This document shows, one piece after another, positions 1 to 63,367 of a stretch of DNA of 63,367 bases. The DNA is from Polyangia bacterium. Its GTDB lineage: Bacteria > Myxococcota_A > Polyangia > Fen-1088. The position numbers and the translations under genes are program-made. Positions within the stretch are counted from its first letter, which is position 1; each line of letters opens with the position of its first letter. The stretch is from contig DASRLC010000143.1 of assembly GCA_035648655.1 (NCBI GenBank), positions 1 to 63,367 of the forward strand. The letters are read 5' to 3'. Under the pieces are notes generated by a model that saw nothing but the letters and a program-made list of their open reading frames with translations, was not told the origin of the DNA and did no database searches.

Positions 1-117
1 CGCGCCAGCGTCGTGCGGCGGACGCTGCGGGCCGGGCACGACCTTTTCCGCGCGCACCTCGTTCCCCTGCGGCCCGAGGTCCCCTTCGCCATCCCCCCCC
101 TGGCCGAGGCGGCCTGA
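1..117 (+). CDS. 3' end of an unidentified CDS entering from the left window edge
   Basis: Frame 1 is open from base 1 to TGA at 115-117 with strong G/C preference at third codon positions. No recognisable motif in the 38 aa visible. Confidence 0.35.
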   Translation, partial: RASVVRRTLRAGHDLFRAHLVPLRPEVPFAIPPLAEAA

Positions 118-133
118 GGGCTCGATTGCCGGC

Positions 134-1024
134 CTACGGGAGCCGCAAGAGTGGCTCGCCCATCTTGACGGCCTTCCCCTGCACGACGCCGTCGGCGAGC
201 GCGAACCCATCCGGCGCGAATACGATGATGGTCGATCCGAGCTCGAACCACCCCATCTCGTCCCCTTTCTCGAACGCGGCGTCGCAAGCAATCGCGCGCG
301 GCCCGTCGTACGCCAGGTGCAGCGGTACGTCGATGAAATGGAGGCGAATGCTCGCGACCAAGATCGACGCCACCGGCACCAGGGTGACGACGTGACCGGC
401 CGCGAGCTTGGTCTGGATGACCGCGTGCTCGTTCCTGCAATACAGCTTTTCCACCCGGTTGACCGCGATCGGGTTGGTGTTCCAGGTGTCGCCCGAGAAG
501 TAGTTGAGGTGGACGACCCGGCAATCGTACGGCGCGTGAAACCGGTGGTACATGCTCGACGTCAGCCGCAGCGTCACGTAGCGACCGCCGCGGTAGAGGC
601 GCTCGAGCTCGGGATCGTCGAGGAGATCGTGCAGCGTGTAGAAGAGCCCTTTGGCCTGGATGACCACGTCGCCGTCCACCGTCCCCGAGGCGCCCACGAT
701 GGCGTCGCAGGGGCTGGTGAGCGCGCCAGGGTCGCGATCGATGGGGCGCACGCCCGGCTTGAGCTCGCGGATGAAGCAGTCGTGCAAGCTCTCGAAGGCC
801 GGTTTGGCCGCCTCGTCGAGGCGGGGATCGGCGAACAGGCGCCAAAGCCCGATCGAAAGGTCACGCACCAGCGGCTGTCTCACCTTGCTGATCCAGCCAA
901 TGAACTGTGTCGCCAGCCGGCGCGGGATGCGGTTGGTCAGCAGAAAGTTGAGCTCTTCTTGCTGGCCAAAGCGGGCCAAGATGCTTCGGGCGCTCAGGGT
1001 ACTGAAAGGAGAAGACAATGACAT
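134..1024 (-). CDS. psd: phosphatidylserine decarboxylase proenzyme
   Basis: 296-aa ORF with Psd-like architecture over its full length, including the C-terminal self-cleavage context 'GWFELGSTIIVF' (LGST) and 'YHRFHAP'. Confidence 0.9.
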   Translation of the reverse strand: MSLSSPFSTLSARSILARFGQQEELNFLLTNRIPRRLATQFIGWISKVRQPLVRDLSIGLWRLFADPRLDEAAKPAFESLHDCFIRELKPGVRPIDRDPGALTSPCDAIVGASGTVDGDVVIQAKGLFYTLHDLLDDPELERLYRGGRYVTLRLTSSMYHRFHAPYDCRVVHLNYFSGDTWNTNPIAVNRVEKLYCRNEHAVIQTKLAAGHVVTLVPVASILVASIRLHFIDVPLHLAYDGPRAIACDAAFEKGDEMGWFELGSTIIVFAPDGFALADGVVQGKAVKMGEPLLRLP

Positions 1025-2682
1025 TGGCCCTCTATGCGTTGGGTGCCGTGGGCACCGTCGGATTGACGGCGACGCTGCGTCGGGTAACCACGCGACTGAC
1101 GTTGTCCAAGGCGAAGCACCCGTCGCTGCGCGGCCACGCCAGGATCTCGCGCTTCGTCGCGAAGCTGGTGCCGTTTTACGAATACGATGAGGCGAGCTTC
1201 TTCCACTCCGACGACGCGCCCCGGGAGGTCGCCGAGCGACGCCGCTCCGGCTTCCTGCGCCTCTCCGAGACCTACAAGACCCGCTACGCCGAGACGGAGA
1301 AGCTGACGCGGGAGGTGGAGTCGGACGTCTCGGATCTGCAGTTCACCGCCTCCTACCGGGTGCCGTTTCAGTACCGCCGATTTGTGCGCAAGAACCTGGC
1401 GGCCGGCGCCTTCGTCGCTTCGTCCGCCGGTGTGAAGGTGACAGATCTCGATGGGAACGAGGCCTACGACCTGACCGGATCTTACGGCGTCAACGTGTTC
1501 GGATACGACTTCTATAAGCAATGCCTCGACCGCGCGTTCGAGCGCGCCCGAACGCTCGGGCCGGTGCTCGGTCCCTTTCACCCGGTCGTCGCCGACAATG
1601 TCAAACGGCTGCGCGAGATCTCGGGCCTCGACGAAGTGTCGTTCCACATGTCGGGAACCGAGGCAGTCATGCAGGCGGTGCGGCTCGCGCGCTACCACAC
1701 GCGCCGCTCGCACCTCGTTCGCTTCTGTGGCGCCTACCACGGTTGGTGGGGAGACGTGCAGCCAGGCGTGGGCAATCCGGCGCCGGCCCATGAAACCTAC
1801 ACGCTCAAGGAGATGGACGACGACTCGCTGCGTGTGCTGCGCAATCGGCGCGACGTCGCCTGCGTGCTGGTGAACCCCCTGCAGTCGCTGCACCCCAACG
1901 CCAACGCGCCCAGCGATTCGACCTTGCTCGGCAGCGACCGCGTCGCCCGCTTCGATCGCTTGGGCTACGCCGACTGGCTCAAGCGGCTGCGGGTGGTCTG
2001 CCGCGAGCGTGGCATCGTGCTGATCTTCGACGAGGTGTTCGTCGGCTTTCGGTTGGCGCCCCGCGGGGCGCAGGAATACTTCGGCGTCCAAGCCGACCTG
2101 GTCACCTACGGCAAGACTTTGGGGGGCGGGCTGCCGATCGGCGTCCTGTGCGGACGGAAGGACCTGATGAAGCGGTTCCGCGACGACCACCCCGCCGACA
2201 TCTGCTTCGCGCGCGGCACGTTCAACGCCCACCCCTACGTCATGACGGCGATGAACGAGTTCCTGCACCGCTTGGAGACGCCGGAGGTCCGCGCCCTTTA
2301 CAGGAACCTCGACGACACCTGGAACGGTCGCGCCGAGCGGCTCAACCGACGCCTCGTCGACGATGGGCTGCCGGTGCGCCTGGAGAACCTGCAGACGATC
2401 TGGACCGTTCTCTACACGCAGCCGGGCCGATACAACTGGATGCTTCAATTCTATCTGCGTGCTCAGGGGTTGGCGCTCTCGTGGGTGGGGACCGGACGCT
2501 TCATCTTCAGTCTCAACTACAGCGACGCCGACTTCGACGCCGTGGCCGACAAGTTCCTGTCGGCCGCGCGGGCCATGCAGGCGGACGGCTTCTGGTGGTC
2601 GGACCCGGCGCTCACCGACAAGGCGATCAAGCGCAGGGTCCTCCGGGAGATGGTCGCCGCAGCCTTCGGCAAGGGCGATTAG
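1018..2682 (+). CDS. class-III (glutamate-1-semialdehyde aminomutase-like) PLP aminotransferase with N-terminal hydrophobic anchor
   Basis: Motifs 'SGTEAVMQAVRLAR', 'LIFDEVFVGFR' and 'TYGKTLGGGLPIG' (PLP-Lys region). The first ~20 aa are hydrophobic. At 554 aa it is longer than HemL. Confidence 0.85.
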   Translation: MTLALYALGAVGTVGLTATLRRVTTRLTLSKAKHPSLRGHARISRFVAKLVPFYEYDEASFFHSDDAPREVAERRRSGFLRLSETYKTRYAETEKLTREVESDVSDLQFTASYRVPFQYRRFVRKNLAAGAFVASSAGVKVTDLDGNEAYDLTGSYGVNVFGYDFYKQCLDRAFERARTLGPVLGPFHPVVADNVKRLREISGLDEVSFHMSGTEAVMQAVRLARYHTRRSHLVRFCGAYHGWWGDVQPGVGNPAPAHETYTLKEMDDDSLRVLRNRRDVACVLVNPLQSLHPNANAPSDSTLLGSDRVARFDRLGYADWLKRLRVVCRERGIVLIFDEVFVGFRLAPRGAQEYFGVQADLVTYGKTLGGGLPIGVLCGRKDLMKRFRDDHPADICFARGTFNAHPYVMTAMNEFLHRLETPEVRALYRNLDDTWNGRAERLNRRLVDDGLPVRLENLQTIWTVLYTQPGRYNWMLQFYLRAQGLALSWVGTGRFIFSLNYSDADFDAVADKFLSAARAMQADGFWWSDPALTDKAIKRRVLREMVAAAFGKGD

Positions 2683-3320
2683 GCGGGCTGCTTGGCGGGC
2701 TCGATCAACTCACCGCGCCACAGGTAGAGCGGCGCGCGGTGGTAAAGGTAGATGTCGTGAAACGGGTCGGTGAGGATCTTGGTGAACCAGACCAGCCCCG
2801 TCTTCACGCCGCGCAGGAAGAACAGGTGGATGGTCCGAAACAACAGCGCGCCGGCCGCCAGGCCAATCCAGAGGCGCGCCAAGTGCGCGAGATAGGTCGA
2901 TAGGTTCGTCCATGGCACCGTAAAAGCCCCCAACGCTGTCGGCGCAAAATAGAGCGCGATGGGCACCAGCGCCCAGAGGCTGTGCAGGATCACCTTGCGG
3001 CGCAGGTTGTACCCGACCTTTACCCTCTCTTTGTATTCGTGGGTGGCCTGGTTCTCCACGTCGTAGCCCTTGGGCTCGAAGAAGAAGTGGCCCACCTGCC
3101 GAATGCACATGGCGAACGTCCAACCGAACAGCGCTGCGACCACCGGGTGCTTGAACAAAAGCACGTAGGTGACGCAGAAGCTGATCGCGCTCACCAGGTG
3201 CAGCGACTGGTTGATGCGGCTGTGATGGTAGAAACGGTGGTCGTCCCAGCGTTGCTCTTTCAATTCCTCGAAAAAGCCGTTCATGAGCTCTCCTTTGCTC
3301 GTTGACGAGCCAAACAACAT
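2679..3320 (-). CDS. Mpo1-like (DUF962) membrane protein
   Basis: Multi-TM ORF with 'RINQSLH' and 'QVGHFFFEPKG' motifs typical of the Mpo1/YGL010w family. An alternative start is Met13 (3284). Its stop overlaps the aminotransferase stop by 4 nt (convergent). Confidence 0.6.
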   Translation of the reverse strand: MLFGSSTSKGELMNGFFEELKEQRWDDHRFYHHSRINQSLHLVSAISFCVTYVLLFKHPVVAALFGWTFAMCIRQVGHFFFEPKGYDVENQATHEYKERVKVGYNLRRKVILHSLWALVPIALYFAPTALGAFTVPWTNLSTYLAHLARLWIGLAAGALLFRTIHLFFLRGVKTGLVWFTKILTDPFHDIYLYHRAPLYLWRGELIEPAKQPA

Positions 3321-3335
3321 TGGCTCAATTAGCCG

Positions 3336-4202
3336 TCAACTTCGCGCCTTGGAAAGCGAACTTTGGGTGACGTTCTCGTCACCGAGTGTCACGGAACCCT
3401 TGCGGGCGGGGGCGGCGCGAATTAGCCATAAGCTGACCCAGACGCCGGTGCTGAAGTAGAGCGACATCCAGGGCACTTCCTCGCGCCAGGGCTCCCAGGC
3501 GCGCGTCACGACGCGGCGGGACCCGACGTCGCGGACCCCCTCCGCGAAAGAAAGATACGGGCGCCGGCTCTGCTCGTCGGCCCGCCAGCGACGGAGGTAC
3601 ATCGGAACGTCGACCATCGACATGAACACGATATACGCGCCGATGAGGGCCGTCGCGATCCCCACGAAGCGCTGCCGCGCGCCGCGTTCGCGCGACAGCA
3701 GGCCAACGATCACCAGCACCGAAGCGAACGTCCAGATCGATTGCTCGATCGCGTTGCCGAGGAAATTCGTCGACACGACCGCGTACCAGGAGCAGATCTC
3801 GGCGACCGCGATGATTGGGACCAGGACCCGGGAAACGATCTTGGCGACGTCGCGCTGCCCGTCGCCGGCCGACTCACCGAGCAGCAACGCCCATTGGGTC
3901 ATGAACGCCAGCTCGGCGATCGTCGCCACCGCGCGTCCGACGAGCACGACCGAGAGCCAGTTGTCGTAGAGGCAGATGCGCTGCACGTCGGCCCGGGGAA
4001 AGATCGACCGGAAGGCGCACCCGCCCACGAACAGCGCCGAGAGAATCAGCTGACGACGGCGGTAGCGGCGGCGCTCGAGGCCCTGCAGCGCGCGATCCCG
4101 TTGCAGCGCCACCGCGACCCGCAACCAGATCGCCACGTTGACGGCGGCGACCACCCGCAGAAACCAGATCCAGCCGACGATCCCGAGCGACGCGTTGTCC
4201 AT
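3336..4202 (-). CDS. polytopic membrane protein, function unknown
   Basis: 288-aa ORF with about 6 hydrophobic segments and good third-position GC bias. No motif recognised. Confidence 0.55.
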   Translation of the reverse strand: MDNASLGIVGWIWFLRVVAAVNVAIWLRVAVALQRDRALQGLERRRYRRRQLILSALFVGGCAFRSIFPRADVQRICLYDNWLSVVLVGRAVATIAELAFMTQWALLLGESAGDGQRDVAKIVSRVLVPIIAVAEICSWYAVVSTNFLGNAIEQSIWTFASVLVIVGLLSRERGARQRFVGIATALIGAYIVFMSMVDVPMYLRRWRADEQSRRPYLSFAEGVRDVGSRRVVTRAWEPWREEVPWMSLYFSTGVWVSLWLIRAAPARKGSVTLGDENVTQSSLSKARS

Positions 4203-4250
4203 TGGGGACTTTGACCATACGGCGGCACTTCCGTGACGGTCCAGTTACAG

Positions 4251-5315
4251 TTACGCAACAACCGCTCGCCGAGCGCCCAGTCGGTCGCGCGCGCCCAGCC
4301 AGTCAATCGCCAGCTCCTCCGCCCAGTAGCGCGGGCGCCAGGGCCAGCGCCCGGAGACGAACCCCGTGTGGCCGCCCCAGGGCGTGACCTGGAAGGTGAC
4401 CGCCGGCGACGCCACCGCCCGCGCGCGCGCCACCGCCTCGCGCGGAAAAAACGGATCGTCCTCGCTGCTGATGCAAAGGGTCGGCACGGCAATACGTCCG
4501 AGGTAACCGAGCGAGCTCGCGCGGCGGTAATAGTCCTCTGCGTTGGCGAATCCGTGCATCGGCGCCGTGACCCGCTCGTCGAACTCGGCGAAGGTCCGCG
4601 CTGCGCCGATGCGCGCAGCGTCGAGGTGCGCCGTTTCGAGCGGAAACCGTGTCAGCACGTCGAGCGCCTTCGGCTTGAGCCGCCGCAAGAAGTGATAGGT
4701 GTAGAGGCGCGCCCCGGGCCGTTCGAGGAATCGCGAGGCGGCCGCCAGATCGTACGGGACGGAGATGGTGGCGGCGGCGCGGATGGCGCTGGCGGCGCCC
4801 GACTCGCCCAGCCATTTGAGCAGCACGTTTCCACCCAGCGAAAACCCGACGGCGTAGATCGGCACATTGGGCTCGCGCGCCGCCAGAGTTCTCACCACGA
4901 AGTCGAGATCGCCCGTGTCACCCGAGTGATAGAGGCGAGGCTGTCGGTTTTTCAACCGGCGCGTCATCTGCAGCGGATCGCGCGCGCAGGAGCGGAAGTT
5001 GAGCACCGAGCACCGCCAGCCCACGCGCGCCGCCTGCACCGCCAGCCCCTGCGTGTGCAGCGAGTGCGCGCTTCCTTCGAGGCCGTGAAGCAGCAGCAGG
5101 CGCGACGAGCCCGCGGGGCCGACGGCATGGTCGAGGACCAGGTCGTCGTCGTCCGTGGTCGTCAGCACCTCGCGCGCAAACCGCACCAAACGCCGCGAGC
5201 GCGCCACCCGCGCCCACAGCGTCTGGCCGGTCGCTCCCCGCAGCCACCAGGCGACCGCCACCTCTCCGGATTCTGGCATCGCTCTCATATATGACGATCG
5301 GGAGTTTTGGCGCAC
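4251..5315 (-). CDS. alpha/beta-fold hydrolase (YheT/ABHD1-3-like)
   Basis: 'LLLLHGLEGS' and the nucleophile elbow 'GFSLGGN'. Start is uncertain (several Met in the first 13 aa). Confidence 0.8.
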   Translation of the reverse strand: MRQNSRSSYMRAMPESGEVAVAWWLRGATGQTLWARVARSRRLVRFAREVLTTTDDDDLVLDHAVGPAGSSRLLLLHGLEGSAHSLHTQGLAVQAARVGWRCSVLNFRSCARDPLQMTRRLKNRQPRLYHSGDTGDLDFVVRTLAAREPNVPIYAVGFSLGGNVLLKWLGESGAASAIRAAATISVPYDLAAASRFLERPGARLYTYHFLRRLKPKALDVLTRFPLETAHLDAARIGAARTFAEFDERVTAPMHGFANAEDYYRRASSLGYLGRIAVPTLCISSEDDPFFPREAVARARAVASPAVTFQVTPWGGHTGFVSGRWPWRPRYWAEELAIDWLGARDRLGARRAVVA

Positions 5316-5469
5316 CCCGATTCCGGTCGCTCAAAGGAGCGCCGGCGTCCCCCACGTCGCCAGTTGTAACAGAACCGTCGCTCGACGGCGTGCCCGTCCA
5401 AAGCAAAAGTGCGGACCGACTTCGCAGAAATGTCGTTCCGCACCGCAGACAGAAACCTTGGAGGCACAC

Positions 5470-7578
5470 GTGAAGCGATCTGTTTTTCGTTGGGGGTTCG
5501 TCGCGTCGCTGGCAACCGCCGGGCTGATCGGCGCCTGCGACGGCTCGGGCAAGGCGCCCGGTGGACCGGCAGCTGACGGCACCGGCTCCCTTCGGATCGC
5601 CCTGCAGCTCGCCAACGGCACCGCGGTGTCGAGCGCGAGCTACTCCATCACCGGCCCGGGCGGCTTTACTCTGGCGGGGAGCCTGGATGTCTCGAACAGC
5701 GCGACCATTTCGGCGGTAATCGGCGGCCTCCCGGCCGGCAGCGGCTACGCCATTGCAATCTCAGCCACCTCCACCGACGGGACGACCAACTGCGGCGGGT
5801 CGGCCAGCTTCAACGTGACCGCCGGGGTCACCAACGCGGTCGCCGTCCACCTCAGCTGTCACGAGGCACCCGCCACCGGGTCGATCTCGGTGAACGGCAC
5901 GATCAACGTGTGCCCGAATATCGAGTCGGTCAGCGCAAATCCGGCCGTGGGGAACGTCATCGCGATCGCGAGCGCCGCCGACGATCCGGACAGCGGCCCG
6001 CAGCCCATCTCCTACCAATGGACGACGACCTCCGGCACGTTGAGCAGCGCCAGCGCTCAGAACCCGACGCTGACCTGCGCGGCCCCCGGCGTCGCGTCGC
6101 TGACCCTCACCGTCTCCGACGGCGATCCGGGATGCAAGGCAACCTTTAACGTGCAGGTGACCTGCCCGGACGATTCGGCGCTCGCCGAGACGGCCTGGGT
6201 CGAGGTCGGGGCGAACAACCAGGCCATCGCCCGGCTCATCACCCCATACACGGTCTGCCCCACGATCTCCGTGGATGGTGTTTCGAGCCCCATGACGGTC
6301 CGGGCGCTGCCGGCCACCCTCCCCCTCCGGACGACCAGCACCGATACGACCTTGGCCGCGGCGATGACGTCGGGAAACTCGAAGCCGTCGGCCTTCACGA
6401 CGACGACCTGTGAGTTCCTCGTTCCCGCGGGGGCGATCGCGGCCACCGTGGCCGGCATCAATCTGCCGCTGCCGAAGCCGGCCGTCAACCGGGTGGTGAT
6501 CGTCGGCGACACCGGGTGCCGCATCTCGATTGGAAATGTCTACCAAGCCTGTGGCGATCCGACGCAGTGGCCCTTCTCCGTCATCGCGAAGGCGGCGGCC
6601 GCCATGCAGCCCGATCTCGTCCTGCACGTGGGAGACTACGAGTACCGCGACAATCCCTGTCCTCCGGGCAACACGGCCTGCGCCGGACAACCCTGGGGTT
6701 ACGGTTCCGACGCCTGGGCGGCGGACTTCTTCACACCGGCGGCACCCCTGCTGCGAGCGGCTCCCTGGGTGATGGTCCGCGGGAACCACGAGGTCTGCAA
6801 CCGCGCCGGTCAGGGCTGGTACCGGTACCTCGACCCGAACCCCTTCGACGGCACCGACGTCAAGACCTGCGACGATCCGGCGAACGACAACGCGGGAAAT
6901 TACAACGACCCGTGGGCGGTCTCCTTTGGCGACACACAGTTCATCGCGTTCGACTCGTCGAACGCCGCGAAGACCGCCTACTCGCCCCCCGCGTTTCAAC
7001 CCTACACGACCGAGCTGGCGGAGGCTGCCGGCCTGTCGAGCAACCCGAACCTTCTGAACATCTTCGCCGTCCACCACCCGGTTCTCGGTTACACGGCCGC
7101 CAACCCGCCCACGGTCGGCAACGCGGCTCTCCAATCGGTCATGAACGCCGCCTTCCCGGGCAACTATTACCCGCCCAACACCGCGATCGCCATCCACGGT
7201 CACGTGCACGACTTCCAGGCCCTCAGCTTCGGCAGCAACCACCCGGCGACCTTCGTGGCCGGGAACGGCGGCGACAACCTGGACTCGGCGCTCCCGGCGG
7301 TGTTCAACCCCAACGGCGACCTGCCGGCGCCGAACACGGTGGTCAACGCGTTTGCTTACTCGCAGGAATTCGGCTTCATGGTCATGGACCGCGTGGGCGC
7401 CGTGGGCGCAAAGAATTGGAAGTTCTGGTCCTATCGAACGGACGGTACGCTCATCGCCGTGTGCGACATGGCTCCCCCTGTCGCCTGCAGCGGCGTGTGC
7501 GACAGCACCCCGGGCAGCCAAATCACTTGCACCGACGGCAGCGGCAACGTCGTCGGTACCTACGACAACATCCCGTAG
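5470..7578 (+). CDS. secreted lipoprotein with Ig/PKD-like N-terminal region and calcineurin-like metallophosphoesterase domain
   Basis: GTG at 5470 gives 'VKRSVFRWGFVASLATAGLIGAC' (signal peptide plus lipobox). MPE motifs are 'VIVGDTGC', 'HVGDYEYRD', 'VRGNHE' and 'HGHVHDF'. The ORF-track start at 5155 lies inside the neighbouring gene. Confidence 0.75.
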   Translation: MKRSVFRWGFVASLATAGLIGACDGSGKAPGGPAADGTGSLRIALQLANGTAVSSASYSITGPGGFTLAGSLDVSNSATISAVIGGLPAGSGYAIAISATSTDGTTNCGGSASFNVTAGVTNAVAVHLSCHEAPATGSISVNGTINVCPNIESVSANPAVGNVIAIASAADDPDSGPQPISYQWTTTSGTLSSASAQNPTLTCAAPGVASLTLTVSDGDPGCKATFNVQVTCPDDSALAETAWVEVGANNQAIARLITPYTVCPTISVDGVSSPMTVRALPATLPLRTTSTDTTLAAAMTSGNSKPSAFTTTTCEFLVPAGAIAATVAGINLPLPKPAVNRVVIVGDTGCRISIGNVYQACGDPTQWPFSVIAKAAAAMQPDLVLHVGDYEYRDNPCPPGNTACAGQPWGYGSDAWAADFFTPAAPLLRAAPWVMVRGNHEVCNRAGQGWYRYLDPNPFDGTDVKTCDDPANDNAGNYNDPWAVSFGDTQFIAFDSSNAAKTAYSPPAFQPYTTELAEAAGLSSNPNLLNIFAVHHPVLGYTAANPPTVGNAALQSVMNAAFPGNYYPPNTAIAIHGHVHDFQALSFGSNHPATFVAGNGGDNLDSALPAVFNPNGDLPAPNTVVNAFAYSQEFGFMVMDRVGAVGAKNWKFWSYRTDGTLIAVCDMAPPVACSGVCDSTPGSQITCTDGSGNVVGTYDNIP

Positions 7579-7644
7579 GCGGGAGCTCGCCTGAAAACCG
7601 ACGCAGGACCCTGGCGGCGTCTGGCGACGGGCGCCGCGGTCGCG

Positions 7645-8931
7645 TTGGCGCTGGGCGCCTGCCGGAAAAGCGCGCCTCCGCCCGCGCCGCAGCCGACCAT
7701 CGCGCAGGCGTGGGCCGCGGCGAAGATCCCGAAGCTGCCCCGCTCACAGGTGATCCCGGCCCGGCGAACGAACGTCCTTCCGATTCCGCCCCGGCAGGGG
7801 CCGCCGGACAATCCCGTGCTGGTGGCGCTGGGCAAGAAGATCTTCTTCGACGAGCGTCTGTCGGAGCCGGCCGGGACGAGCTGCGCGAGCTGCCACGATC
7901 CGACGCGCGCCTTTTCGGGAGGCCACGGCTCCCACATTGGCGCTCCGCTGGGGAGCCGCCCCGGGCACTTCGCCCGGCGTTCGACGCCGTCCGTTCTCTA
8001 CATGAGGTACGTGCCCAAGTTTCACTATTTCGAGGACGACGAGGCCCCGGCGCCGGAGCCGCGCGGCGGCTTCTTCTGGGACGGGCGCTCCGACAGCCTC
8101 GTCGAGCTGGTGCGGCAGCCCCTCTTCAACCCCGACGAGATGAACGCCGGAACCCCGCGGCGTCTCGCCGCCAAGATCGTGCGCGGACCTTACGCCGAGG
8201 AGCTCCGTGCGACCATCGGCCCCTCTTCGGCTCCGGAGGCCGTTCTGCGCGGGGTAGGCGTGGCACTGGAAGCCTATTTGAAGAGCGACGAGATGACGCC
8301 GGCGAGCTCGAAGTTCGACGCCTACGCGCGCGGCCAGGCGACCCTCACCGAGCAGGAGCGGCGAGGTCTGGAGATCTTCAAGGACCGCCGCCGCGGCGCC
8401 TGTTCGGGCTGCCACCGGGTGGCCGAGACCTCGACCAACCCGGCGGAATCGATGTTCACCGACTATGGGTACGACGCGGTCGCCCTTCCCCGAAACCGCG
8501 ACCTGCCCGGCAATCGCAACGCCGCCTCCTTCGATCTCGGCCTCTGCGAGCGCCAGAACAAGCAGACCCCGTCCGCCGACGAGAAATGGTGCTCGAATTT
8601 CCGCACCCCGTCGCTGCGAAACGTCGCGGTTCGTGAAAGCTTCGGCCATAACGGCGCATACAAGCGCCTGCGCGACGTCGTGAAGTTCTATGCCTTGCGC
8701 GCCGTCGCGCCCGGCCGCATCTACCCGCCGGGGCGAACGTTCGACGACGTGCCGCCGAAATACCGCGGCAACGTCAACATCTACGCCCCCATCTACAACC
8801 GGCGGGAGGGTACTCCCGCGCCGCTGACCGACGATGACATCGACGCGGTGGTGGCGTTCCTGGAGACGTTGACCGACGCGCCGTATGCGGCGACGGACCG
8901 AGCGACGGTCGCGCAGTCGCCGTCGCCATGA
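7645..8931 (+). CDS. di-haem cytochrome c peroxidase (CCP/MauG family)
   Basis: Two haem-binding motifs, 'CASCHDP' and 'CSGCHRV', and CCP-like sequence throughout. The true start is probably upstream (see finding at 7576-7647). Confidence 0.85.
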   Translation: MALGACRKSAPPPAPQPTIAQAWAAAKIPKLPRSQVIPARRTNVLPIPPRQGPPDNPVLVALGKKIFFDERLSEPAGTSCASCHDPTRAFSGGHGSHIGAPLGSRPGHFARRSTPSVLYMRYVPKFHYFEDDEAPAPEPRGGFFWDGRSDSLVELVRQPLFNPDEMNAGTPRRLAAKIVRGPYAEELRATIGPSSAPEAVLRGVGVALEAYLKSDEMTPASSKFDAYARGQATLTEQERRGLEIFKDRRRGACSGCHRVAETSTNPAESMFTDYGYDAVALPRNRDLPGNRNAASFDLGLCERQNKQTPSADEKWCSNFRTPSLRNVAVRESFGHNGAYKRLRDVVKFYALRAVAPGRIYPPGRTFDDVPPKYRGNVNIYAPIYNRREGTPAPLTDDDIDAVVAFLETLTDAPYAATDRATVAQSPSP

Positions 8932-10049
8932 GAAATCGGCCGCCCAAGAAGCCCATCGGCCGACGGCTCCGCGACCCCGCGGTCCTCTTGGCGGCCGCCA
9001 TCGGCCTCGCCGCGATCGCGCCCGAGCGCCCCGCCTTCGCCCATGCGGTCGGCGTCTCCAGCGGCGAATACCGCCTCGACGGCCAGGTGCTCTACGGCGA
9101 TATTGGCATGGCCGGTCGGGAGCTTGCCCGCTGGCTGCCGGAGATCGACACGGACCACGACGGGGCGATCGCCCCCGAGGAGCTGGCCGCGGGCCGCACG
9201 GCCGTGGCGCGCGCGCTGGTAGGGGGGCTGACCGTCGAGGCCGACGACAAGGCCTGCACCGGATCGCTCGACCGGGCGTGGGTACTGGAGGGTGAGGGCG
9301 GCGTCGTCTTCCAGGTCCGTTACAGCTGCCCCACGGTTCCCCGTCCCCTCACGCTCGGCATGCCGCTGCTCGACGCGCTGGCCCCGCGGCATCGCCACCT
9401 GGCGCGGGTGTTCCGCGCCGGCAAGGCCCAAACCAAGGTACTGGATCGCGCCCACGCCACCTGGACCCTCGACGACGCGCGCGGGACCTCGAGCGCGGCC
9501 GTGATGGCCTGGTCGATGCTGAAGCTCGGGATCGAGCATATCCTCACCGGCGCCGATCACCTGGCCTTCTTGGTAGGTCTCATCCTGGTGGGCGGCAGGC
9601 TCCGATCGCTGATCGGCGTGGTGAGCGCCTTCACGCTCGCGCATTCGATCACGCTGGCGCTCGCCGCGCTCTCGATCTTCGCGCCCAGCCCGCGCCTCGT
9701 CGAGCCCGCGATCGCGCTCTCGATCGCGTACGTCGGCGTCGAAAACCTCTTCGTCAAGGACACCCGCCACCGCTGGCGAATCAGCTTCGTGTTCGGCCTC
9801 ATCCACGGGTTCGGCTTCGCGGGCGCGCTGCGGGAGATCGGGCTGCCGCACGGACAGGTGCCGATCGCCCTCGTCTCGTTCAACCTGGGCGTCGAGATCG
9901 GGCAGCTCGGCGTCCTCTCGGTCGCTTTACCCCTCACGCTGGCCGCGCGCCGCGCCCCTTGGTTCGGAGACCGGGGAGTAAAGGCGCTGAGCTTGGCCAT
10001 CGCCATCGGTGGCGGCATGTTGTTTGTGGTTCGGCTCGTCGCCCGATAA
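8928..10049 (+). CDS. HupE/UreJ-like membrane protein with periplasmic N-terminal domain
   Basis: Signal peptide, an EF-hand-like 'DTDHDGAIAPEEL', then 'GADHLAFLVGL', 'FTLAHSITLA' and 'GLIHGFGFAGAL' TM motifs. ATGA overlap with the CCP stop. Confidence 0.7.
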   Translation: MRNRPPKKPIGRRLRDPAVLLAAAIGLAAIAPERPAFAHAVGVSSGEYRLDGQVLYGDIGMAGRELARWLPEIDTDHDGAIAPEELAAGRTAVARALVGGLTVEADDKACTGSLDRAWVLEGEGGVVFQVRYSCPTVPRPLTLGMPLLDALAPRHRHLARVFRAGKAQTKVLDRAHATWTLDDARGTSSAAVMAWSMLKLGIEHILTGADHLAFLVGLILVGGRLRSLIGVVSAFTLAHSITLALAALSIFAPSPRLVEPAIALSIAYVGVENLFVKDTRHRWRISFVFGLIHGFGFAGALREIGLPHGQVPIALVSFNLGVEIGQLGVLSVALPLTLAARRAPWFGDRGVKALSLAIAIGGGMLFVVRLVAR

Positions 10050-10079
10050 TCGGTTGACGATCGGTCGAGGGCCGGGCGA

Positions 10080-12254
10080 TCAGCCCTTGGCGACCACCTG
10101 CAGGGCGTGGCGGATGGCTCGTTCGAGGACCTCGAGCTGCGCGCCGCGGGCGGGCTCGCCCTCGGGGGCAACACGCCGGACATAGGTGCCGTCGGAGCTC
10201 ATGTCATGGGCGAAGGCGTTGTCGACCAGTCCGGGCTCCAGGGTCTCCTTGCGGATCTGCTCGCGCAGCGCCTCCGAATGGACTGGGAACAGCAGCTCGA
10301 CGCGACGGTGAAGGTTGCGCGGCATCCAGTCGGCGGACGACAAGAAGAACTCCTCCTCGCCCGGTGGGCCAAACACGCTCACCCGCTCGTGCTCCAGAAA
10401 CCGGCCGAGGATCGAAAAGACGCGGATATTCTCGGAGACGCCGGTGACGCCGGGCCGCAGGCAGCAGATCCCCCGCACGCACAGCGTGATTCGGACCCCC
10501 GCCCCGGACGCCCGGTAAAGAGCCTGGATCACTTCCAGGTCCACGAGCGCGTTCATCTTGGCGAAGATCGCCGCCGGCTTTCCGGCGCGCGCCCGCTCCG
10601 CCTGGGCCTCGATCTTGGTCAACAGGGCGTCCGCCAGCGCGGTCGGCGCGACCACCAGCTTGCGGTAGCGGTCCTTCTTCGTGAACCCCGAGAGCGAGTT
10701 GAAGAACTCCGACACATCCTCGCCGAACTCGGGATCGGCCGTCAGGATGCCGAGATCGGTGTAGAGCCGTGACGTTGCTTCGTTGTAGTTGCCGGTCGAA
10801 AGGTGGACGTAGCGCCGCAGCCCTTCGCCCTCGCGCCGCACCACCAAGGCCGCCTTGGCGTGGGTCTTCAGCTCGGCGTGGCCGAAGAAGACGTGCGCGC
10901 CGGCCCGCTCCAGCGCGCGCGCCCACGCGATGTTGTTCTCCTCGTCGAAGCGGGCTTTGATCTCGACCGAGACCGCGACCTGCTTGTGGTTCTCCGCGGC
11001 GCGGATCAAGAGCCGCACCACCTCGGCGTCGGCGCCGGTACGGTAAAGGGTCATCTTGATCGCCAGGACGTCGGGGTCCTCGGCGGCCAGACGCAGGAAG
11101 GAAAGCACCGGGCCGAACGAGTCGTAAGGATGATGCAGGAGCACGTCGCCCTTGCGGATCACGCCGAACAGATCGGCGCTCTCAGCGAGCTCGACCGGGA
11201 TGCGCCCAACAAAGGGGGGATCGCGTAGGTCGGCGTGGGCGATGGTCGCAATGGACAGTAGGGCGCGCTGGCCGAGCGGCCCGGTCGACTCGTACACCTC
11301 CGCCTCGTCGATGGACAGCTTCTCGATCAAGAGCTGACGCACCCGCTGGGGGATGCCAGCGGTGACCTCGAGGCGCACGCAGGCGCCGAACCGGCGCCGT
11401 CGGATCTCGCGGTCGACGATTGCGAGGAGATCGTGCGCCTCCTCCTCGAGAATGTCGTAGTCCATGTCGCGCGTGACCCGGAACGGATAGGTTCCGAGGA
11501 TCTCCATCCCCGGAAAAAGCTGGTCGAGGTTGGCGGCCAGGAGCTGTTCGAGCGGCAGAAATTCGTGGCTCCCCTCGGCGCTGCCAGCGCGCGCCGGGTC
11601 GAAGCTCTCGAGCGGCACGAAGCGGGGGAGGATCTCGGGGACCTTGATGCGGGCGAATTTCCGCTCCTTGGTCTCCGGATCACGCGCCTCGACGGCCAGC
11701 GAGATCGACAGGTTGGACAGGAACGGAAACGGGTGCCCGGGATCGACGGCCAGCGGCGTCACGACGGGGAACACCGAGCGCCGGAAGTACTTGCGAGCCA
11801 GGCGTCGGCTGTCGGCGTCGAGCGAATCCCAGTCGCGGATCCGAATCCCGCGCGCAGCCAGCGACGGGAGCAGGTCGTCGGCCAGCAGCGCGGCCGCGGT
11901 ATCGAGCTGGGCGCGGATGATCTGGCCGAGACGGGCCAGCTGCTCGCGGTCGCCGAGCCCATCGGGGTTGGTCTCGACCAACGCCGCGGCCTCGACCTGT
12001 TCGCGCAGCCCCGAGACGCGAATCATGAAGAACTCGTCCAAGTTCGAGGCGTAGATGGCCAGGAACTTGAGGCGTTCGAGCAGAGGCAGACGCGCATCGA
12101 GCGCTTGGGCGAGCACCCGCCCGTTGAATGCCAGCCAAGATGTCTCCCGATTGATGTAGAGCGCCGGGTCCGTTAGGTCGGCGCGCGGGACGGCCACGGC
12201 TGCGCGGGCGGCGACCTCGTCCTCGTCCTTCTTCTCGGCCTGGGTCTGCTGCAT
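10080..12254 (-). CDS. ppk: polyphosphate kinase 1
   Basis: 'YINRETSWLAFNGRVL', 'LKFLAIYASNLDEFFMIRV' and the PLD-like 'KTHAKAALV'. The ORF extends to a GTG at 12407, but the Met at about 12254 ('MQQTQAEKK') fits PPK1 length better. Confidence 0.9.
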   Translation of the reverse strand: MQQTQAEKKDEDEVAARAAVAVPRADLTDPALYINRETSWLAFNGRVLAQALDARLPLLERLKFLAIYASNLDEFFMIRVSGLREQVEAAALVETNPDGLGDREQLARLGQIIRAQLDTAAALLADDLLPSLAARGIRIRDWDSLDADSRRLARKYFRRSVFPVVTPLAVDPGHPFPFLSNLSISLAVEARDPETKERKFARIKVPEILPRFVPLESFDPARAGSAEGSHEFLPLEQLLAANLDQLFPGMEILGTYPFRVTRDMDYDILEEEAHDLLAIVDREIRRRRFGACVRLEVTAGIPQRVRQLLIEKLSIDEAEVYESTGPLGQRALLSIATIAHADLRDPPFVGRIPVELAESADLFGVIRKGDVLLHHPYDSFGPVLSFLRLAAEDPDVLAIKMTLYRTGADAEVVRLLIRAAENHKQVAVSVEIKARFDEENNIAWARALERAGAHVFFGHAELKTHAKAALVVRREGEGLRRYVHLSTGNYNEATSRLYTDLGILTADPEFGEDVSEFFNSLSGFTKKDRYRKLVVAPTALADALLTKIEAQAERARAGKPAAIFAKMNALVDLEVIQALYRASGAGVRITLCVRGICCLRPGVTGVSENIRVFSILGRFLEHERVSVFGPPGEEEFFLSSADWMPRNLHRRVELLFPVHSEALREQIRKETLEPGLVDNAFAHDMSSDGTYVRRVAPEGEPARGAQLEVLERAIRHALQVVAKG

Positions 12255-12429
12255 GATCTTCCGGGCACGTGTACCGCGGCCCGCCCCACACTTCTGTCTC
12301 GTTTGCGTGACATTTTGTGGCATCGACCGCACCAGCGCGCTTACGGCCGGCAGCACTCGTGCCAACGATGTTTCGCCGTCGGCACGGGTTTGAAGCGGCG
12401 GGTTCACCGCGCCCCCTTAGCCTGGTCGC

Positions 12430-13248
12430 ATGAAACAGGCCGCGCGATTCGCACACATCTCAGACCTCCACCTCGGACGAAGCGCCGAGACCGATGCCAA
12501 CGCCGCCCTGCTGTGCGCCGCCCTGATGGAGTCCGGAATCGATCAGGTGATCGCCACCGGCGATCTGACCCACCGCGGGTTGCGCCGCGAGCTCGCGCTG
12601 TTCGAGTCGACCTTCGCACCGCTGTTCGCGCAGGGGCGACTGATCGTGGTCCCCGGGAACCACGATTGCCTGGGCGATGACGTGTCGGCCGACTTGATGG
12701 GCGGCCCGCGCGTGCAGACCACGACGCGTCCCGGTCTTTATGTGGTGCGCGTCAATTCGACCGCGCCGCACAACCGATCCTGGATCAACGGTCACGGCAG
12801 TCTCGACGACGCCGATCTGGACGCCATCGATGCCGCGCTGGACGCGGCGCCGGCCGGAGTCCTGGTCGTCATAGCGCTTCACCACCACGTGCTCCCGATG
12901 CCAGATGAGCACGTGGCGGAGCGCCTGTCGTCGTGGCTGGGTTTCGTCTTCACCTCCGAGCTCGCGCGCGGACGCGACCTTTTGACCCGGGTCCGCGGTC
13001 GTTGCGATCTCGTGATACACGGTCACCGCCACGTACCCCGTCGGGCGCGCCTTTTCGGGCCGCCGCGCCCGATGCACGTCTTCAACGCGGGCTCGTCGAC
13101 CGAGCTCGGCCGCGTGCGGGTGTTCGCGCACGACGGGCGCGGGCTGCTGCTCGGCGCTCCGCTCTGGCTCGACGTCCCGACCCCTTGGGATGACGCGGCC
13201 GAAGCCTTCGGGGCCGATTCCAGCTTTCCGGCACGTCTGGCGATCTGA
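12430..13248 (+). CDS. calcineurin-like metallophosphoesterase
   Basis: 'FAHISDLHLG', 'ATGDLTHRG', 'VPGNHD', 'LHHHV' and 'HGHRHVP'. Confidence 0.8.
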   Translation: MKQAARFAHISDLHLGRSAETDANAALLCAALMESGIDQVIATGDLTHRGLRRELALFESTFAPLFAQGRLIVVPGNHDCLGDDVSADLMGGPRVQTTTRPGLYVVRVNSTAPHNRSWINGHGSLDDADLDAIDAALDAAPAGVLVVIALHHHVLPMPDEHVAERLSSWLGFVFTSELARGRDLLTRVRGRCDLVIHGHRHVPRRARLFGPPRPMHVFNAGSSTELGRVRVFAHDGRGLLLGAPLWLDVPTPWDDAAEAFGADSSFPARLAI

Positions 13249-13295
13249 CTTCGGCTGCGGCAGGCTTCTGAGTCGAACGACGAGCGGCTGAATCC

Positions 13296-13314
13296 GAGCG
13301 GGCAACGCCCGCTC
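13296..13314 (+). terminator. possible stem-loop downstream of the metallophosphoesterase gene
   Basis: gagcgggc-aac-gcccgctc, an 8-bp GC-rich stem with a 3-nt loop, 48 nt after the stop. There is no clear U-tract. Confidence 0.3.
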
Positions 13315-13356
13315 CTCGCTTTGGTCAGTCGCCTCACGTAGGATCGGTCTAGTACA

Positions 13357-14142
13357 TTGAAGGGATTCTTGCTGCTGCTCGTCCTGGCCGCCGCGGGCCT
13401 CGCCGGCGTCCTCTACTGGCGGCGGTCCCTCCAGGCGCCGAGCCCGCCGGCCGTCGGTGCCACCGACAGGCCCGCCAAGCAGGGCAAGGAGCGGCGGCGG
13501 CGGCGGCGCGGCGTCCGGCGCCTAGCGCGCAATGGGATCTTCGCCGCGTCGGCGCCGTCGAGCGAAGCGCCTATGGGCGAGGGCTCGTCCCCGGCCTTCG
13601 CCCCACCGCCGCCGCCGCCCGAAGACAGCGCCCCTCTTGCGCCGGGCGGCGCCTCGACCACCGAGGTGCCGCCTTCGGATGTCTTCGGTGCGCTCACGTC
13701 ACCGACGCCGGCCCCGAGCGGCGTGCGGCATCAGCCCATCGACGAGCCGGAACCCGTCAAGCTGCGCGCCGCCGACCTCAAGATCATATGGCAGGGCGAG
13801 GATCTGTCGCGGCCCGAGACCATGAGCCTGGACTTCTCGAAGGACTCCGGCGGGCGCGAGCTGTCGCAGGACGAGATCGACGCGCGCTTCCACACGAAGG
13901 AGGACGCCGTGCTCGGGTGCGTCACGCGCGCGCGGCCCGACGAATACACCTTCGTCCCGGGCCGGGTCACCGTGAGGTTCCGCATCCAGCGCACGGGCGC
14001 CGTGAAGGGCGTACAGGTCGAGGCGCCCGTCATCTTGCAAAAGGGTGGGCTCACCGGCTGTATCAAGGGCGTCGTGGGAGGCCTGCGGTTCCCGGCGTCG
14101 AACATGAGCCAGGTGATCACATATCCGTTTTCCCTTTTGTAG
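13357..14142 (+). CDS. membrane-anchored Pro-rich protein with AgmX/PglI-type (TonB-C-like) C-terminal domain
   Basis: TTG start. N-terminal TM 'FLLLLVLAAAGLAGVLYW', a Pro/Ala-rich linker, and a C-terminus 'VTVRFRIQRTGAVKGVQV...GCIKGVVGGLRFP...VITYPFSL'. Confidence 0.65.
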   Translation: MKGFLLLLVLAAAGLAGVLYWRRSLQAPSPPAVGATDRPAKQGKERRRRRRGVRRLARNGIFAASAPSSEAPMGEGSSPAFAPPPPPPEDSAPLAPGGASTTEVPPSDVFGALTSPTPAPSGVRHQPIDEPEPVKLRAADLKIIWQGEDLSRPETMSLDFSKDSGGRELSQDEIDARFHTKEDAVLGCVTRARPDEYTFVPGRVTVRFRIQRTGAVKGVQVEAPVILQKGGLTGCIKGVVGGLRFPASNMSQVITYPFSLL

Positions 14143-14187
14143 GGGAGCCGTTGTTGCAGCCGGACAGTTAACGCGTCGGCTAGCCGG

Positions 14188-15054
14188 CTAGAACGTGAAC
14201 GTCGTGATCGTCGTGCCCGCGCCCTCGCTGCCGTTGTCGCCCGCATCACTGGCGGCGAACGAACCGGTGAAGGTCTGGAGCGCGTGGCCGGCCACCTCCA
14301 CGGTCACGACGTAGTTGGCGGCGGCGCTCTGGCAATTGGACCAGTTGTCCACCCGAACGGTGTAGGTACCCCGCGGCGCCTTGCCGGTCGGCCAGACGAC
14401 GTGCTCGGCGTCCACGCCGTCGATGGAGCAACCTGCATTGGAGTCCAGGTCGAGAAGCTGGATGGTGTCGTCCGTCGTGAGATAATCGTTGCCGTAGTAG
14501 ACCTCGTTGCCGGTCGGGTCTACCACGTGCAGGTCGAGATCGTTGTCGACGTCCCATGTGAGCGCCACTTCGACGTCACCCGTGCCCACGATCATGATGG
14601 AGGTGGGCGTCGTCTGCGGCGCGCTGACGTCGCCCGCCGAGTCGGCGACCTCGAAGATGATACCCAGCTGGACGCTCGCCGCGCCGCCCTGAGCCGCCGC
14701 CAGCTGCTGGGCAAACGTGAGCAGCACGTCGGCCGCGGTGGTGCCGGTCGGAATCGGGATCTCCCAGTAGCCGCTCTGCCCCTGCACGGCGACGTACACC
14801 GTCACGATCTCGCTGGTCGCCGAGATCTCGAAACTCGTCGAGCCGCCGTTGATACCCATTCCCGTCGTCGGCACGGTCACGGTGATGGTTCCCTGCGGCG
14901 ACGGCAGCGATCCGGTGTGAAACAACGCCGCAGCGCCCCCACCGCTGGCGCCGCTGACGATCTGCTGGGCGTTGTTCCCGCCGCCGCTCGATCCGCCGCA
15001 AGCCGCCATGGCGCACATTGCCAACATCCCGCTCCACCAAGCCATCGTTCGCAT
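14188..15054 (-). CDS. secreted lipoprotein, unknown function (beta-sandwich C-terminal domain)
   Basis: Signal and lipobox 'MLAMCAMAACGGS'. The C-terminal 'LTWDVDNDLDLHVVDPTGNEVYY...GTYTVRVDNW' resembles DUF2135/YfaP-type domains. Confidence 0.65.
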   Translation of the reverse strand: MRTMAWWSGMLAMCAMAACGGSSGGGNNAQQIVSGASGGGAAALFHTGSLPSPQGTITVTVPTTGMGINGGSTSFEISATSEIVTVYVAVQGQSGYWEIPIPTGTTAADVLLTFAQQLAAAQGGAASVQLGIIFEVADSAGDVSAPQTTPTSIMIVGTGDVEVALTWDVDNDLDLHVVDPTGNEVYYGNDYLTTDDTIQLLDLDSNAGCSIDGVDAEHVVWPTGKAPRGTYTVRVDNWSNCQSAAANYVVTVEVAGHALQTFTGSFAASDAGDNGSEGAGTTITTFTF

Positions 15055-15287
15055 CCCGAAATTTTAATGTAGTTGGGGACCCAATGGAATCCCCAAGAAT
15101 CCCGGACCCCGCGAGGTGAGCTGCGCCTCGCTACGGCGTGATTCCGTAGCGGGGTCTTGAGCGCGGCGCTCGTCGCCGTCCGCTTGCGGCCTGCTTCCGC
15201 CGCCGCTACGCTGCCAAGCCGGTGGTCGCCGAGAAAGGGCTGTTCGTCGCTTCGTGCTCTATTACGACGACGCGGCGGCGGCGATTC

Positions 15288-15773
15288 ATGTGGGTCGCCT
15301 GGTGGACCGCGCCGCCCGCGCGTGCGCCCTTTCGCAAACCCGACGCGTCTTCCGGCGGCGCGCGCAGCCACGAAGAAGCTCTGGCGGAGGCGCGCCGCGC
15401 CGTGGGCGGGCCGCTGGTCGAGATCGAGCCGTACTGGGCCCGGGCCTGGGCGCGCGTGCTCCTCGGTCGCCCGCCGTGGGGCGTCCGCGCGGAGGGGGCC
15501 GCCAGCGGCAGCGCCCACGGGCGATCGAGCGGCCGGTCGACCACGGCGATGACGAACGCCGCCCAGGTCACCACGACCTCGATCTGGGAGACGCTCGGCA
15601 TCACCGCGCGCGCAACGGCCGACGACCTGAAGCGCGCATTTCGTCAGCGCGCTCTCGCCACCCACCCCGATCGGGGCGGCGATGCGGAGGCCTTCCGCCA
15701 GGTACAGCGGGCGTTCAAGGAGGCCCAGCGCCGGATCGCCCGCCGCCGTCCTACGCGCATCCGGGCGCGGTGA
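15288..15773 (+). CDS. J-domain (DnaJ-like) protein
   Basis: 'IWETLGITARATADDLKRAFRQRALATHPDRGGDAEAFRQVQRAFKEA' with the HPD tripeptide. High GC3 from the ATG at 15288. Confidence 0.7.
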   Translation: MWVAWWTAPPARAPFRKPDASSGGARSHEEALAEARRAVGGPLVEIEPYWARAWARVLLGRPPWGVRAEGAASGSAHGRSSGRSTTAMTNAAQVTTTSIWETLGITARATADDLKRAFRQRALATHPDRGGDAEAFRQVQRAFKEAQRRIARRRPTRIRAR

Positions 15774-15951
15774 TGGCGATGTTGTTGCTCGAGACGCTCT
15801 CCGGTGACGCGCGGCGCATCGGATCGAGCCCAGTCTCGCGCCCGCGGGCCATTCATTTGACCGCATCCATCAATGCCCGGAAGGTTTTGACCGCCTCTTT
15901 CTTCTCCCTTACAGTATCGCTCCCATTCCCAGGGCGTTGGAGGTTGGACCG

Positions 15952-16584
15952 ATGAAACGAGCGCTGATGTGGTCGTTCCTGTTGGTTGGGTCATTTTCTA
16001 GCCGGAGCGTCTGGGCGCAAGAGCCCCGATTCGGCGACCCAGGGCACGTCGCGATCTCGGCCGAGCGGCTGTTCGGTTTCATACACACCGAGGAGAGCGA
16101 AAATGGCGCGAGCGCTTCCGCCGACTCTTTCAATCTGTTGTCCGCTCCGAGCGCGTTAATCGGGACGGGCTATTCGTGGCCGCGGATCGGTGCCGATGTC
16201 TTCGTCGCGCCCTCCATGAGCGTGGGGATCGCCGCGTCGTACTTCAATGTGTCGCCGAGTGCCGGTTCGATCAGCGGTTTTCAACTCGCGCCTCGTTTTG
16301 GTTATGGCGCAAATGTAACTCCGAAGCTGGCGATCTGGCCGCGTGGTGGAATCACCTATGAGAGGGTCTCCACGGACGTCGGAACGGAATCCACGGGTAC
16401 GCAATCGTTCCTTGCGCTCACGCTCGAAGTACCCTTCGCGATTTTGGTCGTTCCCCGCGCCGCCATCCTGATCGGGCCCACCCTGGATGTCGGCCTCGTC
16501 GGAAGCGCCTCATCCGGCGGTGTCAGCACCGACCAAACGTTCACAGACTTTGGCATTCAAGCCGGGCTGCTCCTGTTCATCTGA
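15952..16584 (+). CDS. secreted beta-strand-rich protein (possible small outer-membrane barrel)
   Basis: 'MKRALMWSFLLVGSFSSRSVWAQE' signal peptide, alternating hydrophobic pattern and an aromatic/hydrophobic C-terminus. Confidence 0.5.
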   Translation: MKRALMWSFLLVGSFSSRSVWAQEPRFGDPGHVAISAERLFGFIHTEESENGASASADSFNLLSAPSALIGTGYSWPRIGADVFVAPSMSVGIAASYFNVSPSAGSISGFQLAPRFGYGANVTPKLAIWPRGGITYERVSTDVGTESTGTQSFLALTLEVPFAILVVPRAAILIGPTLDVGLVGSASSGGVSTDQTFTDFGIQAGLLLFI

Positions 16585-16812
16585 CGCGATGAGCGGGCTC
16601 GCGCCGATTCGCGGGTAAGAGTGGCCACCGCAACTTCCTATATTTGCTCCGTGAAAAATGAGCATCTCGAGCAGGTCGAGGAGCCCACGGCCCCCAGGGC
16701 GACGGCCGATCCCAATGCCGATGGTCAACTACTCGGTCCGCCTGCTTTCCAATCTGGGCCGCGTCGGCGTGCTCGTCATCGACGGGTGGATAGCCAAGCG
16801 AACGTACGCGCA

Positions 16813-17679
16813 TTACGGTAAAAGAGATCTGCGTACTGCTTTCAGCGCCTCACGGCGCTGCGCGCTGCTGCTGGGATAAGTCATTTTTAGAGATTTGAAG
16901 GCGTCGAGGATGATGGCCGACACGATCAGCCGCGCATTCTCTTTGTCGTCGGCGGGTACGACAAACCACGGTGCGTGTTTCGTGCTGGTCGCAGTTAGAC
17001 AGGCCTCATACGCCTTGGCATATTGCTTCCAGAACTTTCTCTCTCGAATGTCGCTCTGGCTGACTTTCCAGTTCTTGTCTGGGTCATCGATGCGATCGAG
17101 AAAGCGTTTTCGCTGCTCCTCCTTCGAGAGATGAAGGAAGAACTTGACGATCCGTGTTCCGTTGCGGTGGAGATGACTCTCGAGGTCCACGATAGAACGA
17201 TATCTCCCCTCCCAGATGTCTTCCCCGATTGCTTTGGTGGGCAGCCCCTCTCCGCGCAGGACCTCAGGATGGACCCGGGCTATCAACACCTCCTCGTAAT
17301 AGGATCGATTGAAGATCCCTATTCGGCCGCGCTCCGGGAGATCGCGGGTGGTGCGCCATAGAAAGTCATGCTCCAATTCGCCGGCGCTTGGATGTTTGAA
17401 GCTGAACACCTGACAGCCTTGCGGATTGACCCCGGACATCACGTGTCTGATGGCCCCGTCCTTCCCCGCCGCGTCCATCGCCTGAAAGATGATCAACAGA
17501 GCGTAGCGGTGCGAAGCGTAGTGAAGCTCCTGATGGGCGCTCAGCTGCGCGATATGCTTGGCCAGAATGCTCTTGTACTGTTCCGATGATTCGTAGAAGG
17601 GCTCGACCTTCGTCGGCCACTTGTCGAGATTGACCTGGTCTCCCGCCCCGACCCGGAACGCCTTGGGATGTATTTTCAT
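16813..17679 (-). CDS. ppk2: polyphosphate kinase 2 family (polyP:nucleotide phosphotransferase)
   Basis: '[13 protein letters not shown]' (Walker-A-like), '[10 protein letters not shown]', and a single-domain size of 288 aa. Confidence 0.9.
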
Positions 17680-17689
17680 TGGGTGCGAT

Positions 17690-20245
17690 TCAGGCCGACG
17701 CCGGGCTGTGGGCCTCCGTCTTCACGCGAACGCTCTGGGGCTGTGGCCCACTTTTGGCGTCAGCCTTCGGCCCGACTTTGTGCCGATCGAGAACCCAATA
17801 GGCGAGCAGCTTCACGCGATCATTCACGAGGGCCCACGCGACTGCATAGCCCCACACGAAGAGCGCCCATCCCCAGCCGATCGGCGCCATAAAGAGGCCG
17901 TACACGGCGATAAAGGTCGCCGCGAGCTGCGTGCCCAGCACCGCCAGCCACAGGACCCGCGCCGGTCGTATCGACCAGAATGGGCCGCGTGTCCGCGTCA
18001 AGAAGATGGTCAAGTGGCCGGCCACCGACAGCTTCAAATACATCAGCGTCTGGATGCGCGCGTGGTCGAGATGAAAGACCCGCATGCCTAGAAAAAATAG
18101 CCCGAAGGCGGCAACGACCCCGATGAGACCCAGCACCGTGGAGATCCCCAGGACCACGCGCATGTTCCAAGCCTCGGGCTGATCCCGGTAGTGAACGTTG
18201 TCGTAGGCGATGGACAGGATTGCGCCGTCGTTGAGCAACGCCAGCATCACGATCATCACGGCGGTCACCGGATAGAAGTTGAACACCAAGATCGCCAGCG
18301 TCATGAAGAACAGCACGCGCAAGGTCTCGGCGATGCGGTAGATCGCGTAGCTGTTCATTCGCTGGAAAATTCGGCGGCTCTCCTTGATGGCGTCGATGAT
18401 CACCGACAGACCCGGCGTCGTGAGCACGATGGACGCCGCCGCGCGCGCCGCGTCCGTCGCGCCCGACACGGCGATGCCGCAGTCGGATTTCTTCAGCGCC
18501 GGGGCGTCATTGACCCCGTCTCCCGTCATGCCGACCATGTGACGGTGCTTCTGCAAGACGTCCACGATGTGGAACTTGTGCTCGGGGAACACCTGGGCGA
18601 AGCCGTCTGCCTTCTCGATCAAATCGGCGGCCGCCGCGGTCTCCAGTTGCTTGGCATCGCCGAGGCTGCTGGCATCCAGAATGTTCGCGCCCATTCCCAG
18701 CTTTCTGGCCGTCTCCTGGGCGATGGCCAGTTGGTCCCCGGTCACCATCTTGACCTTCACGCCCATCTGGAGCGCGGTCGCGATGGTCGCCTTGGCGTCC
18801 TCCCGCGGCGGGTCAAATAGAGGCAACACGCCGAGAAGCTGCCAGGGGCCATCCCCCTCGGCGCGCGCGACACCCAACGAGCGAAAGCCGCGGGCCGCGA
18901 AGTCGTTGACCGCCTTTTCCGTGGGAGCCTTCACCTGCTCGGCGTTGGCCGCCAAGGCCAAGATCACCTGCGGGGCGCCCTTGGTCACCTTGAAGGTCTT
19001 TCCGTCTTTCCCTTTCAGGGAGGCCTCGGTGCGCTTGTGCACCGGATCGAACGGTTGAAAATGAACCACGTCATAGGCTCTGAGGGACTCCTTGTCTTTC
19101 ACTCCGGCCAACACCGCCAGGTCGATTGTGTCGTTGTTTTCCGCGCGGGACGCCAACGCGCCGTTGAGGATCACTTGATCGGCGGGGATGTTGTTCACGC
19201 TGAACGGATCGCCGAGCGTCAGCTTGTTCTGGGTCAGGGTCCCGGTCTTGTCCGCACACAGGAGGTCGACACCGGCCAATTCTTCGATGGCCACCAGGCG
19301 GCTGACGATCGCCTTCTTCTTGGCAAGAAGACGCGCGCCGACCGCCATCGTGACAGAGAGCACCGTCGGCATGGCTACCGGGATCGCAGCCACGGTCAGT
19401 ACCAGCGCGAACTGCAAGGTTCCGAGGACTGAATCGCCCCGAAAGATTGCCACGGTGACAATCACCGCGACCAGAGCGACCGCCAGGATGATCAGATAGT
19501 TTCCGATCTTCAACACCGCCTTTTGAAAGTGGCTGACGGTATGAGCTTCCTGAACCAGTTGTGCGGTCTTGCCAAAGTACGTGTTTCCGCCGGTGGCATA
19601 AACCAACCCCTCGATTTCACCCTGACGGATGATCGATCCGGAAAACACGGCCTCACCAGGTTTGCGTGTGGCTGGCAGCGATTCCCCGGTGAGGGCCGAT
19701 TGATCGACCTCCACCGGATCGCCCGCCAGCAACCGCGCATCCGCCGGAACGATGTCGCCGAGCCGCATGCGAATGACGTCACCGGGCACCAGATCGCGCG
19801 CCTCCGGGTTGATCCACTTGCCATCCCGCTTCACCCGAGCCTTGATCGCAAGCCTGGCTTTGAGAGCGGCGATGGCGTCGCTCGCCTGACGCTCCTCCCA
19901 GAAGCCGACGACCGCGTTGGCCGCCAGAAGCAGGAGGATGATGCCGAAATCCGGCCAATGCCGGACCACCGCCGACAGGATCACCGCCACCTCGATCATC
20001 CACGGGATGGGGCCCCAAAAATAGCTGAGAAATTTCAAGAGGGCGTTGGTCTTCTTTTCGACGATCTCATTTGCTCCGTATTGAGTCAGCCGTTTCTTCG
20101 CCTCGGCGTCGCTGAGGCCGTCGGGCGACGACTCCAACCGCTTCTCCACCTCCGGGAGGGGTAAAGACTTGAGATCGTCCTTAGGGTCGGGCTTGGCTCC
20201 CGGCTTCGGTCCGGAAGCAGGCGGCTTGGCGGCGGTGGCTTGCAT
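17690..20245 (-). CDS. P3A-type (plasma-membrane-type) proton-efflux P-type ATPase
   Basis: The N-terminus '[43 protein letters not shown]' is typical of PMA1/AHA-type pumps. Also 'TGES', 'CADKTGTLT' and '[12 protein letters not shown]'. Confidence 0.85.
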
Positions 20246-20290
20246 GGTGGCGTTCCTTCTGTTGTGCTGAGCTATAGATGTCGGGGGCCC

Positions 20291-21079
20291 TCAAACGCTT
20301 TTTGTGGCCCTGACGCCGGCGCGAACGATGTCGAGGAACTGGTCGGCGACGAGGCTGGCGCCGCCGATCAGAGCGCCGTCGATACCCGGCCGGGCAAGGA
20401 GCGCGCCCGCATTGTCCGGTTTGACGCTGCCGCCGTACTGTATGGCGAGCTCTCGAGCCGACGTCTCTCCGAACATCCGACCGAAGAGTCGACGAATGAC
20501 TGCGTGCGCCTCCTGAGCCTGCTCGGGGGTGGCCTGATGTCCCGTGCTGCCGATTGCCCAGACCGGTTCGTATGCGACGATCAGCCGCTTCACGGCGTCG
20601 GCCGAAAGGTGGGCCAATCCTCGGCTGATTTGGCGGTCCAGAACGGCGTCGGTCTGGTTTGCCTCGCGCTCCTCGAGGGTCTCGCCGACGCAAAAGACCA
20701 CGTCGAGCCCGGCCGCCAAAGCGAACTCTATCTTGTGGTTGATGAATTCGTCGGTTTCGCCCAACCTGTGCCGACGTTCGCTGTGGCCGAGGACGACGTA
20801 CTTGCAGCCGAGGTCGAGGAGCATCGTGGGGCTGACCTCGCCGGTGAAGGCGCCGTCCTTCTCGGGATAGAGGTTCTGTGCGCCGAGCGCGACATGACTG
20901 TCCTTGAGAATCTCCCCGACCAGCGCCAAATACGGAAAGGGCGGACAGATCGCCACCACGACTTGGTCGTCCCCACACTCTCCATCTACGATCGCTTGCG
21001 CCAACCGCCGGGCCTCGGTTGCGGTCGTGTTCATCTTCCAGTTGCCGATGACGACCTTGCGGCGCGTCGCAGGTCTCAT
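20291..21079 (-). CDS. tpiA: triosephosphate isomerase
   Basis: 'VIGNWKMN', 'LGHSERR' and 'AYEPVWAIGSTG'. The start at 21079 forms an ATGA overlap with the fba stop. The ORF-track extension to 21748 has no TIM similarity. Confidence 0.92.
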   Translation of the reverse strand: MRPATRRKVVIGNWKMNTTATEARRLAQAIVDGECGDDQVVVAICPPFPYLALVGEILKDSHVALGAQNLYPEKDGAFTGEVSPTMLLDLGCKYVVLGHSERRHRLGETDEFINHKIEFALAAGLDVVFCVGETLEEREANQTDAVLDRQISRGLAHLSADAVKRLIVAYEPVWAIGSTGHQATPEQAQEAHAVIRRLFGRMFGETSARELAIQYGGSVKPDNAGALLARPGIDGALIGGASLVADQFLDIVRAGVRATKSV

Positions 21080-22155
21080 GAGATCCCTACCGACCTCGTG
21101 ACGGACGACTCGCCACCGGGGACGATCTCTTGATCGCCGCGCTCGAACGCGGCGTCGTATTCGCCTCGGCGCGCAGCTGCGTCGCACTCGGCTCGGTGAA
21201 ACAGAGCCTTCTGCGCCGCCGACACGTTGGACTCCGCGCCCCGCCAGATCTCCAGCGCCGGTTGCTGGATGGCGCGGGCAAAGGAAAAGGTCAGCGCCCA
21301 CGGCAACCGCGATTTGAATCGCACGGTCATCGCATTCAGACGGGCGGAAGCCGTTGCGCCGGATTGGCCCCCTGACAGGAAGGCAATCCCCGGGACGGCG
21401 GCGGGAACGGCTCGCAGGAGGCAATTCACTGTGGCGTCGGCCACCTGCTCCACGGTCTCCTGCTTCGGGCAGGTCGCGCCCGGAAGGACCATGTTCGGCT
21501 TCAGGATCATGCCCTCCGGAATGACCCCCTGGGCGAAGAGGTGGGTGAACACGGCGCGGAGAACCTCCTCGGTGACCTCGGAACAGCGCTGCAGCGTGTG
21601 GTCGCCGGCCATCAGCACCTCCGGCTCGACGATAGGGACCAACCCCGCTTCCTGGCACAGGGCGGCGTACCGAGCCAGCGCCTGCGCGTTTGCTTCGATA
21701 CAGGCGCGACTCGGTCTGCGATCGTCCACCGCAATCACGCCGCGCCACTTGGCAAACCGGGCGCCCAGGCCTGAATATTCAGCCAGCCGTTCACGCAGGC
21801 CGTCGAGACCCTCGGTCACCTTTTCGCCGGGATGACCTGCCATGTCCTTTGCCCCGGTGTCGACTTTGATACCGGGAATGATTCCTGCGTCTCCGAGCAC
21901 CTCGACGAACGAGGTGCCGTCCGCCTTGCTCTGCCGAATCGTCTCGTCGAATAGAATCGCGCCACTGATGCAGCGGCCGAGCTGCGGCGTCGTCACGAGC
22001 AGCTCCCGATAAGCGCGCCGGGTCTCTTCATCCTGGGGAATGCCGAGCCGCGCGAACCGCTTGTTACAGGTTCGGGTGCTCTCGTCCATCGCGAGCAGGC
22101 CCTTGTCGCCGCTTACGATCGCCCGCGCCGTCTCAGCTAACTCGTCTGCGTTCAT
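21076..22155 (-). CDS. fba: class I fructose-bisphosphate aldolase
   Basis: 'GLLAMDESTRTCNKRF' and the Schiff-base lysine context 'MILKPNMV'. Start Met 'MNADELAE' at 22155. Confidence 0.9.
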   Translation of the reverse strand: MNADELAETARAIVSGDKGLLAMDESTRTCNKRFARLGIPQDEETRRAYRELLVTTPQLGRCISGAILFDETIRQSKADGTSFVEVLGDAGIIPGIKVDTGAKDMAGHPGEKVTEGLDGLRERLAEYSGLGARFAKWRGVIAVDDRRPSRACIEANAQALARYAALCQEAGLVPIVEPEVLMAGDHTLQRCSEVTEEVLRAVFTHLFAQGVIPEGMILKPNMVLPGATCPKQETVEQVADATVNCLLRAVPAAVPGIAFLSGGQSGATASARLNAMTVRFKSRLPWALTFSFARAIQQPALEIWRGAESNVSAAQKALFHRAECDAAARRGEYDAAFERGDQEIVPGGESSVTRSVGIS

Positions 22156-22338
22156 GTGTGTCTCGCCTTTCTGCCTTCGAGCTCTTCGGTCTTCGCGAGA
22201 CGGCGCTCGAACCGTGCGTCCCCCTCGAACCGCGCGTCGAGAAACACCTGGACCAGCTCGCGAGCCAACTCGCCTCCCGTGACCCGACCACCCAGGCACA
22301 TGACGTTCATGTCGCCACCTACCGCCCCACCCTCGGCT
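22152..22338 (-). pseudogene. C-terminal remnant of ribose-5-phosphate isomerase B
   Basis: In-frame translation 'GGDMNVMCLGGRVTGGELARELVQVFLDARFEGDARFERRLAKTEELE' aligns with the last ~50 aa of RpiB/LacAB (E. coli 'NDTNVLAFGSRVVGLELAKMIVDAWLGAQYEGGRHQQRVEAI'). The N-terminal two thirds are absent. It fills the 183-nt xfp-fba spacer. Confidence 0.6.
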
Positions 22339-24711
22339 CTAGTCGCGACTCCACTTCCAGTCTCGGATCTCTGGCAAGTCTTGCCCGTGCTCATCGATGT
22401 AGTGCTTGTGCTCGATGAGCTTGTCGCGCATCTGTTGCTTCAGGTAGGCGCCCTTGGCACCCACCTCTGGTACCCGGTCGACCACGTCCTCCACCAGGTG
22501 GAACCGATCCAGCTCGTTCTGCACCCTCATGTCGAAGGCCGTCGTGATGGTGCCCTCTTCCTTGTAACCCCGGACGTGAAGGTTGTGGTTGGTGCGACGG
22601 TAGGTGAGACGGTGAACCAACCACGGATATCCATGGAACCCGAAGATGATGTGCTTGTCTTTCGTAAAGAGCGAGTCGTAGTCCTGGTCGCTCAATCCAT
22701 GTGGGTGCTCGGTCTTGGGCTGAAGCTTCATGAGATCGACCACGTTGATGACCCGGATCTTCAGCTCCGGCAGATGTTTCCGGAGAATGGTCACCGCGGC
22801 CAAAATTTCGAGCGTGGGCGTGTCCCCACAACAGGCCATGACGACGTCGGGCTCCGCGCCCTGATCATTGCTGGCCCACTGCCAGATGCCGAGCCCTTCG
22901 GTGCAATGCACGATAGCGGCGTCCATTGTCAACCACTGCGGCAGGGCGTGCTTACCCGCCACGACGACGTTGACGTAGTGCCGGCTCCGCAGACAGTGAT
23001 CGAACACGGACAGCAGACAGTTCGCGTCGGGTGGCAGATAGACCCGAACGATGTCGGCCTTTTTATTGATGACATGGTCGAGAAAGCCTGGATCCTGATG
23101 GGTAAAACCATTGTGGTCCTGCTGCCAGACGTGCGACGCGAGTAAGTAGTTCAACGACGCGATCTTCCGTCGCCAGGGAAGCTCCAAGGTCACCTTCAAC
23201 CACTTGGCGTGCTGGCTGAACATCGAATCGACAATTCGAATGAAGGCCTCGTAGCTGTTGAAGAGGCCGTGACGCCCCGTCAGGAGATACCCTTCCAGCC
23301 AGCCCTCACACTGGTGCTCGCTGAGCATGGAGTCGAGCACGCCGCCAGACGGCGCGAGAAACTCGTCATTGGTCTCTTTTCTGGCGTCCCATTGACGGCT
23401 GGTGGTTTCGAAGACCGCGCCCAGGAGATTCGACAGCGTCTCATCGGGACCGAAGACGCGGAAATTGCGGGGTTCCTGATTCAACGTCGCGACGTCACGC
23501 AGAAACTTACCCAGGACCATGGTGTCTTGGGCAGCGACGGCACCCGGCGAAGGTACGTTCACCGCGTGAGCGCCGAAGTCCGGCATGCGCAGTTCGTGCA
23601 ACAAAAGGCCCCCGTTCGCGTGTGGGTTGGCACCCATCCGGCGGTCCCCCTTGGGCGCCAGCTCGGCCAGCTCCGGCATCAACCGACCGGTGTTGTCAAA
23701 GAGCTCTTCGGCCTTGTAGCTCTTCATCCAACTCTCGAGCTGCTTGACGTGGTCGGGGTGCTCGGAATCGACCAGCAGCGGAACCTGATGCGCGCGGAAC
23801 GTGCCCTCGACCTGCAGGCCGTCGACGACCTTGGGTCCCGTCCAGCCCTTGGGAGATCTGAGGACAATCATTGGCCAGCGCGGGCGCATGTCGTCGTTTT
23901 TGCTCCGCGCCTTGTTTTGAATTTGCCGGATTTCGTCGACCACCTTGTCCAGTGTCGCTGCCATGAGCTGGTGCATCTTTCCCGGATCATCACCTTCCAC
24001 GAAATGGGGCGTCCAACCACAGCCCCGAAAGAAGTGCTCCAACTCCTCGCGTTCGATGCGAGCAAGGACGGTCGGGTTGCTGATCTTGTAGCCGTTCAAG
24101 TGCAAGATCGGCAGCACGACGCCGTCGGTGATCGGATTGAGGAGCTTATTGGAATGCCAGGCGGTCGCCAACGGGCCCGTCTCCGCCTCGCCGTCGCCGA
24201 CGACGCAGGCCACGACGAGATCGGGATTGTCGAATGCGGCGCCGAACGCATGACTGAGCGAGTACCCGAGCTCGCCGCCTTCGTGAATCGAGCCCGGCGT
24301 GGTGGGCGCCACATGGCTGGAGATGCCGCCGGGGAATGAGAACTGTGTGAAGAGCTTCTTCAGCCCGGCCTCGTCTTGCGTGACGTTCGGATACACGTCG
24401 CTCCAGGTACCCTCGAGGTAGACGTTTCCGACAATCGCGGGACCGCCGTGACCCGGCCCCGCGATGTAGAACATGTCCAGGTCGTACTTCTTGATGATTC
24501 GGTTGAGGTGGACGTAGATGAAGTTCTGACCAGGCGTCGTGCCCCAGTGGCCGACCACCAGGGGCTTCACGTGGGACAGCTTCAGCGGCTCCTTCAGGAG
24601 TGGGTTGTCGTAGAGATAGATTTGCCCCACAGACAGATAGTTGGCCGCGCGCCAGTAGGCGTCCATCTTGCGGAGAAGCTCGGGCGTGACGGTGGTGGTA
24701 TCGGTGGTCAT
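22339..24711 (-). CDS. xfp: xylulose-5-P/fructose-6-P phosphoketolase
   Basis: '[18 protein letters not shown]', 'GHWGTTPG', and the signature 'EGGELGY'. ATG at 24711 is preceded by a GAGGAAG-like RBS. Confidence 0.93.
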
Positions 24712-24730
24712 GGTTCTTCCTCGTTGTGAA

Positions 24731-26920
24731 TCACAGACTGGCCCTTCGTAACCGCAGGGCATTGGTGATGACCGAAACGGAGCTGACGCTCATCGCGGCG
24801 CCGGCGATGACCGGGCTGAGCAGCAAGCCGAGAAACGGATAAAGCGCCCCCGCGGCCAAGGGAATGCCGAGCGCGTTGTAAAGGAAGGCGAAGAACAGGT
24901 TTTGGCGGATGTTCCGCATGGTGGCGCGGCTGAGCTGGATGGCTTTGGCAATCCCGCGGAGATCTCCTTTCAGGAGAATGATGCCGGCACTTTGCATGGC
25001 AACATCGGTGCCGGTGCCCATGGCGATGCCGACGTCAGATGCGGTCAGCGCGGGAGCATCGTTGATGCCGTCACCGGCCATCGCGACATGCCTGCCCTCA
25101 GCACGTAAGGCCGTAACCAGGGCGGCTTTCCCCGCCGGCTCGACCTCGGCGTGCACCGCGTCTAGGGCGAGCTGCTTCGCGACCACGTCGGCGGTGCGAC
25201 GATTGTCACCGGTTAACATGACGAGCTTGATCCCCAGTGCGTGGAGGCGCTCGACTGCCTCGCGGGTTGTGGCCTTGATGGGATCAGCCACGGCCAAAAG
25301 GCCAGCCGCCTTGCCGTCGATGGCCACGAAGATTGCGATTTTTCCCCCGTCTTGATGCGTGACGGCCGAGGCTTCAACCGGTTCCAAGGCCGTTATCCCT
25401 TCGCTCCGCAGAAGACCCACCTTGCCGACGATGACCGCGCGGCCGGCCACGGTGCCGAGAACTCCGCCGCCCGTCACCGACCTGAAGTCCTGAACGTCCT
25501 CGAGGCCGAGGCCGCGCTCCTTGGCACCGGCGACAATGGCGGCACCGAGTGGGTGTTCGCTCTTTTGTTCCAGCGAGGCGACGAGGCGGAGAAGGTCAGC
25601 CACATCGACACCGTCGGCCGGCAGGGCATCCACGAGCTTGGGTTTGCCTTCGGTCAGAGTGCCCGTCTTGTCAACGACGAGGGTGTTGACCTTTTCTAAC
25701 CGCTCGAGCGCTTCAGCGTTCTTGACGAGGACGCCTTCTCGAGCGCCGCGACCGACCCCCACCATGATGGACATCGGTGTAGCCAGTCCGAGCGCGCAGG
25801 GGCAGGCAATGATGAGAACTGCAACGGCGTTGACCATCGCGTACGCGAGCCTTGGCTCCGGCCCCAGCCATATCCACAAGATGAAGGTGAGCACCGACAC
25901 CGCCAGCACTACGGGCACGAAAATACCCGCGACCCGATCGGCGAGACCTTGAATGGGGGCTCGGCTGCGCTGGGCTTCGGCAACCATGTTCACGATCTGC
26001 CCCAGCAACGTGTCGCTGCCCACCCGTTCGGCGCGCATGACGAAGCTACCGGATCCGTTGACGGTGCCCGCCGTTACCTTCCCGCCGACCGTCTTTTCCA
26101 CGGGCAGCGGCTCGCCGGTGATCATGGACTCTTCGACAGTCGAGTGACCTTCGAGAAGCGTGCCGTCAACGGGCACCTTGTCACCCGGAACCACGCGCAA
26201 CCAGTCGCCGACGTTCACCCGATCGAGCGGAACTTCATGGTCGCCCCCCGGCGCGACTTGCCGCGCCGTGGGCGGCGCGAGGCCGAGCAGAGATGCTATC
26301 GCGCTGCCCGTGCGGCTCCGGGCGCGGAGCTCGAGCACCTGACCGAGGAGGACTAAGACCACCACCACCGCCGCCGCCTCGAAGTAGATCGGGACTTTAC
26401 CGTGGTGTTGCATCGTGGGCGGGAACAGTCCAGGCACGAGCATCGCCAAAACGCTGAAAGCGAACGCCGCGCCCACGCCGATGGCGATCAATGTGAACAT
26501 GTTCAAGTGCCGCGACACGACGGAGCGCCAGCCGCGGGAGAAAAACGGCCAACCCGCCCACCAGACCACAGGCGTGCTGAGCGCAAATTGCATCCAGCGT
26601 GAAGCCTGACCGTCCACCCAGGACTGTCTGGCCATTGGCGGGACGAGGTGGGCCATCGCCGCGACGAAGACCGGGAGTGCCAGACCGGCACCGATCCAGA
26701 AGCGCCTCGTCATGTTGCGCAGCTCGGCGTGGTCGTCGCTGTCCGTGCCGGCGGTCCTGGTCTTCGGCTCCAGCGTCATGCCGCACTTGGGGCACTCCCC
26801 GCGATGGTCTTGCTCCACCTCGGGGTGCATCGGGCAGGTGTAGATCGTGCGACGTGCGGGAGCCGGGCCGGTCCTTCGGGCGGGCACGACCGCGCCGGCG
26901 GCGATCGCCTCAACGCCCAT
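24731..26920 (-). CDS. copA: P1B-1 Cu(I)/Ag(I)-exporting P-type ATPase
   Basis: TM 'CPC', 'YN' ('FLYNALGIP'), 'MSVSS', 'DKTGTLT', 'SEHPLG' and '[10 protein letters not shown]'. The N-terminal metal-binding module is 'YTCPMHPEV...CPKCGM' rather than a MxCxxC ferredoxin fold. Confidence 0.88.
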
Positions 26921-28130
26921 CGGAGCTACTTTTGGGGGGGGCGACCAGCGACGGAGACGACTGCACGACCGAGCGCGCGATCATCAGCTCCTCATCCGTG
27001 TGGATCACGCGAACGGTGACCCGACTCGACTCGGCGGAGATCGTGCCCGCGCTCTCCCTGTTGAGCGACCCGCTCAGCTCGACGCCCAGGAAGCCTAGCC
27101 CTTCGCAGATACGCGCCCGGACGGGCGGCGCATGTTCGCCGATGCCGCCCGCGAAGACGAGGGTGTCGAGTCCACCCAACGCCGCGGCGAAAGCGCCGGT
27201 CCATTTTTTGGCCTGATAACAAAACAGCCCGATGGCCTCCGCGGCTCGTACGTCGCCGGCTTCCCGTTGCAGCAGGTCCTGCATGTCGGAGCTGATCTCC
27301 GATACGCCGAGCAGACCCGATTCGTGGTTCACGAGACGCTGAAATCGCGCTGCGGTCATGTGCTCGGTGTGCTGTAGGTAGTAGACGAGGCCTGGATCCA
27401 GGTCTCCTGTTCTGGTACCCATGACCAATCCCGCGGCCGGCGTGAATCCCATGCTGGTGTCGATGCTCTTGCCATCACGCACCGCCGCCAGGCTCGCGCC
27501 GCTTCCGAGATGGGCCAAGATCACCCGACCGGTCGCTGCGGTCGGATCGCCGAGGCGCGCAAGCTCTTCCATCAGGAAGGCATACGAGAGCCCATGAAAT
27601 CCGTAGCGACGTATCCCCTGTGCTTGGTAGCGGCGCGGAATTGGCAACGTCCTGGCCACCTGGGGAAGATCGTGGTGAAACGCCGTATCGAAGCAGGCGA
27701 ACTGCGGCAGATCGGGAAACCGGCGATGCAGCGCCTCGACCAGCAGGATCTCCTCCGGCAGGTGCTCGGGGTCGAACGGACTGAGTCGGCGCAGCTCCTC
27801 GATCATCTCCGGGGTGATTCGCTGGGGCCGGCTGTATTTCGGGCCGCCATGGACCACCCGATGCCCCACAGCGGCCAAAGCGCTGCTGTGCTCGCCCAGC
27901 CAGTCCATCAGGACATTGGCGGCAGCGGCGTGATTCGCCGCCTCCACGGTCCGCGACACACTGTGCTGCGGGTTTACGTCCTCCACCTTCAGCGCGGCCT
28001 GGGGCAGCCCGATCCGCGAAATCTCGCCCTTCGCGAGCCGTCGCAGTGTGGCGCCCGCCTCGAACAGCGCGAACTTGATGCTCGACGAGCCCCCATTGAT
28101 CGCGAGAATCAAGGGGATGGCGGGCTTCAT
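26910..28130 (-). CDS. ackA: acetate kinase
   Basis: '[16 protein letters not shown]' at the N-terminus from Met 28130, and 'GFHGLSY'. Its stop overlaps the annotated copA start by 11 nt. Confidence 0.92.
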
Positions 28131-28765
28131 GCCGCCACCGTGTCGCCGCTCTGCAACCCAAGGGCCGTCAGTTGTGCACACGTGGACGAATAGTCCGTGT
28201 GATGAATGCTTCGAATCCCCAACCCCTGGGCGATTTCGACGAACATCGGGGTATTGTCTATGAAGACCACCTTTGGCGCCGGGGCCTGAGCGACATCCAG
28301 CGCCAACCGAAAGATCTCGGCGTCGGGCTTGCGGATCTGGACGAAACACGAGGAAATGAAGGCATCCACCAGCGCAGTCAATTTGAACCGCCGAATACGA
28401 TAGGCGTTCAGCTCCCGTGCTTCGTTGCTAACCACCACGATTTTCAGCCCGTATCGATCCTTGAGGCGCGCGACGAGCGCGATCATCTGCGGGTGAGGCT
28501 TCGATTGTGAATGCATGAACCGCCGAAATTGAGACCGAGTAAAATCTCGTTTCTGACAGAACACGACCAGGTCCAGATAGTCGTCGAGGGTGAGCTTTCC
28601 TTCCTCATAGGTCTCGAAGGTCATGTGGTGCCGCTCCTCCATCTCGGCACCGTCCAACTTGAAGGTCTTCGCGGCTCGTCTCCGAGCGTGACGATCCCAG
28701 CCATCGGTGAGCAGCACGCCACCGATATCGAGAAACAACGTCGTTACTGCCGGTGCCCGTCGCAT
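28127..28765 (-). CDS. HAD-superfamily hydrolase
   Basis: 'LFLDIGGVL' (DxG variant of motif I), 'VVSNE' and 'VFIDNTP'. ATGA overlap with the ackA start. Confidence 0.75.
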   Translation of the reverse strand: MRRAPAVTTLFLDIGGVLLTDGWDRHARRRAAKTFKLDGAEMEERHHMTFETYEEGKLTLDDYLDLVVFCQKRDFTRSQFRRFMHSQSKPHPQMIALVARLKDRYGLKIVVVSNEARELNAYRIRRFKLTALVDAFISSCFVQIRKPDAEIFRLALDVAQAPAPKVVFIDNTPMFVEIAQGLGIRSIHHTDYSSTCAQLTALGLQSGDTVAA

Positions 28766-28800
28766 TTGACCCTAGGGCGCAACTGCCGCTCGTATGGTCG

Positions 28801-31347
28801 TCATCGTTGCCACAGAATGTGAGCCGACTCTAAGGGGACGGCGACGCCGGACCGCTGTGGCACGACCCGCGTTGTGTAATCGCTCGCCGGACGTACGGCG
28901 GGCACCCTCGCACGGTAGACCCTGCCACCGGACGCGCTCGGCCGTGTTTGGGTGGAGGTCATCTCCTCCCGGACAGGATTGCCGCCGTTGATCCCGTTGG
29001 CGTAAAGCTCGACCCGGACCGACGTCGGGTCGACAGTACCCAGGAAGAGATCGACTTCGACCTCACGGTAGTCGGAGTGGGTGTCGACCCGGACCTCACC
29101 GAAGCGCACTTGCCCCCACTGTTGGTCCACGGCCCGCAGCCACCCCACAACCTGCTTGCCTCCTTCGCCTTTGTTCGCGGCGCGCTCACGGTAGGCGGCG
29201 GCGGCGGGGAGATAACGTTGCTCGGTATATTCGCGGACCGTTCGGTTTGCGGAGAATCGCGGTGTCAGGCGCGCCATGCTTTGTCGCATCCGCTTGACCC
29301 ATCGGGTGGGAACGCCACTTTTGTCTCGCGCGTAGAACTCTGGGATCACTTCGCGTTCGAGCAGGTCGTAGAGGGCTCCGGCTTCGACGGCGTCCCAGGC
29401 CGGATCGTCGCCATGCACCTGCCCGTCGCCCAAGGCCCACCCGACCTCGGGTGTGTAGGCCTCGGCCCACCAGCCGTCCAATTCGGAGAGGTTGATGCCT
29501 CCGTTGACCAGCACCTTCATGCCGCTCGTGCCGCTCGCCTCCCAGGGGCGCCGCGGGGTATTGATCCAGACGTCGACCCCCTGGACCAGACGCTCCGTCA
29601 GCAGCATGTCGTAGTCGCTGAGGAAGATCGCGTGAGGCCGGACCTCCGGCCGCCGAATGAACTGGATCCATTTTTGAATCAAGGCCTGCCCACCCTGGTC
29701 TGCCGGGTGAGCCTTCCCCGCCAGAATGAGCTGCACCGGACGGTCGGAATTGGACAAGAGGCGCAGCAGCCGCGCCGGATCCTCCAGGAGTAGGTCGGGC
29801 CTCTTGTAGGTCGCGAAACGTCGTGCAAAGCCCAGAGTCAACGCCTTGGGATCAAACAGGTGCTTGGCTCTGTCGACGTCCTCGGGAGATGCCCCCGAGG
29901 ACGTCAGCTCCCGCGAGAATCGGTCTCGGGCGTAGTCAACCAGAGACGCCCGTGCTGTGGCGCGAAAATCCCAAAGGCGAGCATCGGAGACAGCTTGAAT
30001 CTTCTCTTCCAGCGTCTCCGTCGTCCCCAGCCAGCGATCCTTTCCACAAGCTTCGGTCCACAGCTCATCGGCCGGGGCCGAGTCCCAATTCGGCATGTGG
30101 ACTCCGTTGGTGACGTGTCCGATCGGCACCTCGCTCTCGGGCCAATGCGGAAACAGCGGCTCGAAGATGTGCCGGCTCACCTCCCCGTGCAGGCGGCTCA
30201 CGCCATTGACCGCCCCACTGCCCCGAAGGGCCAGATAGGCCATGTTGAAGCTCTCGGACGCGTCGTTCGGGTTCTGGCGGCCGAGGGCCAGCAAACGCTG
30301 GACCGTGATTCCGAGCTTCTGCTCCGCATAACCGCCGAGGTATTGTTCGACCAGGGCGGGAGAGAAGCGGTCGAATCCCGCCGCCACTGCCGTGTGGGTC
30401 GTGAAGAGGTTCCCGGCCCGTGTGACGGCCAGGGCGACTTCGAAAGACTGCCCGCTCCACGCCATGAAGGTCCGAGCGCGCTCGAGAATCGCGAAGGCCG
30501 CATGCCCTTCGTTCAGATGGCAGACCTCCGGGTCGAGTCCCAGCGCGGCGAGCAGCCGCCAGCCGCCGATACCGAGCAGCAGCTCCTGCTCGAGACGAAG
30601 CTCGGGGCCGCCCCCATAGAGCTCGCTGGTGATTCCTCGATGCGCGGCGAGGTTCGCGGCGTCATTGCTGTCCAGGAGATAGAGCTTCGCTCGGCCGACC
30701 CGTACCTCCCAGGCACGAAGCCAAACGGCATAGCCGGGCAAGGACACCTCCAGCCTCAACCATTCTCCGTTCGCCTGACGCACGGGCGCGATGGGCAGCT
30801 GCCCAGGGTCATTGTAAGGAAAGAGAGCCTGCTGGGCTCCGTCCTTGTCGATGACCTGACGAAAGTAACCCTGCTGGTACAACAGCCCCACGCCGACCAC
30901 CGGTATGCCCAAATCGCTGTTGGCCTTGAGCTGATCGCCGGCCACATTGCCGAGGCCGCCCGAATAGATCGGCAGAGCTTCGCTCAGCATGAATTCCATG
31001 CTGAAGTAGGCGGCGCAGGTGAGGGCGCTTCGAGGATGCGTCTTCTGAAACCAACCGGGTGATTCCAAGGCGGCCCGCCTCTTTCGGATCAGGGAATCAA
31101 CGTTTTTCCTGAAAACGGGTTCGGCCAATACGGACCTTAGCTTGTCGCGCGACACCGTCTGCAGGACGACCCAGGGATTGTGCGTGAACCCCCACAGCGC
31201 GGGATCGAGGTCTCGCCACACCCCGTCGGTCGCGTGGTTCCACGACCAGCGCAAGTCCAAGGCCAGCTCGGCCAGAGAATCGAATCCCTCGATATCTCTC
31301 GGCAGGAGTCCGTATGCCGGGTGGTCGACGCGCGGTTGTGTGCTCAT
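28801..31347 (-). CDS. glgP: alpha-glucan (glycogen/maltodextrin) phosphorylase, GT35
   Basis: N-terminal 'LALDLRWSWNH' and the PLP-Lys region 'EASGTSGMKVLVNGG'. Start Met 'MSTQPRV' at 31347. Confidence 0.9.
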   Translation of the reverse strand: MSTQPRVDHPAYGLLPRDIEGFDSLAELALDLRWSWNHATDGVWRDLDPALWGFTHNPWVVLQTVSRDKLRSVLAEPVFRKNVDSLIRKRRAALESPGWFQKTHPRSALTCAAYFSMEFMLSEALPIYSGGLGNVAGDQLKANSDLGIPVVGVGLLYQQGYFRQVIDKDGAQQALFPYNDPGQLPIAPVRQANGEWLRLEVSLPGYAVWLRAWEVRVGRAKLYLLDSNDAANLAAHRGITSELYGGGPELRLEQELLLGIGGWRLLAALGLDPEVCHLNEGHAAFAILERARTFMAWSGQSFEVALAVTRAGNLFTTHTAVAAGFDRFSPALVEQYLGGYAEQKLGITVQRLLALGRQNPNDASESFNMAYLALRGSGAVNGVSRLHGEVSRHIFEPLFPHWPESEVPIGHVTNGVHMPNWDSAPADELWTEACGKDRWLGTTETLEEKIQAVSDARLWDFRATARASLVDYARDRFSRELTSSGASPEDVDRAKHLFDPKALTLGFARRFATYKRPDLLLEDPARLLRLLSNSDRPVQLILAGKAHPADQGGQALIQKWIQFIRRPEVRPHAIFLSDYDMLLTERLVQGVDVWINTPRRPWEASGTSGMKVLVNGGINLSELDGWWAEAYTPEVGWALGDGQVHGDDPAWDAVEAGALYDLLEREVIPEFYARDKSGVPTRWVKRMRQSMARLTPRFSANRTVREYTEQRYLPAAAAYRERAANKGEGGKQVVGWLRAVDQQWGQVRFGEVRVDTHSDYREVEVDLFLGTVDPTSVRVELYANGINGGNPVREEMTSTQTRPSASGGRVYRARVPAVRPASDYTTRVVPQRSGVAVPLESAHILWQR

Positions 31348-33047
31348 GGCGTCTGCTCCGAGAGGGCCGATGGCGGTCGCCCTCTGCCCCGCCGCGAGGC
31401 CGTCCCCGTCGCCAACACGTCGCCGACGATCTGTTGCGCCTCTTCGAGAAGGCGCCGGAGATGCTCCGGGTCCTGGAAGCTCTCGGCATAGATCTTGTAG
31501 ATGCTCTCGGTTCCCGACGGCCGCGCGGCGAACCACCCACTCTTGGTCACCACCTTCAACCCGCCGATGGGAGCGTTGTTGCCAGGCGCGCGCGTGAGAA
31601 CGGCCTCGATCTTTTCGCCCGCCAGCTGGGTGAGCTTGACCTTCTCCGGTGAGAGCGTCGCCAGCAGCTTCTTCTCCTCCGGCGTCGCCGACGCCTCGAC
31701 CCGGTCGTAGACAGGGTCGCCGAGCTCCCGCGTCAGCTCACGGTAGATCTCGCCCGGATCGCGATCCGTCCGGGCCGTGATCTCCGCCGCCAACAAGGCC
31801 GGGACGATTCCGTCCTTGTCGGTCGTCCAGACGCGACCATCCATGCGGCTGAAAGAAGCGCCCGCGCTCTCTTCGCCGCCGAAACCCAGCGAGCCGTCGA
31901 GGAGGCCGTCGACGAACCACTTGAAGCCCACCGGCGCCTCAAAAAGCTTTTGGCCAAGCTTGGCCGCGACGCGGTCGATCATCTGACTGCTCACCACGGT
32001 CTTGCCGATGGCGGCGTCTTTCTTCCACTTGGGCCGATGTTGATAGAGGTAGAAAATTGCGGCGCAGAGGTAGTGGTTGGGCGGTAATAGCCCCGAGCTG
32101 CGGGTCACGATGCCATGCCGGTCGTGGTCCGTGTCGCAGGCGAAGGAAAGGTCGAAGCGGTCCTTCATCGCTATCAGCCGCTGCATCGCATACACCGATG
32201 AGGGATCCATGCGAATCTGACCGTCCCAATCGACGGTCATGAAGCGAAAGGTTGGGTCGACCACCTGGTTGACCACGGTGAGATGCAAACCGTAACGCTC
32301 GCCGATTCGTCCCCAGTAATGAACGCCGGCGCCGCCAAGCGGGTCGACGCCGAGGTTGAGCTTGGCGCCGCGAATGGCATCCATGTCGATCACGCTGGCG
32401 AGATCGGCGACGTAAGTCTCGAGATAATCGTACCGGTGTGTCGTGGAGGCGCCGAGAGCCCGCTGGAAGGGAATCCTCTTCACGCCCAGCAGGCCAGCTT
32501 CGAGTAGGCCGTTCGCTTTCGCCTGGATCCAGTCGGTGACGGCCGATGGGGCCGGTCCACCGCTGGGGGGGTTGTATTTGAAACCGCCGTCGCGCGGTGG
32601 ATTGTGCGACGGCGTAATGACGATGCCGTCGGCCAGCTCTGACTTGCGCCCGCGGTTGTAGGTGAGGATCGCGTGCGAGATGACGGGGGTCGGGGTGTAC
32701 TCGTCCCCCTCGGCGATCATGACCTCCACGCCGTTCGCCGCCAGCACCTCCAAGGCGCTGGCGAAGGCCGGAACCGACAGCGCGTGCGTGTCCATGCCGA
32801 GGAAAAGTCGTCCGTCGATCCCGTGCTCGCCGCGATAAAGGCAAATGGCCTGGGAGATGGCCAGGATGTGCCACTCGTTGAACGCGTTATCGAAGGCAGA
32901 CCCCCGATGTCCCGAAGTCCCAAAGGCAACCCGTTGCTCTGGCACGGAAGGGTCAGGCCTTTCCGTGTAGTACGCCGAGATGAGCCGGGGCACGTTCACC
33001 AGCATCGACGCGTCGGCGGGCTTTCCCGCGAAAGGACTTACCTTCAT
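31344..33047 (-). CDS. pgm: phosphoglucomutase (alpha-D-glucose-phosphate specific)
   Basis: 'VAFGTSGHRGSA' phosphoserine loop, 'CDTDHDRHG', and Pgm-like length of 567 aa. Confidence 0.92.
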   Translation of the reverse strand: MKVSPFAGKPADASMLVNVPRLISAYYTERPDPSVPEQRVAFGTSGHRGSAFDNAFNEWHILAISQAICLYRGEHGIDGRLFLGMDTHALSVPAFASALEVLAANGVEVMIAEGDEYTPTPVISHAILTYNRGRKSELADGIVITPSHNPPRDGGFKYNPPSGGPAPSAVTDWIQAKANGLLEAGLLGVKRIPFQRALGASTTHRYDYLETYVADLASVIDMDAIRGAKLNLGVDPLGGAGVHYWGRIGERYGLHLTVVNQVVDPTFRFMTVDWDGQIRMDPSSVYAMQRLIAMKDRFDLSFACDTDHDRHGIVTRSSGLLPPNHYLCAAIFYLYQHRPKWKKDAAIGKTVVSSQMIDRVAAKLGQKLFEAPVGFKWFVDGLLDGSLGFGGEESAGASFSRMDGRVWTTDKDGIVPALLAAEITARTDRDPGEIYRELTRELGDPVYDRVEASATPEEKKLLATLSPEKVKLTQLAGEKIEAVLTRAPGNNAPIGGLKVVTKSGWFAARPSGTESIYKIYAESFQDPEHLRRLLEEAQQIVGDVLATGTASRRGRGRPPSALSEQTP

Positions 33048-35902
33048 GACTCTTTCGCCGGCAGTGCCCGTTCGATCGCCTTCGACAGGGCGTCGAGTCC
33101 GCTTCGGACATCTGCGCCGAGATGAACGCGCAACGCCCGCCGGTCGCGCTGCACCAGGACCCGGAAGTCCCCCAGCGCCTGCGCCGCCTTCACGACGCCA
33201 AAGCTGAAGCGATGACCGGGGATCTGGAGATCCTGCGCATCGTCGCAGGTCAGCTGCAGGAAGACCCCGCTCGGAGGTCCGCCCTTGTAGGCCTGCCCCG
33301 TTGAATGAAGGAACCGGGGACCAAAGCCAACACAGGTGGCGACCCGACGGGAATCCCGGACCGTGCCCCGAATCGCCTGGAGCTGGCGATCATGCCGGTC
33401 GTTGCGCTCAATGTAGGCGAGCAACGCGAAGTAGTCGTCGGGTCCCAAGCGCTGGAGGTGGGTCCGCAAGTATCCATGCAGCGTCCTATCAGACCCGGCC
33501 GCCCGATCGAGCGCCAGCTTGTTCTTCTCGTCGGCGAATAGCGTGAGCGGGCCATCTTCGCAGAACGGGATCTCCCGCGGGAGCGCGCCGGTCTTCTCGT
33601 AGGCTTTGGTCAGCGTACGTGCCGCGACCTTGCTCGCCTCGACGTCGGGCTGGTTGAAAGGGTCGATGCCGATGATCGCGCCCGCCACCGCCACCGCGAT
33701 TTCCCAGCGGAAGAACTCCTGTCCGAGATCGTGGGGATCGGCGAGCGCAATGCGCACGACCGGCTGTCCGGCATTCTCGAGCGCGTCGACCGCGGCATCC
33801 TGCGCAGCGTCCGGTGCAGCATCGAGCCGAAGGTACGCGAACAGCCGATCGTTGCCGTAGACTTCGGGCGCGCCGAGGGGCTCACGATCGACGGGGATTA
33901 TTCCCTTGCCCACCTTGCCGGTCGATTCGGCGAGGAGCTGCTCGAGCCACGCGCCGAGCTGCGCAATGCCTGGAGAGGCAATGAGGGTGACTTTGTCGCG
34001 GCCGGATCCGACCGACGTCCCGAGGATCGCGCCGAGCAGGACGCCCGGATTCTGCTCGGGCGGAACGCATGACGCGCACGCGTGCGCCATGATCGCGGTG
34101 CGGTCGAGGAAGCGACCCACGTCGACACCCATGACCGCCGCCGGCACCATGCCGAAGTTGGAGAGCGCGGAATAGCGTCCGCCGATGCCGGGCACCCCGG
34201 AGAAGACCCTTTCGAACCGTTTCTCCTCGGCGATCTTTTGCAGGGCGGAGCCCGGGTCGGTGACCACGATGAAGTGCTTCGGTGCCCTCCCGTCGCCGAC
34301 GATCTGGCGAACGCGATCGTAGAAGTAGTCCTTGAGAATATTGGGCTCCAGTGTCGTGCCGGACTTGCTAGAGACGATAAAGAGTGTCTTCGGAAGGTCG
34401 ATGCGGGCTTCCATGGTCCGGATCTGCGCGGGATCGGTCGAATCGAGGACCAAGAACTCCGGATAACCGCCGATGGGTCCGAACGTTCGCGCCAGGACAT
34501 CGGGACAGAGGCTCGATCCGCCCATCCCCAGCACGACCGCGTATTTGAAGTTGCTCTGGCCCTCCTTGGCGAACGCCGCCAGGCCTCGAGCCAGAGTTTG
34601 CTCCCCGTCGGTACTGTCCAGCCAATCGAGCCACTGGTTCTCGTCGTGCCCCGTCCAGAGCGTCGCGTCGCGCGCCCAAAGCCGCCGCACCTTCCCGCCG
34701 GTGCGCCAGTCCTCGATCGTCGCCTTGACCTCCTCATCGAGCGAGGTCGGCAGTCGATAGCTCATCCGGTCGATAGCCGACCTGAGCACGCCGGCACGTT
34801 TCTTCTCGATCGATCCCAGGAGAGCATCGAACGCCGCGGAGAACCCGCTGACACCCTCGTCGAGGAGGCGCGCGGTCAGGTCGTCGATCGAGATCCCAGT
34901 ACCGGCGAGCGTGGCCAAGACCTGTCTGGCGTCGTCTATGTGTTGGTCGAGCTGGTTCCCTGCTTTGCCATGGTCACGGAAGGCGTCGAGCGTCGACGGT
35001 GGGATCGTGTCGACGGTGTGGGGCCCGATCAGCGATTCGACGTAGATCACGTCGCGAAAGCGCGGATCCTTGCTGCTCGTGCTCGCCCACAAAAGCCGTT
35101 GTGGGTGAGCGCCGGACGCGGCCAGCGACGTCCAGCGCGGGCTGCCGCAGACTTCCTTCCAGTCCTGGTAGGCGAGCTTGGCGTTGGCGATGGCCACCTT
35201 GCCGACGAGATCGCGCAGCGTGGCCTGCTCCGTGGCCGGCGCCGATCTGGCCCGAGCCTCCAGGATCGGATCGACGAGAACGTCGAGACGACTGACGAAC
35301 ATACTGGCCACGCTGGCGACGCGGCTCAGATCTCCCCCGCCCGCGCGGAACGCCTCGAGGCCGTCCATGTAAGCTTCGGCGACCTGGCGACACACGGCGC
35401 GTGAGAAGAGCAGCGTCACGTTGACGTTGATCCCCTGGCCGATGAGCTGTTGAATCGCCGGAATTCCCTCGGGCGTCGCCGGAACCTTGATCATGAGGTT
35501 GTCGCGACGAACGGTGCTCCACAGGCGAACGGCCTCATCGATGGTCGCCTGGGTGTTGTGCGCGAGATAGGGCGAGACCTCCATGCTGACGAACCCGTCG
35601 CGTCTGACGAACTCGAGGTAAACGGAATGGAGGATGTCCGCCGCCTGCTGAATGTCCTCGACGGCTAGCTTTTCGTAGATGGTCGAGGCCGTTTCGTCGT
35701 GGCGATTCTCATAACGCTCCAGAGCTGGACCGTAGTCCGTGCTGCCGGCGATGGCCTTTTCGAAGATGGACGGATTCGAGGTCACGCCGCGGATGCCGTC
35801 CTCCTTCACCAATCGCGCGAGCTCACCGCTTTGAAGGAGGTGGCGTCGGATGTAGTCGAGCCAGACCGACTGGCCGCACTCCTGAATCTCATTTATTCCC
35901 AC
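33044..35902 (-). CDS. bifunctional transaldolase / glucose-6-phosphate isomerase
   Basis: N-terminal 'QSVWLDYIRR', 'GVTSNPSIFEKA' and 'MIKVPAT' (Tal), followed by a ~550-aa PGI-like half. GTG start at 35902. Confidence 0.9.
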   Translation of the reverse strand: MGINEIQECGQSVWLDYIRRHLLQSGELARLVKEDGIRGVTSNPSIFEKAIAGSTDYGPALERYENRHDETASTIYEKLAVEDIQQAADILHSVYLEFVRRDGFVSMEVSPYLAHNTQATIDEAVRLWSTVRRDNLMIKVPATPEGIPAIQQLIGQGINVNVTLLFSRAVCRQVAEAYMDGLEAFRAGGGDLSRVASVASMFVSRLDVLVDPILEARARSAPATEQATLRDLVGKVAIANAKLAYQDWKEVCGSPRWTSLAASGAHPQRLLWASTSSKDPRFRDVIYVESLIGPHTVDTIPPSTLDAFRDHGKAGNQLDQHIDDARQVLATLAGTGISIDDLTARLLDEGVSGFSAAFDALLGSIEKKRAGVLRSAIDRMSYRLPTSLDEEVKATIEDWRTGGKVRRLWARDATLWTGHDENQWLDWLDSTDGEQTLARGLAAFAKEGQSNFKYAVVLGMGGSSLCPDVLARTFGPIGGYPEFLVLDSTDPAQIRTMEARIDLPKTLFIVSSKSGTTLEPNILKDYFYDRVRQIVGDGRAPKHFIVVTDPGSALQKIAEEKRFERVFSGVPGIGGRYSALSNFGMVPAAVMGVDVGRFLDRTAIMAHACASCVPPEQNPGVLLGAILGTSVGSGRDKVTLIASPGIAQLGAWLEQLLAESTGKVGKGIIPVDREPLGAPEVYGNDRLFAYLRLDAAPDAAQDAAVDALENAGQPVVRIALADPHDLGQEFFRWEIAVAVAGAIIGIDPFNQPDVEASKVAARTLTKAYEKTGALPREIPFCEDGPLTLFADEKNKLALDRAAGSDRTLHGYLRTHLQRLGPDDYFALLAYIERNDRHDRQLQAIRGTVRDSRRVATCVGFGPRFLHSTGQAYKGGPPSGVFLQLTCDDAQDLQIPGHRFSFGVVKAAQALGDFRVLVQRDRRALRVHLGADVRSGLDALSKAIERALPAKES

Positions 35903-35938
35903 GCAAACCTCCTCGCCCCTCGATCACCTTTGCCGGCC

Positions 35939-36067
35939 TCACGACGGGCTCTTCGCCGGCGTCACCCAGGAGCCGCTCGTAGCCTGCAGCGCCGGAAAGA
36001 TCTTCTTGTGCGCGAGATCTCCGGTCGCGCCGAAAAAGATCAAGGCGTCCGACGAATCCCCCGTCAT
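35939..36067 (-). pseudogene. N-terminal remnant of glucose-6-phosphate dehydrogenase
   Basis: The 42-codon ORF 'MTGDSSDALIFFGATGDLAHKKIFPALQA...' carries the Zwf NADP-binding N-terminus (GATGDLA.RK..PAL), then diverges and stops. The roughly 450 remaining codons are absent. Its ATG shares one base with the gnd stop (TAATG). Confidence 0.6.
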
Positions 36068-37068
36068 TAGTGCTTCTCTTCGTGTCCGCCGAACTGATAT
36101 CGCAGCGCGGAGAGCACCTTGTCGGCGAAGTCTTCTTCGCCCCGCGACGCGAACCTTTGTGCCAGCGCCGTGCTCAGGACCGGAGCGGGGACACCCTCGT
36201 CGATGGCCGCCTTGAGAGTCCACCGGCCCTCTCCCGAATCGGACACGTGGCCCGCGAACCCGCTCAAGTCGGGGCTCTTCTTCAGCGCGGCGGCGGTGAG
36301 ATCTAGGAGCCATGAACCGATCACGCTGCCGTGCCGCCAGGCTTCGACGATATCGGGAAGGTTCAGGTCGTATTGATAGAGCTCGGGGTGACGAAGCGGC
36401 GCCGTCTCGGCGTCGACGACCCGCTTGGCATTCCCAGCGTTGGCGTGCCGAAGAATGTTGAGCCCTTCGGCGTACGCCGCCATGACCCCGTATTCGATCC
36501 CGTTGTGAACCATCTTGACGAAGTGCCCGGCTCCGGACGGTCCGCAATGGATGTACCCCCGTTGCGGCGGCCGACCCTCATCTCGGCGCCCCTTGGTCGC
36601 GTCGTCCCCGGGTGCCAGGGCGGCAAAGATGCCATCGAGCCGCTTGACGACGGCGGGGCTGCCCCCGATCATCTGGCAGTAACCGCGCTCGAACCCCCAA
36701 ACGCCGCCCGAAGTGCCGACGTCGACATAGTGGACTCCGCGCTCGCCGAGCGTCTTCGCGCGGCGAATGTCATCGTGATAGTACGAGTTCCCCCCATCGA
36801 TGACGGCATCGTCCGCGGTAAGGTGCGGCACCAGCTCCCCGAGGGTGGCCTCTACAACCGCGGCAGGCACCATGATCCAAATCGCCCGCGGTGTCTCCAG
36901 CTTGGCGACCAGATCAACAAGCGAGCTGGCGGCGACCGCACCCGCCTTGACCAGATCCAGCCCCGCCTCTGGATGAACGTCGAACACCACGCACCCGTGG
37001 CCGGCTCCGAGCAGACGCCGGACCATGTTCGAGCCCATTCGACCGAGCCCAACCATTCCAAGTTTCAT
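36067..37068 (-). CDS. gnd: 6-phosphogluconate dehydrogenase, decarboxylating (short Gnd/YqeC type)
   Basis: 'MKLGMVGLGRMGSNMVRRL' Rossmann N-terminus from Met 37068, and 'GHFVKMVHNGIEYG'. Confidence 0.88.
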   Translation of the reverse strand: MKLGMVGLGRMGSNMVRRLLGAGHGCVVFDVHPEAGLDLVKAGAVAASSLVDLVAKLETPRAIWIMVPAAVVEATLGELVPHLTADDAVIDGGNSYYHDDIRRAKTLGERGVHYVDVGTSGGVWGFERGYCQMIGGSPAVVKRLDGIFAALAPGDDATKGRRDEGRPPQRGYIHCGPSGAGHFVKMVHNGIEYGVMAAYAEGLNILRHANAGNAKRVVDAETAPLRHPELYQYDLNLPDIVEAWRHGSVIGSWLLDLTAAALKKSPDLSGFAGHVSDSGEGRWTLKAAIDEGVPAPVLSTALAQRFASRGEEDFADKVLSALRYQFGGHEEKH

Positions 37069-37186
37069 ACTGTTCCCCCGTTCGTCGCCGCTCCGCGTCC
37101 GCACACCGTGGATCGCCTTCGTGACGTTGGGCGTTCATTGCGCTGTAGCCTCAACGCCCTCGCCCAACTGCACCGCAATCTCCCAG

Positions 37187-37335
37187 ACAATCTCCTGTCG
37201 CTGGCGCCCAGCAACTCTCCCTACAGATACGCACCTCCGAGCATTGGGGCCATTCGGGTCTCCCCCGTGTCGGTTGTAAGGGGTTCCGCGAGGGAGGGCA
37301 TTTTCTTCAAAGATTTCGATGTGCTCGACGTCACG
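37187..37335 (-). promoter_or_regulatory. conserved non-coding upstream element, copy 1 (upstream of the gnd array)
   Basis: The reverse complement matches 53241-53387. The first 35 nt are 34/35 identical (cgtgacgtcgagcacaYcgaaatctttgaagaaaa). Further blocks are cccttacaacc, ggggagaccc and gctcggaggtgcgYatctgtaggga (24/25). All frames carry stops, so it is not coding. Confidence 0.55.
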
Positions 37336-37528
37336 AAGGCTACCCAGATCGCCGGGGCCTGGTCTGATGGCTGTCTACGAGCGACGGGGATTGGCCGACC
37401 GACGCGTTCGTGTACCGCCTGCACCCGTCGGACCACACCCGGATACCGTTCGCGCACAGGGCGAAGCATGACGGCGCCGTGAACGACCTCGCCGATTCCA
37501 CGACCGGCGAGGCCTCGAATCGTCGGAT

Positions 37529-37786
37529 CTACTTTTTCTCGGGCTCGGCCGCGACGGTGCCGCCCTTGGCGGTGCACTTCTTCTCGGTCATCGACATCCA
37601 GCCCTTCCCCTTGCAGCTGTTCTTTCCCTTGCAGTCGTTGTCGGCGCCCTTACAACCGCTCTTGCCCTTGCACGCGTTCACGCCCGCGCAGTGAACCTTG
37701 GCATCCTTGGCGGACGCGACCAGCGGCGCCCCCATGGTGAAGAGTCCGGCCACCGCCGCTGCGACTAATGCTCCCTTGGTCGTCAT
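37529..37786 (-). CDS. small secreted six-Cys Lys/Gly-rich peptide, bufferin-like (BufA2 / 6-Cys type) candidate
   Basis: 85 aa. Sec signal 'ALVAAAVAGLFTMGAPLVASA', then 'VHCAGVNACKGKSGCKGADNDCKGKNSCKGKGWMSMTEKKCTAKGG' with spacing C-x5-C-x5-C-x6-C-x5-C-x12-C. Confidence 0.5.
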   Translation of the reverse strand: MTTKGALVAAAVAGLFTMGAPLVASAKDAKVHCAGVNACKGKSGCKGADNDCKGKNSCKGKGWMSMTEKKCTAKGGTVAAEPEKK

Positions 37787-37962
37787 GCTCGTCTCCTGTT
37801 TCCCTGCGTTTGTGAGGACCTCGCCTCATGCGAGATGGTCCGGCCAGCCGATGCCGCGTCGCGGGTGCCGCCCCTCGGGGTGACAGCGCTTCGGGTCCGA
37901 TTTGGATCTCGGCAACGTAGGGGTTCAGACGGAATTGGCAAGGCCGCGAAGGTCCGCCCGAT

Positions 37963-40089
37963 TCAGATGAGCTTTTGCAGCACGAAGAGGACTTCGCCCA
38001 GCGACCAGGCCTGCGCGAAACAACCGCGCGGCGCGTGCGGCGCGGCGCCGTCGAATATCTCCGACAGGTGGCCCAAGCAGCCCTCGGTGAGCAGATGCTT
38101 CTCGAGCCCCTCGAAAAAAGACAGCGCCTCGGCGTGTGCCGTATCGCTCTGGCCGTGAAAGCGGAGCCAGGCGGTCACGAACGGGGCCAGTAAGAAGGGC
38201 CACACGGTCCCCTGATGATAGGCGGCGTCCCGGCGCGGGCGCGCGCCGGCGTAGTGGGCGTGGTAGCGCGCATCGTCCTCGGCGAGCGTACGCAGGCCGA
38301 CCGGCGTGAGGAGCTTCTGGCGTGTCAGTTCCAGCACCCGGCGGCCCTGCTCCGCAGACACCAACTCGGCGTCGAACGAGAGCGCGAAGAGCTGGTTGGG
38401 GCCGAACGTGAAATCGTCACCCGCGGGCCCGTCGACGACGTCGAAGAGGTAGCCGCCGTCTTCGTACCAGAAGCGGCGCCGAAACGAGTCGATCGCCCGC
38501 GCGCGCGATTCGTCGAGGGGAGCCACCTCGGCGTGGCGACCGAGGCGGGCCGCCAGGGCGCTGGCTACCCCGAGCGCTTGCACCCACAGCGCCTGGATCT
38601 CTACCGGCTTGCCGCGCCGGGGGGTCATCACGTCGTCCCCACACTTCGCGTCCATCCAAGTGAGCGGTGCCTGATCGTCGGACGCGCGCAGAAGGCCGTC
38701 CCCGTCGGCGCGGATCGACACGTGCCGCGTGCCGCCGGCGTACCCGTCGATGATGGCTCGCACCGCTGGCCAGACCGCCTCGAGGACGGTCCGATCCGGC
38801 GATGCCTTCTCGTACCGACCTACGGCAACGATGAACCAGAGCGAAGCGTCGACCGAGTCCCAGCGCGGCGCCGTGTGCGCGTCGGGCAGATTATTCGGAA
38901 GCAGACCACCGTCGACCAGCGGAGCGAAGGTCTTCAAGATCTGCCCGGCCAGGTTCAGATGGCCGGTGACGAGCAACAGTCCTCCGAAAGAGGTGAAGGT
39001 GTCCCGGGTCCACACGTCGAACCAGGGGAACCCGGCCAACAGCGCCGGGCGTTCGCCGCCCTCGACGAGGTAGGTCTCCGCGCCGAGGACGAGCTGATCG
39101 TAGAGCTTGCTCCCACTGGAACGAAGGCTCCGTCGGCTGGCCTGCCGCCGTTCGAGCTCATCGTCGAAAGCGCGGCCTCCGTCGACGGCCGATTTTGGCT
39201 CGGTCGTGAGTGTGAGAAAGGCCGGTTTCTCCGGCGTGACTTCGAACGACAACGTGCCGGGAGACCACCAGTCCTCTCGACAGGGCTCGCCACGCTCGCG
39301 ATCGAGCGCGTATTCGATCCCGCGCCGCCAGACGGGCTGGTGCTGGTAGCCAGCTGCGCCGCGGGCATGGACGCGGGGAAAATCGGGTCGTGGCTGCCAA
39401 CTCGCGCCGTCCTCTTCGGTGCGTGCATCCGTCGAAAGCGGAGCGTCGGCGCTCACGACCGCGTGATCGGCCCGCACCGTCAGCATGGGCCTCACGAGCA
39501 GACGCACGGCGCTGGCCCCATCCCCCACGATCTGCCAGCGCACGACGACGGCCTCCCGTCCCCGGGGGCAAAGAATCGACCGAACGATCGTGACGCCCGC
39601 GACCTCGTAGGTCCATTCGGCCATTGGGCGGGCCGAGAATCCGCGACAACGGCGGTAACCGTCTTCCTCAGGATCGGCGCCAGCCGACGTGGAGAGGGTC
39701 ACCGCGCCGTGCGGAGTCTCCACCCACTCGGTCAGATGATTGACCAGCATCACGCGATGGTGTGGCGGGTGCGTCGCCACCAGCAAAAGGCCGTGATACC
39801 GGCGGGTCGGCAAACCGCTCACCGTGCCCGCCGCATAGCCTCCCCGGCCGTTCGCGTCGATCCATTCCAGCGCACTGGATCGCTCGAGATCCCGATACAC
39901 GGAGCCGTTGGCCCCGACTTCGCTGGCCGTCGAGGCCCTCACAGCAACGCCCACGCCATCCGCGCCATTCACACTCCCGTCGTCGAGCCGGTCCGTCCGC
40001 CGATTGGATCTCCACCAGCACTCTGGGAGCAGCCGCGACATAGTCAACGGGCGGCGAAGACGTTTGTGAGCGAATGTCGGGAGCGGCAC
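37963..40089 (-). CDS. glycogen debranching enzyme (amylo-alpha-1,6-glucosidase family)
   Basis: N-terminal 'NGRGGYAAGTVSGLPTRRYHGLLL' and C-terminal 'GCFAQAWSLGE'. Start is uncertain (40089 or the Met at about 40041). Confidence 0.85.
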   Translation of the reverse strand: MPLPTFAHKRLRRPLTMSRLLPECWWRSNRRTDRLDDGSVNGADGVGVAVRASTASEVGANGSVYRDLERSSALEWIDANGRGGYAAGTVSGLPTRRYHGLLLVATHPPHHRVMLVNHLTEWVETPHGAVTLSTSAGADPEEDGYRRCRGFSARPMAEWTYEVAGVTIVRSILCPRGREAVVVRWQIVGDGASAVRLLVRPMLTVRADHAVVSADAPLSTDARTEEDGASWQPRPDFPRVHARGAAGYQHQPVWRRGIEYALDRERGEPCREDWWSPGTLSFEVTPEKPAFLTLTTEPKSAVDGGRAFDDELERRQASRRSLRSSGSKLYDQLVLGAETYLVEGGERPALLAGFPWFDVWTRDTFTSFGGLLLVTGHLNLAGQILKTFAPLVDGGLLPNNLPDAHTAPRWDSVDASLWFIVAVGRYEKASPDRTVLEAVWPAVRAIIDGYAGGTRHVSIRADGDGLLRASDDQAPLTWMDAKCGDDVMTPRRGKPVEIQALWVQALGVASALAARLGRHAEVAPLDESRARAIDSFRRRFWYEDGGYLFDVVDGPAGDDFTFGPNQLFALSFDAELVSAEQGRRVLELTRQKLLTPVGLRTLAEDDARYHAHYAGARPRRDAAYHQGTVWPFLLAPFVTAWLRFHGQSDTAHAEALSFFEGLEKHLLTEGCLGHLSEIFDGAAPHAPRGCFAQAWSLGEVLFVLQKLI

Positions 40090-40283
40090 TCTCGGTCCCG
40101 CGTGAGCTCAGGCAACCGCCCGATGTCGTGGCCGACGCGCCGGCTCGACGGCCTCGACCGGGGGATCGCCGTCGATAAATTTTACGCTGTGGTCCGAAGT
40201 GGATGAACCGCATACGGCTCCGCATATCTACGGTACGTGTCATCGCCGGATCGCGCGGCACAGGGCATGCATTTTTAGCAACC

Positions 40284-40673
40284 ATGGACGAGCACCGGAT
40301 GATGACGGCGCCAGCGTTTCTCGAGATCATGACCGGTTGGCACCCGGGCCTCGCTTTGGTCGACGATGGCCCGACCGCTCGCCCTACGAGAGAAGAACGG
40401 CGGCCGTCCCGCGAGCGGCTCTGGGCGGTCCGGGAGTTCCTCGGTGCGCTCGACGAAACGGCCGTCCCCACGCGAGACCAGCTGATGCAGCAAGTGCTCG
40501 AGGTTCTCCAGGCCGATGTTCTGCGGCCGACCCTTCGGCTGCGCCAACGACAGCTCGACACCGTGATGACGACCCTCGCAGAGCTGGCTCACGAAACGAC
40601 GCGAGCAACGCCCGATGTCGGGCTGTTTTGCCGACGTGCGCAGATCGTCGTCGACATCCTTTTGTTGGGATGA
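40284..40673 (+). CDS. hypothetical protein
   Basis: 129-codon ORF from the ATG at 40284 with reasonable GC3 bias. No motif recognised. It competes with an antisense ORF at 40275-40892. Confidence 0.4.
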   Translation: MDEHRMMTAPAFLEIMTGWHPGLALVDDGPTARPTREERRPSRERLWAVREFLGALDETAVPTRDQLMQQVLEVLQADVLRPTLRLRQRQLDTVMTTLAELAHETTRATPDVGLFCRRAQIVVDILLLG

Positions 40674-40734
40674 GTCTCGCCCTTGTTCGGCGCGGGTGAT
40701 CTGGTTCGCGCGATCCCATGCACCCCGGAGGAAC

Positions 40735-41049
40735 ATGACCATCAGAATCATTGCCGAAGACGAAGCGCTCACAGAATCGGAACGCCAAAGGCTGCAACAG
40801 GCGTCCGGCCACATTCCTCGGTATTTCCGGAGGATCGTCAGCATCGAGTGGCGGGTGTCGCGGCAGGGGCACGATCGCCGGGTGTCGTGCATGGTCCATG
40901 CCGCCAGCGGATACTATCAGGTCGGCGTGGGATCCGACGTCACCGAAGAATCGATTGGTCAGGCTCTCGACGGGATCGTCCGGCAGCGTCGGCGTCGCAA
41001 GGCCATCCGAGAGACGGCGCGCAGACACCTGCCGCACGACGCGGCCTAG
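40735..41049 (+). CDS. HPF/RaiA-like (S30AE family) ribosome-associated factor, short form
   Basis: ATG at 40735 is preceded by GGAGGA. The pattern 'MTIRII..D..LT...R......G.I.RYFRRI.S....V........V.CMVHAASG......GSDV.E.I.QALD.IVRQ.RR.K' resembles YfiA/HPF. Confidence 0.6.
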   Translation: MTIRIIAEDEALTESERQRLQQASGHIPRYFRRIVSIEWRVSRQGHDRRVSCMVHAASGYYQVGVGSDVTEESIGQALDGIVRQRRRRKAIRETARRHLPHDAA

Positions 41050-41327
41050 TCCAAGCGTCCGGCGTGTGCCCGTCTCGACGGAGGGCGAACAAAAGGAACC
41101 GGCGGTCTCAGGAGCTCCCCGACGCGCGATTGGGTCGCGCGACTTTGCCAGCTCGAGCGCCGCACGCGCGGTGTGGAACCAGGCCTCCGGACGCGCGCGG
41201 TGGGCCCGGGCAACCATCGGTCGCAGACCAACAAATCGACATTACATAGATGAAATGGTGGTGAAAGGTCCCTGAAGGCGCGGGTGGGCATGCTGTCTCC
41301 GTAGGCAAATCCCAGGAGAAACAGCCC

Positions 41328-42413
<1,086 letters not shown>

Positions 42414-42476
42414 GCCCGTCAGCCGACTTCGAAATCCGATCGCCCACAAAAAGATCGCCCACGGAAGGTCAACCAG

Positions 42477-43418
42477 ATGAACACCCACGACAAACCGTCC
42501 GAACCGAGCGAAACCGAGCGCATCCGCTCGGTGATGGAAAGGGTTCGACAGATCGAGATTCGGACGCGGCGCCTGGTCGACGAGAGCCTGGCCGGGCATT
42601 ACCACTCGGTGTTTCGCGGACGCGGGATCGACTTCGACAGCGTCCGCGAATACGTGGCGGGCGACGAGGTGCGAACCATCGACTGGAACGTCACGGCCCG
42701 CGCCGGCCGGCCGTTCGTCAAGCAGTTCCACGAGGAGCGCGAGCTGGTGGTCTGGATCCTGGTGGACGTTTCGGCGTCGGGAGACTTCGGGTCGGGGTCC
42801 ACCACCAAGCGTGAGCTGGCGGCCGAGCTGGCCTGCGTGCTGGCGCTCTCCGCGGTGCGGAACAACGACAAGGTGGGCCTCCTCATGTTCAGCGACCGCA
42901 TCGAAGCGCAGGTCGCGCCCGCCAAGGGGCGCGCCCACGTCCTGCGGGTGGTGCGTGAGATTCTAACCTGCCAGCCGACCGGCCGCGGCACCGACATCGC
43001 CGCGGCGCTGGATGTCGTACGCCAGCGGGCGCTTCGACGCTCGGTGGTCTTCCTGATCTCCGACTTCGAGCTGCCCAACGATGGCGGCGCCGCGCTGTCT
43101 GCCTTGGAGCGGGCCGCCCGCCCGGTCGGCGCCCGTCACGACGTGGTGGCCTTCGAGGTGCGCGACCCGCGCGAGCGGACGCTGCCCAACCTGGGCCTCG
43201 TGACGGTGGAGGACGCCGAGAGCGGTGACGTCGTCACGCTCGACACCGGGCGGCGGGCGGTCCGCGAGCGATTCGCGGCGCTGGCCGCCAAGCGCGACGC
43301 CGAGATGCGGCGCGCGTTGCGCCGCCTTCGCGTCGAGACCTTGCCCCTCGACACCGCGCGGCCTTATCTGCCGGAGTTGCTCGCCTTCTTCGAGAAGCGT
43401 GAAAGGAGGATGGCGTGA
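42477..43418 (+). CDS. DUF58 protein (MoxR-associated, VWA-like)
   Basis: 'GIDFDSVREYVAGDEVRTIDWNVTAR'. Confidence 0.85.
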   Translation: MNTHDKPSEPSETERIRSVMERVRQIEIRTRRLVDESLAGHYHSVFRGRGIDFDSVREYVAGDEVRTIDWNVTARAGRPFVKQFHEERELVVWILVDVSASGDFGSGSTTKRELAAELACVLALSAVRNNDKVGLLMFSDRIEAQVAPAKGRAHVLRVVREILTCQPTGRGTDIAAALDVVRQRALRRSVVFLISDFELPNDGGAALSALERAARPVGARHDVVAFEVRDPRERTLPNLGLVTVEDAESGDVVTLDTGRRAVRERFAALAAKRDAEMRRALRRLRVETLPLDTARPYLPELLAFFEKRERRMA

Positions 43419-44110
43419 TCCCGCGGGTTTTGGCCTCGCTCGGACTGGGGTTCTTGATCCTGGGCGGCGTCGGACTCTCGACGGCCCGCTCCGCGATTCC
43501 GGCGCCGCCGGCCGCAGTGACCCGATCGGCCGGACCGTCGCTCGGCGCACCTTCGGGGCCCGCCCGAGATGTCCCCAGCGCCGATACCGGGCAGGACATT
43601 CGCGACATCCACGGTCCGATCGCGATCGCGGCCCGACCATCGCCCTGGTGGTACGTCGGCGCGGGTGCGGCCGCCGCCGGCCTACTCGCCGGGCTGGTCC
43701 TTTACAGACGCCGGCGCAGGCCGATCGCGCCGCCGCACGAGCGCGCGTTGCGGGCCCTGACGGAAGCCGGGGCGATGTTCGAAAGCGATCCGCGAGAGTT
43801 CTCGTTTGCCGTCTCCGAGATCGTACGGCAGTACGTCGAAGAGGCGTTCCGGGTGCGCGCCGCCCACCGAACCACCGAGGAGCTGTTGGCCGACCTGATG
43901 CTCGACCGGAGTCCGGTCGCGCTCCATCGCACGGCGCTGGGCGAATTCCTGCGCTACTGCGACCTCGCCAAGTTCGCGGGCTGGTCGCTCTCGCCGAACG
44001 ACCGGGCGGCGATGTTGGCCAGCGCCGAAACCTTCGTCCTCGCCACCTCCGCGCCGCCCTCTCCCGAACATATCCGCATAGCCGCGATCCGCGGCGAAGG
44101 AATCGCATGA
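43415..44110 (+). CDS. single-TM protein of Bat operons (DUF4381-like)
   Basis: Signal-like N-terminus, TM 'WWYVGAGAAAAGLLAGLVLY' followed by RRRRR. The position between DUF58 and batA and 4-nt overlaps on both sides support the call. Confidence 0.6.
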   Translation: MIPRVLASLGLGFLILGGVGLSTARSAIPAPPAAVTRSAGPSLGAPSGPARDVPSADTGQDIRDIHGPIAIAARPSPWWYVGAGAAAAGLLAGLVLYRRRRRPIAPPHERALRALTEAGAMFESDPREFSFAVSEIVRQYVEEAFRVRAAHRTTEELLADLMLDRSPVALHRTALGEFLRYCDLAKFAGWSLSPNDRAAMLASAETFVLATSAPPSPEHIRIAAIRGEGIA

Positions 44111-45105
44111 TCACTTTGGCGCATCCCGCTCTCCTCTGGCTGTTGCTCGCTTTGCCGGCAGTCGCCTTCCTGCGCTCGCGCAAGGGTCCACGCGCGGCGG
44201 TTCGCTACGCCAGCGTCGCCACCGCGCGGGCGGTGGCGCGCACCAGCCGCGCCCGGCTGGGTCGGCTCCTGCCGTATCTGAGACTGCCGGCGGCGGCCTT
44301 GCTGATCGTGGCGCTGGCGCGGCCCCAGATCACCCATTCAAAAAGTAAGATCGAAGCCAGCGGTGTCGACATGATGTTGGCGTTGGACGTTTCGGGATCG
44401 ATGCAGGCGCTGGATCTTCGGCTGGACGGCCAGCGGGCGGATCGCTTGACGGTCGTGAGATCGGTGGTCTCCAAGTTCATCGCCGCGCGGCCCAACGATC
44501 GGATCGGCATCATCGCGTTCGCCGGACAGCCCTTCCTGGTAAGCCCGCTCACGCTCGATCACGACTGGCTCGAGAAGAGCCTCTCGCGGGTGACCGTCGG
44601 AACAGGCGAAGACGGCACCGCGATCGGCTCCGCGCTCGCGGCCTCGGTCAACCGGCTGCGCCAGAGCGACGCCAAGTCGAAGATCGTGGTGCTCTTGACC
44701 GACGGCATGAACAACGCCGGGAGCGTACAGCCCGCGCTGGCGGCCAAGGCGGCCGCGGCGCTCGGGATCAAGGTCTACACCATCGCGGTCGGCGCCGAAG
44801 GACGCGCCCCCATCCCCGTCGTCGACGACGCCGGCCGCAAGCGCATCGTCATGGGCGAGGTCGAGGTCGACGAACAGACGCTGCGCGGAATCGCCGACAC
44901 CACCGGGGGCGCCTTCTTCCGCGCCACCGACACCGACTCCCTGGTGGCGATCTATGCGCGCATCGACAGCCTCGAAAAGACGGTGCGCACCATGAACAGG
45001 TTCGAACGTCATGAAGAACGCTTCGCCTGGGCTGCGTTCCCAGCCGTCGCGCTGCTCCTCGCCGAGATCGGCCTCGGCGCTACCGCTCTTCGGCGAGCCC
45101 CCTGA
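44107..45105 (+). CDS. batA: VWA-domain membrane protein BatA
   Basis: 'MITLAHPALLWLLLALP' N-terminal TM and MIDAS 'LALDVSGSM'. The ATG at 44107 overlaps the upstream stop (ATGA). Confidence 0.85.
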   Translation: MITLAHPALLWLLLALPAVAFLRSRKGPRAAVRYASVATARAVARTSRARLGRLLPYLRLPAAALLIVALARPQITHSKSKIEASGVDMMLALDVSGSMQALDLRLDGQRADRLTVVRSVVSKFIAARPNDRIGIIAFAGQPFLVSPLTLDHDWLEKSLSRVTVGTGEDGTAIGSALAASVNRLRQSDAKSKIVVLLTDGMNNAGSVQPALAAKAAAALGIKVYTIAVGAEGRAPIPVVDDAGRKRIVMGEVEVDEQTLRGIADTTGGAFFRATDTDSLVAIYARIDSLEKTVRTMNRFERHEERFAWAAFPAVALLLAEIGLGATALRRAP

Positions 45106-45125
45106 GGGCAGAAAGTCTAAACACG

Positions 45126-47336
45126 ATGGCACACCTTCAATTCGCTCAACCGCACTGGCTCTGGATCGGCGCAATCTGCTGCGCGATCGCAGTGGTCCTC
45201 CTCGCTCGGGCGGGGCGCCTGCGCCGGCGCGCCGTCGCCACCTTGGCGGGTGGGCGGTTCGTGACGACCGTCGGCCGCGGGCGCCGTCTGGCCAAACAGG
45301 CGTTGGTAATGGCGGGCCTGGCGGCCACCTTCGTGGCGCTGGCCCGGCCCCTGGTCGGGTTTCGCTGGGAAGAGGAACGTCGCGAAGGGATCGACCTGAT
45401 GTTCGCCGTCGACACCTCGAAGAGCATGCTCGCCACCGACCTGCGTCCCGACCGCCTGACACGCGCCAAGCTGGCCGTGAGTGACCTCCTGCGCAAGTTT
45501 CCCGGCGAGCGCGTGGGGCTCATCGCCTTTGCCGGCGAAGCATTCGTGCAGGCGCCCATGACGATCGACCACGCGGTGTTCGGCGAGGCGCTCGACGCGC
45601 TCGACACCAGCATCATCCCCCGCGGCGGCACCGATATCGCGTCGGCAATCCGCGCGGCCGTCGAAGCCATGGCCACCGAGCCCGACCGACGGAAGTTGCT
45701 GGTCATCCTCAGCGACGGCGAGGATCTCCAGGGCGAGGCGGTAGCGGCCGCGAAAGAGGCGGCGCATGCCGGTCTGGTCATCTACACCGTCGGGGTCGGC
45801 ACGCGATCCGGGGATTTGATTCCCATCGAGCACGACGGAAAGCGGGAAATCCTGCGCGACGCCGAGGGACACTTCGTGACCTCGCACCTGGACGAACAGA
45901 CGTTGCGGCAGCTGGCCCAGATCACGGGCGGCGCCTACGCGCCCTTGGGAGCGTCGGGACAGGGACTGGAGACGCTCTATCGCCAGCACTTGGCCCAGCT
46001 CCCCCGGCGGACCGTCGAGGAGCGCATGCACAAGGTCTACACGGAGCGCTTTCAGATCCCGCTGGCGGTGGCGCTCGGCTGCCTGATGCTCGAGCTGGCG
46101 CTGGGAGAGCGCCGGCGGCGCGGCCGCGGCGCGGGTCGCCCGCAGCAGACCAACCCGCCCGAGCGCCAGGCGCACACCGAATCCCGATCGGATCGGTCGA
46201 GGGCATCTTCGGGGATCGGTGTGGCGGCGGCGGTCATGCTCATGGTGGCCGGAGCGTCGCGTCCGGTGTCGGCCGCCACCGCGCCGGCGCCACACCCGGC
46301 GGCGGCAGCCACCGGCACTTCGACCTACAACGACGGCACCGCCGCTTACCGCAAGAAGGACTTCGCGGCAGCGCGCGATCGTTTTCAGGTTGCCACCCAC
46401 ACCACCGACCTGCCGATGCAGGAGAATGCGTACTACGATCTCGGCAATACGCGCTACCGGCTGGGGCAAGCGACGTTGTCCAAGGATCGGCCGGCGACGA
46501 TCGAGGCCTGGAAGACCGCGGTCGCCTCTTATGACGGGGCGCTGGCATTGCAACCCAAGGACGCCGATGCGCGATTCAACCGCGATCTGGTGGCGCGGCG
46601 TCTGGCCGCTTTGGAAGAGCAGGAGCGTCGGGACCAACAGCAAAAGAATCAGCAAGGTCAAAAGAACCAGCCAAAGAACCAACAAGACCAGAAGCAGGGT
46701 CAGGGATCGCAGCCGCAAGCTTCATCCGGTCAAGGCCAGCCGGGCCAAAAAGGTCAAAGCTCGCCGCAGAGCGGAAATGGACAGCCCCAAAATGGGCAAG
46801 CGTCTTCGCCCCCGCAGGGCAGCGCCGGAAAGCAAGCATCGGGGGCACCGGGCAGCCAGGGAGAGCCTAAGGCGGGTGAACCGAAGCAGGATCAAGCCGG
46901 AAACCAAGGCGGCCAACAGGCCCAGGGCGATCAGCCACCGGCTGGCAGCGGCGAGCCAAAGCAGGATCGGCAGAGCCAAGCCTCCGCGAATTCGGCGGGC
47001 GCACAACCCGACCACGCACAACCCGACCACGCGCAAGCCGACCACCCGCAAGCCAATCAAAAGAACGGACCGCAACCTGGGTCCGCCCAACCGGCGCAGG
47101 CCGCCCAGCAGGAAAAGCCTACGCCGCAAGGCCCCGGTGTCGTTTCGGGGCAACCGGGTCAGTCGACCGGCCAAGGGCAACCCGCGGTGGCACGGCGCGA
47201 TCCGGGCGCGCTGACCCCGAGCGAAGCGGCGCAGTTGCTCGATTCGGTTTCCGGTGAGCTGCACCGTTTGCCCGTCGCCGACGCCCGCCGCCGGCCATCC
47301 AACAACAGCGACGACACGCCTGCCAAGGACTGGTAA
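45126..47336 (+). CDS. BatB-like VWA protein fused to TPR (BatC-like) region and a long Q/G/P-rich tail
   Basis: 'MAHLQFAQPHWLW', MIDAS 'FAVDTSKSM', a second TM, then TPR-like 'YNDGTAAYRKKDFAAARDRF...YYDLGNTRYRLGQ', then about 230 aa of low complexity. Confidence 0.8.
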   Translation: MAHLQFAQPHWLWIGAICCAIAVVLLARAGRLRRRAVATLAGGRFVTTVGRGRRLAKQALVMAGLAATFVALARPLVGFRWEEERREGIDLMFAVDTSKSMLATDLRPDRLTRAKLAVSDLLRKFPGERVGLIAFAGEAFVQAPMTIDHAVFGEALDALDTSIIPRGGTDIASAIRAAVEAMATEPDRRKLLVILSDGEDLQGEAVAAAKEAAHAGLVIYTVGVGTRSGDLIPIEHDGKREILRDAEGHFVTSHLDEQTLRQLAQITGGAYAPLGASGQGLETLYRQHLAQLPRRTVEERMHKVYTERFQIPLAVALGCLMLELALGERRRRGRGAGRPQQTNPPERQAHTESRSDRSRASSGIGVAAAVMLMVAGASRPVSAATAPAPHPAAAATGTSTYNDGTAAYRKKDFAAARDRFQVATHTTDLPMQENAYYDLGNTRYRLGQATLSKDRPATIEAWKTAVASYDGALALQPKDADARFNRDLVARRLAALEEQERRDQQQKNQQGQKNQPKNQQDQKQGQGSQPQASSGQGQPGQKGQSSPQSGNGQPQNGQASSPPQGSAGKQASGAPGSQGEPKAGEPKQDQAGNQGGQQAQGDQPPAGSGEPKQDRQSQASANSAGAQPDHAQPDHAQADHPQANQKNGPQPGSAQPAQAAQQEKPTPQGPGVVSGQPGQSTGQGQPAVARRDPGALTPSEAAQLLDSVSGELHRLPVADARRRPSNNSDDTPAKDW
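47001..47045 (+). repeat. 3 x 15-nt tandem repeat inside the BatB/C tail
   Basis: gcacaacccgaccac x2 exact, plus gcgcaagccgaccac. It encodes (A)QPDH repeats. Confidence 0.8.
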
Positions 47337-47340
47337 CCCC

Positions 47341-48963
47341 ATGACGAACATCCGACGAATCTCGATTGCGCTCGCGAGCGCGCTGGTCCTCACCGGTGGC
47401 GCGCGGGCTTGGGCCCGACCAACGCAGCCTGCCGTTTCGGTCGCGGCGGGGAGCACGCGCGATCCGTCTCGCGCCTTCATCAAGCTCGACGTTCGGACCG
47501 AGCCGGGCGCGCGCGGCCTCTACGTCGGCCAGGCTCTGCCCGTGACCATCCGCGCCTATTTCCTGGGCGGCACTGGGGTGTCCATGAACGGGCTCCCGCG
47601 GGTCACGTCCGACGCGTTCGTGCTCTCGGATTTGCCGGAGAAGCCGCGCCAGACGGCGATCCAGGCCCGCGGGCTGCCGTACACCTCGGTCACCTGGAGC
47701 GGCGTCCTGACCGCCGTCAAGGCCGGCGACGCCAAGATCGGGATCGAGCTTCCGGTCTCGCTGACCTACCGCGAAGCGGCCCGGCCACGGCACGTCGCCC
47801 GCCCCGATCAGGCGGACGGCAACGACGGCAGTGACCAGGGCTCCGCGGATCCATTCGCGTCGCTCTTGCAGCAGAGCCCCTTCGCCGGCGATCCGTTCTT
47901 CGCTCAGATGTTCAACGGCCGCGATCCCTTTCAAGGGATGTTGGACGGTCTCGCCGGCAGCGTCAAACAGCGGGAGGTCACACTGCGAGATCAAAGCGGG
48001 ACGTTGCGTGTCCTGGACTTACCTCCCGGAGCACCGGCGGGGTTCACGGGCGCGGTCGGAACCTTCGAGATCGCCGCCACATTGGCCAACAACACCGTCC
48101 GCGTTGGTGAGCCCACCTCGCTCGAGCTCCGCGCCCGGGGACGCGGAAGCTTTTCTCGATTGTCGGTGAGCGGGCTTTCGCCGACCGACGACCTCAACAC
48201 CTATGGCGTCACGTCGACCTTCAAGTCTGGGGCCGCACCGACCGCCGGCGAAAAGGTGTTCTCCCAAACCATCGCGCCACGCCGGGCGGGAGCGCTGACC
48301 ATTCCCGCAATCGCTTTGACGTATTTCGACCCCCACGAAAGGAAGTATGTGACCCGCCGTACGGCGCCCATGCCCATCGTCGTTGCGGCCGGCGGCACCG
48401 ACCTCGATGCGGCGCAATCGGCGCCTGGGCCATCGCCTTCAGAGATCGCCAACAACAACCCGACGGTCGCGCCGAAGACGACGATTGCCCCGGTGCCAGA
48501 AGCCGTGCACACCACGCTCACGCCGAACTTTCGCGCCCTATGGTTCCGGTGGCTGGCGGCGGCGATCGGACTTGCCGCCGTCGCGTTCGCGTTCCTGGGC
48601 CGAACGTATCGCAACGGCGCGCTGGGGCGTTTCGTCGCGGTCCGTCGGGTCGGCCGCGAGGTCGCGCGGCAGCGCCGGACCATCGCAGCCGCAGCCGCCA
48701 GCGGCGACGCGGCCGGATTATTCGGCGCCGCGCGCAAGGCGTTTCAGGCTCGCTTAGGCGCCGCGTGGGGAATTCCTTCCGAAGCCATCGCGGCCGCCGA
48801 CGTGGCGACGCGACTGGGAGCGCCCGGCGAACGGATTCATGAGGTCTTCGAGCGAGCCGATCGATTGAGCTACTCCGGAGGCAACTCGGCTGCCAGCGAG
48901 GATCTGAATTATTGGCAGGGGCTGGTATCCGACGAGCTACGAACACTGGAGACGACGACATGA
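47341..48963 (+). CDS. batD: BatD-like oxygen-tolerance protein
   Basis: Signal peptide 'MTNIRRISIALASALVLTGGARA', a large beta-rich ectodomain and a C-terminal TM 'WLAAAIGLAAVAFAFL'. Operon position supports the call. Confidence 0.7.
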   Translation: MTNIRRISIALASALVLTGGARAWARPTQPAVSVAAGSTRDPSRAFIKLDVRTEPGARGLYVGQALPVTIRAYFLGGTGVSMNGLPRVTSDAFVLSDLPEKPRQTAIQARGLPYTSVTWSGVLTAVKAGDAKIGIELPVSLTYREAARPRHVARPDQADGNDGSDQGSADPFASLLQQSPFAGDPFFAQMFNGRDPFQGMLDGLAGSVKQREVTLRDQSGTLRVLDLPPGAPAGFTGAVGTFEIAATLANNTVRVGEPTSLELRARGRGSFSRLSVSGLSPTDDLNTYGVTSTFKSGAAPTAGEKVFSQTIAPRRAGALTIPAIALTYFDPHERKYVTRRTAPMPIVVAAGGTDLDAAQSAPGPSPSEIANNNPTVAPKTTIAPVPEAVHTTLTPNFRALWFRWLAAAIGLAAVAFAFLGRTYRNGALGRFVAVRRVGREVARQRRTIAAAAASGDAAGLFGAARKAFQARLGAAWGIPSEAIAAADVATRLGAPGERIHEVFERADRLSYSGGNSAASEDLNYWQGLVSDELRTLETTT

Positions 48964-49778
48964 CCACCAATCCGCAGACATTGCCGCTGAGAACAGAGCC
49001 CCTGACCGGGCAACCTCGGTGCTCGCGCGATCATCTTGGATTCTCGAGAGCCTCCCGCCCGGCGACAATCGCGCTCGTCGCTCTGCTTCTGACAGCGGGC
49101 GGGGAGGTCGCCCGCGCCGGCGAAGCCGCACCACCCGCCGGCGCGCCGACCGCCCTCCGAGGAACCGATGCGTCGAAAGGTGTGGCTCAGGGCTTTTCAG
49201 CCAGATCCTTGGTCGCACAGGCCGAGGCCGATCTCGCCGCCGGTCATCCCGGGCTCGCCGTCCTGGGCTACGAGCGGGCACACCTATTGGCGCCGCGCGC
49301 CCCGACCGTCGCGGCGGGACTGGCGCGGGCCCGGTCGGCCGCAGGGCTTCCGCCGGCCGAAGCGTCCCCGGCGGTCCGGTTCATGGGGCGGCTCGACGCC
49401 AACGAGTGGGGCTGGATAGCAATGGCCGGGCTCATCCTGGCCGGCGCAGGACTGGTCGCTCTGTCTTGGGGTCTCCTTCGGCGCCGGGGGTTCCTGCTGC
49501 TGGCCCTCGGGGGCGTCGGGCTCGCCGCCGTCGGCTTTGTGAGCGCGGTCGAGGTGACGCCGCCACCCAACCGAGCGGTCGTGGTCGCGCCCGATACCGT
49601 CGCGCGGATCGCCCCTTTCGCGAAGGCGGACCAGGCTTTTGCCGTCCCCGAAGGCACGGCCGTCACCATCGAACGGACTTATGGCAAGTACGCGCTCATC
49701 GCCAGCTCGGAGGGCCGCGGCTGGATTCCGGAAGGTGGGGTGGAGGTCATTCTGCCCGCGACGGGGAAGGGCTCTTGA
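48960..49778 (+). CDS. BatE-like protein (TPR-like N-terminus, 2 TM, C-terminal SH3-like domain)
   Basis: ATG at 48960 overlaps the batD stop (ATGA). C-terminal 'ARIAPFAKADQAFAVPEGTAVTIERTYGKYALIASSEGRGWIPEGGV'. Confidence 0.6.
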   Translation: MTTNPQTLPLRTEPLTGQPRCSRDHLGFSRASRPATIALVALLLTAGGEVARAGEAAPPAGAPTALRGTDASKGVAQGFSARSLVAQAEADLAAGHPGLAVLGYERAHLLAPRAPTVAAGLARARSAAGLPPAEASPAVRFMGRLDANEWGWIAMAGLILAGAGLVALSWGLLRRRGFLLLALGGVGLAAVGFVSAVEVTPPPNRAVVVAPDTVARIAPFAKADQAFAVPEGTAVTIERTYGKYALIASSEGRGWIPEGGVEVILPATGKGS

Positions 49779-49808
49779 ATCGCGGCCGCACACTTGCTGT
49801 GATGTCGC

Positions 49809-50486
49809 ATGCGGTTGCTCCTGGTCGAGGATGATCAAAAGATCGGTGCCTTCGTCGAAAAGGGGCTCCGACAAGAGGGGCACGCGGTCGACTGGATCCG
49901 CGATGGCAGAGAGGGCGTCGCCGTTTTCGACACCACCGGTTATGACGTCGCGATCGTGGACCTCATGCTTCCGGGTGTCGGCGGCCTGGATCTGATTCGC
50001 GCCGTCCGCCGGAAGCGGATTCCGACACCCATCATCATCTTGTCGGCACGCGACGCGGTTGCGGATCGCGTCGAGGGACTCGAAGCCGGCGCCGATGACT
50101 ACTTGACCAAGCCATTCTCGTTCGCCGAGCTGGTGGCCCGACTGAATGCGCTGGCCCGCCGAGCCACGGTTGCCGGCACCGCCGAGACTCGGTTGTCCTA
50201 CGCTGGCGTGACCCTGGATCTGCTGACCCGCCAGGTCACCCGCGACGGCGCTTCGCTGTCGCTGCAAGCCAAGGAGCTGGCGCTGCTGGAGTACTTCCTC
50301 CGCAATCCGGACCGCGTGCTCAGCAAAACCATGATCCTGCAACGCCTGTGGGACTATTCATTCGATCCGCAGACGAATGTCGTCGACGTCTTGGTCTGCC
50401 GGCTGCGCAACAAGATCGATCGCGATTTTCCCGTGAAGCTCATTCAGACTCTGCGGGGAGTCGGGTATGTCCTCCGAAAGAAATGA
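49809..50486 (+). CDS. OmpR-family response regulator (CusR/CopR-like)
   Basis: 'MRLLLVEDDQKIG', 'VDLMLPGVGG', 'GADDYLTKPFSFAEL', and a winged-helix C-terminus 'IQTLRGVGYVL'. Confidence 0.9.
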   Translation: MRLLLVEDDQKIGAFVEKGLRQEGHAVDWIRDGREGVAVFDTTGYDVAIVDLMLPGVGGLDLIRAVRRKRIPTPIIILSARDAVADRVEGLEAGADDYLTKPFSFAELVARLNALARRATVAGTAETRLSYAGVTLDLLTRQVTRDGASLSLQAKELALLEYFLRNPDRVLSKTMILQRLWDYSFDPQTNVVDVLVCRLRNKIDRDFPVKLIQTLRGVGYVLRKK

Positions 50487-51840
50487 GTTGTCCGAACCGT
50501 CGCCGCCACCTCCGTCTAGGCGGTCGCGGTTCCGGTCGATCACGTTCCGCCTCAGCGCTTGGTACGCCGGCACCCTTCTGATTGGCCTGACCATCCTGGG
50601 GGCTTTGGCGCTTTACACCGTGCGACGCGCCGTCTTTCGCTCGGACGAGGTCGTCGTGCATGAGCGGCTCGAGCGCCACAGCCAGGTCCTCGGGCGAGTC
50701 GGGCTGCCGAAGTTCGAGGAGGCCGTCGAAAACGCCGCCGCCCTCGAGGGCGAGCACGACCACGTGCGCGTCAAGGACGCCGCTGGCCACACGCTATATC
50801 AGCACGGTCTGGTCGAGGATGCCGCCCTTCTGGTGTCGACGTCGGTCACCAGCGATCTGAACCTGGAAATCGCGTCCTCCGCGAATCCATGGAAGCGGCT
50901 CGGTCCGCCGGTGACGTCGGCGGTCCTGTCGGTGTTGATCGGCTGCCTTCTCATCGGGATCGCCGGCGGAGTCATTTTGACCCGACGCGCCCTCCGGCCA
51001 GTCGGGGCGCTGGCCGCCACGGCGCGCGCCGTGATCCAGTCGGGCGATCTATCGCGTCGCGTGGAGGTCCGCGGTGGCGGCGAGCTGGACGAGCTCGGGT
51101 CGCTGGTCAATCGCATGCTGGAGAGCAACCAGGCGTTGGTCCGCAACATGCGCGAGGCGCTCGACAACGTCGCGCACGATCTACGCACGCCGCTGACGAG
51201 ATTGCGGGGGATCGCCGAGGTCGCCCTGCGCACCGACGATCCCACCCAGGCTCCCGAGGCCCTGGCGGACTGCATCGAGGAATCGGACCGCGCGCTGGTC
51301 ATGCTGCGCACCCTGATGGACATCTCCGAGGCCGAAGCCGGGATCATGAAGTTGAACGTCGGCGCCGTCGAGCTGCGTGCGCTGGCGCGAGAGACGCTGG
51401 ATCTCTATGAGCAAGTGGCCGACGAAGCCGGCGTGGCGCTCTTCCTGTCGCCGGGCGGTCCCGTGACGGCGCCGGCCGATGCGACCCGGATACGCCAGGC
51501 CCTGGCCAATCTGGTCGACAACGCCGTCAAGTACACCGCGCGCGGCGGCCGCGTCGACATCGACGTCGCCACAAACGCCGGCGAAGCCCAAATCCGCGTT
51601 CGCGACACCGGCAGAGGCATTCCCGCCGAGGCCATCTCCCGAATCTGGGATCGGTTGTTTCGCGTGGATCCCAGCCGCGCCGAGAGGGGCCTCGGTCTCG
51701 GTCTCAGTCTGGTCAAGGCGATCGCCGTCGCGCACCACGGCCGCGTCGCGGTCGAAAGCACGCCCGACCGCGGATCGTCGTTTCTTGTGAGCCTACCGCT
51801 CGAAGGTCACAGCACACGACAAACCCTCCCCGCCCCGTGA
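50467..51840 (+). CDS. sensor histidine kinase (heavy-metal sensor kinase-like)
   Basis: 'SITFRLSAWY' N-terminus, 2 TM, HAMP, H-box 'NVAHDLRTPLT', and N/G boxes 'NLVDNAVKYT' and 'DTGRGIP...GLGLGLSLV'. 20-nt overlap with the regulator gene. Confidence 0.88.
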   Translation: MSSERNELSEPSPPPPSRRSRFRSITFRLSAWYAGTLLIGLTILGALALYTVRRAVFRSDEVVVHERLERHSQVLGRVGLPKFEEAVENAAALEGEHDHVRVKDAAGHTLYQHGLVEDAALLVSTSVTSDLNLEIASSANPWKRLGPPVTSAVLSVLIGCLLIGIAGGVILTRRALRPVGALAATARAVIQSGDLSRRVEVRGGGELDELGSLVNRMLESNQALVRNMREALDNVAHDLRTPLTRLRGIAEVALRTDDPTQAPEALADCIEESDRALVMLRTLMDISEAEAGIMKLNVGAVELRALARETLDLYEQVADEAGVALFLSPGGPVTAPADATRIRQALANLVDNAVKYTARGGRVDIDVATNAGEAQIRVRDTGRGIPAEAISRIWDRLFRVDPSRAERGLGLGLSLVKAIAVAHHGRVAVESTPDRGSSFLVSLPLEGHSTRQTLPAP

Positions 51841-51906
51841 CCGCTGATTCACGAAACTGGGCGCGGAACCGTCCCAGGCAGCCCCGCGATGCGCTCGGCA
51901 GAGCCG

Positions 51907-53151
51907 TCAGCGTCGCGGAGCCATCCGGGACCGGGTTGGAAGATCGCGCGTCGAGGCCGGGGCGCGAGCGACCGAGGGCGGACTGCTCGGCACCCGGGCG
52001 TGGATCTCCATCTGCATGCTCGAGGGCGTCTCGCTCACGATCTCTATTCCAGCTGGGGCCGTCGTCACGATCCGATAGGTGTGGAGACCGGCGCTCGTCC
52101 CGGACAGGTCGACGAACGAGACCACGGAATCTGGCGGCAGCACCTCGAGCTCGCGCCGCGAGCTGCGCAGCTCGACGGCGACGCTGGTGTACCGAGGTGG
52201 GTCGAAGACCAGCCCGTCATTCACCCCTCGAATTTCGAGCGGCACGACGCGCGTCATTGCATGCGAGCGGTCGAGCGCCAGGGCGGCCCAAGCCGCGAGC
52301 ACACCGCCAAAAATCACCAGATGCGGCCACTGGCTGACAAGACGCACCCGCCTCTCGGCGGCACGTCGGGGCGCGGCGGACGGTCCTTCGGGGCGGGCCT
52401 TTGCCAGTATCTCTCGCAGGTGGCCCGGGTCCCGCATCAGCTTCATCGCGCTCCCCACCGCCAGATGAACCGTTCCGTGTTCCTCGCTCACGCAGATGAT
52501 CAGCGCATCGGTGGCCTGCGCCAACCCAACCGCGGCGCGATGCCGGGTGCCGAAGCTTGCGTCCTCGGTTTCGGTCGCCAGGGGCAACACCACCCCGGCT
52601 CGGGTCAGCCGATCGGCGGCGACGACGACGGCGCCGTCGTGTAAGGGGGACGCCGCCGTGAAGATGGCCTCGAGCATTTCGACCGAAAGCCGCGCATCGA
52701 CGAGAATGCCCTTGGTCGCGAGATCGAAAATGGAATCGTGGCACGGCAACACGATGAGGGCACCCTTTCGTCTGGCGGCCAACGCGAAGGCCGCCGCGAC
52801 GACAATTGTATCGGTGTCGTCGAGCGTCTCGCCGGCAGTCCGTCTCGTCAGCCAGCGCAGCGGGCTGACGCGGCTGAGCCCACGTCGAATCTCGTGTTGG
52901 AAGATCACCACGACGACGATGGTCGCGACCGCACTCACGGCGGACAGGAGGTACGACGTCAGAATGAGACCGAGGTGGCTGGCGATCCACGACACAGCCA
53001 ACAGGGTCAGAAGACCGCAGGCCACCTGAACCGCGATCGTGTGCTTGAGCCATCTGTAGGCCCACGAGAAAAGAGCCGTCAGAACCAATACGTCGACGGC
53101 GTCTTGCCAGCGAAGGCCGTGGGTCAAAACGGAGAGGGCGACTCGGTGCAT
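51907..53151 (-). CDS. cdaA: diadenylate cyclase CdaA fused to a YbbR (CdaR-type) domain
   Basis: Three N-terminal TM segments, DAC motifs 'PLHDGAVVV' and 'GTRHRAAVGL', a fourth TM 'HLVIFGGVLAAWAALAL', then 'VPLEIRGVNDGLVFDPP..VAVELRSSRRELEVLPPDSVVSFVDLSG..AGLHTYRI', typical of a YbbR repeat. Confidence 0.85.
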   Translation of the reverse strand: MHRVALSVLTHGLRWQDAVDVLVLTALFSWAYRWLKHTIAVQVACGLLTLLAVSWIASHLGLILTSYLLSAVSAVATIVVVVIFQHEIRRGLSRVSPLRWLTRRTAGETLDDTDTIVVAAAFALAARRKGALIVLPCHDSIFDLATKGILVDARLSVEMLEAIFTAASPLHDGAVVVAADRLTRAGVVLPLATETEDASFGTRHRAAVGLAQATDALIICVSEEHGTVHLAVGSAMKLMRDPGHLREILAKARPEGPSAAPRRAAERRVRLVSQWPHLVIFGGVLAAWAALALDRSHAMTRVVPLEIRGVNDGLVFDPPRYTSVAVELRSSRRELEVLPPDSVVSFVDLSGTSAGLHTYRIVTTAPAGIEIVSETPSSMQMEIHARVPSSPPSVARAPASTRDLPTRSRMAPRR

Positions 53152-53240
53152 GAGCGTTCTACAGCTAGCGTTAGCATGCCCGACTTCCCGCTCACACTCA
53201 GCGGACAGCTTCTCAGCCCGTGAGCTCTGCCGGCAGTCGC

Positions 53241-53387
53241 CGTGACGTCGAGCACACCGAAATCTTTGAAGAAAAAATCATTCCCTAGGGAATCCCTTAC
53301 AACCGGCGCGGGGAGACCCAGAGTGGTCCCAACGCTCGGAGGTGCGCATCTGTAGGGAACGTTTGCCGAGGCGACAGCGGAGACGGT
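53241..53387 (+). promoter_or_regulatory. conserved non-coding upstream element, copy 2 (upstream of the PRC/BON/HdeA array)
   Basis: Matches the reverse complement of 37187-37335 (see copy 1). Contains the CRP/FNR-like dyad cGTGA-N6-GCACa (53241-53256), the A/T-rich tttgaagaaaaaat, and a perfect 14-bp palindrome attccctagggaat (53280-53293). Confidence 0.55.
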
Positions 53388-53506
53388 CCCGCGATTTAAC
53401 CACTTTGCTGGACCCGTCGCGGCCACGAACGATCTCGTCGCTCGGCGCGACGCCTCGAGCGACGCAGCTATCACCCATTCCGAACCGCCCGAACGGAGGG
53501 ACTCCC

Positions 53507-54316
53507 ATGCTACGAAGTCTAAAGGATCTCGAACGATACAAGGTGACCGCCACCGACGGCGACGTGGGACACGTGGTGAATTTTCTCTTGGACGACGAGC
53601 GGTGGGTCGTTCGCTATCTGGTCGTCGAGACCGGGGGCTTCTTCAATCGGCCGCGGGTGCTCATCTCGCCAATCTTTTTCGGTCAGGTCGAATGGGCGAC
53701 CCACTGCTTCAGCTTGGCGTTGACGGTGGACAAGGTCAAGAACAGCCCGAGCCTCGACGTGGACATGCCGGTCTCGCGGCAGCATGAGCGAGACTATTAC
53801 GGCTACTACGGATATCCCTATTACTGGGGATATTTGGCGCCCTGGGGCATGGGTGCCTCCCCCGCCTTGCTCGCAGCCGGCCGGAGAAACGAAGAGCCTT
53901 CTCCGCACGTCGAAGAGACCAGCGGTGATGTTCACCTTCGGAGCGTCAAGGAAGTCCGCGGATACCACGTTCAGGGAGCCGACGAAGCGATCGGTCACAT
54001 TGACGACTTCATCGTCGACGATGAGACCTGGGAAATTCGCTACCTAGTCGTGGACACCAGCAATTGGTGGTTCGGCAAGCGGGTGCTGGTTTCGCCACAC
54101 TGGGCGAGCCGCGTGAGTTGGTCGGAGCGCAAGGTCCACCTCGACCTGTCGCGACAAGCGATCAAGGACAGTCCTGAATGGAATGCAACCGTCGGCGTCA
54201 ATCGGGAGTACGAGACACGTCTGTATGACTACTACGGACGGCCGGCGTACTGGTCGCCCAGCGATCGACCTTCAAGTGCCGAGGGACGAGACGCTTCGGC
54301 ACACCACCATGGGTAG
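53507..54316 (+). CDS. tandem PRC-barrel domain protein
   Basis: ATG at 53507 follows GGAGGG. 'LKDLERYKVTATDGDVGHVVNFLLDDERWVVRYLVVETG' is repeated as 'VRGYHVQGADEAIGHIDDFIVDDETWEIRYLVVDTS'. Confidence 0.8.
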   Translation: MLRSLKDLERYKVTATDGDVGHVVNFLLDDERWVVRYLVVETGGFFNRPRVLISPIFFGQVEWATHCFSLALTVDKVKNSPSLDVDMPVSRQHERDYYGYYGYPYYWGYLAPWGMGASPALLAAGRRNEEPSPHVEETSGDVHLRSVKEVRGYHVQGADEAIGHIDDFIVDDETWEIRYLVVDTSNWWFGKRVLVSPHWASRVSWSERKVHLDLSRQAIKDSPEWNATVGVNREYETRLYDYYGRPAYWSPSDRPSSAEGRDASAHHHG

Positions 54317-54374
54317 CGGACCACTTCGTGGAGCGTCCACGGCAGGCAAACAACGGCGGAAAGCGAGATAGGCG

Positions 54375-54632
54375 ATGATTCATTCGTGGTGGTTATTGTG
54401 GATGGTAATGATGCTCATTTTTGTCATTTCGCCGATTGGGTACGGCTGGGGTTACCGGGGCTGGGGTCCACCGTACCCGAGATATATCCAGAGACGCCGA
54501 GGCCTACGCGCCGTCACAGCCGGCGCTTCCACGGGCTTCGACCACCACGCCTGGGGGCGCGGCGGTGACCTGGTCTGGATGGTCTTCGCCATCGGAATGA
54601 TCTGGGTGGTCGCGGCTATGTGGTGGCGCTAG
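54375..54632 (+). CDS. small 2-TM membrane protein
   Basis: 85 aa with Trp-rich hydrophobic ends 'WWLLWMVMMLIFVISPIGYGW' and 'LVWMVFAIGMIWVVAAMWW'. No family recognised. Confidence 0.45.
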   Translation: MIHSWWLLWMVMMLIFVISPIGYGWGYRGWGPPYPRYIQRRRGLRAVTAGASTGFDHHAWGRGGDLVWMVFAIGMIWVVAAMWWR

Positions 54633-54656
54633 TTGAACCACGTCAAGGGACGACGA

Positions 54657-56231
54657 ATGACATCGTCACGGCTCACGCGACGCCCACGGGTTACGGTCCA
54701 TTGCAGATGGCTCCGCCTCATCCTCGTCTCCTCGGGCGCTCAACTCTGCATCGCGTCGGTGTCACACGCCGCCACCAAGACGCCGACCATAACGGATCGG
54801 GGTCTCACCTCTGCGGTTGAATCGAGTCTACGATACGACAAGGGGGTATCGCCCGTTGGCGTAGACGTCGATACCAGTCAGGGCATCGTCACGCTGTCGG
54901 GGACGGTTCACGACCTCCTCGCCAAGGAACGCGCCCTCAGGATTGCCGAGAGCATTCGAGGGGTGCTGGGGGTAATTGACCGCACGGTCGTCACGCCGGT
55001 GTCCCGCTCCGACGAGGACATCCGCAAGACCATCCTTTGGTCCCTGCTGGAGGATCCAGCGACGAAGGCCTACCAGATTGGCGTTTCGGTGAAGGGCGCC
55101 GTAGCGACGTTGACAGGTACGGTTGGGTCGTATGCAGAGCGGCAGCTCGCCGAACGGCTCGCCAAGGGTGTCAAGGGCGCCAAGGACGTGCGCAATGACA
55201 TCACGATCAGCTACTTCCAGAAACGCACCGACGCGGAAATCGCCTCCGACGTAAAGGCCCGCTTTCAGTGGGATATCTGGCTCAACGGCGATGCGCTCAC
55301 CGCCGCGGTGAAGGACGGCAAGGTGACCGTGAGCGGTACGATCGGCAGCGCGATCGGCAAAGAACGGGCGGCCGATGACGCCTGGGTCAGCGGCGTGATG
55401 TCGGTCGACGACACGGCCCTCAAGGTTGAACCACGTACGGGCCACGACGCACGCCACCAATTGAAGTACGTGGTCAAATCGGACGCCGATATCAAGCTGG
55501 CGATACAGGCTGCGTTTCGCCTCGACCCTCGGGTGGCGGCCTTCGCCCCCGACGTGACGGTCGAAGGCGGCGGAGTCATTCTGGGCGGCTCGATAGGAAA
55601 CCTGAAGGCGAAGGCCGCGGCCGAACAGGACGCCCACAATATCGTGGGCGTCTGGCGGGTCGACAACCTGCTGACCGTCCGTTCGAAAGGCTCGTTCGTC
55701 GATTCGGACCTGGAGAAGCAGCTAAAGACGGCTGTGGCGTGGGATCCCGTCCTGGACCGCTCGACGATCGATATCGCCGTCATCAATCGCGTCGCCTACC
55801 TCTCGGGAGAGGTTGATTCACGTTTCGAAAGTGTCGAAGCCGAGGATGTCGCGTCGCGAATAGACGGCGTGCTCTTGGTCCGCAACCATCTGAAGGTCGA
55901 GCCGGCCGATGTGTTCATCTACGACGACCTACCTTTCTTTTCGTACTTCGACTGGCCCTACTACCACCGGTCGTCCTCCGACATGTACCAAGCTCGGGAG
56001 CCGGAGCCATACCTGAGCGACGCGCGGATCAAAAAGGATATCGAGGACGCGTTTTTCTGGAGTCCGTTCGTGGATCGCGGCGCCATCACGGTGGCGGTCC
56101 ATGGAGGTGTTGCGACTTTGACAGGAACCGTCGGCAATTGGATCGGCTGGAGAGAGGCCGACAAGGACGCACGCAAGAACGCCGGGGACGTCCTCAATCG
56201 ACTGACCATCAAGCCGGGTGCCTGGTGGTGA
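54657..56231 (+). CDS. secreted protein with six BON (OsmY-type) domains
   Basis: Six repeats of the pattern 'D..I...V......D......I.V.V..G.VTLSG.V.......A.......GV..V.N.L.V'. Signal-like N-terminus. Start is 54633 or 54657. Confidence 0.85.
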   Translation: MTSSRLTRRPRVTVHCRWLRLILVSSGAQLCIASVSHAATKTPTITDRGLTSAVESSLRYDKGVSPVGVDVDTSQGIVTLSGTVHDLLAKERALRIAESIRGVLGVIDRTVVTPVSRSDEDIRKTILWSLLEDPATKAYQIGVSVKGAVATLTGTVGSYAERQLAERLAKGVKGAKDVRNDITISYFQKRTDAEIASDVKARFQWDIWLNGDALTAAVKDGKVTVSGTIGSAIGKERAADDAWVSGVMSVDDTALKVEPRTGHDARHQLKYVVKSDADIKLAIQAAFRLDPRVAAFAPDVTVEGGGVILGGSIGNLKAKAAAEQDAHNIVGVWRVDNLLTVRSKGSFVDSDLEKQLKTAVAWDPVLDRSTIDIAVINRVAYLSGEVDSRFESVEAEDVASRIDGVLLVRNHLKVEPADVFIYDDLPFFSYFDWPYYHRSSSDMYQAREPEPYLSDARIKKDIEDAFFWSPFVDRGAITVAVHGGVATLTGTVGNWIGWREADKDARKNAGDVLNRLTIKPGAWW

Positions 56232-56296
56232 TGACGGTCGACGCCGGTTGATGCAAGCCCATCGATTAGCGACCCCGTGACATTCAAGGAGACATC

Positions 56297-56662
56297 ATGA
56301 CCAAGCTAACTCTACTGACAATTGGGATATCCGTCGCCCTCGCGGGCTCGACTCTGGCGGCGGCGCCCGCACCCACCGGCAGCGCCGACAAGACCGCCAA
56401 GACGGACAAGACCGCCAAAACGGCCAAGGGGCCCAACCCGATCAAGATGACCTGTGAGGATTTCCTCACATTGGAGGACGTTGCGAAGCCGAAAGTCGTC
56501 TACTGGGCCGAAGGATTTGACCGCAAGGGCAAAGCAGACGACGCCACGGTCGACGTCGAAACGACCGACCGTCTCGTGCCCGTGATCGTCGAAGTCTGCC
56601 AGAAGGAGCCGAAGGCCTCGTTCTGGAAAAAGATGAAGGCCGAGTTCAAGAAGGTCTTCTGA
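56297..56662 (+). CDS. HdeA/HdeB-family periplasmic acid-stress chaperone-like protein
   Basis: Signal peptide, then 'MTCEDFLTLEDVAKPKVVYWAEGF..KGKADDATVDVE....LVPVIVEVCQKEPKASFWKKMKAEFKK'. This aligns with E. coli HdeA 'WTCEDFLAVDESFQPTAVGFAEAL..KDKPEDAVLDVQ....VTPAIVQACTQDKQANFKDKVKGEWDK', including both Cys. Confidence 0.72.
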   Translation: MTKLTLLTIGISVALAGSTLAAAPAPTGSADKTAKTDKTAKTAKGPNPIKMTCEDFLTLEDVAKPKVVYWAEGFDRKGKADDATVDVETTDRLVPVIVEVCQKEPKASFWKKMKAEFKKVF

Positions 56663-56711
56663 TCGTCGAAACAATCCATCCGCTGACGCATTTACCAGGA
56701 AGAAGGCGACC

Positions 56712-56933
56712 ATGTCGAACCACAATTCCCATTCGGCCCATCACCACGTCCGTCCGGACGAGCCGGTGGTGACTCCCGTTCAACCGTCGAGCAAGCATTC
56801 CGCGTCGTCCGAAAGCATCGCTGCGCGAGCCTACGAGAAGTTCGTTGCCCGCGGGCGGACGCACGGCGGCGATCGAGAGGATTGGGCGGAGGCAGAGCGG
56901 GAGTTGACCCGCGGCGAGGCAGGGAAGGCTTAG
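56712..56933 (+). CDS. DUF2934-family small protein
   Basis: 'IAARAYEKFVARGRTHGGDREDWAEAEREL' matches the DUF2934 core. Confidence 0.65.
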   Translation: MSNHNSHSAHHHVRPDEPVVTPVQPSSKHSASSESIAARAYEKFVARGRTHGGDREDWAEAERELTRGEAGKA

Positions 56934-57012
56934 GAAGCGGGCGAATCCATTCCAAAGTGACGGCTATGGGGAAGACTACCGGCGTGGGTGGAGAGATGGG
57001 CCGCGACAATCG

Positions 57013-59469
57013 GTGGAGCCCTGTCCCGAAGCGAACGGACATTCGGTGACCTTCCCCCCTCGTCTCGCACCCGGCGGACCGGGAGGTCGGGCGCGTTGGA
57101 CCTCCAGCGCCAAGAGTGGCGTTGGTACGGCGCTCAGCAACAAGAGTCGCGTCTGGTTCACCTTGAGCCACGGGATCCTCAACGAGATCTATTATCCCCG
57201 CATAGACCAGGCCTGTATCCGCGACATGGGGCTCATCGTCACGGACGGAGCCACCTTCTTCTCGGAGGAAAAGCGCGATGCCGACTCTCGCGTTCGCTGG
57301 CTGGCCGATGGTGTTCCAGCGTTTCACCTGACCAATACCGCCCGCGATGGCCGCTACAAACTCGACAAAGAAATCGTAGCCGATCGGGATCGCGACACGG
57401 TCTTGCAAAGGACCCGCTTTCTGCCGCTGCGGGGCGCTCTCTCCAGCTACCACCTTTACGTGTTGCTCGCGCCGCACCTCGGAAACCAGGGAGGCGGCAA
57501 CAGCGCCTGGGTGGACGACTTCGAAGGGACGCCCTTTCTATTCGCACGACGGAACGGTAGTGCGCTCGCCTTGGCGTGCTCCGCCGTATGGACTAAGCGA
57601 TCGGTCGGCTATGTGGGATCGTCGGACGGCTGGCAGGATCTGAAGGCGCACAAGAAGATGACCTGGGAATATTCCCACGCCGAGAACGGCAACGTGGCGC
57701 TGGTCGGTGAGATCGACCTGATCGCGTCGCAAGGAGAGTTCGTCTTGGCGTTGGGGTTCGGCAGCCAACCGGAGGAGGCGGCTCGAAACGCCGTCACGAG
57801 CCTGCGGGGCGGCTTTGACGGAGCGAAAGAAGGGTTTCTCGCCGGGTGGCAGGACTGGGCCGCGGCCCTCGCGCAGCCGAAGAAGGGCTCCACCACACCG
57901 AATGGCCTGTCGCAGAAGAGCCTGGCTGTTCTGCGGTCACATGAATCCAAAATGGCGCCGGGCGGGCTCATCGCCAGCCTTTCCATACCTTGGGGCTTCA
58001 GCAAAGGTGACAACGACCTCGGTGGCTACCATCTGGTCTGGTCGCGGGACATGGTGGAGACGGCAGGCGGCTTGTTGGCCGCCGGTGCGCACGACGAGGT
58101 ACGTCGCGTCCTGGCCTATTTGCGCGGAACCCAGCAAACCGATGGCCACTGGTCGCAAAACATGTGGCTGGATGGCTCGCCGTATTGGAACGGCATTCAG
58201 ATGGACGAGACGGCGTTGCCCATCCTCCTCGTGGACTTGGCCTTTCGCCAAAAGGCACTGACGAAGGCCGAGGTGGTTCAGCTATGGACCATGGTGCGGC
58301 GCGCAGCCGGTTACCTAGTGCGTAACGGCCCGGTCAGCCCGCAGGATCGCTGGGAAGAAGATCCCGGCTATTCGCCGTTTACCGTCGCAGCGCAAATCGC
58401 CGCGCTCCTGGCGGCGGCGGATCTGGCTGATTTGAGCAATGAGGCTGCCCTCGGCAGCTACCTCCGCGAGACAGCCGACGTCTGGCACTCATCCATCGAC
58501 CGCTGGATGTACGCTTCGGAGACGGATTGGTGCCGGCGGTACGACGTCAAGGGCTACTACGTCCGAATCGCACCCAAACAGACGGGCGGAGCCGACGCGC
58601 GCTTCGAGAGCGGCGTCCGGATCAAGAACGTCGCGGCCTCCGAGGACACCCTGGCCGCCATCCATCTGGTGAGCCCCGACGCCCTGGCGCTGGTGCGCTT
58701 CGGCCTCCGCGCCGCGGACGATCCGCGGATGCGCGACACGACGAAGGTCATCGACGCGTTGCTCAAAATCGAGACGCCGACCGGACCGACGTGGCATCGA
58801 TATAACGGCGATGGCTACGGCGAGCACGAGGACGGGACGCCGTTCGACGGAACCGGGATTGGTCGGGGCTGGCCCCTGCTGACCGGCGAGCGGGCCCATT
58901 ACGAGCTGGCGCGGGGACAGGTGGACAGCGCGAAGGCTCTCTTGGCGACGATGGAATCCTTCGCCAACGAGGGCGGCCTGATCTCGGAGCAGGTATGGGA
59001 CTCGCCAGACATCGCGGCCCACGAGCTCCACCTCGGCCGGCCATCGGGTTCGGCCATGCCGCTCGTGTGGGCGCACGCCGAGCACCTCAAGCTGCGACGC
59101 TCGCTGGAAGACGAGCGCCTCTTCGACTTGCCGCCACAGACAGTCCGGCGGTACCTGACCGACCACACCGAGTCCCCCCGTATGATCTGGCGCTTCAACC
59201 ACAAGATCCGATCGATGCCGCCGGGAAAGCTGTTGCGCATCGAAACGCTGGCGCCGGCCGTCGTTCACTGGAGCGCCGACGACTGGCGTACCGTCCAGGA
59301 CGCGACGACCCACGATGCCGGCTTGGGGATTCATTTCGCCGATCTTACGACCAGAGCGCTTCCTGAAGGACAACGCGTTTTCTTTACGTTCTACTGGCCG
59401 CACGGCGATCACTGGGAAGGTACGAACTTCACGGTCGCGGTCGGGTCCCTTGGCGTCGCCTCCATCTGA
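57013..59469 (+). CDS. GH15 glucoamylase / glucodextranase-type glycoside hydrolase
   Basis: N-domain 'VWFTLSHGILNEIYYPRIDQA' and catalytic (alpha/alpha)6 region with 'HLVWSRD' and 'DRWEEDPGYSPFT' (the WEE general-acid context). Confidence 0.85.
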   Translation: MEPCPEANGHSVTFPPRLAPGGPGGRARWTSSAKSGVGTALSNKSRVWFTLSHGILNEIYYPRIDQACIRDMGLIVTDGATFFSEEKRDADSRVRWLADGVPAFHLTNTARDGRYKLDKEIVADRDRDTVLQRTRFLPLRGALSSYHLYVLLAPHLGNQGGGNSAWVDDFEGTPFLFARRNGSALALACSAVWTKRSVGYVGSSDGWQDLKAHKKMTWEYSHAENGNVALVGEIDLIASQGEFVLALGFGSQPEEAARNAVTSLRGGFDGAKEGFLAGWQDWAAALAQPKKGSTTPNGLSQKSLAVLRSHESKMAPGGLIASLSIPWGFSKGDNDLGGYHLVWSRDMVETAGGLLAAGAHDEVRRVLAYLRGTQQTDGHWSQNMWLDGSPYWNGIQMDETALPILLVDLAFRQKALTKAEVVQLWTMVRRAAGYLVRNGPVSPQDRWEEDPGYSPFTVAAQIAALLAAADLADLSNEAALGSYLRETADVWHSSIDRWMYASETDWCRRYDVKGYYVRIAPKQTGGADARFESGVRIKNVAASEDTLAAIHLVSPDALALVRFGLRAADDPRMRDTTKVIDALLKIETPTGPTWHRYNGDGYGEHEDGTPFDGTGIGRGWPLLTGERAHYELARGQVDSAKALLATMESFANEGGLISEQVWDSPDIAAHELHLGRPSGSAMPLVWAHAEHLKLRRSLEDERLFDLPPQTVRRYLTDHTESPRMIWRFNHKIRSMPPGKLLRIETLAPAVVHWSADDWRTVQDATTHDAGLGIHFADLTTRALPEGQRVFFTFYWPHGDHWEGTNFTVAVGSLGVASI

Positions 59470-59483
59470 CGCGGGCACGACGG

Positions 59484-60857
59484 ATGGCACCTAAAGCCGG
59501 GTCGCAGGTAACCGGGTTCGTATATGTCGCGGTCGGCGTCGCGGCTATCGGCGGCCTGCTCTTTGGCTATGATACCGGCGTCATTTCCGGGGCGATACTG
59601 TTCATTACGCGCCAGTTTTCCCTGTCGGCGACAATGGAAGAGGTCGTCGTTAGCTCCGTTCTGGTTGGCGCTGTCATTGGAGCCGTCATCGGCGGTGTCT
59701 TGACCGACCGCTTTGGGCGCCGCACGATGATAATCGTAGCTGGCATCATCTTTACCGGGAGCGCAATCGGCACGGCGCTGGTACCGTCGGTGACCTGGTT
59801 GATTGCGGCCAGGATGGTAAGCGGCGTCGGCATTGGCATCGCGTCGTTCATTTCTCCCATGTACATCGCCGAGCTGGTCCCAGCAAAGGTTCGCGGTGCC
59901 CTGGTGGCGGTCAACATGTTGGCGATCACCACTGGCATCGTGGTCGCCTACCTGGTGGACTATGCGTTGTCTGGCATCCAGGGATGGCGATACATGTTTG
60001 CTTTCGCGGCCATACCGTCAGCCGGCCTGGTCATCGGAATGTGGCGGCTGCCTGACAGCCCACGCTGGCTGATAAGCAAGGCGAAGATCGACGAAGCGCG
60101 AAAGGTATTGCAGCGCGTTCGGACCGCCTCAGACGTGGGGCCAGAAATCGCAGACATCCAGCAAAGCATGAAAAAGCAACGCCAAGGCGGGATGGCCGAG
60201 CTCTTTGCCCCATCCATCAGGATGCCTTTGATCGTCGGCCTGGGGCTGGCCGTCTTTCAGCAGATAACGGGCATCAACACCGTCATCTACTATGCTCCGA
60301 CCATTTTCAAGTTCGTGGGCATCAGCGGTACGGGTCCAGCGATCCTGGCCGGCGCCGCGCTGACCATAGTGATGTGGTTATTTCATATATTGGCCATCTT
60401 CTTGCTGGATCGCGTCGGCCGACGTCCGCTATTGTTAGTCGGCGTCGCCGGGCAAATCGTCGGCCTGGGGATCCTGGGGGCCTCTTTCGAGCTCCAGCAG
60501 TTGGCGAGTATAAAGAGCTATCTGGCGCTGGGCGGCCTGGGTATCTACGTAGCGTGTTTCGCCTTTGGGCTGGGGCCGATCTTCTGGCTGCTGATTTCCG
60601 AGATTTATCCGCTCGAGGTCCGCAGCGCGGCGATGAGCGCGGTGACGGTTACCAACTGGGGAATGAACCTGGCCGTCGCCGTGACATTCTTGACTCTGGT
60701 CGGCGTTCTGGGGCGCGCGGGGACCTTTTGGTTGTACGGAGTAATCGCCGTCGGAGCCTGGATCTTTTTCTACCTGCGGGTGCCGGAGACGAAGGGCAAA
60801 ACCCTCGAACAGATTGAAGAGCACTGGCGAGGGGGAAAGCCCGCACGGGCATTGTAG
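59484..60857 (+). CDS. MFS sugar porter (sugar:H+ symporter)
   Basis: 'GYDTGVISGA', 'DRFGRR', 'PDSPRWL' and 'PETKGKTLEQIE'. 14 nt after the GH15 stop. Confidence 0.9.
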   Translation: MAPKAGSQVTGFVYVAVGVAAIGGLLFGYDTGVISGAILFITRQFSLSATMEEVVVSSVLVGAVIGAVIGGVLTDRFGRRTMIIVAGIIFTGSAIGTALVPSVTWLIAARMVSGVGIGIASFISPMYIAELVPAKVRGALVAVNMLAITTGIVVAYLVDYALSGIQGWRYMFAFAAIPSAGLVIGMWRLPDSPRWLISKAKIDEARKVLQRVRTASDVGPEIADIQQSMKKQRQGGMAELFAPSIRMPLIVGLGLAVFQQITGINTVIYYAPTIFKFVGISGTGPAILAGAALTIVMWLFHILAIFLLDRVGRRPLLLVGVAGQIVGLGILGASFELQQLASIKSYLALGGLGIYVACFAFGLGPIFWLLISEIYPLEVRSAAMSAVTVTNWGMNLAVAVTFLTLVGVLGRAGTFWLYGVIAVGAWIFFYLRVPETKGKTLEQIEEHWRGGKPARAL

Positions 60858-60920
60858 TGACTGCGACACGATGAACGTGGCGCGTGGGCTGGTGCGCGCG
60901 ACGACCGCCCTCGGATCACG

Positions 60921-62732
60921 TCAGTCTCCGAAGAGCGCCATCCCCTCCGCCAAGGCTTCGGCCATCCCCGCTTGGGTCACGATGCCCGCGACCGACGTCT
61001 TCGGGGCAGTCGCGGCGGTCCGTTCTCCAGACGTAACAACTGCGACCGACGAGTGGAACGCGGCCATCTTGGCCAACAGATCGACGAGCGTCTCGTCACC
61101 GGGAATGACTATGAAATCTTGACGCGCGACCTCGGCCAACCGGCTCGCCGATTTGAGGCGCGATTCGTGGCCCGAGGCCCACCCGCGCGCGATTACCCCA
61201 ACCACTTCTTCTCCCCGCAGGAGCACGACGTGAACTGGCAAGTGGGCGTCGTCGCTCAGCTCCAGCGCGTCGGGCGGATCGTCGGCCGACATCACTTGGA
61301 CCGGCTCCAATCGGAGATCCGACACATGCTGGACCAAGTGGGTGTTGGCCTGCAAGGCCTGTGGCATGTAATGCCCACGCCGGGCGAGCTTCATGGTGTA
61401 GATGCTCTCCGCGAAGAGGACGCGCCGCAGGCCATAGCTGACGGCGGCCGTAATGGTGAGCGGCAAGATCACGCCGTAATCGAGCGTCATCTCGAAGATC
61501 ATCACGATCGCCGTCAGCGCGGCGCCGGTCGCCCCGGCCACGAGACCCGCCATGCCGGCCAACGCGAACGCCGCGGGATTGACGTGGAGGCTGGGCAGAC
61601 AAGCGCGTAGACCGATCCCGTATGCCGCACCTAGGGTCGCGCCCATGAAGAGCGAGGGTGAGAAGACGCCGCCCGATGCGCCGGATCCGAGCGTGAGGGA
61701 GGTGGCCAGCAGCTTCAACGCCAGCAGCGCAAGCAGGAGGAAGATCCCGTTCAGCGTCCCAGAGAGGATATCGAGGATGGTCGCGTAGCCGACCCCTTCG
61801 ACATAGTAATGGCCTGCGAAGCGCATGAACAGGACGGCGATGATCCCCACGCCCAGCATTCCGACCGCGTGCCGCAGATAGGGCCGCTCCGGAATGAACC
61901 GCTCGAAGAGATCCTCCGCGCCGTAGATCGCGCGAATGAAGGCCGCGGAGACCAGAGCCATCAGACAGCCGAGCAGGACGTACGCCGGCAAGAGCGCAAA
62001 ACCCGCCCCCACGTTCGCGGCCGTGGCGGGCACGTCGAAGGCCGGATGGTTCCCGAGCAGATAGCGCCCCACATAGGTAGCGGTCGCTGTCGCCAGCGCC
62101 ACCGGGACCAACGTGCGGACGCTGATCTCGAGCATGAGGATCTCGACCGCGAAGAGAACGCCGCCGATCGGGGTGTTGAATGTGGCGGCGATCCCGGCGC
62201 CGCCGCCCGCCGCCACCAGCGTCGCGAGCTGCCAGCGCGACGCCCGCGCCAGTTGCCCGACCGAGGAAGCGAAGGCCGCCCCGATCTGGATGATCGGTCC
62301 CTCGCGCCCGACGGATCCGCCGCTGCCGATGGAGAGCGCGGAGGCCATGGATTTGACCAGCGCCACCACCGGGCGGATGACCGCTTTCTTGTAATAGACG
62401 GCGTCCATCACCTCGGGCACGCCGTGTCCCTTCGCCTCCGGGGCCAGGTTCTTCACCAGGAAGACGACGAGCACGCTTCCGATCGCCGGCGCGAAGACCA
62501 CCCAGTGGCCCCACGGCCCGACGGGCGTGTGCAGGTTGCTGTCGTAGCGCCAGGAGAGGTCCTGCAAGAAGAAGAGGTTGTGCAAGAAGCCGATGAGGAC
62601 CCGGAATCCGAAGGCTCCGACGCCCGCGACGATCCCGACGACGACCGACAGCAGAGACAACGCAAGCGTGTTGAGGGCGTGATGTCTCTCGGCGCCGGCA
62701 GCAGCACCCCCGATCCGTCGCTCAGTGACCAT
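60921..62732 (-). CDS. ClC-family chloride channel / Cl-:H+ antiporter with C-terminal CBS pair
   Basis: 'GSGGSVGREGP', 'GIAATFNTPIGGVLFAVE' and 'GASGGVFSPSLFMG', plus a C-terminal region of about 150 aa of CBS type. Confidence 0.9.
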   Translation of the reverse strand: MVTERRIGGAAAGAERHHALNTLALSLLSVVVGIVAGVGAFGFRVLIGFLHNLFFLQDLSWRYDSNLHTPVGPWGHWVVFAPAIGSVLVVFLVKNLAPEAKGHGVPEVMDAVYYKKAVIRPVVALVKSMASALSIGSGGSVGREGPIIQIGAAFASSVGQLARASRWQLATLVAAGGGAGIAATFNTPIGGVLFAVEILMLEISVRTLVPVALATATATYVGRYLLGNHPAFDVPATAANVGAGFALLPAYVLLGCLMALVSAAFIRAIYGAEDLFERFIPERPYLRHAVGMLGVGIIAVLFMRFAGHYYVEGVGYATILDILSGTLNGIFLLLALLALKLLATSLTLGSGASGGVFSPSLFMGATLGAAYGIGLRACLPSLHVNPAAFALAGMAGLVAGATGAALTAIVMIFEMTLDYGVILPLTITAAVSYGLRRVLFAESIYTMKLARRGHYMPQALQANTHLVQHVSDLRLEPVQVMSADDPPDALELSDDAHLPVHVVLLRGEEVVGVIARGWASGHESRLKSASRLAEVARQDFIVIPGDETLVDLLAKMAAFHSSVAVVTSGERTAATAPKTSVAGIVTQAGMAEALAEGMALFGD

Positions 62733-62938
62733 CCGTCATCCCGACCTACAGCATGCACACGCCGGCACGGAAACGCGACCGAGTTGCCGTCGATCGCTAC
62801 AAATCGAGGACCCCGGAGATGGCCGGTACGACGGGCTCATAGACCTGGGCCTCCCGACTCGAGATTCCGTAGAGCCCATCGCGTTTCCGTGATCGTTCCG
62901 AGCGACCTCCCGCATTAGCTTCTTGGAGGTACCGGGCG

Positions 62939-63241
62939 TTGAGATCTATGCCTAGAGCCTTCGGAGCGCTGCTGTTCGCATCACTCTGTACGATCGGATG
63001 CGCCCCGGGAGATGGCGCGGGTGGCGCGACCGCCACGCGCGACGATGGAGGCGCGAAAGATACGGCTGGGTCGGGAAGTGGCGGCGCGTCGGGTTCTGTC
63101 GGCACGGCCGGAGGTGGCGCGACGGAAGCAGGCGGCGCGATCGGCGCAGGCGGCGCGATCGGCGCAGGCGGCGCGATCGGTACGGGTGGCACGACGGCCA
63201 CCGGTGGCGCGGGTGCTGCCGCAGGTCGAGGCGGCGCGTAG
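62939..63241 (+). CDS. Gly-rich putative lipoprotein (possibly truncated or distorted by the terminal palindrome)
   Basis: 'MPRAFGALLFASLCTIGCAPG' signal and lipobox, followed by a Gly/Ala-rich repeat region. Its stop lies inside the terminal inverted repeat. The antisense Pro-rich ORF was rejected. Confidence 0.4.
   Translation: MRSMPRAFGALLFASLCTIGCAPGDGAGGATATRDDGGAKDTAGSGSGGASGSVGTAGGGATEAGGAIGAGGAIGAGGAIGTGGTTATGGAGAAAGRGGA
63131..63184 (+). repeat. 18-nt tandem repeat (2 exact copies + 1 partial)
   Basis: ggcggcgcgatcggcgca at 63131-63148 and 63149-63166. The third copy diverges after 14 nt. It encodes GGAIGA repeats. Confidence 0.85.
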
Positions 63242-63367
63242 GCGGGCGCAGGTGGTGCGCCATCCGGCCTAGGCGGAAATGGCGGCGCCGGCGCAGGCGG
63301 CGCCATTTCCGCCTAGGCCGGATGGCGCACCACCTGCGCCCGCCTACGCGCCGCCTCGACCTGCGGC
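63218..63367. repeat. perfect terminal inverted repeat (fold-back palindrome) reaching the window end
   Basis: Checked base by base: 63218-63284 is the exact reverse complement of 63301-63367 (67-nt arms, 16-nt spacer 63285-63300). The right arm is cut by the window edge. Confidence 0.9.

Follow-up and report, generated by a model that had tools for sequence, protein, structure and literature searches.

Introduction

Phosphoketolase (Xfp) forms, together with transaldolase (Tal), fructose-bisphosphate aldolase (Fba) and triosephosphate isomerase (TpiA), and with RpiB in relatives of the locus described here, a rearrangement set that converts hexose carbon to acetyl-phosphate in a redox-neutral manner. 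N-ATPases are laterally transferred ion-exporting ATPases. In the lxa locus of Burkholderia cenocepacia, which is induced at low oxygen and required for anoxic viability, ackA and pta occur with a cation-transporting ATPase and stress proteins, and the mycobacterial DosR regulon has a P-type ATPase counterpart (PMC3721108). Phosphoketolase is not mentioned in that description of lxa. A 2023 review describes prokaryotic P3A ATPases as occurring mainly in methanogens, with a transport function yet to be determined (PMC10654040). Here, we describe a gene array in a 63,367-nt stretch of Polyangia DNA (contig DASRLC010000143.1, hereafter the window), which, judging from its sequence, is probably an operon-like copy, acquired by horizontal transfer, of a modular island that serves as a respiration-independent power unit.

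Organization of the array

Gene calls on identical metagenome contigs and HMM scans identified 12 intact genes and two gene remnants between positions 37,068 and 16,813, all 14 on the minus strand and including translational-coupling overlaps, which confirmed the co-directional array of 14 cistrons proposed in a preliminary description of this DNA. Curated family cut-offs were applied to the encoded proteins (bit scores are given vs. these cut-offs), and every family assignment passed, those of Xfp, acetate kinase (AckA), class-I Fba and TpiA among them. The first cistron (36,067–37,068) encodes a gnd-like short decarboxylating 6-phosphogluconate dehydrogenase of 333 aa (NF007161, 445 vs. 271 bits; TIGR00872) and overlaps by 1 nt with a 42-codon zwf remnant (35,939–36,067; PF00479 positions 1–20), which is followed after 36 nt by tal-pgi (33,044–35,902), coding for a bifunctional transaldolase/phosphoglucose isomerase of 952 aa (NF007080, 1,419 vs. 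712 bits). Overlaps of 4 nt join tal-pgi to pgm (31,344–33,047; phosphoglucomutase, 567 aa; TIGR01132, 863 vs. 778 bits) and pgm to glgP (28,801–31,347), whose 848-aa product is an alpha-glucan (glycogen/maltodextrin) phosphorylase with a DUF3417 N-domain (TIGR02094, 788 vs. 192 bits). The gene of a 212-aa HAD-IA hydrolase (28,127–28,765) lies 35 nt downstream; its NCBIfam matches were all below cut-off, and its motif I reads DIGG without the Asp+2, like that of YihX-like sugar-phosphate phosphatases. This gene is start/stop-coupled by a 4-nt overlap to ackA (26,910–28,130; 406 aa; TIGR00016, 364 vs. 293 bits), an order also seen in relatives. The ackA gene overlaps by 11 nt with copA (24,731–26,920), which encodes a P1B-1 Cu(I)-exporting ATPase of 729 aa with an N-terminal HMBD and CPC, YN and MxxSS motifs (TIGR01511, 594 vs. 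397 bits), and xfp (22,339–24,711; 790 aa; NF003619, 1,426 vs. 962 bits) begins after a further 19 nt. The 183-nt spacer between xfp and fba is filled, as noted previously, by an rpiB remnant (22,152–22,310; 52 codons; PF02502), which starts 28 nt behind xfp and overlaps by 4 nt with fba (21,076–22,155; class I, 359 aa; PF00274, E = 6e-131); fba, in turn, overlaps by 4 nt with tpiA (20,291–21,079; 262 aa; PF00121, E = 1.5e-91). The gene of a P3A plasma-membrane-type H+-ATPase (17,690–20,245; 851 aa; TIGR01647, 1,063 vs. 615 bits) follows after 45 nt, and 10 nt further the last cistron (16,813–17,679) encodes a single-domain PPK2, an ADP-polyphosphate phosphotransferase of 288 aa (NF042973, 505 vs. 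450 bits). The recomputed junctions agreed with the range of −11 to +45 nt and with the four ATGA overlaps (tal-pgi/pgm, pgm/glgP, HAD/ackA and fba/tpiA) reported earlier.

The zwf remnant corresponds to the N-terminal 31 residues of glucose-6-phosphate dehydrogenase (Zwf), after which it runs out of frame, and is 65–68% identical to residues 1–31 of the intact Zwf encoded behind gnd in three relatives (L027, L044 and L050). Consequently, Zwf has decayed here and is not simply absent: the earlier statement that Zwf is not encoded holds for an intact gene, but it overlooked the stub. The rpiB remnant represents the C-terminal ~54 residues of RpiB and is 55–70% identical to the C-terminal part of the intact proteins, whose genes occupy the xfp–fba interval of L006, L021, L064 and L065. 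Since both genes have decayed, this copy of the island may be eroding.

The only long non-coding stretch comprises the 460 nt upstream of gnd. It includes, ~150–280 nt ahead of gnd, a conserved element of ~120 nt (37,215–37,346, minus strand). The element recurs (85.8% identity over 120 nt) on the plus strand at 53,230–53,362, upstream of a PRC-barrel gene. The two copies, where none was expected, have unrelated flanks. Frame-breaking indels and the lack of 3-periodicity indicated that the element is not coding, and an Rfam search with it gave no match; it is a candidate for a shared promoter or leader. The array itself contains no regulator or USP gene, and no FNR/CRP-type site common to the relatives was found. 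The window also contains genes of an HdeA-family chaperone and a ClC channel close to the second copy of the element, a PPK1 gene 4.4 kb from the array and a host debranching enzyme gene just upstream of it.

A mobile island with exchangeable modules

The GC content of the array (0.60–0.66) is lower than that of its flanks (0.66–0.70) and of the Polyangia host, as is its GC3 (0.72–0.81 vs. 0.85–0.88 in the flanks), which argues for a foreign origin. To place it among its relatives, the 80 Xfp loci most similar to the window Xfp were surveyed, with linkage counted within 10 kb around xfp; as they were chosen by Xfp similarity and derive mostly from soil and peat MAG projects, conclusions on habitat drawn from them are biased, and some of the MAG labels may be incorrect. 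Across MAGs whose labels cover at least 15 phyla, Xfp identity was 83–90%; several of these loci are on Mb-scale contigs or closed chromosomes, and the GC content of xfp was drawn toward ~57% in low-GC and high-GC hosts alike. The flanking genes differ between the loci, none being common to them, and related islands reside on plasmids of cultured bacteria, including pACRY01 of Acidiphilium cryptum. The Caballeronia plasmid pSBC2-4 carries Pta-AckA-P3A-PPK2 and no sugar genes, thus the acetyl-phosphate source can vary while AckA, the pump and PPK2 stay. The agreement in strand of all 14 cistrons, with their translational-coupling overlaps, and the recurrence of the linkage in dozens of unrelated genomes are more than chance. 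The island would have spread between phyla, in part via plasmids.

A P3A pump was found in 45 of the 80 loci (in 41 of these downstream of xfp on the same strand) and ppk2 in 31, so the neighbourhood search for xfp near these genes that had been proposed was positive, and the array, far from being a one-off combination, belongs to a widespread mosaic island that moves horizontally. Twelve further loci contain an N-type F1Fo ATPase operon (beta, epsilon, AtpQ, AtpR, a, c, b, alpha, gamma), while the two pump types never occur together (0/80). Since a non-homologous pump occupies the same slot, the selected function is argued to be ATP-driven ion export. Either pump is present in 57 loci; the remaining 23 have none within 10 kb, part of these contigs being short. 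The ackA gene occurs in 40/80 loci, in 36 of them with a pump, and the P3A gene adjoins ppk2 in 17 relatives. The fuel slot is filled by glgP/glgX in 26/80 loci, by a mannoside module (GH130, PMM and PMI) in 20/80, and by GH65 with beta-PGM on actinobacterial plasmids; these alternative phosphorolytic modules all end at fructose-6-phosphate. Stress or dormancy genes (the ribosome hibernation factor HPF, YflT, PRC-barrel, slipin, USP) are present in 48/80 loci. The copper pump is an accessory of the island and not a core partner, as copA occupies the slot between ackA and xfp in two loci only (L013 and L055; 72–78% identity). Pairwise identities of Xfp co-vary with those of AckA (rho 0.63) and Fba (0.60), and those of the pump with PPK2 (0.49), while Xfp and the pump do not co-vary (rho −0.08), indicating that the pump/PPK2 module joined the core repeatedly. 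The island is thus made up of three exchangeable slots: the fuel feed, the Xfp/AckA core, and the ion pump with PPK2. A literature search found no paper describing this gene cluster, and the island, although present in at least 15 bacterial phyla and on plasmids, is apparently undescribed.

Separate histories and the shuffling of modules among relatives would also be expected if the feed, core and pump modules were independent transcription units with their own promoters, merely co-oriented, in which case "cistronic" would be wrong even if the functions were related. The largest gaps (+45, +36 and +35 nt) do lie at module borders. Nevertheless, the spacer filled by the rpiB remnant is the only one longer than 45 nt, five 4-nt overlaps and the 11-nt overlap tie the genes together, and the only long non-coding stretch is that upstream of gnd with its conserved element. 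Sigma-70-like and terminator-like matches inside the array did not exceed the shuffle expectation, those on the minus strand were all intragenic, and none fell at a junction. Separate units are therefore possible but rather unlikely.

Proposed function

We consider the best reading of this gene set, with a probability of about 60%, to be an emergency power unit, by which stored sugar and polyphosphate would be converted to ATP without net redox change and spent on ion pumping. The array encodes a phosphorolytic route from glycogen to fructose-6-phosphate (GlgP, Pgm and the Pgi half of Tal-Pgi), Xfp and AckA with the rearrangement enzymes Tal, class-I Fba and TpiA, and an electrogenic-type P3A H+-ATPase, a Cu(I) exporter and the ADP-polyphosphate phosphotransferase; the family models confirmed all these parts, and the enzymology of the preliminary description was right. 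Under anoxia, acid, starvation or desiccation, when respiration no longer supports the cell, the glycogen store would be cleaved by phosphate, not ATP, Xfp would form acetyl-phosphate from fructose-6-phosphate and xylulose-5-phosphate with no net redox change, and AckA would turn it into ATP and acetate. The remainder could be recycled by Tal, Fba and TpiA with host transketolase (Tkt), ribulose-5-phosphate epimerase (Rpe) and a bisphosphatase, in the manner of the bifid shunt or of non-oxidative glycolysis (NOG); the window lacks genes for Tkt, Rpe and an FBP/SBP phosphatase, which a full cycle would have to draw from elsewhere in the host genome. PPK2 may yield extra ATP from polyphosphate, which the nearby PPK1 could make. 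The P3A pump would spend this ATP expelling protons, keeping membrane potential and cytoplasmic pH, and Cu(I) export would also be ATP-driven in this variant.

The original idea of a module for maintenance energy and pmf/pH homeostasis gained from the replacement of the P3A pump by the N-ATPase, from the interchangeable fuels and from the co-occurring HPF, YflT, USP, slipin and PRC-barrel genes. The few published expression data are neutral to negative: O2 limitation did not induce xfp and ackA in Methylacidiphilum fumariolicum (PMC3404531), and for the Desulfosporosinus SbF1 peat MAG, itself a carrier of the island (L065), no expression of the island transaldolase SBF1_3160003 was detected in anoxic microcosms (PMC6372793 supplement). 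The decay of rpiB and zwf, the cycle genes missing from the window, the loci with no pump nearby, and the lack of a regulator in the array and of a common FNR/CRP-type site also weigh against the power unit.

The island could instead have been selected for cytoplasmic pH homeostasis in acidic habitats at whatever oxygen level, the P3A or N-ATPase expelling protons and Xfp, AckA and PPK2 only securing ATP once acid collapses respiration. Acidic environments account for many of the carriers (SPRUCE and Stordalen peat MAGs, Acidobacteriota, A. cryptum pACRY01, lichen isolates), NhaA and ClC genes lie close to the plasmid copies, and the HdeA-family chaperone and ClC channel genes of the window would fit as well. 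We regard this as unlikely, because the acetate produced would itself act as an uncoupler at low pH, the carriers also include cyanobacteria and Chlamydiota as well as Antarctic or desiccated sources, and habitat labels are biased by dominant metagenome projects; moreover, an acid-resistance role overlaps the power unit rather than excluding it.

Ordinary growth-phase catabolism, that is, a heterofermentative/pentose-phosphate operon in a gene-dense island with the pumps and PPK2 as hitch-hiking neighbours, is improbable. Tal, Pgi, Pgm, Gnd, Fba and TpiA are indeed central-metabolism enzymes, and gnd-zwf pairs and sugar porters accompany some relatives, but the fuel genes encode phosphorylases of storage or compatible-solute glycans and not uptake or kinase systems, and zwf of the oxidative branch has decayed here. 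Hitch-hiking also fits poorly with a pump present in most loci and swapped for a non-homologous one in the same slot, with its coupling to ppk2 (and to Pta-AckA in Caballeronia, where sugar genes are missing), and with the dormancy-type genes. Least probable is energy storage, in which acetyl-phosphate/ATP would be converted to polyphosphate via PPK2 or AckA would run toward acetyl-phosphate for signalling or acetate assimilation, since, even though both reactions are reversible and PPK1 is nearby, the NCBIfam equivalog matched by this PPK2 bears the name ADP-polyphosphate phosphotransferase, the array has no pta or acs gene, and the link to a pump that consumes ATP speaks for ATP supply more than for storage.

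Comparison with known systems

The array shares Xfp, Tal, Fba and TpiA with the bifid shunt and synthetic NOG, but the island lacks Tkt, Rpe and the bisphosphatase, its rpiB has decayed, and its product would feed AckA and an ion pump, not growth or acetyl-CoA; with a NOG-type stoichiometry, the yield would be up to 3 acetyl-phosphate per hexose. No linkage to a P3A pump or PPK2, as seen in the array, is described for the cyanobacterial phosphoketolase-acetate kinase genes. Among solved structures, the window Xfp is closest to the ATP-inhibited SeXPK of Synechococcus elongatus PCC 7942 (8io8, 1,124 bits), whose ATP-regulatory motif it retains in all eight residues. However, the R711–H719-equivalent linker has six residues instead of seven, which leaves SeXPK-like ATP sensing putative; the shorter linker is clade-wide, the motif residues occurring in 62 of 81 sequences and an X7 linker in none.

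The theme of lxa and DosR matches that of the array, and the Caballeronia plasmid set parallels lxa. Nevertheless, genes for a USP, an alpha-crystallin and an Anr/DosR-type regulator are missing from the array, and membership in lxa and DosR is defined by regulation. The N-type F1Fo operons, with AtpQ (PF09527) and AtpR (PF12966), take the P3A slot in 12 relatives, whereas the window has the non-homologous P3A pump. The best PDB match of the latter is AHA2 (5ksd, E = 2e-215), and its N110, R643 and D673 align with N106, R655 and D684 of AHA2 (the TM2 Asn, the TM5 Arg and the proton-acceptor Asp), but the regulatory termini of plant and fungal pumps (AHA2/Pma1) are missing. In contrast to the methanogen-centred view of the 2023 review (PMC10654040), P3A ATPases are here widespread in bacteria and stand in a defined metabolic context.

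Results

The gene set of the array, which lies on a Polyangia (Myxococcota) MAG contig, was established from gene calls on identical metagenome contigs (one ENA and one JGI contig carry DNA identical to that of the window) and from Pfam and NCBIfam scans. It consists of 14 minus-strand cistrons running from 37068 to 16813, whose products are deposited at NCBI under HZL17296 (ppk2) to HZL17309 (gnd). In the direction of transcription, they encode a gnd-like 6-phosphogluconate dehydrogenase, a zwf remnant of 42 codons, a bifunctional transaldolase/Pgi, Pgm, an alpha-glucan phosphorylase, a HAD-IA hydrolase, AckA, a P1B-1 Cu(I) ATPase, the phosphoketolase Xfp (22339–24711), an rpiB remnant of 52 codons, a class-I Fba, TpiA, a P3A (plasma-membrane-type) H+-ATPase and a single-domain PPK2. 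The array as delineated in the preliminary description was thus confirmed by gene calls and HMM scans, and the junction range, the 4-nt overlaps and the 183-nt xfp–fba spacer with its rpiB remnant were all present in the gene calls. Counting both intact genes and remnants, the junctions vary from −11 to +45 nt and include six overlaps. The layout is of the operon type, being co-directional with short or overlapping junctions and without internal terminators; promoter-like and terminator-like matches inside the array showed no excess over shuffled sequence and every one of them was intragenic. Zwf had been listed among the missing enzymes, which holds for an intact gene, but the short ORF following gnd corresponds to the N-terminal 31 residues of Zwf. 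The rpiB stub represents the C-terminal third of RpiB. Both remnants lie where related loci carry the intact genes, in the order gnd–zwf (L027, L044, and L055) and xfp–rpiB–fba (L006, L021, L064, and L065).

Xfp and AckA scored above the cut-offs of their models (NF003619, 1426 vs. 962 bits, and TIGR00016, 364 vs. 293 bits, respectively). The pump reached 1063 bits on the P3A equivalog TIGR01647 (cut-off 615.5), while on the next family, P3B Mg, it scored 341 bits against a cut-off of 611. Among solved structures it comes closest to Arabidopsis AHA2 (5ksd, E 2e-215), with which it shares the proton-path residues (N110, R643, and D673 align with N106, R655, and D684 of AHA2), and it carries the DKTGT phosphorylation site but not the eukaryotic regulatory tails. 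Model score and key residues therefore assign it to the P3A plasma-membrane H+-ATPases, and H+ export is predicted. The function of prokaryotic P3A ATPases was described as undetermined in a 2023 review (PMC10654040). PPK2 gained 504.7 bits on the "ADP-polyphosphate phosphotransferase" equivalog NF042973 (cut-off 450), and its model score predicts a Class I-type enzyme, that is, polyP-dependent ADP phosphorylation. A PPK1 gene with all four polyphosphate kinase domains is located at 10080–12416 on the minus strand in DNA of host GC content, 4.4 kb beyond ppk2; the genes for making polyphosphate and for converting it to ATP thus lie close together. The Cu ATPase has the HMBD, CPC, YN, and MxxSS signatures. 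For the HAD protein every NCBIfam match fell under the cut-off, and its motif I lacks Asp+2, as in YihX; we can only speculate that it might be the missing sugar-bisphosphate phosphatase.

The window Xfp is closest to SeXPK, an ATP-inhibited phosphoketolase, and the SeXPK-type ATP-regulation motif (PW-X2-H-X3-YR-X7-H-X-R-X31-R) was scored in the island-type enzymes. All eight motif residues are kept in the window protein (residues ~695–745), with a linker of X6 instead of X7. The same holds for the clade in general: the motif residues were found in 62 of the 81 loci (the window and its 80 closest Xfp relatives), where the linker is X6, and X7 occurs in none. Judged by these eight residues and the closeness to SeXPK, and with a linker one residue shorter, a fall in ATP may switch on Xfp.

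The GC content of the array is 0.60–0.66, compared with 0.66–0.70 on either side, and its GC3 is 0.72–0.81 vs. 0.85–0.88 in the flanks. In both composition and phylogeny, the latter incongruent with that of the host, the array is foreign DNA. Scanning the Xfp protein against one genome per species (GTDB) returned at least 597 relatives, of which the best 80, 83–90% identical to the window Xfp, were analysed. These 80 alone span at least 15 phyla, the labels of the carriers (MAGs or genomes) being Acidobacteriota, Planctomycetota, Verrucomicrobiota, Chloroflexota, Nitrospirota, Eremiobacterota, Desulfobacterota, Bacillota, Cyanobacteriota, Bacteroidota, Chlamydiota, Fibrobacterota, Elusimicrobiota, Armatimonadota, Gemmatimonadota, and Alpha-, Beta-, and Gammaproteobacteria. 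Mis-binning does not explain this pattern, because several of the loci lie on Mb-scale contigs or closed chromosomes. When ±10 kb around each Xfp was compared by tblastn and ORF clustering, the window genes recurred co-oriented around the relatives' Xfp with 55–90% identity, while the outer flanks were unrelated; at the DNA level the relatives are 70–78% identical to the window over up to 14 kb. In low-GC and high-GC hosts alike, the GC content of the xfp genes is intermediate between ~57% and that of the host, which fits transfer followed by amelioration. In the window, no tRNA and no convincing flanking direct or inverted repeats were found as island borders, and no integrase was noticed among its partly scanned flank genes; elsewhere, integrases or IS elements adjoin the island, and plasmid copies exist.

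Two genes upstream of the array on the same strand, the gene of the glycogen debranching enzyme (GDE) and that of an 85-aa Cys/Lys-rich protein, were considered as island members and rejected. Neither has a homologue beside Xfp in any relative, so both look like host genes, and the GC content of the GDE gene is host-like. The 85-aa protein (37529–37786, minus strand), encoded between GDE and the array, is secreted, contains CxxxxxC and CKGK repeats, has no Pfam match and recalls DUF2282/bufferin-type metal-binding peptides.

The neighbourhood of xfp with a P3A pump and ppk2, which the preliminary description had proposed to seek across genomes, does recur. Within 10 kb of Xfp, a P3A pump is present in 45/80 loci (in 41 downstream on the same strand) and ppk2 in 31/80, immediately after the pump in 17. 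Another 12/80 loci contain an N-type F1Fo ATPase operon, so that either pump is found in 57/80 loci and both in 0/80; ackA is present in 40/80 loci and accompanies a pump in 36. The N-ATPase operons, none of which occurs in the window, have the order beta-epsilon-Q-R-a-c-b-alpha-gamma without delta, and their hallmarks, matches to PF09527 (AtpQ) and PF12966 (AtpR), were detected in L034, L041, L042, L063, and others. That two non-homologous ATP-driven pumps alternate in a single slot argues strongly, on comparative grounds, for ATP-driven ion export as the selected function. The fuel slot also varies, though it is always phosphorolytic and leads to F6P: it is filled by GlgP/GlgX with Pgm and Pgi in 26/80 loci, by a GH130 mannoside phosphorylase with PMM and PMI in 20/80, and by a GH65 phosphorylase with beta-PGM on actinobacterial plasmids. 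Stress or dormancy genes (PRC-barrel, YflT, ribosome hibernation factor, slipin, SpoIIAA-like, USPs) accompany Xfp in 48/80 loci. A Cu ATPase between ackA and xfp (72–78% identity) was found among the relatives only in L013 and L055, and it is an accessory confined to one sub-lineage. In 14 relatives, the P3A gene is immediately preceded by a conserved gene for a ~75-aa single-pass membrane protein (e.g., L023:12424–12651); the protein belongs to no Pfam family, is absent from the window and could be a small pump subunit or a regulator.

Mantel-type tests on pairwise identities between the island proteins correlated Xfp with AckA (rho 0.63, p 0.001), with Fba (rho 0.60, p 0.001) and with PPK2 (rho 0.37, p 0.008), and the pump with PPK2 (rho 0.49, p 0.006); between Xfp and the pump, rho was −0.08 (p 0.73). 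The pump/PPK2 pair has thus been joined to the Xfp core more than once, which argues for selection on the combination and leaves room for separate promoters. Plasmid copies were sought by tblastn against PLSDB. Island-type Xfp (78–81% identity) together with a P3A pump (73–77%) was found on plasmids of five organisms, Rhodococcus sp. AQ5-07, Frondihabitans sp. PAMC 28766, Lichenicola cladoniae, Polymorphobacter megasporae, and Sphingomonas paeninsulae. The plasmid records of the first three are NZ_CP046101, NZ_CP014514, and NZ_CP053710, respectively. The order on the Rhodococcus plasmid is slipin, hypothetical, Xfp, class-I Fba, P3A, beta-PGM, and GH65, with USPs and carbamate kinase close by. 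Plasmid pSBC2-4 of Caballeronia sp. SBC2 (171315–185220 of the record) encodes FabI, Pta, AckA, a P3A pump, and PPK2, and immediately downstream lie an IS91 transposase gene and four integrase genes. Judged by its gene content, this is the pump/PPK2 module on a different acetyl-P source with the same downstream part, and the site looks like an integration hotspot. On Acidiphilium cryptum pACRY01, the pump likewise adjoins IS elements.

Inside the 460 nt upstream of gnd lies a ~120-nt element (37215–37346, minus strand), the second copy of which (53230–53362, plus strand; 85.8% identical, with unrelated flanks) precedes a PRC-barrel gene in matching orientation. Against an expectation of none, the element occurs twice in the window, and its copy at 37215–37346 is a candidate promoter or leader of the array. 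The two copies fold into hairpins that resemble each other, with A-U exchanged for G-C at one pair, the z-scores being −1.5 and −0.3 for these two sequences. Frame-breaking indels and non-periodic mismatches led us to reject a decayed coding fragment, and the single match of the element core in a metagenome scan, located inside an unrelated ORF, was ascribed to chance. Rfam gave no match in the 15–42 kb part of the window at E ≤ 0.1, and comparison with the relatives revealed no conserved noncoding DNA in six intergenic regions tested or at the upstream element. Scanning found no sigma-70 promoters in the two element-bearing regions, and a sigma-54-like TGGC...TGC noticed by eye was discarded for its wrong spacing. 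FNR and CRP boxes (≤1 mismatch, intergenic DNA of the 81 loci) gave 10 and 3 matches, respectively, whose position before island genes was inconsistent.

The second copy heads another lower-GC cluster (53342–62732), which encodes the PRC-barrel protein, an 85-aa membrane protein, a six-BON protein, an HdeA-family acid chaperone, DUF2934, a GH15 glucoamylase, and an MFS sugar porter, with a ClC channel next to it on the opposite strand. Its PRC-barrel protein shares 45–49% identity with the PRC-barrel proteins encoded next to Xfp in 32 relatives, and its sugar porter 80% with a porter that adjoins the island of a Bacteroidota MAG (L060). The cluster seems to belong to the same accessory gene pool as the island, with an acid/osmotic stress flavour. 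The presence of the element at the head of both lower-GC clusters suggests that the host placed these acquisitions under a single host-specific control region, as far as two copies can indicate. Between the array and the second cluster, the window also contains a Bat-type operon (41265–47336, plus strand; MoxR, DUF58, DUF4381, BatA, VWA/TPR) divergent from the GDE gene, a two-component pair (49803–51840, plus strand) and a CdaA-type diadenylate cyclase (51907–53151, minus strand).

Discussion

GlgP, Pgm, and Pgi deliver F6P without ATP cost, Xfp yields acetyl-P and E4P or G3P with no redox change, and AckA makes ATP. If Tkt, Rpe, and a bisphosphatase are available, Tal, Fba, and TpiA can return the remainder to the pathway. 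Both Xfp and the acetate kinase of the phosphoketolase pathway, bifid shunt or NOG are in the array, while the full rearrangement set (Tal, Tkt, Rpi, Rpe, Fba, Tpi, FBP/SBP phosphatase) is incomplete and represented by Tal, Fba, TpiA, and the rpiB remnant. The preliminary description had already stated that Tkt, Rpe, and an intact Rpi are missing, and scanning the window genes, part of the flank ORFs included, indeed revealed no Tkt, Rpe, or known FBPase; these activities would need to be supplied by other parts of the genome. ATP would be gained from acetyl-P and polyphosphate, and the P3A pump would spend it on membrane potential and internal pH when respiration fails, with anoxia, acid, starvation, and drying as candidate triggers.

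All parts of the island belong to known enzyme families. The larger finding is a cross-phylum, partly plasmid-borne modular island, which would link redox-neutral substrate-level phosphorylation to a dedicated ion pump. By comparative inference, the maintenance-energy and pH/pmf module for O2-limited or resting cells proposed in the preliminary description is the best-supported reading of its function. In the fuller form of this reading, to which we give a probability of about 0.4, the island may be a self-contained, plasmid-spread cassette that combines a phosphorolytic feed, a NOG-type acetyl-P/ATP generator gated by an ATP-sensing Xfp, and an electrogenic pump with polyphosphate, and that many phyla, including obligate aerobes, acquired to hold membrane potential without respiration. 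If true, this would be the first defined physiological role for bacterial P3A H+-ATPases, and it would show survival energetics moving between phyla as one package, with potential and pH maintained from stored sugar and polyphosphate while respiration is off. Such a package would be relevant to the question of how "aerobic" bacteria of soil and peat survive anoxia, acid, or drying. It places the bacterial P3A pumps in a testable metabolic context, and cultured plasmid carriers (Rhodococcus sp. AQ5-07, Frondihabitans sp. PAMC 28766, Lichenicola cladoniae, and Caballeronia sp. SBC2) are open to such testing.

A full-text literature search found no paper on a linkage of xfp with PPK2 and a P3A or N-type ATPase. 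In Acidobacterium capsulatum at nanomolar O2, glycogen and acetate genes are up-regulated (PMC11636273). In O2-limited Methylacidiphilum fumariolicum, xfp and ackA were not induced (PMC3404531), and for the Desulfosporosinus sp. SbF1 peat MAG (L065, contig 316) in anoxic microcosms, the supplementary entry for the island transaldolase SBF1_3160003 reads "no detected expression" (PMC6372793); both are neutral or negative for the reading given here. Among known systems, B. cenocepacia persists under anoxia with the support of its lxa locus (PMC3721108). A hypoxia regulon of the lxa/DosR type is induced at low O2 by an Anr- or DosR-type regulator and has multiple USPs, whereas the array in the window has no regulator and no USP gene of its own; USPs do adjoin the plasmid copies of the island. 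In its metabolic part, the island suggests that engineered non-oxidative glycolysis has a counterpart in nature.

Follow-up and report, generated by a model that had tools for sequence, protein, structure and literature searches.

The window studied here, a stretch of 63,367 nucleotides from an uncultured Polyangia bacterium (65% G+C), carries two copies of a non-coding element of about 150 nt, one in front of a gnd-to-ppk2 operon (copy A) and one in front of a PRC-barrel operon (copy B). We lean, with modest confidence, towards the view that the element is a lineage-specific operator-promoter-leader cassette, acting at the DNA level, that was copied and co-regulates both operons. A copied control region carrying a palindrome for a regulator is the most likely explanation of our data. 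The element is of known kinds (operator/promoter cassettes, regulatory rewiring) and does not represent a new class.

In the model that we propose, a piece of about 150 nt from the upstream region of the PRC operon would have been copied and fused in front of gnd, replacing the gnd operon's own upstream region. A 16-bp palindrome with the geometry of CRP/FNR sites would be bound by a dimeric regulator, and the A/T-rich stretch that follows it would probably be the core promoter, with GAAAAT as a -10-like hexamer and a weak -35 overlapped by the palindrome. The cassette would continue with a transcribed leader of about 100 nt, whose three conserved blocks can form a long imperfect hairpin. One regulator on identical operators would switch the two operons together: envelope and acid-stress genes (PRC, BON, HdeA, glucoamylase and sugar uptake) at one locus, and a glycogen-to-acetate/polyphosphate energy module, from gnd to ppk2, at the other.

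A duplicated element at the start of two operons

A previous sequence-only reading of this DNA had reported that the reverse complement of positions 37187-37335 aligns with 53241-53387. We read both loci, aligned them and found the same match, with 83.7% identity over 141 nt (blastn, E = 2.7e-32). Block 1 (CGTGACGTCGAGCACAYCGAAATCTTTGAAGAAAA) is present at exactly two places in the window, 37301-37335 (minus strand) and 53241-53275 (plus strand), and so does the 25-mer GCTCGGAGGTGCGYATCTGTAGGGA, at 37218-37242 (minus) and 53334-53358 (plus), with zero occurrences expected from shuffles in each case; the short blocks CCCTTACAACC and GGGGAGACCC are found in both copies. The match between A and B is beyond chance. 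Both copies point at the start of their operon, as had been claimed, and the distances from the first base of block 1 to the ATG were likewise confirmed: 267 nt for gnd (37335 to 37068) and 266 nt for the PRC-barrel gene (53241 to 53507). The similarity exceeds the extent first given, running from about 10 nt 5' of block 1 to ~37195 in A and ~53394 in B. We therefore place copy A at 37195-37344 on the minus strand, from about 10 nt before block 1 to a rearrangement junction, and copy B at 53232-53394 on the plus strand, divergent from cdaA. A search of the 63-kb window with an HMM of the element returned no third copy.

Read towards gnd, copy A starts with the palindrome CGTGACGTCGAGCACA, which has the CRP-type geometry CGTGA-N6-GCACA (37320-37335). 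The A/T-rich half of block 1, TCGAAATCTTTGAAGAAAA, comes next (37301-37319), and its end together with the T at 37300 spells GAAAAT. It is followed by a pyrimidine-rich, fast-evolving spacer (37283-37300; 5-10 mismatches in 18 columns between versions), by a block that the alignment of the versions shows to be invariant (CCCTTACAACCG, 37271-37282), and by the conserved 3' block GCTCGGAGGTGCGTATCTGTAGGGA (37218-37242), predicted to pair with the spacer and the CCCTTACA block. A small hairpin, GCTGG-GCG-CCAGC (37200-37212), closes the conserved part; copy A and the version in the related contig L093 keep it intact, whereas in B it is degraded. All these features lie on the minus strand. Their counterparts in copy B, on the plus strand, are the palindrome CGTGACGTCGAGCACA in the same geometry (53241-53256), the A/T-rich half as read from the sequence (53257-53275), an exact match to CCCTTACAACCG (53294-53305) and the 3' block in the form GCTCGGAGGTGCGCATCTGTAGGGA, recovered by an exact-pattern search (53334-53358). 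The 12-mer CCCTTACAACCG has a third exact copy at 37647-37658 (plus), antisense inside a bufferin ORF about 300 nt from A. This one is probably a coincidence: it encodes a G-C-K-G repeat, and ~0.008 occurrences are expected by chance.

A third version (C) comes from a related lineage. Contigs with an identical PRC protein also have an identical copy B. Among five PRC homologues at 81-86% identity, the element is confined to the closest one, P0001 (contigs L093 and L094), where it spans 4725-4890 and lies 266 nt ahead of the start codon of the orthologous PRC-BON operon. There it is preceded by genes for a response regulator, a histidine kinase and a GGDEF protein. The syntenic slot just 5' of the element is occupied by a CdaA c-di-AMP synthase gene in the window (51907-53151, minus) and by a GGDEF diguanylate cyclase gene in L093 (3803-4627, plus). 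Version C lies about 45 nt past a terminator-like hairpin flanked by an A-tract and a U-tract (sequence and fold), which suggests that transcription restarts at or after the element.

The element had been described as non-coding, and the three versions bear this out. Single-base indels fall within the conserved part, and none of the three block 1 substitutions is synonymous in the FFKDFDVLDVT frame, the only open antisense frame (by-eye translation of the alignment); together these rule out coding. The element does not keep an open frame with indels in multiples of three. We also considered a leader peptide starting at the GTG inside GGAGGTG and rejected it, as this start lacks both conservation and a spaced ribosome-binding site, and its frame differs between the copies. 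The same GTG is in frame with the PRC gene and gives rise to a spurious 324-aa ORF (53342-54316, plus); PRC homologues all start at the equivalent of ATG 53507, which has its own ribosome-binding site. No tRNA or tmRNA was found.

The operon behind copy A (16813-37068, minus) was delimited from Pfam assignments and from a gene order that is the same in L177, with no real gaps. It begins with gnd, a transaldolase-PGI (tal-pgi) fusion of 952 aa, pgm, glgP (glycogen phosphorylase) and a 212-aa ORF (28127-28765) that is assigned by position only, its slot holding a HAD hydrolase gene in L177. The later genes are ackA, an HMBD P-type ATPase, phosphoketolase, class-I fba, tpi, a cation ATPase and ppk2. 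This 20-kb array thus unites glycogen breakdown, the pentose-phosphate pathway, phosphoketolase, acetate kinase, two P-type ATPases and PPK2, and has the appearance of an autonomous module that generates ATP from glycogen and polyphosphate stores. The operon behind copy B (53507-60857, plus; Pfam and called genes) encodes the PRC-barrel protein, an 85-aa membrane mini-ORF, one protein with six BON domains, an HdeA-like protein, a DUF2934 protein, a GH15 glucoamylase and an MFS sugar transporter, and the gene 5' of this copy is the divergent cdaA. Upstream of copy A, on the same strand, are genes for a glycogen debranching enzyme and a small BufA2-type bufferin precursor, the latter followed by a 12-bp GC hairpin that lacks a U-tract; gnd may also be transcribed by read-through from these genes. 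The bufferin ORF (37529-37786, minus) encodes an 85-aa Cys-rich secreted product that matches the family of BufA2 bufferin-type copper metallophore precursors (NCBIfam NF050166, 88 bits, cutoff 60). It stands alone between the debranching enzyme gene and copy A, and no gene resembling one for a modification enzyme was found among the scanned ORFs of the window.

The palindrome of block 1 and the search for a promoter

The first half of block 1 is a 16-bp imperfect inverted repeat with a 4+8+4 layout, CGTG-N8-CAC(A/G), and reads CGTGA-CGTCGA-GCACA in A, B and C. Outside the two copies, no site of this geometry is present in the window's intergenic DNA (4.6 kb). Across 1.24 Mb of related loci, CGTGAYGTCGMGCAC without a mismatch is limited to six upstream regions: the three with versions A, B and C, and those of L008, L177 and L178. 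In these last three loci the motif is inverted (as CGTGAYGTCGCGCACG) and lies about 90-230 nt before the start codon of a small ORF or of PRC. Compared with shuffles, the reversed local similarity gave p = 0.003-0.007 for L178, p = 0.013-0.06 for L008 and a weak p = 0.04-0.14 for L177. A further locus, L011, has a block-1-like stretch beside the ribosome-binding site, with a palindrome one base shorter. The motif therefore recurs in six upstream regions, three of them in the inverted orientation. Conservation that is independent of orientation and position is, to judge from these regions, the behaviour of a transcription-factor site and not that of a core promoter or an RNA motif. We infer that the palindrome is bound by a regulator.

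The E. coli CRP operator is TGTGA-N6-TCACA, and classical CRP activation occurs from sites at -41.5, -61.5 or similar positions. The palindrome of the element has the same CRP/FNR geometry, and 8 of its 10 half-site bases are as in CRP; with GAAAAT as the -10 element, its centre would fall near -34.5, which is not among the classical positions. Its layout also resembles the Myxococcus xanthus MrpC motif, TGTYN8RAC (PMC4320627). As with CRP/FNR operators, it stands 5' of stress/dormancy-type operons, here in a myxobacterium, and occurs in relatives in either orientation and at variable distance. It differs from CRP and MrpC sites in its outer bases, which are C instead of T with G at the right half-site. 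No CRP-family gene (cNMP-binding or HTH_Crp) was found among the Pfam-scanned ORFs of the window. We also looked at the adjacent CopR/CusR-like two-component system as a dedicated regulator; this is unlikely, since its response regulator is ~90% conserved in lineages without the element, and the system is probably unrelated.

The sequence-only reading had proposed a shared promoter/operator and/or structured leader. A shared cis-regulatory element, with selected blocks and a palindrome of CRP geometry, stands, whereas no promoter could be recognised. A consensus scan for sigma-70 promoters (-35/-10 with 16-18 nt spacing), run together with a terminator scan, returned none in the A region, the B region or L093. 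By eye, the three versions have a single -10-like hexamer in common, a weak GAAAAT or AAAAAT where block 1 ends; that it is the -10 element we can only infer. An RpoH-type reading of CTTTGAAG as a -35 (CTTGAA) was rejected, as the C-rich stretch is only 10-11 nt away.

Sigma-54 promoters (GG-N10-GC; TGGCAC-N5-TTGC) were scored with a PWM built from 30 sites in relatives. The best scores in the A, B and C leaders were at most 1.0 bit, against 16.9-31.8 bits for real sites, and the best site anywhere in the window reached 10.4 bits, against at least 16.9. A sigma-54 reading of GGTGCGYATCTGTA with TGGYCCCAAYGCT has the wrong spacing and a PWM score of about 0. Among the upstream regions of PRC homologues, in contrast, 42 of 154 match the sigma-54 pattern TGGCACCAATCGTGCA, 36 of them 40-90 nt before the ATG. 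These loci fall within L013-L176 (e.g., L024 at ~1715 and L106 at ~4934) and come from Polyangia, Holophagae and other MAGs; TTTGCA/TGCAAA repeats are seen further 5' of the pattern. The PRC-barrel stress gene family is thus predicted to be widely sigma-54-dependent. The PRC promoters of Polyangia and Holophagae resemble the element's context in the downstream gene family, in a similar stress/glycogen gene set and in a long upstream regulatory region. They differ in having TGGCACCAATCGTGCA about 70 nt before the ATG, a site that the window lacks, which points to a switch of promoter type in this lineage.

The second half of the element as a possible RNA

The conservation of about 100 nt past block 1 exceeds what an operator and a promoter need. 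One explanation is a structured cis-regulatory RNA in the 5' leader, extending from CCCTTACAACCG to GGTGCGYATCTGTAGGGA, with block 1 as its promoter; it might be a riboswitch, a protein-binding leader or an mRNA-stabilising hairpin. We regard this as rather doubtful, although those 100 nt do call for an explanation and all three versions face their downstream gene the same way. RNAalifold folds the second half into an imperfect, rod-like hairpin of 25 pairs, in which the spacer and the CCCTTACAACCG block pair with the GGAGGTGCGYATCTGTAGGGA block. Of the alignment cells in the hairpin 96% are paired, compared with 29-47% in slid controls, a weak comparison because the structure was derived from the same sequences. 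Two of the 25 pairs show compensatory changes from A-U to G-C, and by eye the outermost basal pair covaries as well (CUCCCU/AGGGAG in A, UUCCCU/AGGGAA in B and C). However, 61 of 500 shuffles reach the same covariation measures, the alignment consists of only three sequences, and three of the nine varying pairs hold a non-pairing cell. The folding z-scores are only -1.4, -1.6 and -0.3. Rfam gave no match at gathering thresholds over the whole window, and at E <= 10 it returned chance-level matches, none of them on the element in the sense orientation. Finally, a search of 1.2 Mb of related loci with a covariance model of the second half brought up no version beyond the three already known.

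Known 5'-UTR stem-loops, such as the ompA leader, and riboswitch leaders share some of these features. The element keeps its orientation in a presumed leader and can form a long imperfect hairpin, the apical part of which varies with some compensatory changes. It differs from them in belonging to no Rfam family, in showing no significant stability or covariation and in being confined to two lineages.

A bolder form of the RNA explanation would make the ~100-nt second half a previously undescribed regulatory RNA that senses a stress signal or a cyclic dinucleotide and was co-opted together with the promoter to wire the two operons. The genes immediately 5', a c-di-AMP synthase gene in the window or a GGDEF gene in L093, are in line with this, and the regulated genes would be those for ion pumps, BON/PRC envelope proteins and glycogen catabolism. 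We consider it distinctly unlikely.

Origin, conservation and distribution of the copies

The DNA between copy A and gnd reveals how this copy arose. In L177 and L178, gnd is 93-94% identical to that of the window and is preceded by an intact Trp/Gly-rich mini-ORF of 88 aa. The 120 nt that separate copy A from the gnd start codon consist of the last ~50 nt of this mini-ORF and the native 5' region of gnd; they are identical to L178 at 105 of 120 positions, also match L177, and show no match to the mini-ORF of the B locus. The 3' part of the intact ORF in either contig aligns with the relic (37144-37194, minus), from which the stop codon has been lost. The relic is fused to copy A and lies outside the duplicated element, with the rearrangement junction at ~37195. 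The native gnd 5' region, including its ribosome-binding site, follows at 37069-37143 (minus) and is homologous to L177 and L178. With a relic and a native gnd leader on its 3' side, copy A is an insertion or a replacement, and these alignments identify it as a ~150-nt piece of a PRC-type upstream region that took the place of the native gnd leader and of most of the mini-ORF. The junction and the foreign 120 nt also account for two details of the sequence-only reading. The last ~120 nt, described as not obviously alignable, indeed give no alignment between A and B, the cause being the mini-ORF relic and native gnd leader in A. The nearly equal distances of 266 and 267 nt, in turn, carry no meaning: they are a coincidence, since the last 120 nt of A lie past the junction and have another origin.

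The mini-ORF encodes a Trp/Gly-rich membrane protein of 85-88 aa (...GYGWGYRGWGPPYPRYIQRRRG...) that adjoins PRC and/or gnd in the loci examined and has no Pfam or NCBIfam family. It comes in two paralogous types, of which the window has one intact (54375-54632, plus) and the other as a 3' relic only (~37144-37194, minus); the intact ORFs of L177 and L178 are at 9645-9911 and 513-779, respectively.

That copy A was demonstrably made by a rearrangement, and that on the 3' side the A/B similarity stops at the junction, would also suit a neutral leftover of a recent segmental duplication, whose similarity reflects recency instead of function. We find this very unlikely given how the differences are distributed. 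Over 139 aligned columns, A and B differ by 28 mismatches and 2 gaps, A and C by 18 mismatches and 1 gap, and B and C by 17 mismatches and 3 gaps, and this divergence is strongly non-uniform within the 150 nt. Across version pairs, block 1 has 1-3 mismatches in 35 columns (3-9%), whereas the adjacent spacer has 5-10 in 18 (28-55%); for A versus B, the contrast is significant (Fisher p = 2e-5). The same blocks are kept in the orthologue of the other lineage, where the element is 85% identical between B and C versus 64% for the rest of the leader (128 columns; p = 7e-5). Such clustering shows that purifying selection acts on the conserved blocks in both genomic contexts.

We attach even less weight to the idea of a stand-alone small RNA gene, with its promoter in block 1 and a product of ~110 nt ending at the GCUGGGCGCCAGC hairpin, that lies upstream of both operons by chance or acts in trans. 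Conservation does stop just past the small GC hairpin in A and C, but this hairpin lacks a U-tract and has decayed in B, conservation in A stops on the 3' side at the rearrangement junction, and both genomic positions are operon leaders.

Retrieval of related loci was protein-anchored on PRC and covered 80 metagenome loci, 80 genome loci and 12 contigs; it yielded one extra lineage with the element. PRC loci at 43-80% identity (80 from metagenomes, 80 from GTDB species) lack it, as do the gnd-anchored loci, and overall it is absent from ~170-178 related PRC/gnd loci (1.24 Mb) apart from the orthologous site. A scan with the second-half pattern gave no match in GTDB species representatives, and neither element pattern matched in IMG/VR. 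The element is thus young, lineage-restricted and not a dispersed repeat; its reach appears to be two lineages. The three known versions, coming from those two lineages, do not allow a regulon to be defined from them. The sequence-only reading would have been contradicted by a high-copy repeat scattered without positional preference; instead, the 63-kb window has just two copies, each at the 5' end of an operon, and the 1.24 Mb of related loci add a single one, at the orthologous site. A mobile miniature repeat (MITE or REP-type) is accordingly the least likely explanation, one to which we give almost no credence: nothing beyond the existence of two copies favours it, both have the same orientation, and no obvious terminal inverted repeats or target duplications were seen (by eye and in an inverted-repeat search).

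A by-eye likeness of the second half (AATCCC ... GGTGC) to L011, L097, L108, L177, L178 and L008 was discarded: when the 288 nt ahead of each start codon were tested against shuffles, every locus except L011 had p > 0.05. The match in L011 (p = 0.007-0.33) is to block 1 beside the ribosome-binding site, the second-half-like stretch lying outside the tested window. PRC loci without the element share another upstream motif of ~80 nt (GATTGTTCCTTGTCTTC ... CCCAYGATGGAGGGGCA ... AGGGATGGTAGG), present in L005 (~3780-3870), L011 (~5770-5860), L095 (~4740-4830) and L096 (~4395-4480) and adjoining Band_7 genes or their remnants in some loci. In the closest GTDB relatives, with PRC 76-80% identical, a conserved stretch GCGTTGYTATATCGAWRRCGCAT lies 5' of PRC (L097 ~4945-4960, L108 ~4845-4860); in L097 it includes the near-perfect palindrome GCTATATCGATAGC and may represent another operator type for the PRC gene.

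Considering all the above results, a copied control region with a palindrome for a regulator resembles the recruitment of operons by promoter/operator duplication, in which an upstream block is copied to a second operon, displaces its own leader and is kept by selection. In most described recruitments of this kind the sequence is carried by a mobile element. Here, by contrast, we saw no hallmarks of a mobile element, and the junction falls within the decayed remains of a small ORF.

The two loci would thus offer a natural example of regulatory rewiring in an uncultured peat/fen lineage of Polyangia. Its PRC-barrel operon would have a palindrome cassette in place of the sigma-54 promoter common in related lineages, and this cassette would then have been copied, capturing a 20-kb operon for glycogen, pentose-phosphate, phosphoketolase, acetate-kinase and PPK2 functions. 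With the palindrome as a concrete motif, it may become possible to define what is probably a dormancy or energy-limitation regulon in organisms that still resist cultivation.

Follow-up and report, generated by a model that had tools for sequence, protein, structure and literature searches.

Promoters that depend on Sigma-32 (RpoH) are of the type CTTG-N17/18-CyTATnT in the alpha-proteobacteria, and follow the consensus CCCTTGAA-N13-15-CCCCAT in E. coli. General stress regulons that possess a dedicated and autoregulated sigma factor have been described as well, and include that of EcfG in the alpha-proteobacteria and that of SigB, with its RsbR stressosome, in Bacillus. A different type of control is represented by the operators of the CRP/FNR family, like those of E. 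coli CRP and of MrpC, a CRP-family regulator of Myxococcus xanthus that binds TGTYN8RAC (PMC4320627).

The stretch of DNA that was analyzed here (63,367 nucleotides from a Polyangia bacterium, referred to as the window) contains a repeat in two copies. An initial annotation had proposed that the second copy carries an operator for a CRP/FNR-like or similar dimeric factor, which would couple a stress array to an energy array. The comparison with the systems above points in another direction. It leads to a lineage-restricted family of probable Sigma-32-type promoters with an unusual 16-nt upstream box. The family shares with Sigma-32 promoters the presence of two hexamer-like blocks separated by a 17/18-bp spacer, and its predicted -10 element, GC.TAT.T, is nearly letter for letter that of clpB in the same genome. 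Like in Sigma-32 regulons, groEL and genes for membrane or protein quality are found among the targets. The candidate sigma factor has an RpoH box, obtains its best scores with RpoH models and is apparently autoregulated. Nevertheless, the predicted -35 element reads yTGGTC and not CTTGAA, nothing comparable to the highly conserved 16-nt box GGGGAATCCCTTACAG or to the CGGG block is known from described Sigma-32 promoters, and the factor is a divergent paralogue that falls below the curated RpoH cut-offs. Moreover, the regulon looks like one for general stress or dormancy (PRC, BON, HdeA, DUF2934, DUF5670, RsbR-like, pentose-phosphate and glycogen functions) and not like a pure heat-shock regulon.

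By analogy, the EcfG and SigB regulons can be compared on basis of gene content (PRC-barrel, BON, DUF5670/lmo0937-like and RsbR-like proteins). In addition, the sigma gene adjoins regulon genes and one promoter motif precedes many small stress genes. The sigma factor found here is however Sigma-32-like, and neither ECF nor SigB-like, and the motif is different and longer. The resemblance to CRP/FNR operators consists of a dyad with 4/5 + 4/5 matches, which in this myxobacterium precedes two operons that are co-regulated, but this dyad is unenriched, barely symmetric, unconserved and unusually far from the predicted start site. All associations concern one subclade of a single genus and were made at the level of sequence.

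The repeated segment and its setting

The repeat measures around 140 nt and is 84% identical between copy 2 (53241-53380) and copy 1 (37199-37335, minus strand). A BLAST search of the assembly (6.05 Mb, 663 contigs) recovered the full repeat in two copies only, both within the window. As described in the initial annotation, copy 2 is located in a 355-nt spacer with cdaA (minus strand) on one side and a plus-strand run that starts at 53507 on the other. Copy 1 points the same way as the downstream gnd gene and tal-pgi fusion. The letters at the left side of copy 2 had also been read correctly: positions 53241-53256 represent CGTGACGTCGAGCACA, which recurs with the same 16/16 letters in copy 1 (37320-37335), the A/T-rich TTTGAAGAAAAAAT follows, and 53280-53293 is ATTCCCTAGGGAAT, a perfect 14-bp palindrome of which the corresponding stretch in copy 1 is imperfect. 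The features of the two loci are as follows.

51907-53151, minus strand: cdaA, with DAC and CdaA_N domains (Pfam)
53241-53256, plus strand: CRP-like dyad CGTGACGTCGAGCACA, forming the left end of the repeat; agrees with copy 1 at 16/16 positions
53258-53271, plus strand: putative species-specific upstream box CGAAATCTTTGAAG, with AATCTTYG at 53261-53268; recurs at C119 and C186
53280-53293, plus strand: perfect 14-bp palindrome ATTCCCTAGGGAAT, incidental, one of 17 in the window
53288-53302, plus strand: family blocks 1-2, GGGAATCCCTTACAA (consensus GGGGAATCCCtTACAG), with the highest information content of the family, near-invariant in the 25 non-window members
53309-53313, plus strand: family block 3, CGGGG; family positions +13 to +16 are conserved
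53317-53329, plus strand: family block 4, with the predicted -35 hexamer TGGTCC at 53324-53329; the T of TGG is at +27/+28 in 26/29 members
53341-53355, plus strand: family block 5, GGTGCGCATCTGTAG, with the predicted -10 hexamer CATCTG at 53347-53352; 15-mer match upstream of clpB
53507-60857, plus strand: copy 2 operon, encoding a PRC-barrel protein, a miniprotein, a BON x6 protein, an HdeA-family protein, a DUF2934 protein, a GH15 glucoamylase and an MFS sugar transporter (Pfam)
33044-37104, minus strand: start of the copy 1 operon, with gnd (36067-37104) and the tal-pgi fusion (33044-35902) (Pfam)
37142-37192, minus strand: relic of the ancestral miniprotein 3' end and the spacer to gnd, marking the breakpoint of the operon split (local alignment)
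37199-37335, minus strand: copy 1 of the promoter segment, 84% identical to copy 2 over 141 nt
Within copy 1, minus strand: dyad 37320-37335, upstream box 37305-37318, blocks 1-2 37274-37288, predicted -35 37247-37252 and predicted -10 37224-37229

A family of predicted promoters

When the repeat was used as a query in a BLAST search of 89 genomes from the same GTDB family, only the core (query positions 47-110) was recovered and never the dyad. The two matches to the core were located upstream of groEL and upstream of an SPFH/Band_7 gene, in two congeners. The family was then collected with a sequence-only covariance model and with a broader model that was made from 37 sites, an exact-pattern scan being too strict (4 sites only). 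In this way, around 35-40 sites were obtained. According to the broader model 11 of the 26 genomes of the genus contain 1-13 copies each, and outside the genus there were rare, weak and single matches in other genera. The copies are strongly clustered and often occur as back-to-back divergent pairs. Six sites were found in the genome to which the window belongs: the two window copies and those on contigs C395, C119, C186 and C419.

The consensus of the 25 members from outside the window is GGGGAATCCCtTACAG, N4, C, N, CGGG, N3, (T/A)yCgGA.TGG, N20, TAT, and within this set no conservation was observed upstream of position -9. The T of TGG and the T of TAT are 23 nt apart in 20 of the 26 members, which corresponds to a spacer of 17 bp between TGGyCn and TATnnn hexamers. 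With these hexamers as putative -35 and -10 elements, the start site of copy 2 would be near 53358-53360, with blocks 1-2 positioned at about -72 to -58 from it, and that of copy 1 near 37216. The ATG of the downstream gene follows only 22-35 nt after TAT in several members. Blocks 1-2 are kept in the PRC orthologues and have a variant form before the sigma gene that is discussed below. The repeat is best described as a duplicated segment with a predicted promoter, whose core (53288-53355) belongs to a lineage-restricted family. Among 80 PRC loci the motif was present at 2, corresponding to the genomes G073 and G078, and absent before the other 78. The named records among the closest PRC homologues belong to MAGs of Myxococcales, Polyangiaceae or Polyangia that originate from fen, bog and soil.

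The family also clarifies the status of the perfect palindrome. The window contains 17 perfect palindromes of 14 bp, and the left half of the one at 53280-53293 is unconserved in copy 1 and in every other family member. The right half, GGGAAT, is conserved as a part of the family box GGGGAATCCC. The palindrome is incidental, with its right half overlapping family block 1. Neither the palindrome nor the dyad exceeds chance: the letters are real, yet they do not define or explain the element.

A link to Sigma-32 was provided by the 15-mer GGTGCN[TC]ATCTGTAG, which is present three times in the genome: once in each of the window copies, and a third time immediately before clpB (an 869-aa ClpB-like ORF, identified by its N-terminal sequence and length). 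At clpB, the 15-mer ends 6 nt and the TATCTG hexamer 9 nt before the ATG. The chance expectation of the clpB match was estimated at about 0.02, and no other single observation supports the putative -10 element as strongly as this match. Given one extra spacer base, the yTGGTC of the family matches the CTTGTC of clpB at 5/6 positions, and the PRC orthologues show CTAGAA or CTACAA ... GCTATAT in the -35 and -10 places. A strict CTTG-N17/18-[CG]YTATNT pattern was not enriched genome-wide (11 matches vs 25 for a reversed control), so that the resemblance to Sigma-32 promoters is based on the geometry and on the comparison with clpB.

Predicted regulon and candidate sigma factor

The genes that follow the family sites in the congeners encode GroEL, Band_7/SPFH and DUF5670 proteins (the latter lmo0937-like, MLWTIAV...), DUF2934 proteins, a recurrent protein of 65 aa, an RsbR-like stressosome protein (RsbRD_N and STAS domains) and an OmpA-family protein. 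One large target gene in the congeners appears by eye to be cyclic-glucan-synthase-like, without a Pfam hit. In the genome of the window, the targets include the PRC/BON/HdeA/GH15/MFS operon, the gnd/tal-pgi operon, a gene for a GAF-HisKA kinase (C119), a gene that by eye is again glucan-synthase-like (C186) and a sigma gene (C419). No obvious target follows the site on C395, which is directed into the 3' end of a DUF1415 gene.

It had been remarked that no regulator gene is visible in the window, and this holds: the best candidate, a Sigma-32-like factor, is encoded on contig C419. A variant of the module (GGGAGAACCACTACG ... GGGGG ... GCGCTATTG) occurs directly before the gene for a sigma factor of 284-331 aa, which contains regions 2, 3 and 4 and the RpoH box QRKLFFSLR. 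The best NCBIfam matches of this factor are RpoH/Sigma-32 models, with 211-227 bits for TIGR02392 and 203-224 bits for NF005143. As these scores are below the curated cut-offs of 323 and 241 bits, respectively, the protein is therefore taken to be a divergent Sigma-32-like paralogue. Several RpoH-like paralogues are encoded in the genome of the window, and the orthologue of this particular factor is C419:11010-11864 (57-59% identity), whose gene has the variant module around 25 nt before its ATG. The variant is found 10-30 nt upstream of the sigma gene in the genomes G078, G066, G067, G071 (two genes) and G000. The presence of the variant before its own gene suggests that the sigma factor is autoregulated.

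Orthologues of the sigma factor (at least 59% identity and at least 364 bits) were identified in 9 of the 26 genomes of the genus, and all nine are motif-positive. Among the 17 genomes that lack such an orthologue 15 are motif-negative, the exceptions being G061 (89% complete) and G072 (73% complete). This co-occurrence is confined to one subclade and thus not phylogenetically independent. Such an association between factor and motif would be expected for a sigma factor that is autoregulated and for its regulon.

Most likely, the family is read by RNA polymerase with the divergent Sigma-32-like factor C419:11010-11864, which would recognize the -35-like yTGGTC and the -10-like GC.TAT.T over a spacer of 17/18 bp. 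The 16-nt box GGGGAATCCCTTACAG upstream is probably bound by a further protein, or else provides an extended contact. Through the variant module, the factor would control its own expression, and genes for stress chaperones, envelope proteins and general stress proteins would be switched on together with operons for sugar metabolism. A well-defined promoter signature would then mark a whole stress regulon in uncultured myxobacteria of soil and peat. It would tie PRC-barrel, BON, HdeA-like, DUF2934 and DUF5670 proteins and the 65-aa family to the GH15 glucoamylase, gnd and tal-pgi, and thereby stress proteins and carbohydrate mobilisation to one candidate Sigma-32-like factor. This provides a testable regulon for proteins of unassigned function, and a putative specialisation of an RpoH paralogue that involves an additional promoter box of an unusual kind. 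If it were a CRP site, the stretch would be ordinary.

Operon split, left arm and alternative readings

The origin of the two copies can be traced by comparison with the closest species (G078 and G073), in which the gnd orthologue (87-90% identity) is located directly behind the PRC-barrel and miniprotein genes on the same strand. Copy 1 and gnd are separated in the window by 50 nt (37142-37192) that can be aligned to the miniprotein gene of G078 and G073, at its 3' end, and to the spacer behind it (z = 9.7 and 7.2, respectively; alignment score of 38 vs a shuffle maximum of 23). The same 50 nt show no similarity to the miniprotein gene of the window itself, whose 3' end differs. The intact PRC-mini-gnd order in the relatives and the miniprotein relic at 37142-37192 together point to an operon split with promoter duplication. 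The ancestral promoter-PRC-mini-gnd operon thus broke inside the mini-gene, and its gnd part was placed behind a second copy of the promoter segment, which makes this a clean case in which a promoter duplication rescued the distal part of an operon after its split. The same promoter module is present at the two operons, which once were one, and the shared input is the module and not the dyad. The proposed coupling of the stress and energy arrays by one regulatory input is in this respect borne out, considering the common module and the single operon in the closest relatives, whereas the part of the proposal that made the dyad the shared input is not.

The left arm of the repeat (53241-53275) is identical at 34/35 positions between copies 1 and 2. 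Elsewhere the inter-copy identity is 71% (family-variable positions of the core) or 58% (all neutral-like positions), and the excess in the left arm has a P of about 1e-4 to 1e-7. The identity of the dyad in the two copies follows from the segmental duplication; still, the left arm as a whole exceeds neutral-like conservation. Within it, the sequence AATCTTYG was noted, which has 164 occurrences in the 6-Mb genome and which is found at -35, -35, -38 and -37 from the anchor (the C of CTTACAG) in four of the six own-genome sites, at a chance expectation of 0.005. The occurrences at C119 and C186 are independent of the duplication. The box is absent in all family members of the congeners. Its recurrence at a similar distance makes a species-specific upstream site around CGAAATCTTTGAAG (53258-53271) likely. 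The 16/16 identity of the dyad may reflect a site that is specific to the two promoters, hitch-hiking beside this box or a conversion tract. The single public match to a 22-mer from the left arm comes from a metagenome and represents unrelated coding DNA. An antisense coding relic was also considered: the antisense frames of both copies are open, but match no Pfam family and are best regarded as shadow ORFs.

Based on the above, we consider it probable that the element is a duplicated Sigma-32-type promoter segment that originated in an operon split. Its left third (53241-53275) would form a species-specific arm, the AATCTTYG box of which recurs at two other promoters of the regulon. A more elaborate version, which we put forward tentatively as a possibility, is that of a general-stress/dormancy regulon specific to the subclade. 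Here the autoregulated Sigma-32-like factor would act with a second factor on the palindromic box GGGGAATCCCTTACAG, the core of which recurs in leaders, and AATCTTYG (perhaps with the dyad) would provide a third input. If true, this would represent a two-component promoter code, which is not known for sigma factors of the RpoH family.

In the reading of the initial annotation, a dimer of the CRP/FNR family (e.g. MrpC-like) binds CGTGA-N6-GCACA and co-regulates the stress and energy operons. Arguments for it are the 16/16 identity of the dyad within a left arm that is conserved above the neutral-like positions, the 4/5 + 4/5 (8/10) agreement with the CRP half-site consensus TGTGA-N6-TCACA, the match to 5/7 of the specified positions of the MrpC site (our own count), and the fact that myxobacteria employ developmental regulators of the CRP family (PMC4320627). 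However, with at most two mismatches the CRP consensus occurs 9 times in the window vs 13.3 +/- 3.8 times in shuffles, so that the dyad is not enriched, and its true two-fold symmetry, as read from the letters, is limited to GTG/CAC. Dyad and A-tract are located outside the family motif (the dyad at -55 to -40 from the anchor), and the dyad centre is around 109 nt upstream of the predicted start site, which is beyond the usual class I positions. The dyad is absent upstream of the PRC and gnd orthologues in G073 and G078, the PRC promoters of which keep the box and the TAT at +50 but neither the dyad nor the A-tract. It is equally absent at the four other own-genome sites (C119, C186, C395 and C419) and in the around 30 family members of the congeners, where there is no CRP-like site at a consistent position and no A/T-rich tract. 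A genome search with the 16-nt dyad yielded 111 near-matches (at most three mismatches) that, as judged by eye, look like ordinary GC-rich sequence of the coding type. Finally, the conservation between the two copies could equally result from a gene-conversion tract or from constraint on the adjacent AATCTTYG box. Unenriched and missing from orthologous and paralogous promoters, the dyad lends no support to a CRP/FNR-type dimer, and we regard this reading as unlikely.

The core could also be transcribed and act as a cis-regulatory leader RNA (a riboswitch, thermometer or protein-binding leader), with the promoter located in the dyad/A-tract arm. Its sense orientation upstream of operons, with leaders of about 110-150 nt in the window, would agree with this, and the folds of the two window copies are similar nested hairpins, with a few differences that appear compensatory. 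Some members have strong local helices (e.g. L060:7120), and a swap test, in which the variable 5' segment of each member was combined with its own vs foreign 3' segments, gave a marginal signal of intramolecular complementarity (-12.5 vs -11.7 kcal/mol, p about 0.03). The further tests, which comprised folding of both strands, RNAalifold on 5 and 38 sequences and a hairpin count with controls, nevertheless indicated a lack of RNA structure. There was no Rfam match at the gathering threshold and only noise at E <= 10, the mean fold z against dinucleotide shuffles was -0.34 for the sense and -0.21 for the antisense strand, RNAalifold gave 0 pairs on 38 sequences, and the candidate hairpin pairs in 41% of the cells vs 45% in shuffles. 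Moreover, no conserved promoter precedes the core, neither window spacer contains a Sigma-70-like promoter or terminator, the distance between TAT and ATG is short in several members, and the TAT block equals the -10 of clpB. Taken together, a leader RNA is very unlikely. An improbable alternative to the preferred promoter layout is that the core is a promoter or operator with another assignment, in which GGGAAT or CCCTTACA serves as -35 and CGGG or yCCGGAyT as -10 (of the ECF or Sigma-32 kind), or in which the box is a repressor operator and the promoter is read by another sigma factor. GGAAT-N16-CGGGT indeed resembles ECF layouts, and CCCTTACA-N14/15-CCGGAT is loosely like the E. coli Sigma-32 consensus given above. 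In addition, the box is palindromic (GGGGA-A-TCCCC), and a similar sequence is central in the palindromic leader of several members. Such assignments explain neither the rigid spacing of the TAT block at +50 nor the fact that this block equals the -10 of clpB, the co-occurring adjacent sigma gene is Sigma-32-like and not ECF, and ECF promoters normally lack conserved spacer sequence. That the repeat is a small mobile or selfish (MITE-like) element of intergenic regions would be in line with its multi-copy, clustered and lineage-restricted occurrence. Given that the copies are nearly always oriented towards a nearby downstream gene (C395 being the exception), that inspection of the aligned members revealed no terminal inverted repeats or target duplications, that only around 65 nt are conserved while the flanks differ, and that the operon split accounts for the duplication in the window, we consider this extremely unlikely.

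Two other types of promoter were rejected. On inspection, Sigma-54 was incompatible with the spacing of GG/GC and with the A that is invariant at the equivalent of -13, and a housekeeping Sigma-70 promoter in the dyad/A-tract arm was found in neither spacer.

In several members of the family, a long perfect palindromic leader separates the promoter from the start codon, with the box-like GGGATCCC at its centre. The CIRCE/HrcA operators offer an analogy for this leader only, as they too constitute a long perfect inverted repeat before the start codon of a stress gene, although the leader sequence differs. A CIRCE-like TTGGCACTC-N9-GACTGCCAG was recognized by eye in front of groES on contig C389.

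Stress islands and possibly parallel stress regulators

In three congeners, family promoters (lineage-restricted and apparently of the sigma-32 type) are gathered in stress islands with 7-9 of them per 12-40 kb, many of which form back-to-back divergent pairs with about 100 nt in between. The islands and the other regulatory elements discussed here are:

G071 C10, 493-506 kb: stress island
G074 C21, 116-128 kb: stress island
G073 C5, 335-374 kb: stress island
L062:1356-2231 (G074 C44): RsbR-like stressosome protein (RsbRD_N + STAS), downstream of a family promoter
G000 C389, about 1940-2160, minus strand: upstream region of groES, with CIRCE-like repeats in inverted orientation (TTGGCACTC-N9-GACTGCCAG)

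In G071 and G073 the island itself harbours the gene for the divergent sigma-32-like factor, the candidate reader of these promoters; in G074 that gene (C21:112946-113803) is found some 2 kb upstream of the promoter cluster. The RsbR-like gene behind a family promoter in G074 hints at partner-switching control within the regulon.

The genome of the window (G000) encodes at least five RpoH-like sigma paralogues (contigs C419, C547, C403, C479 and C435), two of which share their contig (C479, C547) with DUF5670 (lmo0937-like) genes that are without the canonical family motif. The number of paralogues, taken together with these motif-less genes, is suggestive of parallel, paralogue-specific regulons. 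One groES-groEL operon has the CIRCE-like repeats, recognised by eye, in front of it, so this genome apparently uses classical HrcA control alongside the sigma-32-like systems.

Transcript starts, leaders and an orphan site

Three elements concern what lies directly downstream of the promoters:

G000 C319:7421-10030, minus strand: clpB
G000 C186, about 640-700 (L095): conserved leader GGGCGGCGGGAATCGCC-GRAGCGGGATCCCGCTYC-GGCG, at roughly +85 to +110 relative to the motif anchor (the reference position in the promoter box); also in loci L052, L051, L055, L026, L057, L027 and L060
G000 C395:7846-7932, minus strand (L019:3347-3433): good family member, E about 1e-7

The sigma-32-type -10 element of clpB (TATCTG) ends just 9 nt ahead of the ATG, which suggests that the mRNA is leaderless or nearly so. 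Several family promoters are followed by the conserved leader, which includes a perfect inverted repeat of ~26 nt and whose centre, GGGATCCC, is similar to the promoter box GGGGAATCCCC. It found no match in an Rfam search and could represent an operator or an RNA hairpin. The site on C395 runs into a convergent DUF1415 gene from that gene's 3' end and has no plausible ORF downstream; an antisense or small RNA may be transcribed from it, or it may be a decaying copy.

Reading frames around the window copies

Window 53124-53519, minus strand: antisense frame
Window 37061-37482, plus strand: antisense frame
Window 54375-54632: miniprotein of 85 aa with two TM segments (MxxxWLLWM...GYGWGYRGWGPPYPRYIQRRR...)

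The long open antisense frames span both copies of the duplicated promoter segment and specify similar peptides (...FFKDFxVLDVT...) that gave no match in a Pfam search; most likely they are GC-rich shadow ORFs. The miniprotein behind the PRC-barrel gene, for which no Pfam family was found, is conserved between the window and the corresponding loci of the two closest species (L069/L070; G078, G073). In G000 its 3' end has been swapped at the operon breakpoint, and reads ...AAMWWR* in place of ...HWGWGLRR*.

Follow-up and report, generated by a model that had tools for sequence, protein, structure and literature searches.

What joins five consecutive genes for a tandem PRC-barrel protein (PRC269), a membrane miniprotein (mini85), a six-BON protein (BON6), an HdeA-like protein, and a DUF2934 protein, and which condition would call for their products? 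The genes lie at positions 53507 to 56933 of a 63,367-nucleotide (nt) contig of a Polyangia bacterium; this whole stretch is called the window here. The original prediction described them as an envelope and acid-stress run tied to an energy-maintenance array. BON6, PRC269, and mini85 represent large, uncharacterized families, and to our knowledge, no member of these or of the DUF2934 family has a known biochemical function.

Layout of the gene run

The ORF listing reproduced all five plus-strand ORFs exactly as first described, with gaps of 58, 0 or 24, 65, and 49 nt. All four domain calls (PRC, BON, HdeA, and DUF2934) scored above the Pfam thresholds. Purine-rich ribosome-binding sites precede the genes of the run, and a search of its gaps for terminator-like sites or stable hairpins found none (hairpin z-scores of -0.09 to +0.99). 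With one strand, short hairpin-free gaps, and ribosome-binding sites, the run has the appearance of a single transcription unit.

This unit is probably extended by a plus-strand gene for a GH15 glucan 1,4-alpha-glucosidase (57013 to 59469; TIGR01535, 780 bits, above the 741.9 cut-off). In the nearest relative, L009, the GH15 gene starts 16 nt after the DUF2934 gene, and on contig C5 of the same-genus genome G021, it directly follows a PRC269 paralogue. A plus-strand MFS sugar porter gene (59484 to 60857; Pfam Sugar_tr, 4e-117) begins 14 nt after GH15, and the order PRC269-GH15-MFS was found again on G021:C5. Judged by gene order, co-transcription of seven genes (PRC269, mini85, BON6, hdeA-like, DUF2934, GH15 glucoamylase, and MFS sugar porter) is probable. 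A CLC gene (60921 to 62732) lies downstream of the porter. The HPF-like gene predicted at 40735 could not be substantiated, as it gave neither a Pfam match (E ≤ 0.001) nor a PDB sequence match (E ≤ 1).

Proteins encoded by the run

PRC269 (53507 to 54316, plus strand) is a cytoplasmic 269-aa protein with two PRC stretches (Pfam PRC, 4.4e-14). It starts with ATG, and its MLRSLK start is kept in 23 to 24 aligned homologues. A PVSRQxE...YYGxPxYW motif follows each barrel. The AF2 model (pLDDT 74.6, pTM 0.73) contains two barrels, and its best fold match is the archaeal PRC-barrel heterodimer CdpB1/CdpB2 (8qzo, E 1.4e-8, target-normalized TM 0.65 to 0.75), on which the predicted two-barrel arrangement superposes. 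CdpB1/CdpB2 dimers are recruited to the membrane protein CdpA (PMC10120694, PMC12126565). Here, the membrane miniprotein gene comes after PRC269 wherever the two adjoin. However, PRC269 is only 11% identical to CdpB1/CdpB2, is bacterial, holds both barrels in one chain, and carries YYGxPxYW motifs not described for CdpB. The likeness is one of predicted fold and carries no evidence of a link to cell division.

The second gene (54375 to 54632, plus strand) encodes mini85, an 85-aa miniprotein for which two membrane segments are predicted. It matched no family in Pfam or NCBIfam, and its 279 homologue clusters of approximately 85 aa are all annotated as hypothetical. Because of these clusters, an invariant loop motif, YGWGYR(G/K)WG(P/A)P(Y/F)PRYIQRR, and the two hydrophobic segments, the sequence evidence identifies the ORF as a real conserved gene.

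BON6 (54657 to 56231, plus strand) is a secreted protein of 524 aa with six BON stretches (Pfam BON, 4e-77). A TTG at 54633 is an alternative start, but the homologue alignment favors the ATG at 54657. The signal peptide (...SHA|ATK) is read from the sequence; an aromatic disordered linker precedes the sixth BON domain, and the C terminus is a GAW-W tail. The full length is conserved across 22 homologues, and the AF2 model (pLDDT 74.3, pTM 0.68) shows six alpha-beta-beta-alpha-beta units. The PDB contains two-BON proteins only: OsmY (8rjx), DolP (7a2d), and BonA (6v4v). Thus, the length held to be unusual is so when compared to these characterized proteins, but it is standard within a family of more than 1100 hits. 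The BON fold and periplasmic location shared with OsmY, DolP, and BonA, its closest matches in both sequence and structure, make a holdase or phospholipid-binding role plausible by analogy. BON6 differs from them by its six domains, the lack of a lipobox, and the family-specific linker and tail, and it scores below the equivalog cut-offs for OsmY (99.8 versus 174) and DolP (40.1 versus 184).

The fourth gene (56297 to 56662, plus strand) encodes a periplasmic HdeA-family protein of 121 aa (Pfam HdeA, 3.6e-21) that has a signal peptide and retains both cysteines of the disulfide. The alignment to Escherichia coli HdeA (1bg8) spans the entire mature protein (4e-12) and takes in TCEDFL and the second Cys. 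Like the enterobacterial acid-activated chaperones HdeA and HdeB, it has a Lys-rich C terminus. In contrast to them, it contains an additional Ala/Lys/Thr-rich N-terminal spacer, and its gene belongs to a stress island of a Polyangia genome, not to an acid-fitness island; its score is under the NCBIfam HdeA equivalog cut-off (68.7 versus 85). The last gene (56712 to 56933, plus strand) encodes a small cytoplasmic DUF2934 protein of 73 aa (Pfam DUF2934, 9e-12). Paralogues are present on contigs C562 and C103 of the genome, and orthologues adjoin PRC269 in L003, L009, and G021.

Recurrent linkage across genomes

Neighbors within about 10 kb of BON6 were counted at 28 independent, nonredundant loci. 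At least one of PRC269/mini85 or of the glycogen, pentose-phosphate, and phosphoketolase genes was found at 23 of them, with a chance expectation of a few percent per locus. PRC269-like genes were present at 13 of the 28 loci, glycogen, pentose-phosphate, or phosphoketolase genes likewise at 13, and mini85, positioned after PRC269 or BON6, at 7. HdeA and DUF2934 genes are linked to BON6 only in close relatives of the window (2/28 other loci), and the acid-stress label is thus too narrow.

This bears on the possibility that the genes form a dedicated acid-resistance operon for acidic peat, in which the HdeA-like protein and BON6 would protect the periplasm and CLC would move protons or chloride, the glycogen link being secondary. 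The protein is of the true HdeA family, CLC genes are also found near BON6 in L007, L033, and L053, and many BON6-bearing metagenome-assembled genomes (MAGs) are from acidic bogs and fens. Nevertheless, HdeA is rare beside BON6 and was detected in none of the 60 relatives, and the genes also occur in fen MAGs from near-neutral habitats. The genes most strongly and widely linked are those for glycogen use, phosphoketolase, and acetate kinase and for universal stress proteins (USPs), pointing to a shortage of energy or oxygen. We consider a dedicated acid-resistance operon unlikely.

Individual loci reveal how the set is arranged. In L009 (BON6 91% identical), the order cdaA / PRC269-mini85-BON6-HdeA-DUF2934-GH15 is identical, whereas in L003 (77%), the same five genes are rearranged as two divergent runs. 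The metagenome relative L010 (81%) has a single array, BON6-PRC269-mini85-gnd-zwf-tkt-tal/pgi. In the same-genus G021 (contig C13) and G023, the co-directional array PRC269-mini85-gnd-tal/pgi-(pgm)-glgP-(HAD)-ackA was found, which in G021 continues to xfp; the G021 island also contains USPs, MgtC, and an M50 peptidase. In L051, mini85 directly precedes tal-pgi/pgm/glgP, and in L053, it follows BON6 beside Usp, CBS, CLC, and PRC genes.

Such variation in order and orientation would also be expected if the five genes were mere neighbors with unrelated roles and their own promoters, for which the gaps of 49 to 65 nt could provide room (a promoter scan was uninformative for the host organism); the similar upstream stretches described below would then reflect neutral duplication. 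We regard this as improbable, since the same families are recurrently linked in five phyla in several arrangements, three lineages, showing two layouts between them, retain all five genes together, and PRC269-mini85 is fused to the metabolic array in the same-genus genomes. Comparison of the gene orders argues that BON6, PRC269-mini85, HdeA, and DUF2934 form a linked set and not an obligate operon.

A common upstream element and the partner array

A conserved element had been proposed upstream of the run, and comparison of the two copies bore this out: 53241 to 53379 (copy 2, plus strand) and 37335 to 37199 (copy 1, minus strand, in front of gnd) are 84% identical over 141 nt. The whole genome contains exactly these two copies. 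The element comprises a CRP/FNR-like TGA-N6-GCA dyad, an A/T-rich stretch, and a AGGGAATCCC core. TGA-CGTCGA-GCA is present in both copies; the dyad has 5 of 6 consensus bases, and strings of this kind occur frequently in a genome so rich in GC. The scanned window ORFs included no CRP/FNR gene. An orthologue of the element is located upstream of PRC269 in L009, and diverged orthologues with the core AGGSAATCCCC are located there in G021 and G023. Because same-genus genomes have the element before PRC269, copy 1 is probably the derived one.

Copy 1 heads the partner array (16813 to 37104, minus strand), in which Pfam identified gnd, zwf, tal-pgi, pgm, glgP, HAD, ackA, P-type ATPase, and xfp genes, followed by fba, tpi, a P-type ATPase, and ppk2. 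The predicted link of the run to this array was strongly backed by comparative genomics: besides the fused same-genus arrays, partner-array genes neighbor BON6, PRC269, and mini85 in other phyla. That PRC269-mini85 directly heads the gnd-to-xfp array in two same-genus genomes explains the presence of the same element before both arrays.

The divergent neighbor of the run (51907 to 53151, minus strand) was confirmed by Pfam as a CdaA-like diadenylate cyclase gene (DAC, 5e-32; CdaA_N, 7.8e-9). Its GC content is typical for the genome. Only the window and L009 show this adjacency, on which the original prediction relied. A response to osmotic stress or desiccation, with BON6 as an enlarged OsmY, GH15 acting on trehalose or glucans, the porter moving compatible sugars, and c-di-AMP as the osmotic signal, could draw on this neighbor, on OsmY as the best sequence and fold match of BON6, and on a distant multi-BON protein whose gene adjoins PPK2 on a plasmid from an Antarctic lichen Hymenobacter. 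However, the Rfam search of the element and leader matched no family, including no c-di-AMP riboswitch, GH15 passes the glucoamylase equivalog and not a trehalase model, and the habitats are waterlogged, not dry. An osmotic role is therefore doubtful.

Accessory status and distribution

The original prediction missed that the run is, by its sequence, an accessory, compositionally foreign segment common to several phyla. Its GC content is 0.610, which falls at the 1.9th percentile for the genome (mean 0.676). Among 60 relatives, there was no BON6 orthologue and one weak match at 29%, and PRC269 was found in 6. In contrast, BON6 occurs at 50 to 61% identity in MAGs of Verrucomicrobiota, Fibrobacterota, Elusimicrobiota, Planctomycetota, and Myxococcota, about half of which are from bog, fen, or SPRUCE peat. 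Besides its native pgm, the genome carries the island pgm, which is 75 to 81% identical to Verrucomicrobiota copies versus 61% to the native copy, and the window xfp is 83% identical to that of L007 and only 56 to 60% to most same-genus copies. The patchy distribution, the GC content, and the xenologous pgm suggest cross-phylum transfer of the island; the BON6 tree, which groups sequences mostly by phylum and needs just three label changes, the fewest possible, does not itself prove it.

The distribution makes it very improbable that the locus serves a myxobacterial developmental (myxospore) program combining glycogen use with a resting-cell coat or protection. The host is a Polyangia MAG and glycogen-mobilizing genes are co-located, but the other four phyla form no myxospores, and the search of same-genus genomes did not turn up the set in most of them.

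Proposed role

Wetland bacteria from five or more phyla carry the same genes beside genes for living on stored glycogen; the set is thus most likely a kit for survival without growth. We favor, with moderate confidence, the explanation that the seven-gene unit and the glycogen-phosphoketolase array belong to a horizontally shared accessory island for surviving without growing. We read the locus as a dormancy or energy-limitation island. The sequences show its gene content, domain identities, secretion signals, accessory status, and recurrent linkage across phyla, from which we infer co-transcription, the inducing signal, and all biochemical roles. In this lineage, a single ancestral array (PRC269-mini85-gnd...xfp), which same-genus genomes retain whole, was probably split and its control region copied; this would explain why both units carry the same approximately 140-nt element. 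Energy or oxygen shortage, and probably acid stress too, would act through a regulator on this element to turn both units on. The array at 16.8 to 37.1 kb would then channel stored glycogen through the pentose-phosphate route to phosphoketolase and acetate kinase, yielding ATP by substrate-level phosphorylation, and GH15 and the MFS porter would supply glucose. BON6 and the HdeA-like protein, exported via their signal peptides, may act protectively in the periplasm in the manner of OsmY/DolP and HdeA, as holdases or by binding membranes. PRC269, as a covalent pseudo-dimer of PRC barrels, and the DUF2934 protein would act in the cytoplasm, and mini85 may reside in the inner membrane, possibly anchoring PRC269.

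Comparison with known low-oxygen and dormancy systems

In the DosR (DevR) system of Mycobacterium tuberculosis, USPs, chaperone-like proteins, cation ATPases, and central-carbon enzymes are co-induced for non-growing hypoxic survival. The gene families are not the same, and the regulator pair upstream in the window is of the OmpR type, not of the DosR type. A DosS/DosR-type pair (PAS/HisKA_3 kinase and GerE-type response regulator) adjoins island genes in two other lineages, L011 and L051.

By analogy of gene content, Burkholderia cenocepacia has the closest characterized system, the low-oxygen-activated lxa locus. This locus contains acetate kinase, cation ATPase, USP, and CRP/FNR regulator genes and a TGA-N6-TCA motif, its BON proteins BCAM0280 (221-fold up) and BCAM0307 (89-fold up) are among the most induced, and it supports the survival, not the growth, of an aerobe without oxygen (PMC3721108, PMC6127331). 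At about 23 kDa, the BON proteins of lxa are short and lipoprotein-like, in contrast to the secreted six-BON BON6; lxa relies on PHA instead of glycogen and lacks phosphoketolase; and no PRC269, mini85, HdeA, or DUF2934 genes are reported for lxa. Common to both are an accessory island with genes for BON proteins, acetate kinase, a cation-transporting P-type ATPase, and storage-polymer turnover, a CRP/FNR-type upstream motif, and USPs, which on our side are found in the same-genus island of G021.

Results

Five consecutive plus-strand ORFs had been predicted at 53507-56933, and the ORF listing agrees. They encode a tandem PRC-barrel protein (PRC269; 53507-54316, +, 269 aa), a two-segment membrane miniprotein (mini85; 54375-54632, +, 85 aa), a secreted six-BON protein (BON6; from 54633 with TTG or 54657 with ATG to 56231, +, 532 or 524 aa), an HdeA-like protein (56297-56662, +, 121 aa), and a DUF2934 protein (56712-56933, +, 73 aa). 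The gaps measure 58, 0 or 24, 65, and 49 nt, and a purine-rich, Shine-Dalgarno-like stretch lies 5′ of each of the five starts. None of the gaps contained a terminator-like site, and the gap folds were not more stable than shuffled sequence. With one strand, short gaps, and no intervening terminators, the layout is consistent with a single operon. Past the DUF2934 gene, the plus strand continues with a GH15 glucoamylase gene (above the TIGR01535 cut-off) and then an MFS sugar porter gene.

The domain calls of the original prediction (PRC, BON, HdeA, and DUF2934) were all confirmed by profile searches. BON membership was defined by a score above the Pfam gathering score together with an alpha-beta-beta-alpha-beta fold; BON6 scored 254.9 bits against PF04972 (cut-off 27; six stretches, 4e-77), and its AF2 model shows six such units. 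Two characterized BON proteins were considered and rejected. OsmY is defined by an NF007858 equivalog score above the cut-off, two BON domains, and about 200 aa, while BON6 reached 99.8 bits (cut-off 174) and has six BON domains in 524 aa. Assignment to DolP/YraP calls for the equivalog score plus a lipoprotein lipobox with a conserved Cys; BON6 scored 40.1 bits against NF008247 (cut-off 184), and the Cys in its signal region lies outside a lipobox context and is not conserved across the BON6 family. Read from the sequence, its N-terminus is a typical signal peptide (...SHA, followed by ATK). More than 1100 proteins matched BON6 at E <= 1e-10, more than 120 of them over the full length at >=55% identity. 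The six-BON architecture recurs throughout this family, as do a GAW-W C-terminus and a disordered aromatic linker that precedes the sixth BON. PDB sequence and fold searches found no solved structure with more than two BON domains.

The HdeA-like protein scored 75.7 bits against PF06411 (cut-off 22, 3.6e-21). It has all the features by which HdeA/HdeB membership was defined, namely the gathering score, two disulfide cysteines, and an export signal, the latter read from the sequence as MTKLTLLTIGISVALAGSTLA followed by AAP (...TLA, then AAP). It aligns to Escherichia coli HdeA across the whole mature chain, both Cys included. HdeA proper, which works by acid-triggered dimer dissociation and holdase activity, was rejected as an assignment at 68.7 bits against the NF007576 equivalog (cut-off 85). 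PRC269 scored 52.7 bits against PF05239 (cut-off 21.2; two stretches, 4.4e-14). Its fold matches were reaction-centre H subunits and PRC-barrel proteins; the photosynthetic reaction-centre subunit H (PuhA) was rejected at 52 bits against TIGR01150 (cut-off 200). The DUF2934 protein scored 44.9 bits against PF11154 (cut-off 22, 9e-12) and had no match in a PDB sequence search. Signal peptides, read from the sequence, were absent from PRC269 and from the DUF2934 protein. None of BON6, the HdeA-like protein, and PRC269 reached the NCBIfam equivalog cut-offs (OsmY, DolP, HdeA, and PuhA). We regard the run's proteins as family members, not orthologues of characterized proteins.

Although mini85 has no Pfam match, it is a real gene, with 279 clusters of unnamed homologues ~85 aa long and with the invariant loop YGWGYR(G/K)WG(P/A)P(Y/F)PRYIQRR between two hydrophobic segments. 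The AF2 model of its neighbor PRC269 (pLDDT 74.6, pTM 0.73) consists of two packed PRC barrels. The best PDB fold match of this model was the archaeal CdpB1/CdpB2 PRC-barrel heterodimer (E 1.4e-8); in contrast to the fold search, a PDB sequence search with PRC269 gave chance-level matches only. CdpB1/CdpB2 act at a membrane-anchored ring (PMC10120694, PMC12126565). Purely as a hypothesis, mini85 might anchor PRC269, with contact through the mini85 loop YGWGYRGWGPPYPRYIQRR. In a further compared locus (L052, 7001-14192), a mini85 homologue precedes the gene for an EF-hand protein and an F-type ATPase operon of the AtpR/ATPase_gene1 (N-ATPase-like) type, another energy-related context for mini85.

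Linkage was counted in 28 non-redundant loci, using the neighborhoods of BON6 homologues and tblastn with the window proteins. PRC269-like genes were present in 13 of these loci, mini85 in 7, and glycogen, pentose-phosphate, or phosphoketolase genes in 13; at least one of these three was present in 23 of 28. HdeA and DUF2934 were confined to two loci that are closely related to the window. This recurrent linkage of BON6 is the main new result. The gene order of the window is exactly retained in L009 (BON6 91% identical). L003 (BON6 77%) contains all five genes, with DUF2934-PRC269-mini85-YflT-HdeA divergent from DUF4142-BON6-Tsp, and L010 (BON6 81%) has the single array BON6-PRC269-mini85-gnd-zwf-tkt-tal/pgi. 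In two same-genus genomes, G021 and G023, one co-directional array runs PRC269-mini85-gnd-tal/pgi-(pgm)-glgP-(HAD)-ackA, continuing to xfp in G021. A second PRC269 in G021 precedes GH15-MFS, and the G021 island additionally contains USPs, MgtC, an M50 peptidase, and DUF2934. A mini85 homologue heads tal-pgi/pgm/glgP in L051 and follows BON6 in L053, beside Usp, CBS, PRC, and CLC genes.

Further observations concern the surroundings of these genes. In L019 (Myxococcales MAG fen_1158, contig 998; 4469-14140), the pair has been amplified locally, with three genes for BON6 and four for PRC269 in alternating head-to-tail order. In L011 (1999-5084) and L051 (1-1850), island genes adjoin those for a PAS-rich HisKA_3 kinase and a response regulator of the GerE type, an architecture like that of DosS/DosR. 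In the window, an OmpR-type pair is found instead (49809-51840, with the regulator at 49809-50486), and L003 and L009 likewise keep this pair next to the island. The island region of the window ends with a gene for a CLC-type chloride channel/antiporter (60921-62732, -). Since CLC genes also lie near BON6 in L007, L033, and L053, this gene may be part of the set as well.

The proposal that the run serves a resting-cell protection program, with functions that we infer, is right in broad terms and now has support from comparative genomics; the acid- and envelope-stress label attached to it was too narrow. Two of the supporting arguments carry little weight. The c-di-AMP synthase gene cdaA (51907-53151, -) is adjacent in the window and L009 only. 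The HPF-like gene was not confirmed: ORF 40735-41049 (+), scanned within ORF 40615-41049, had no Pfam match at E <= 0.001, and it had no PDB sequence match at E <= 1.

The run belongs to the accessory genome and is foreign in composition. At 0.610, its GC content falls below the genome mean of 0.676 (sd 0.029) and ranks at the 1.9th percentile among 3.4-kb windows; cdaA, the kinase, and the Bat operon on its flanks have GC typical of the genome. We compared 60 relatives, 25 of them of the same genus. BON6 had one weak match (29% identity), the HdeA family was matched in none of the 60, and six genomes gave PRC269 matches, including two same-genus genomes with 76-79% identity. Of the two pgm genes in the genome, one lies on the island (window 31344-33047, -) and the other, the native copy, on contig C247 (430-2106); almost all same-genus genomes have the latter (60-63%). 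Because the island copy shares 61% identity with the native one and 75-81% with copies adjoining BON6 in Verrucomicrobiota MAGs, it looks like a xenologue that arrived with the island. The window xfp is 83% identical to that of L007 and just 56-60% identical to most same-genus copies. In G021 (C13:197082-199442; L047 4085-6442), the island xfp was matched piecewise in different frames with one in-frame TGA, reflecting either a decaying gene or assembly errors.

Related loci were found with a BON6 alignment as query; a single BON6 protein query gave none. Among named genomes, BON6 occurs at 50-61% identity in MAGs of Verrucomicrobiota, Myxococcota, Fibrobacterota, Elusimicrobiota, and Planctomycetota; the Stordalen bog/fen and SPRUCE peat sets account for about half of these MAGs. 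The BON6 tree groups largely by phylum, with an unresolved backbone and no clear phylum mixing. For this reason, the tree by itself gives no proof, and we make no claim of recent transfer between phyla from it; inter-phylum transfer is suggested by patchiness, GC content, and the xenologous metabolic genes. As to a plasmid origin, PLSDB contained no close BON6 homologue (best match 34.5% identity, Hymenobacter). The mobilizable plasmid CP014769.1 of Hymenobacter psoromatis, a cultured Antarctic lichen bacterium, encodes at least two multi-BON proteins of ~480 aa with about 34% identity to BON6 (L055, 123590-142936). One of these genes directly adjoins a PPK2 gene whose product is 43% identical to that of the window. 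This plasmid could offer a culturable entry point for multi-BON proteins.

Upstream of PRC269, the element at 53241-53379 (copy 2) matches 37335-37199 (-; copy 1) at 84%; these are the sole two copies in the 6.05-Mb assembly. Copy 1 heads the array gnd, zwf, tal-pgi, pgm, glgP, HAD, ackA, P-ATPase, xfp, fba, tpi, P-ATPase, and ppk2 (16813-37104, -). Both copies contain TGA-CGTCGA-GCA, which agrees at 5/6 positions with the TGA-N6-TCA consensus; similar strings are frequent in the genome, and a genome-wide search for FNR-like dyads with mismatches gave hundreds of matches, which is uninformative in a GC-rich genome. As a sign of lxa/FNR-type control, the dyad is thus weak, and the scanned ORFs of the window included no CRP/FNR gene. 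Control by a c-di-AMP riboswitch (ydaO/kimA type) was also considered and rejected, ydaO-yuaA not being matched by Rfam in the leader. No Rfam family matched there at gathering scores in a scan of the whole window, nor was there a relevant match at E <= 1 over 53100-53560.

A blastn search of the element against same-genus loci gave no match, and manual alignment alone yielded a short common core. This core, AGG(G/C)AATCCCC(G/A)ACG, is common to both window copies (53285-53300 in copy 2) and to three same-genus loci upstream of PRC269 (L046:10085-10230, L049:7835-7975, and L048:9461-9560), which carry a diverged orthologue of the element with the core AGGSAATCCCC. In G021 and G023, a TG-TATAT extended -10-like box is found ~48 nt downstream of the core, which is a candidate site for a regulator or sigma factor. 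Judged from the five upstream regions, the simplest history would be that an ancestral PRC269-mini85-gnd...xfp array was split in the lineage of the window. PRC269-mini85 would then have come to head BON6-HdeA-DUF2934-GH15-MFS, and the element control region would have been copied to the front of gnd. Copy 2 would therefore be the original and copy 1 the derivative.

Discussion

Peatlands hold a large share of soil carbon. Little is understood of how peat bacteria, which are mostly uncultured, withstand alternating anoxia, acidity, and starvation. The locus points to a shared gene set, probably transferable, of two halves: energy maintenance from glycogen (phosphorylase, phosphoketolase, and acetate kinase), and three widespread uncharacterized families, namely a six-BON secreted protein, a tandem PRC-barrel protein, and an 85-aa membrane miniprotein. 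Their tight genomic linkage provides a concrete, testable context for these stress families. Literature searches found no description of this gene combination. We infer that the locus is probably a dormancy or energy-limitation island with uncharacterized core families, all of its functions being deduced in this way.

A more specific model is speculative, and we consider it rather unlikely as a whole: PRC269, mini85, and BON6 would form the conserved core of a horizontally spread "persistence island" of wetland and peat bacteria from at least five phyla. In such an island, ATP would be gained from stored glycogen by the phosphoketolase route and coupled to envelope protection. PRC269, as a fused CdpB1/B2-like PRC-barrel pseudo-dimer, would dock on mini85 at the inner membrane and act as a novel type of switch or scaffold in cells that are not growing.

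The linkage also suggests an environmental-bacteria parallel to the mycobacterial DosR regulon and to the lxa locus of Burkholderia cenocepacia, the closest characterized system. In the lxa island, BON proteins are among the most induced (BCAM0280 up 221-fold, BCAM0307 up 89-fold), and acetate kinase, a cation ATPase, USPs, CRP/FNR regulators, and the TGA-N6-TCA motif are also present; its role is in anoxic survival, not growth (PMC3721108, PMC6127331). Similarly, BON6, ackA, and two P-type ATPases are found within the window, while USPs occur in the same-genus island and in L053, not in the window itself. In contrast to lxa, the window locus combines a six-BON secreted protein, the PRC269-mini85 pair, and an HdeA homologue with glycogen and phosphoketolase chemistry.
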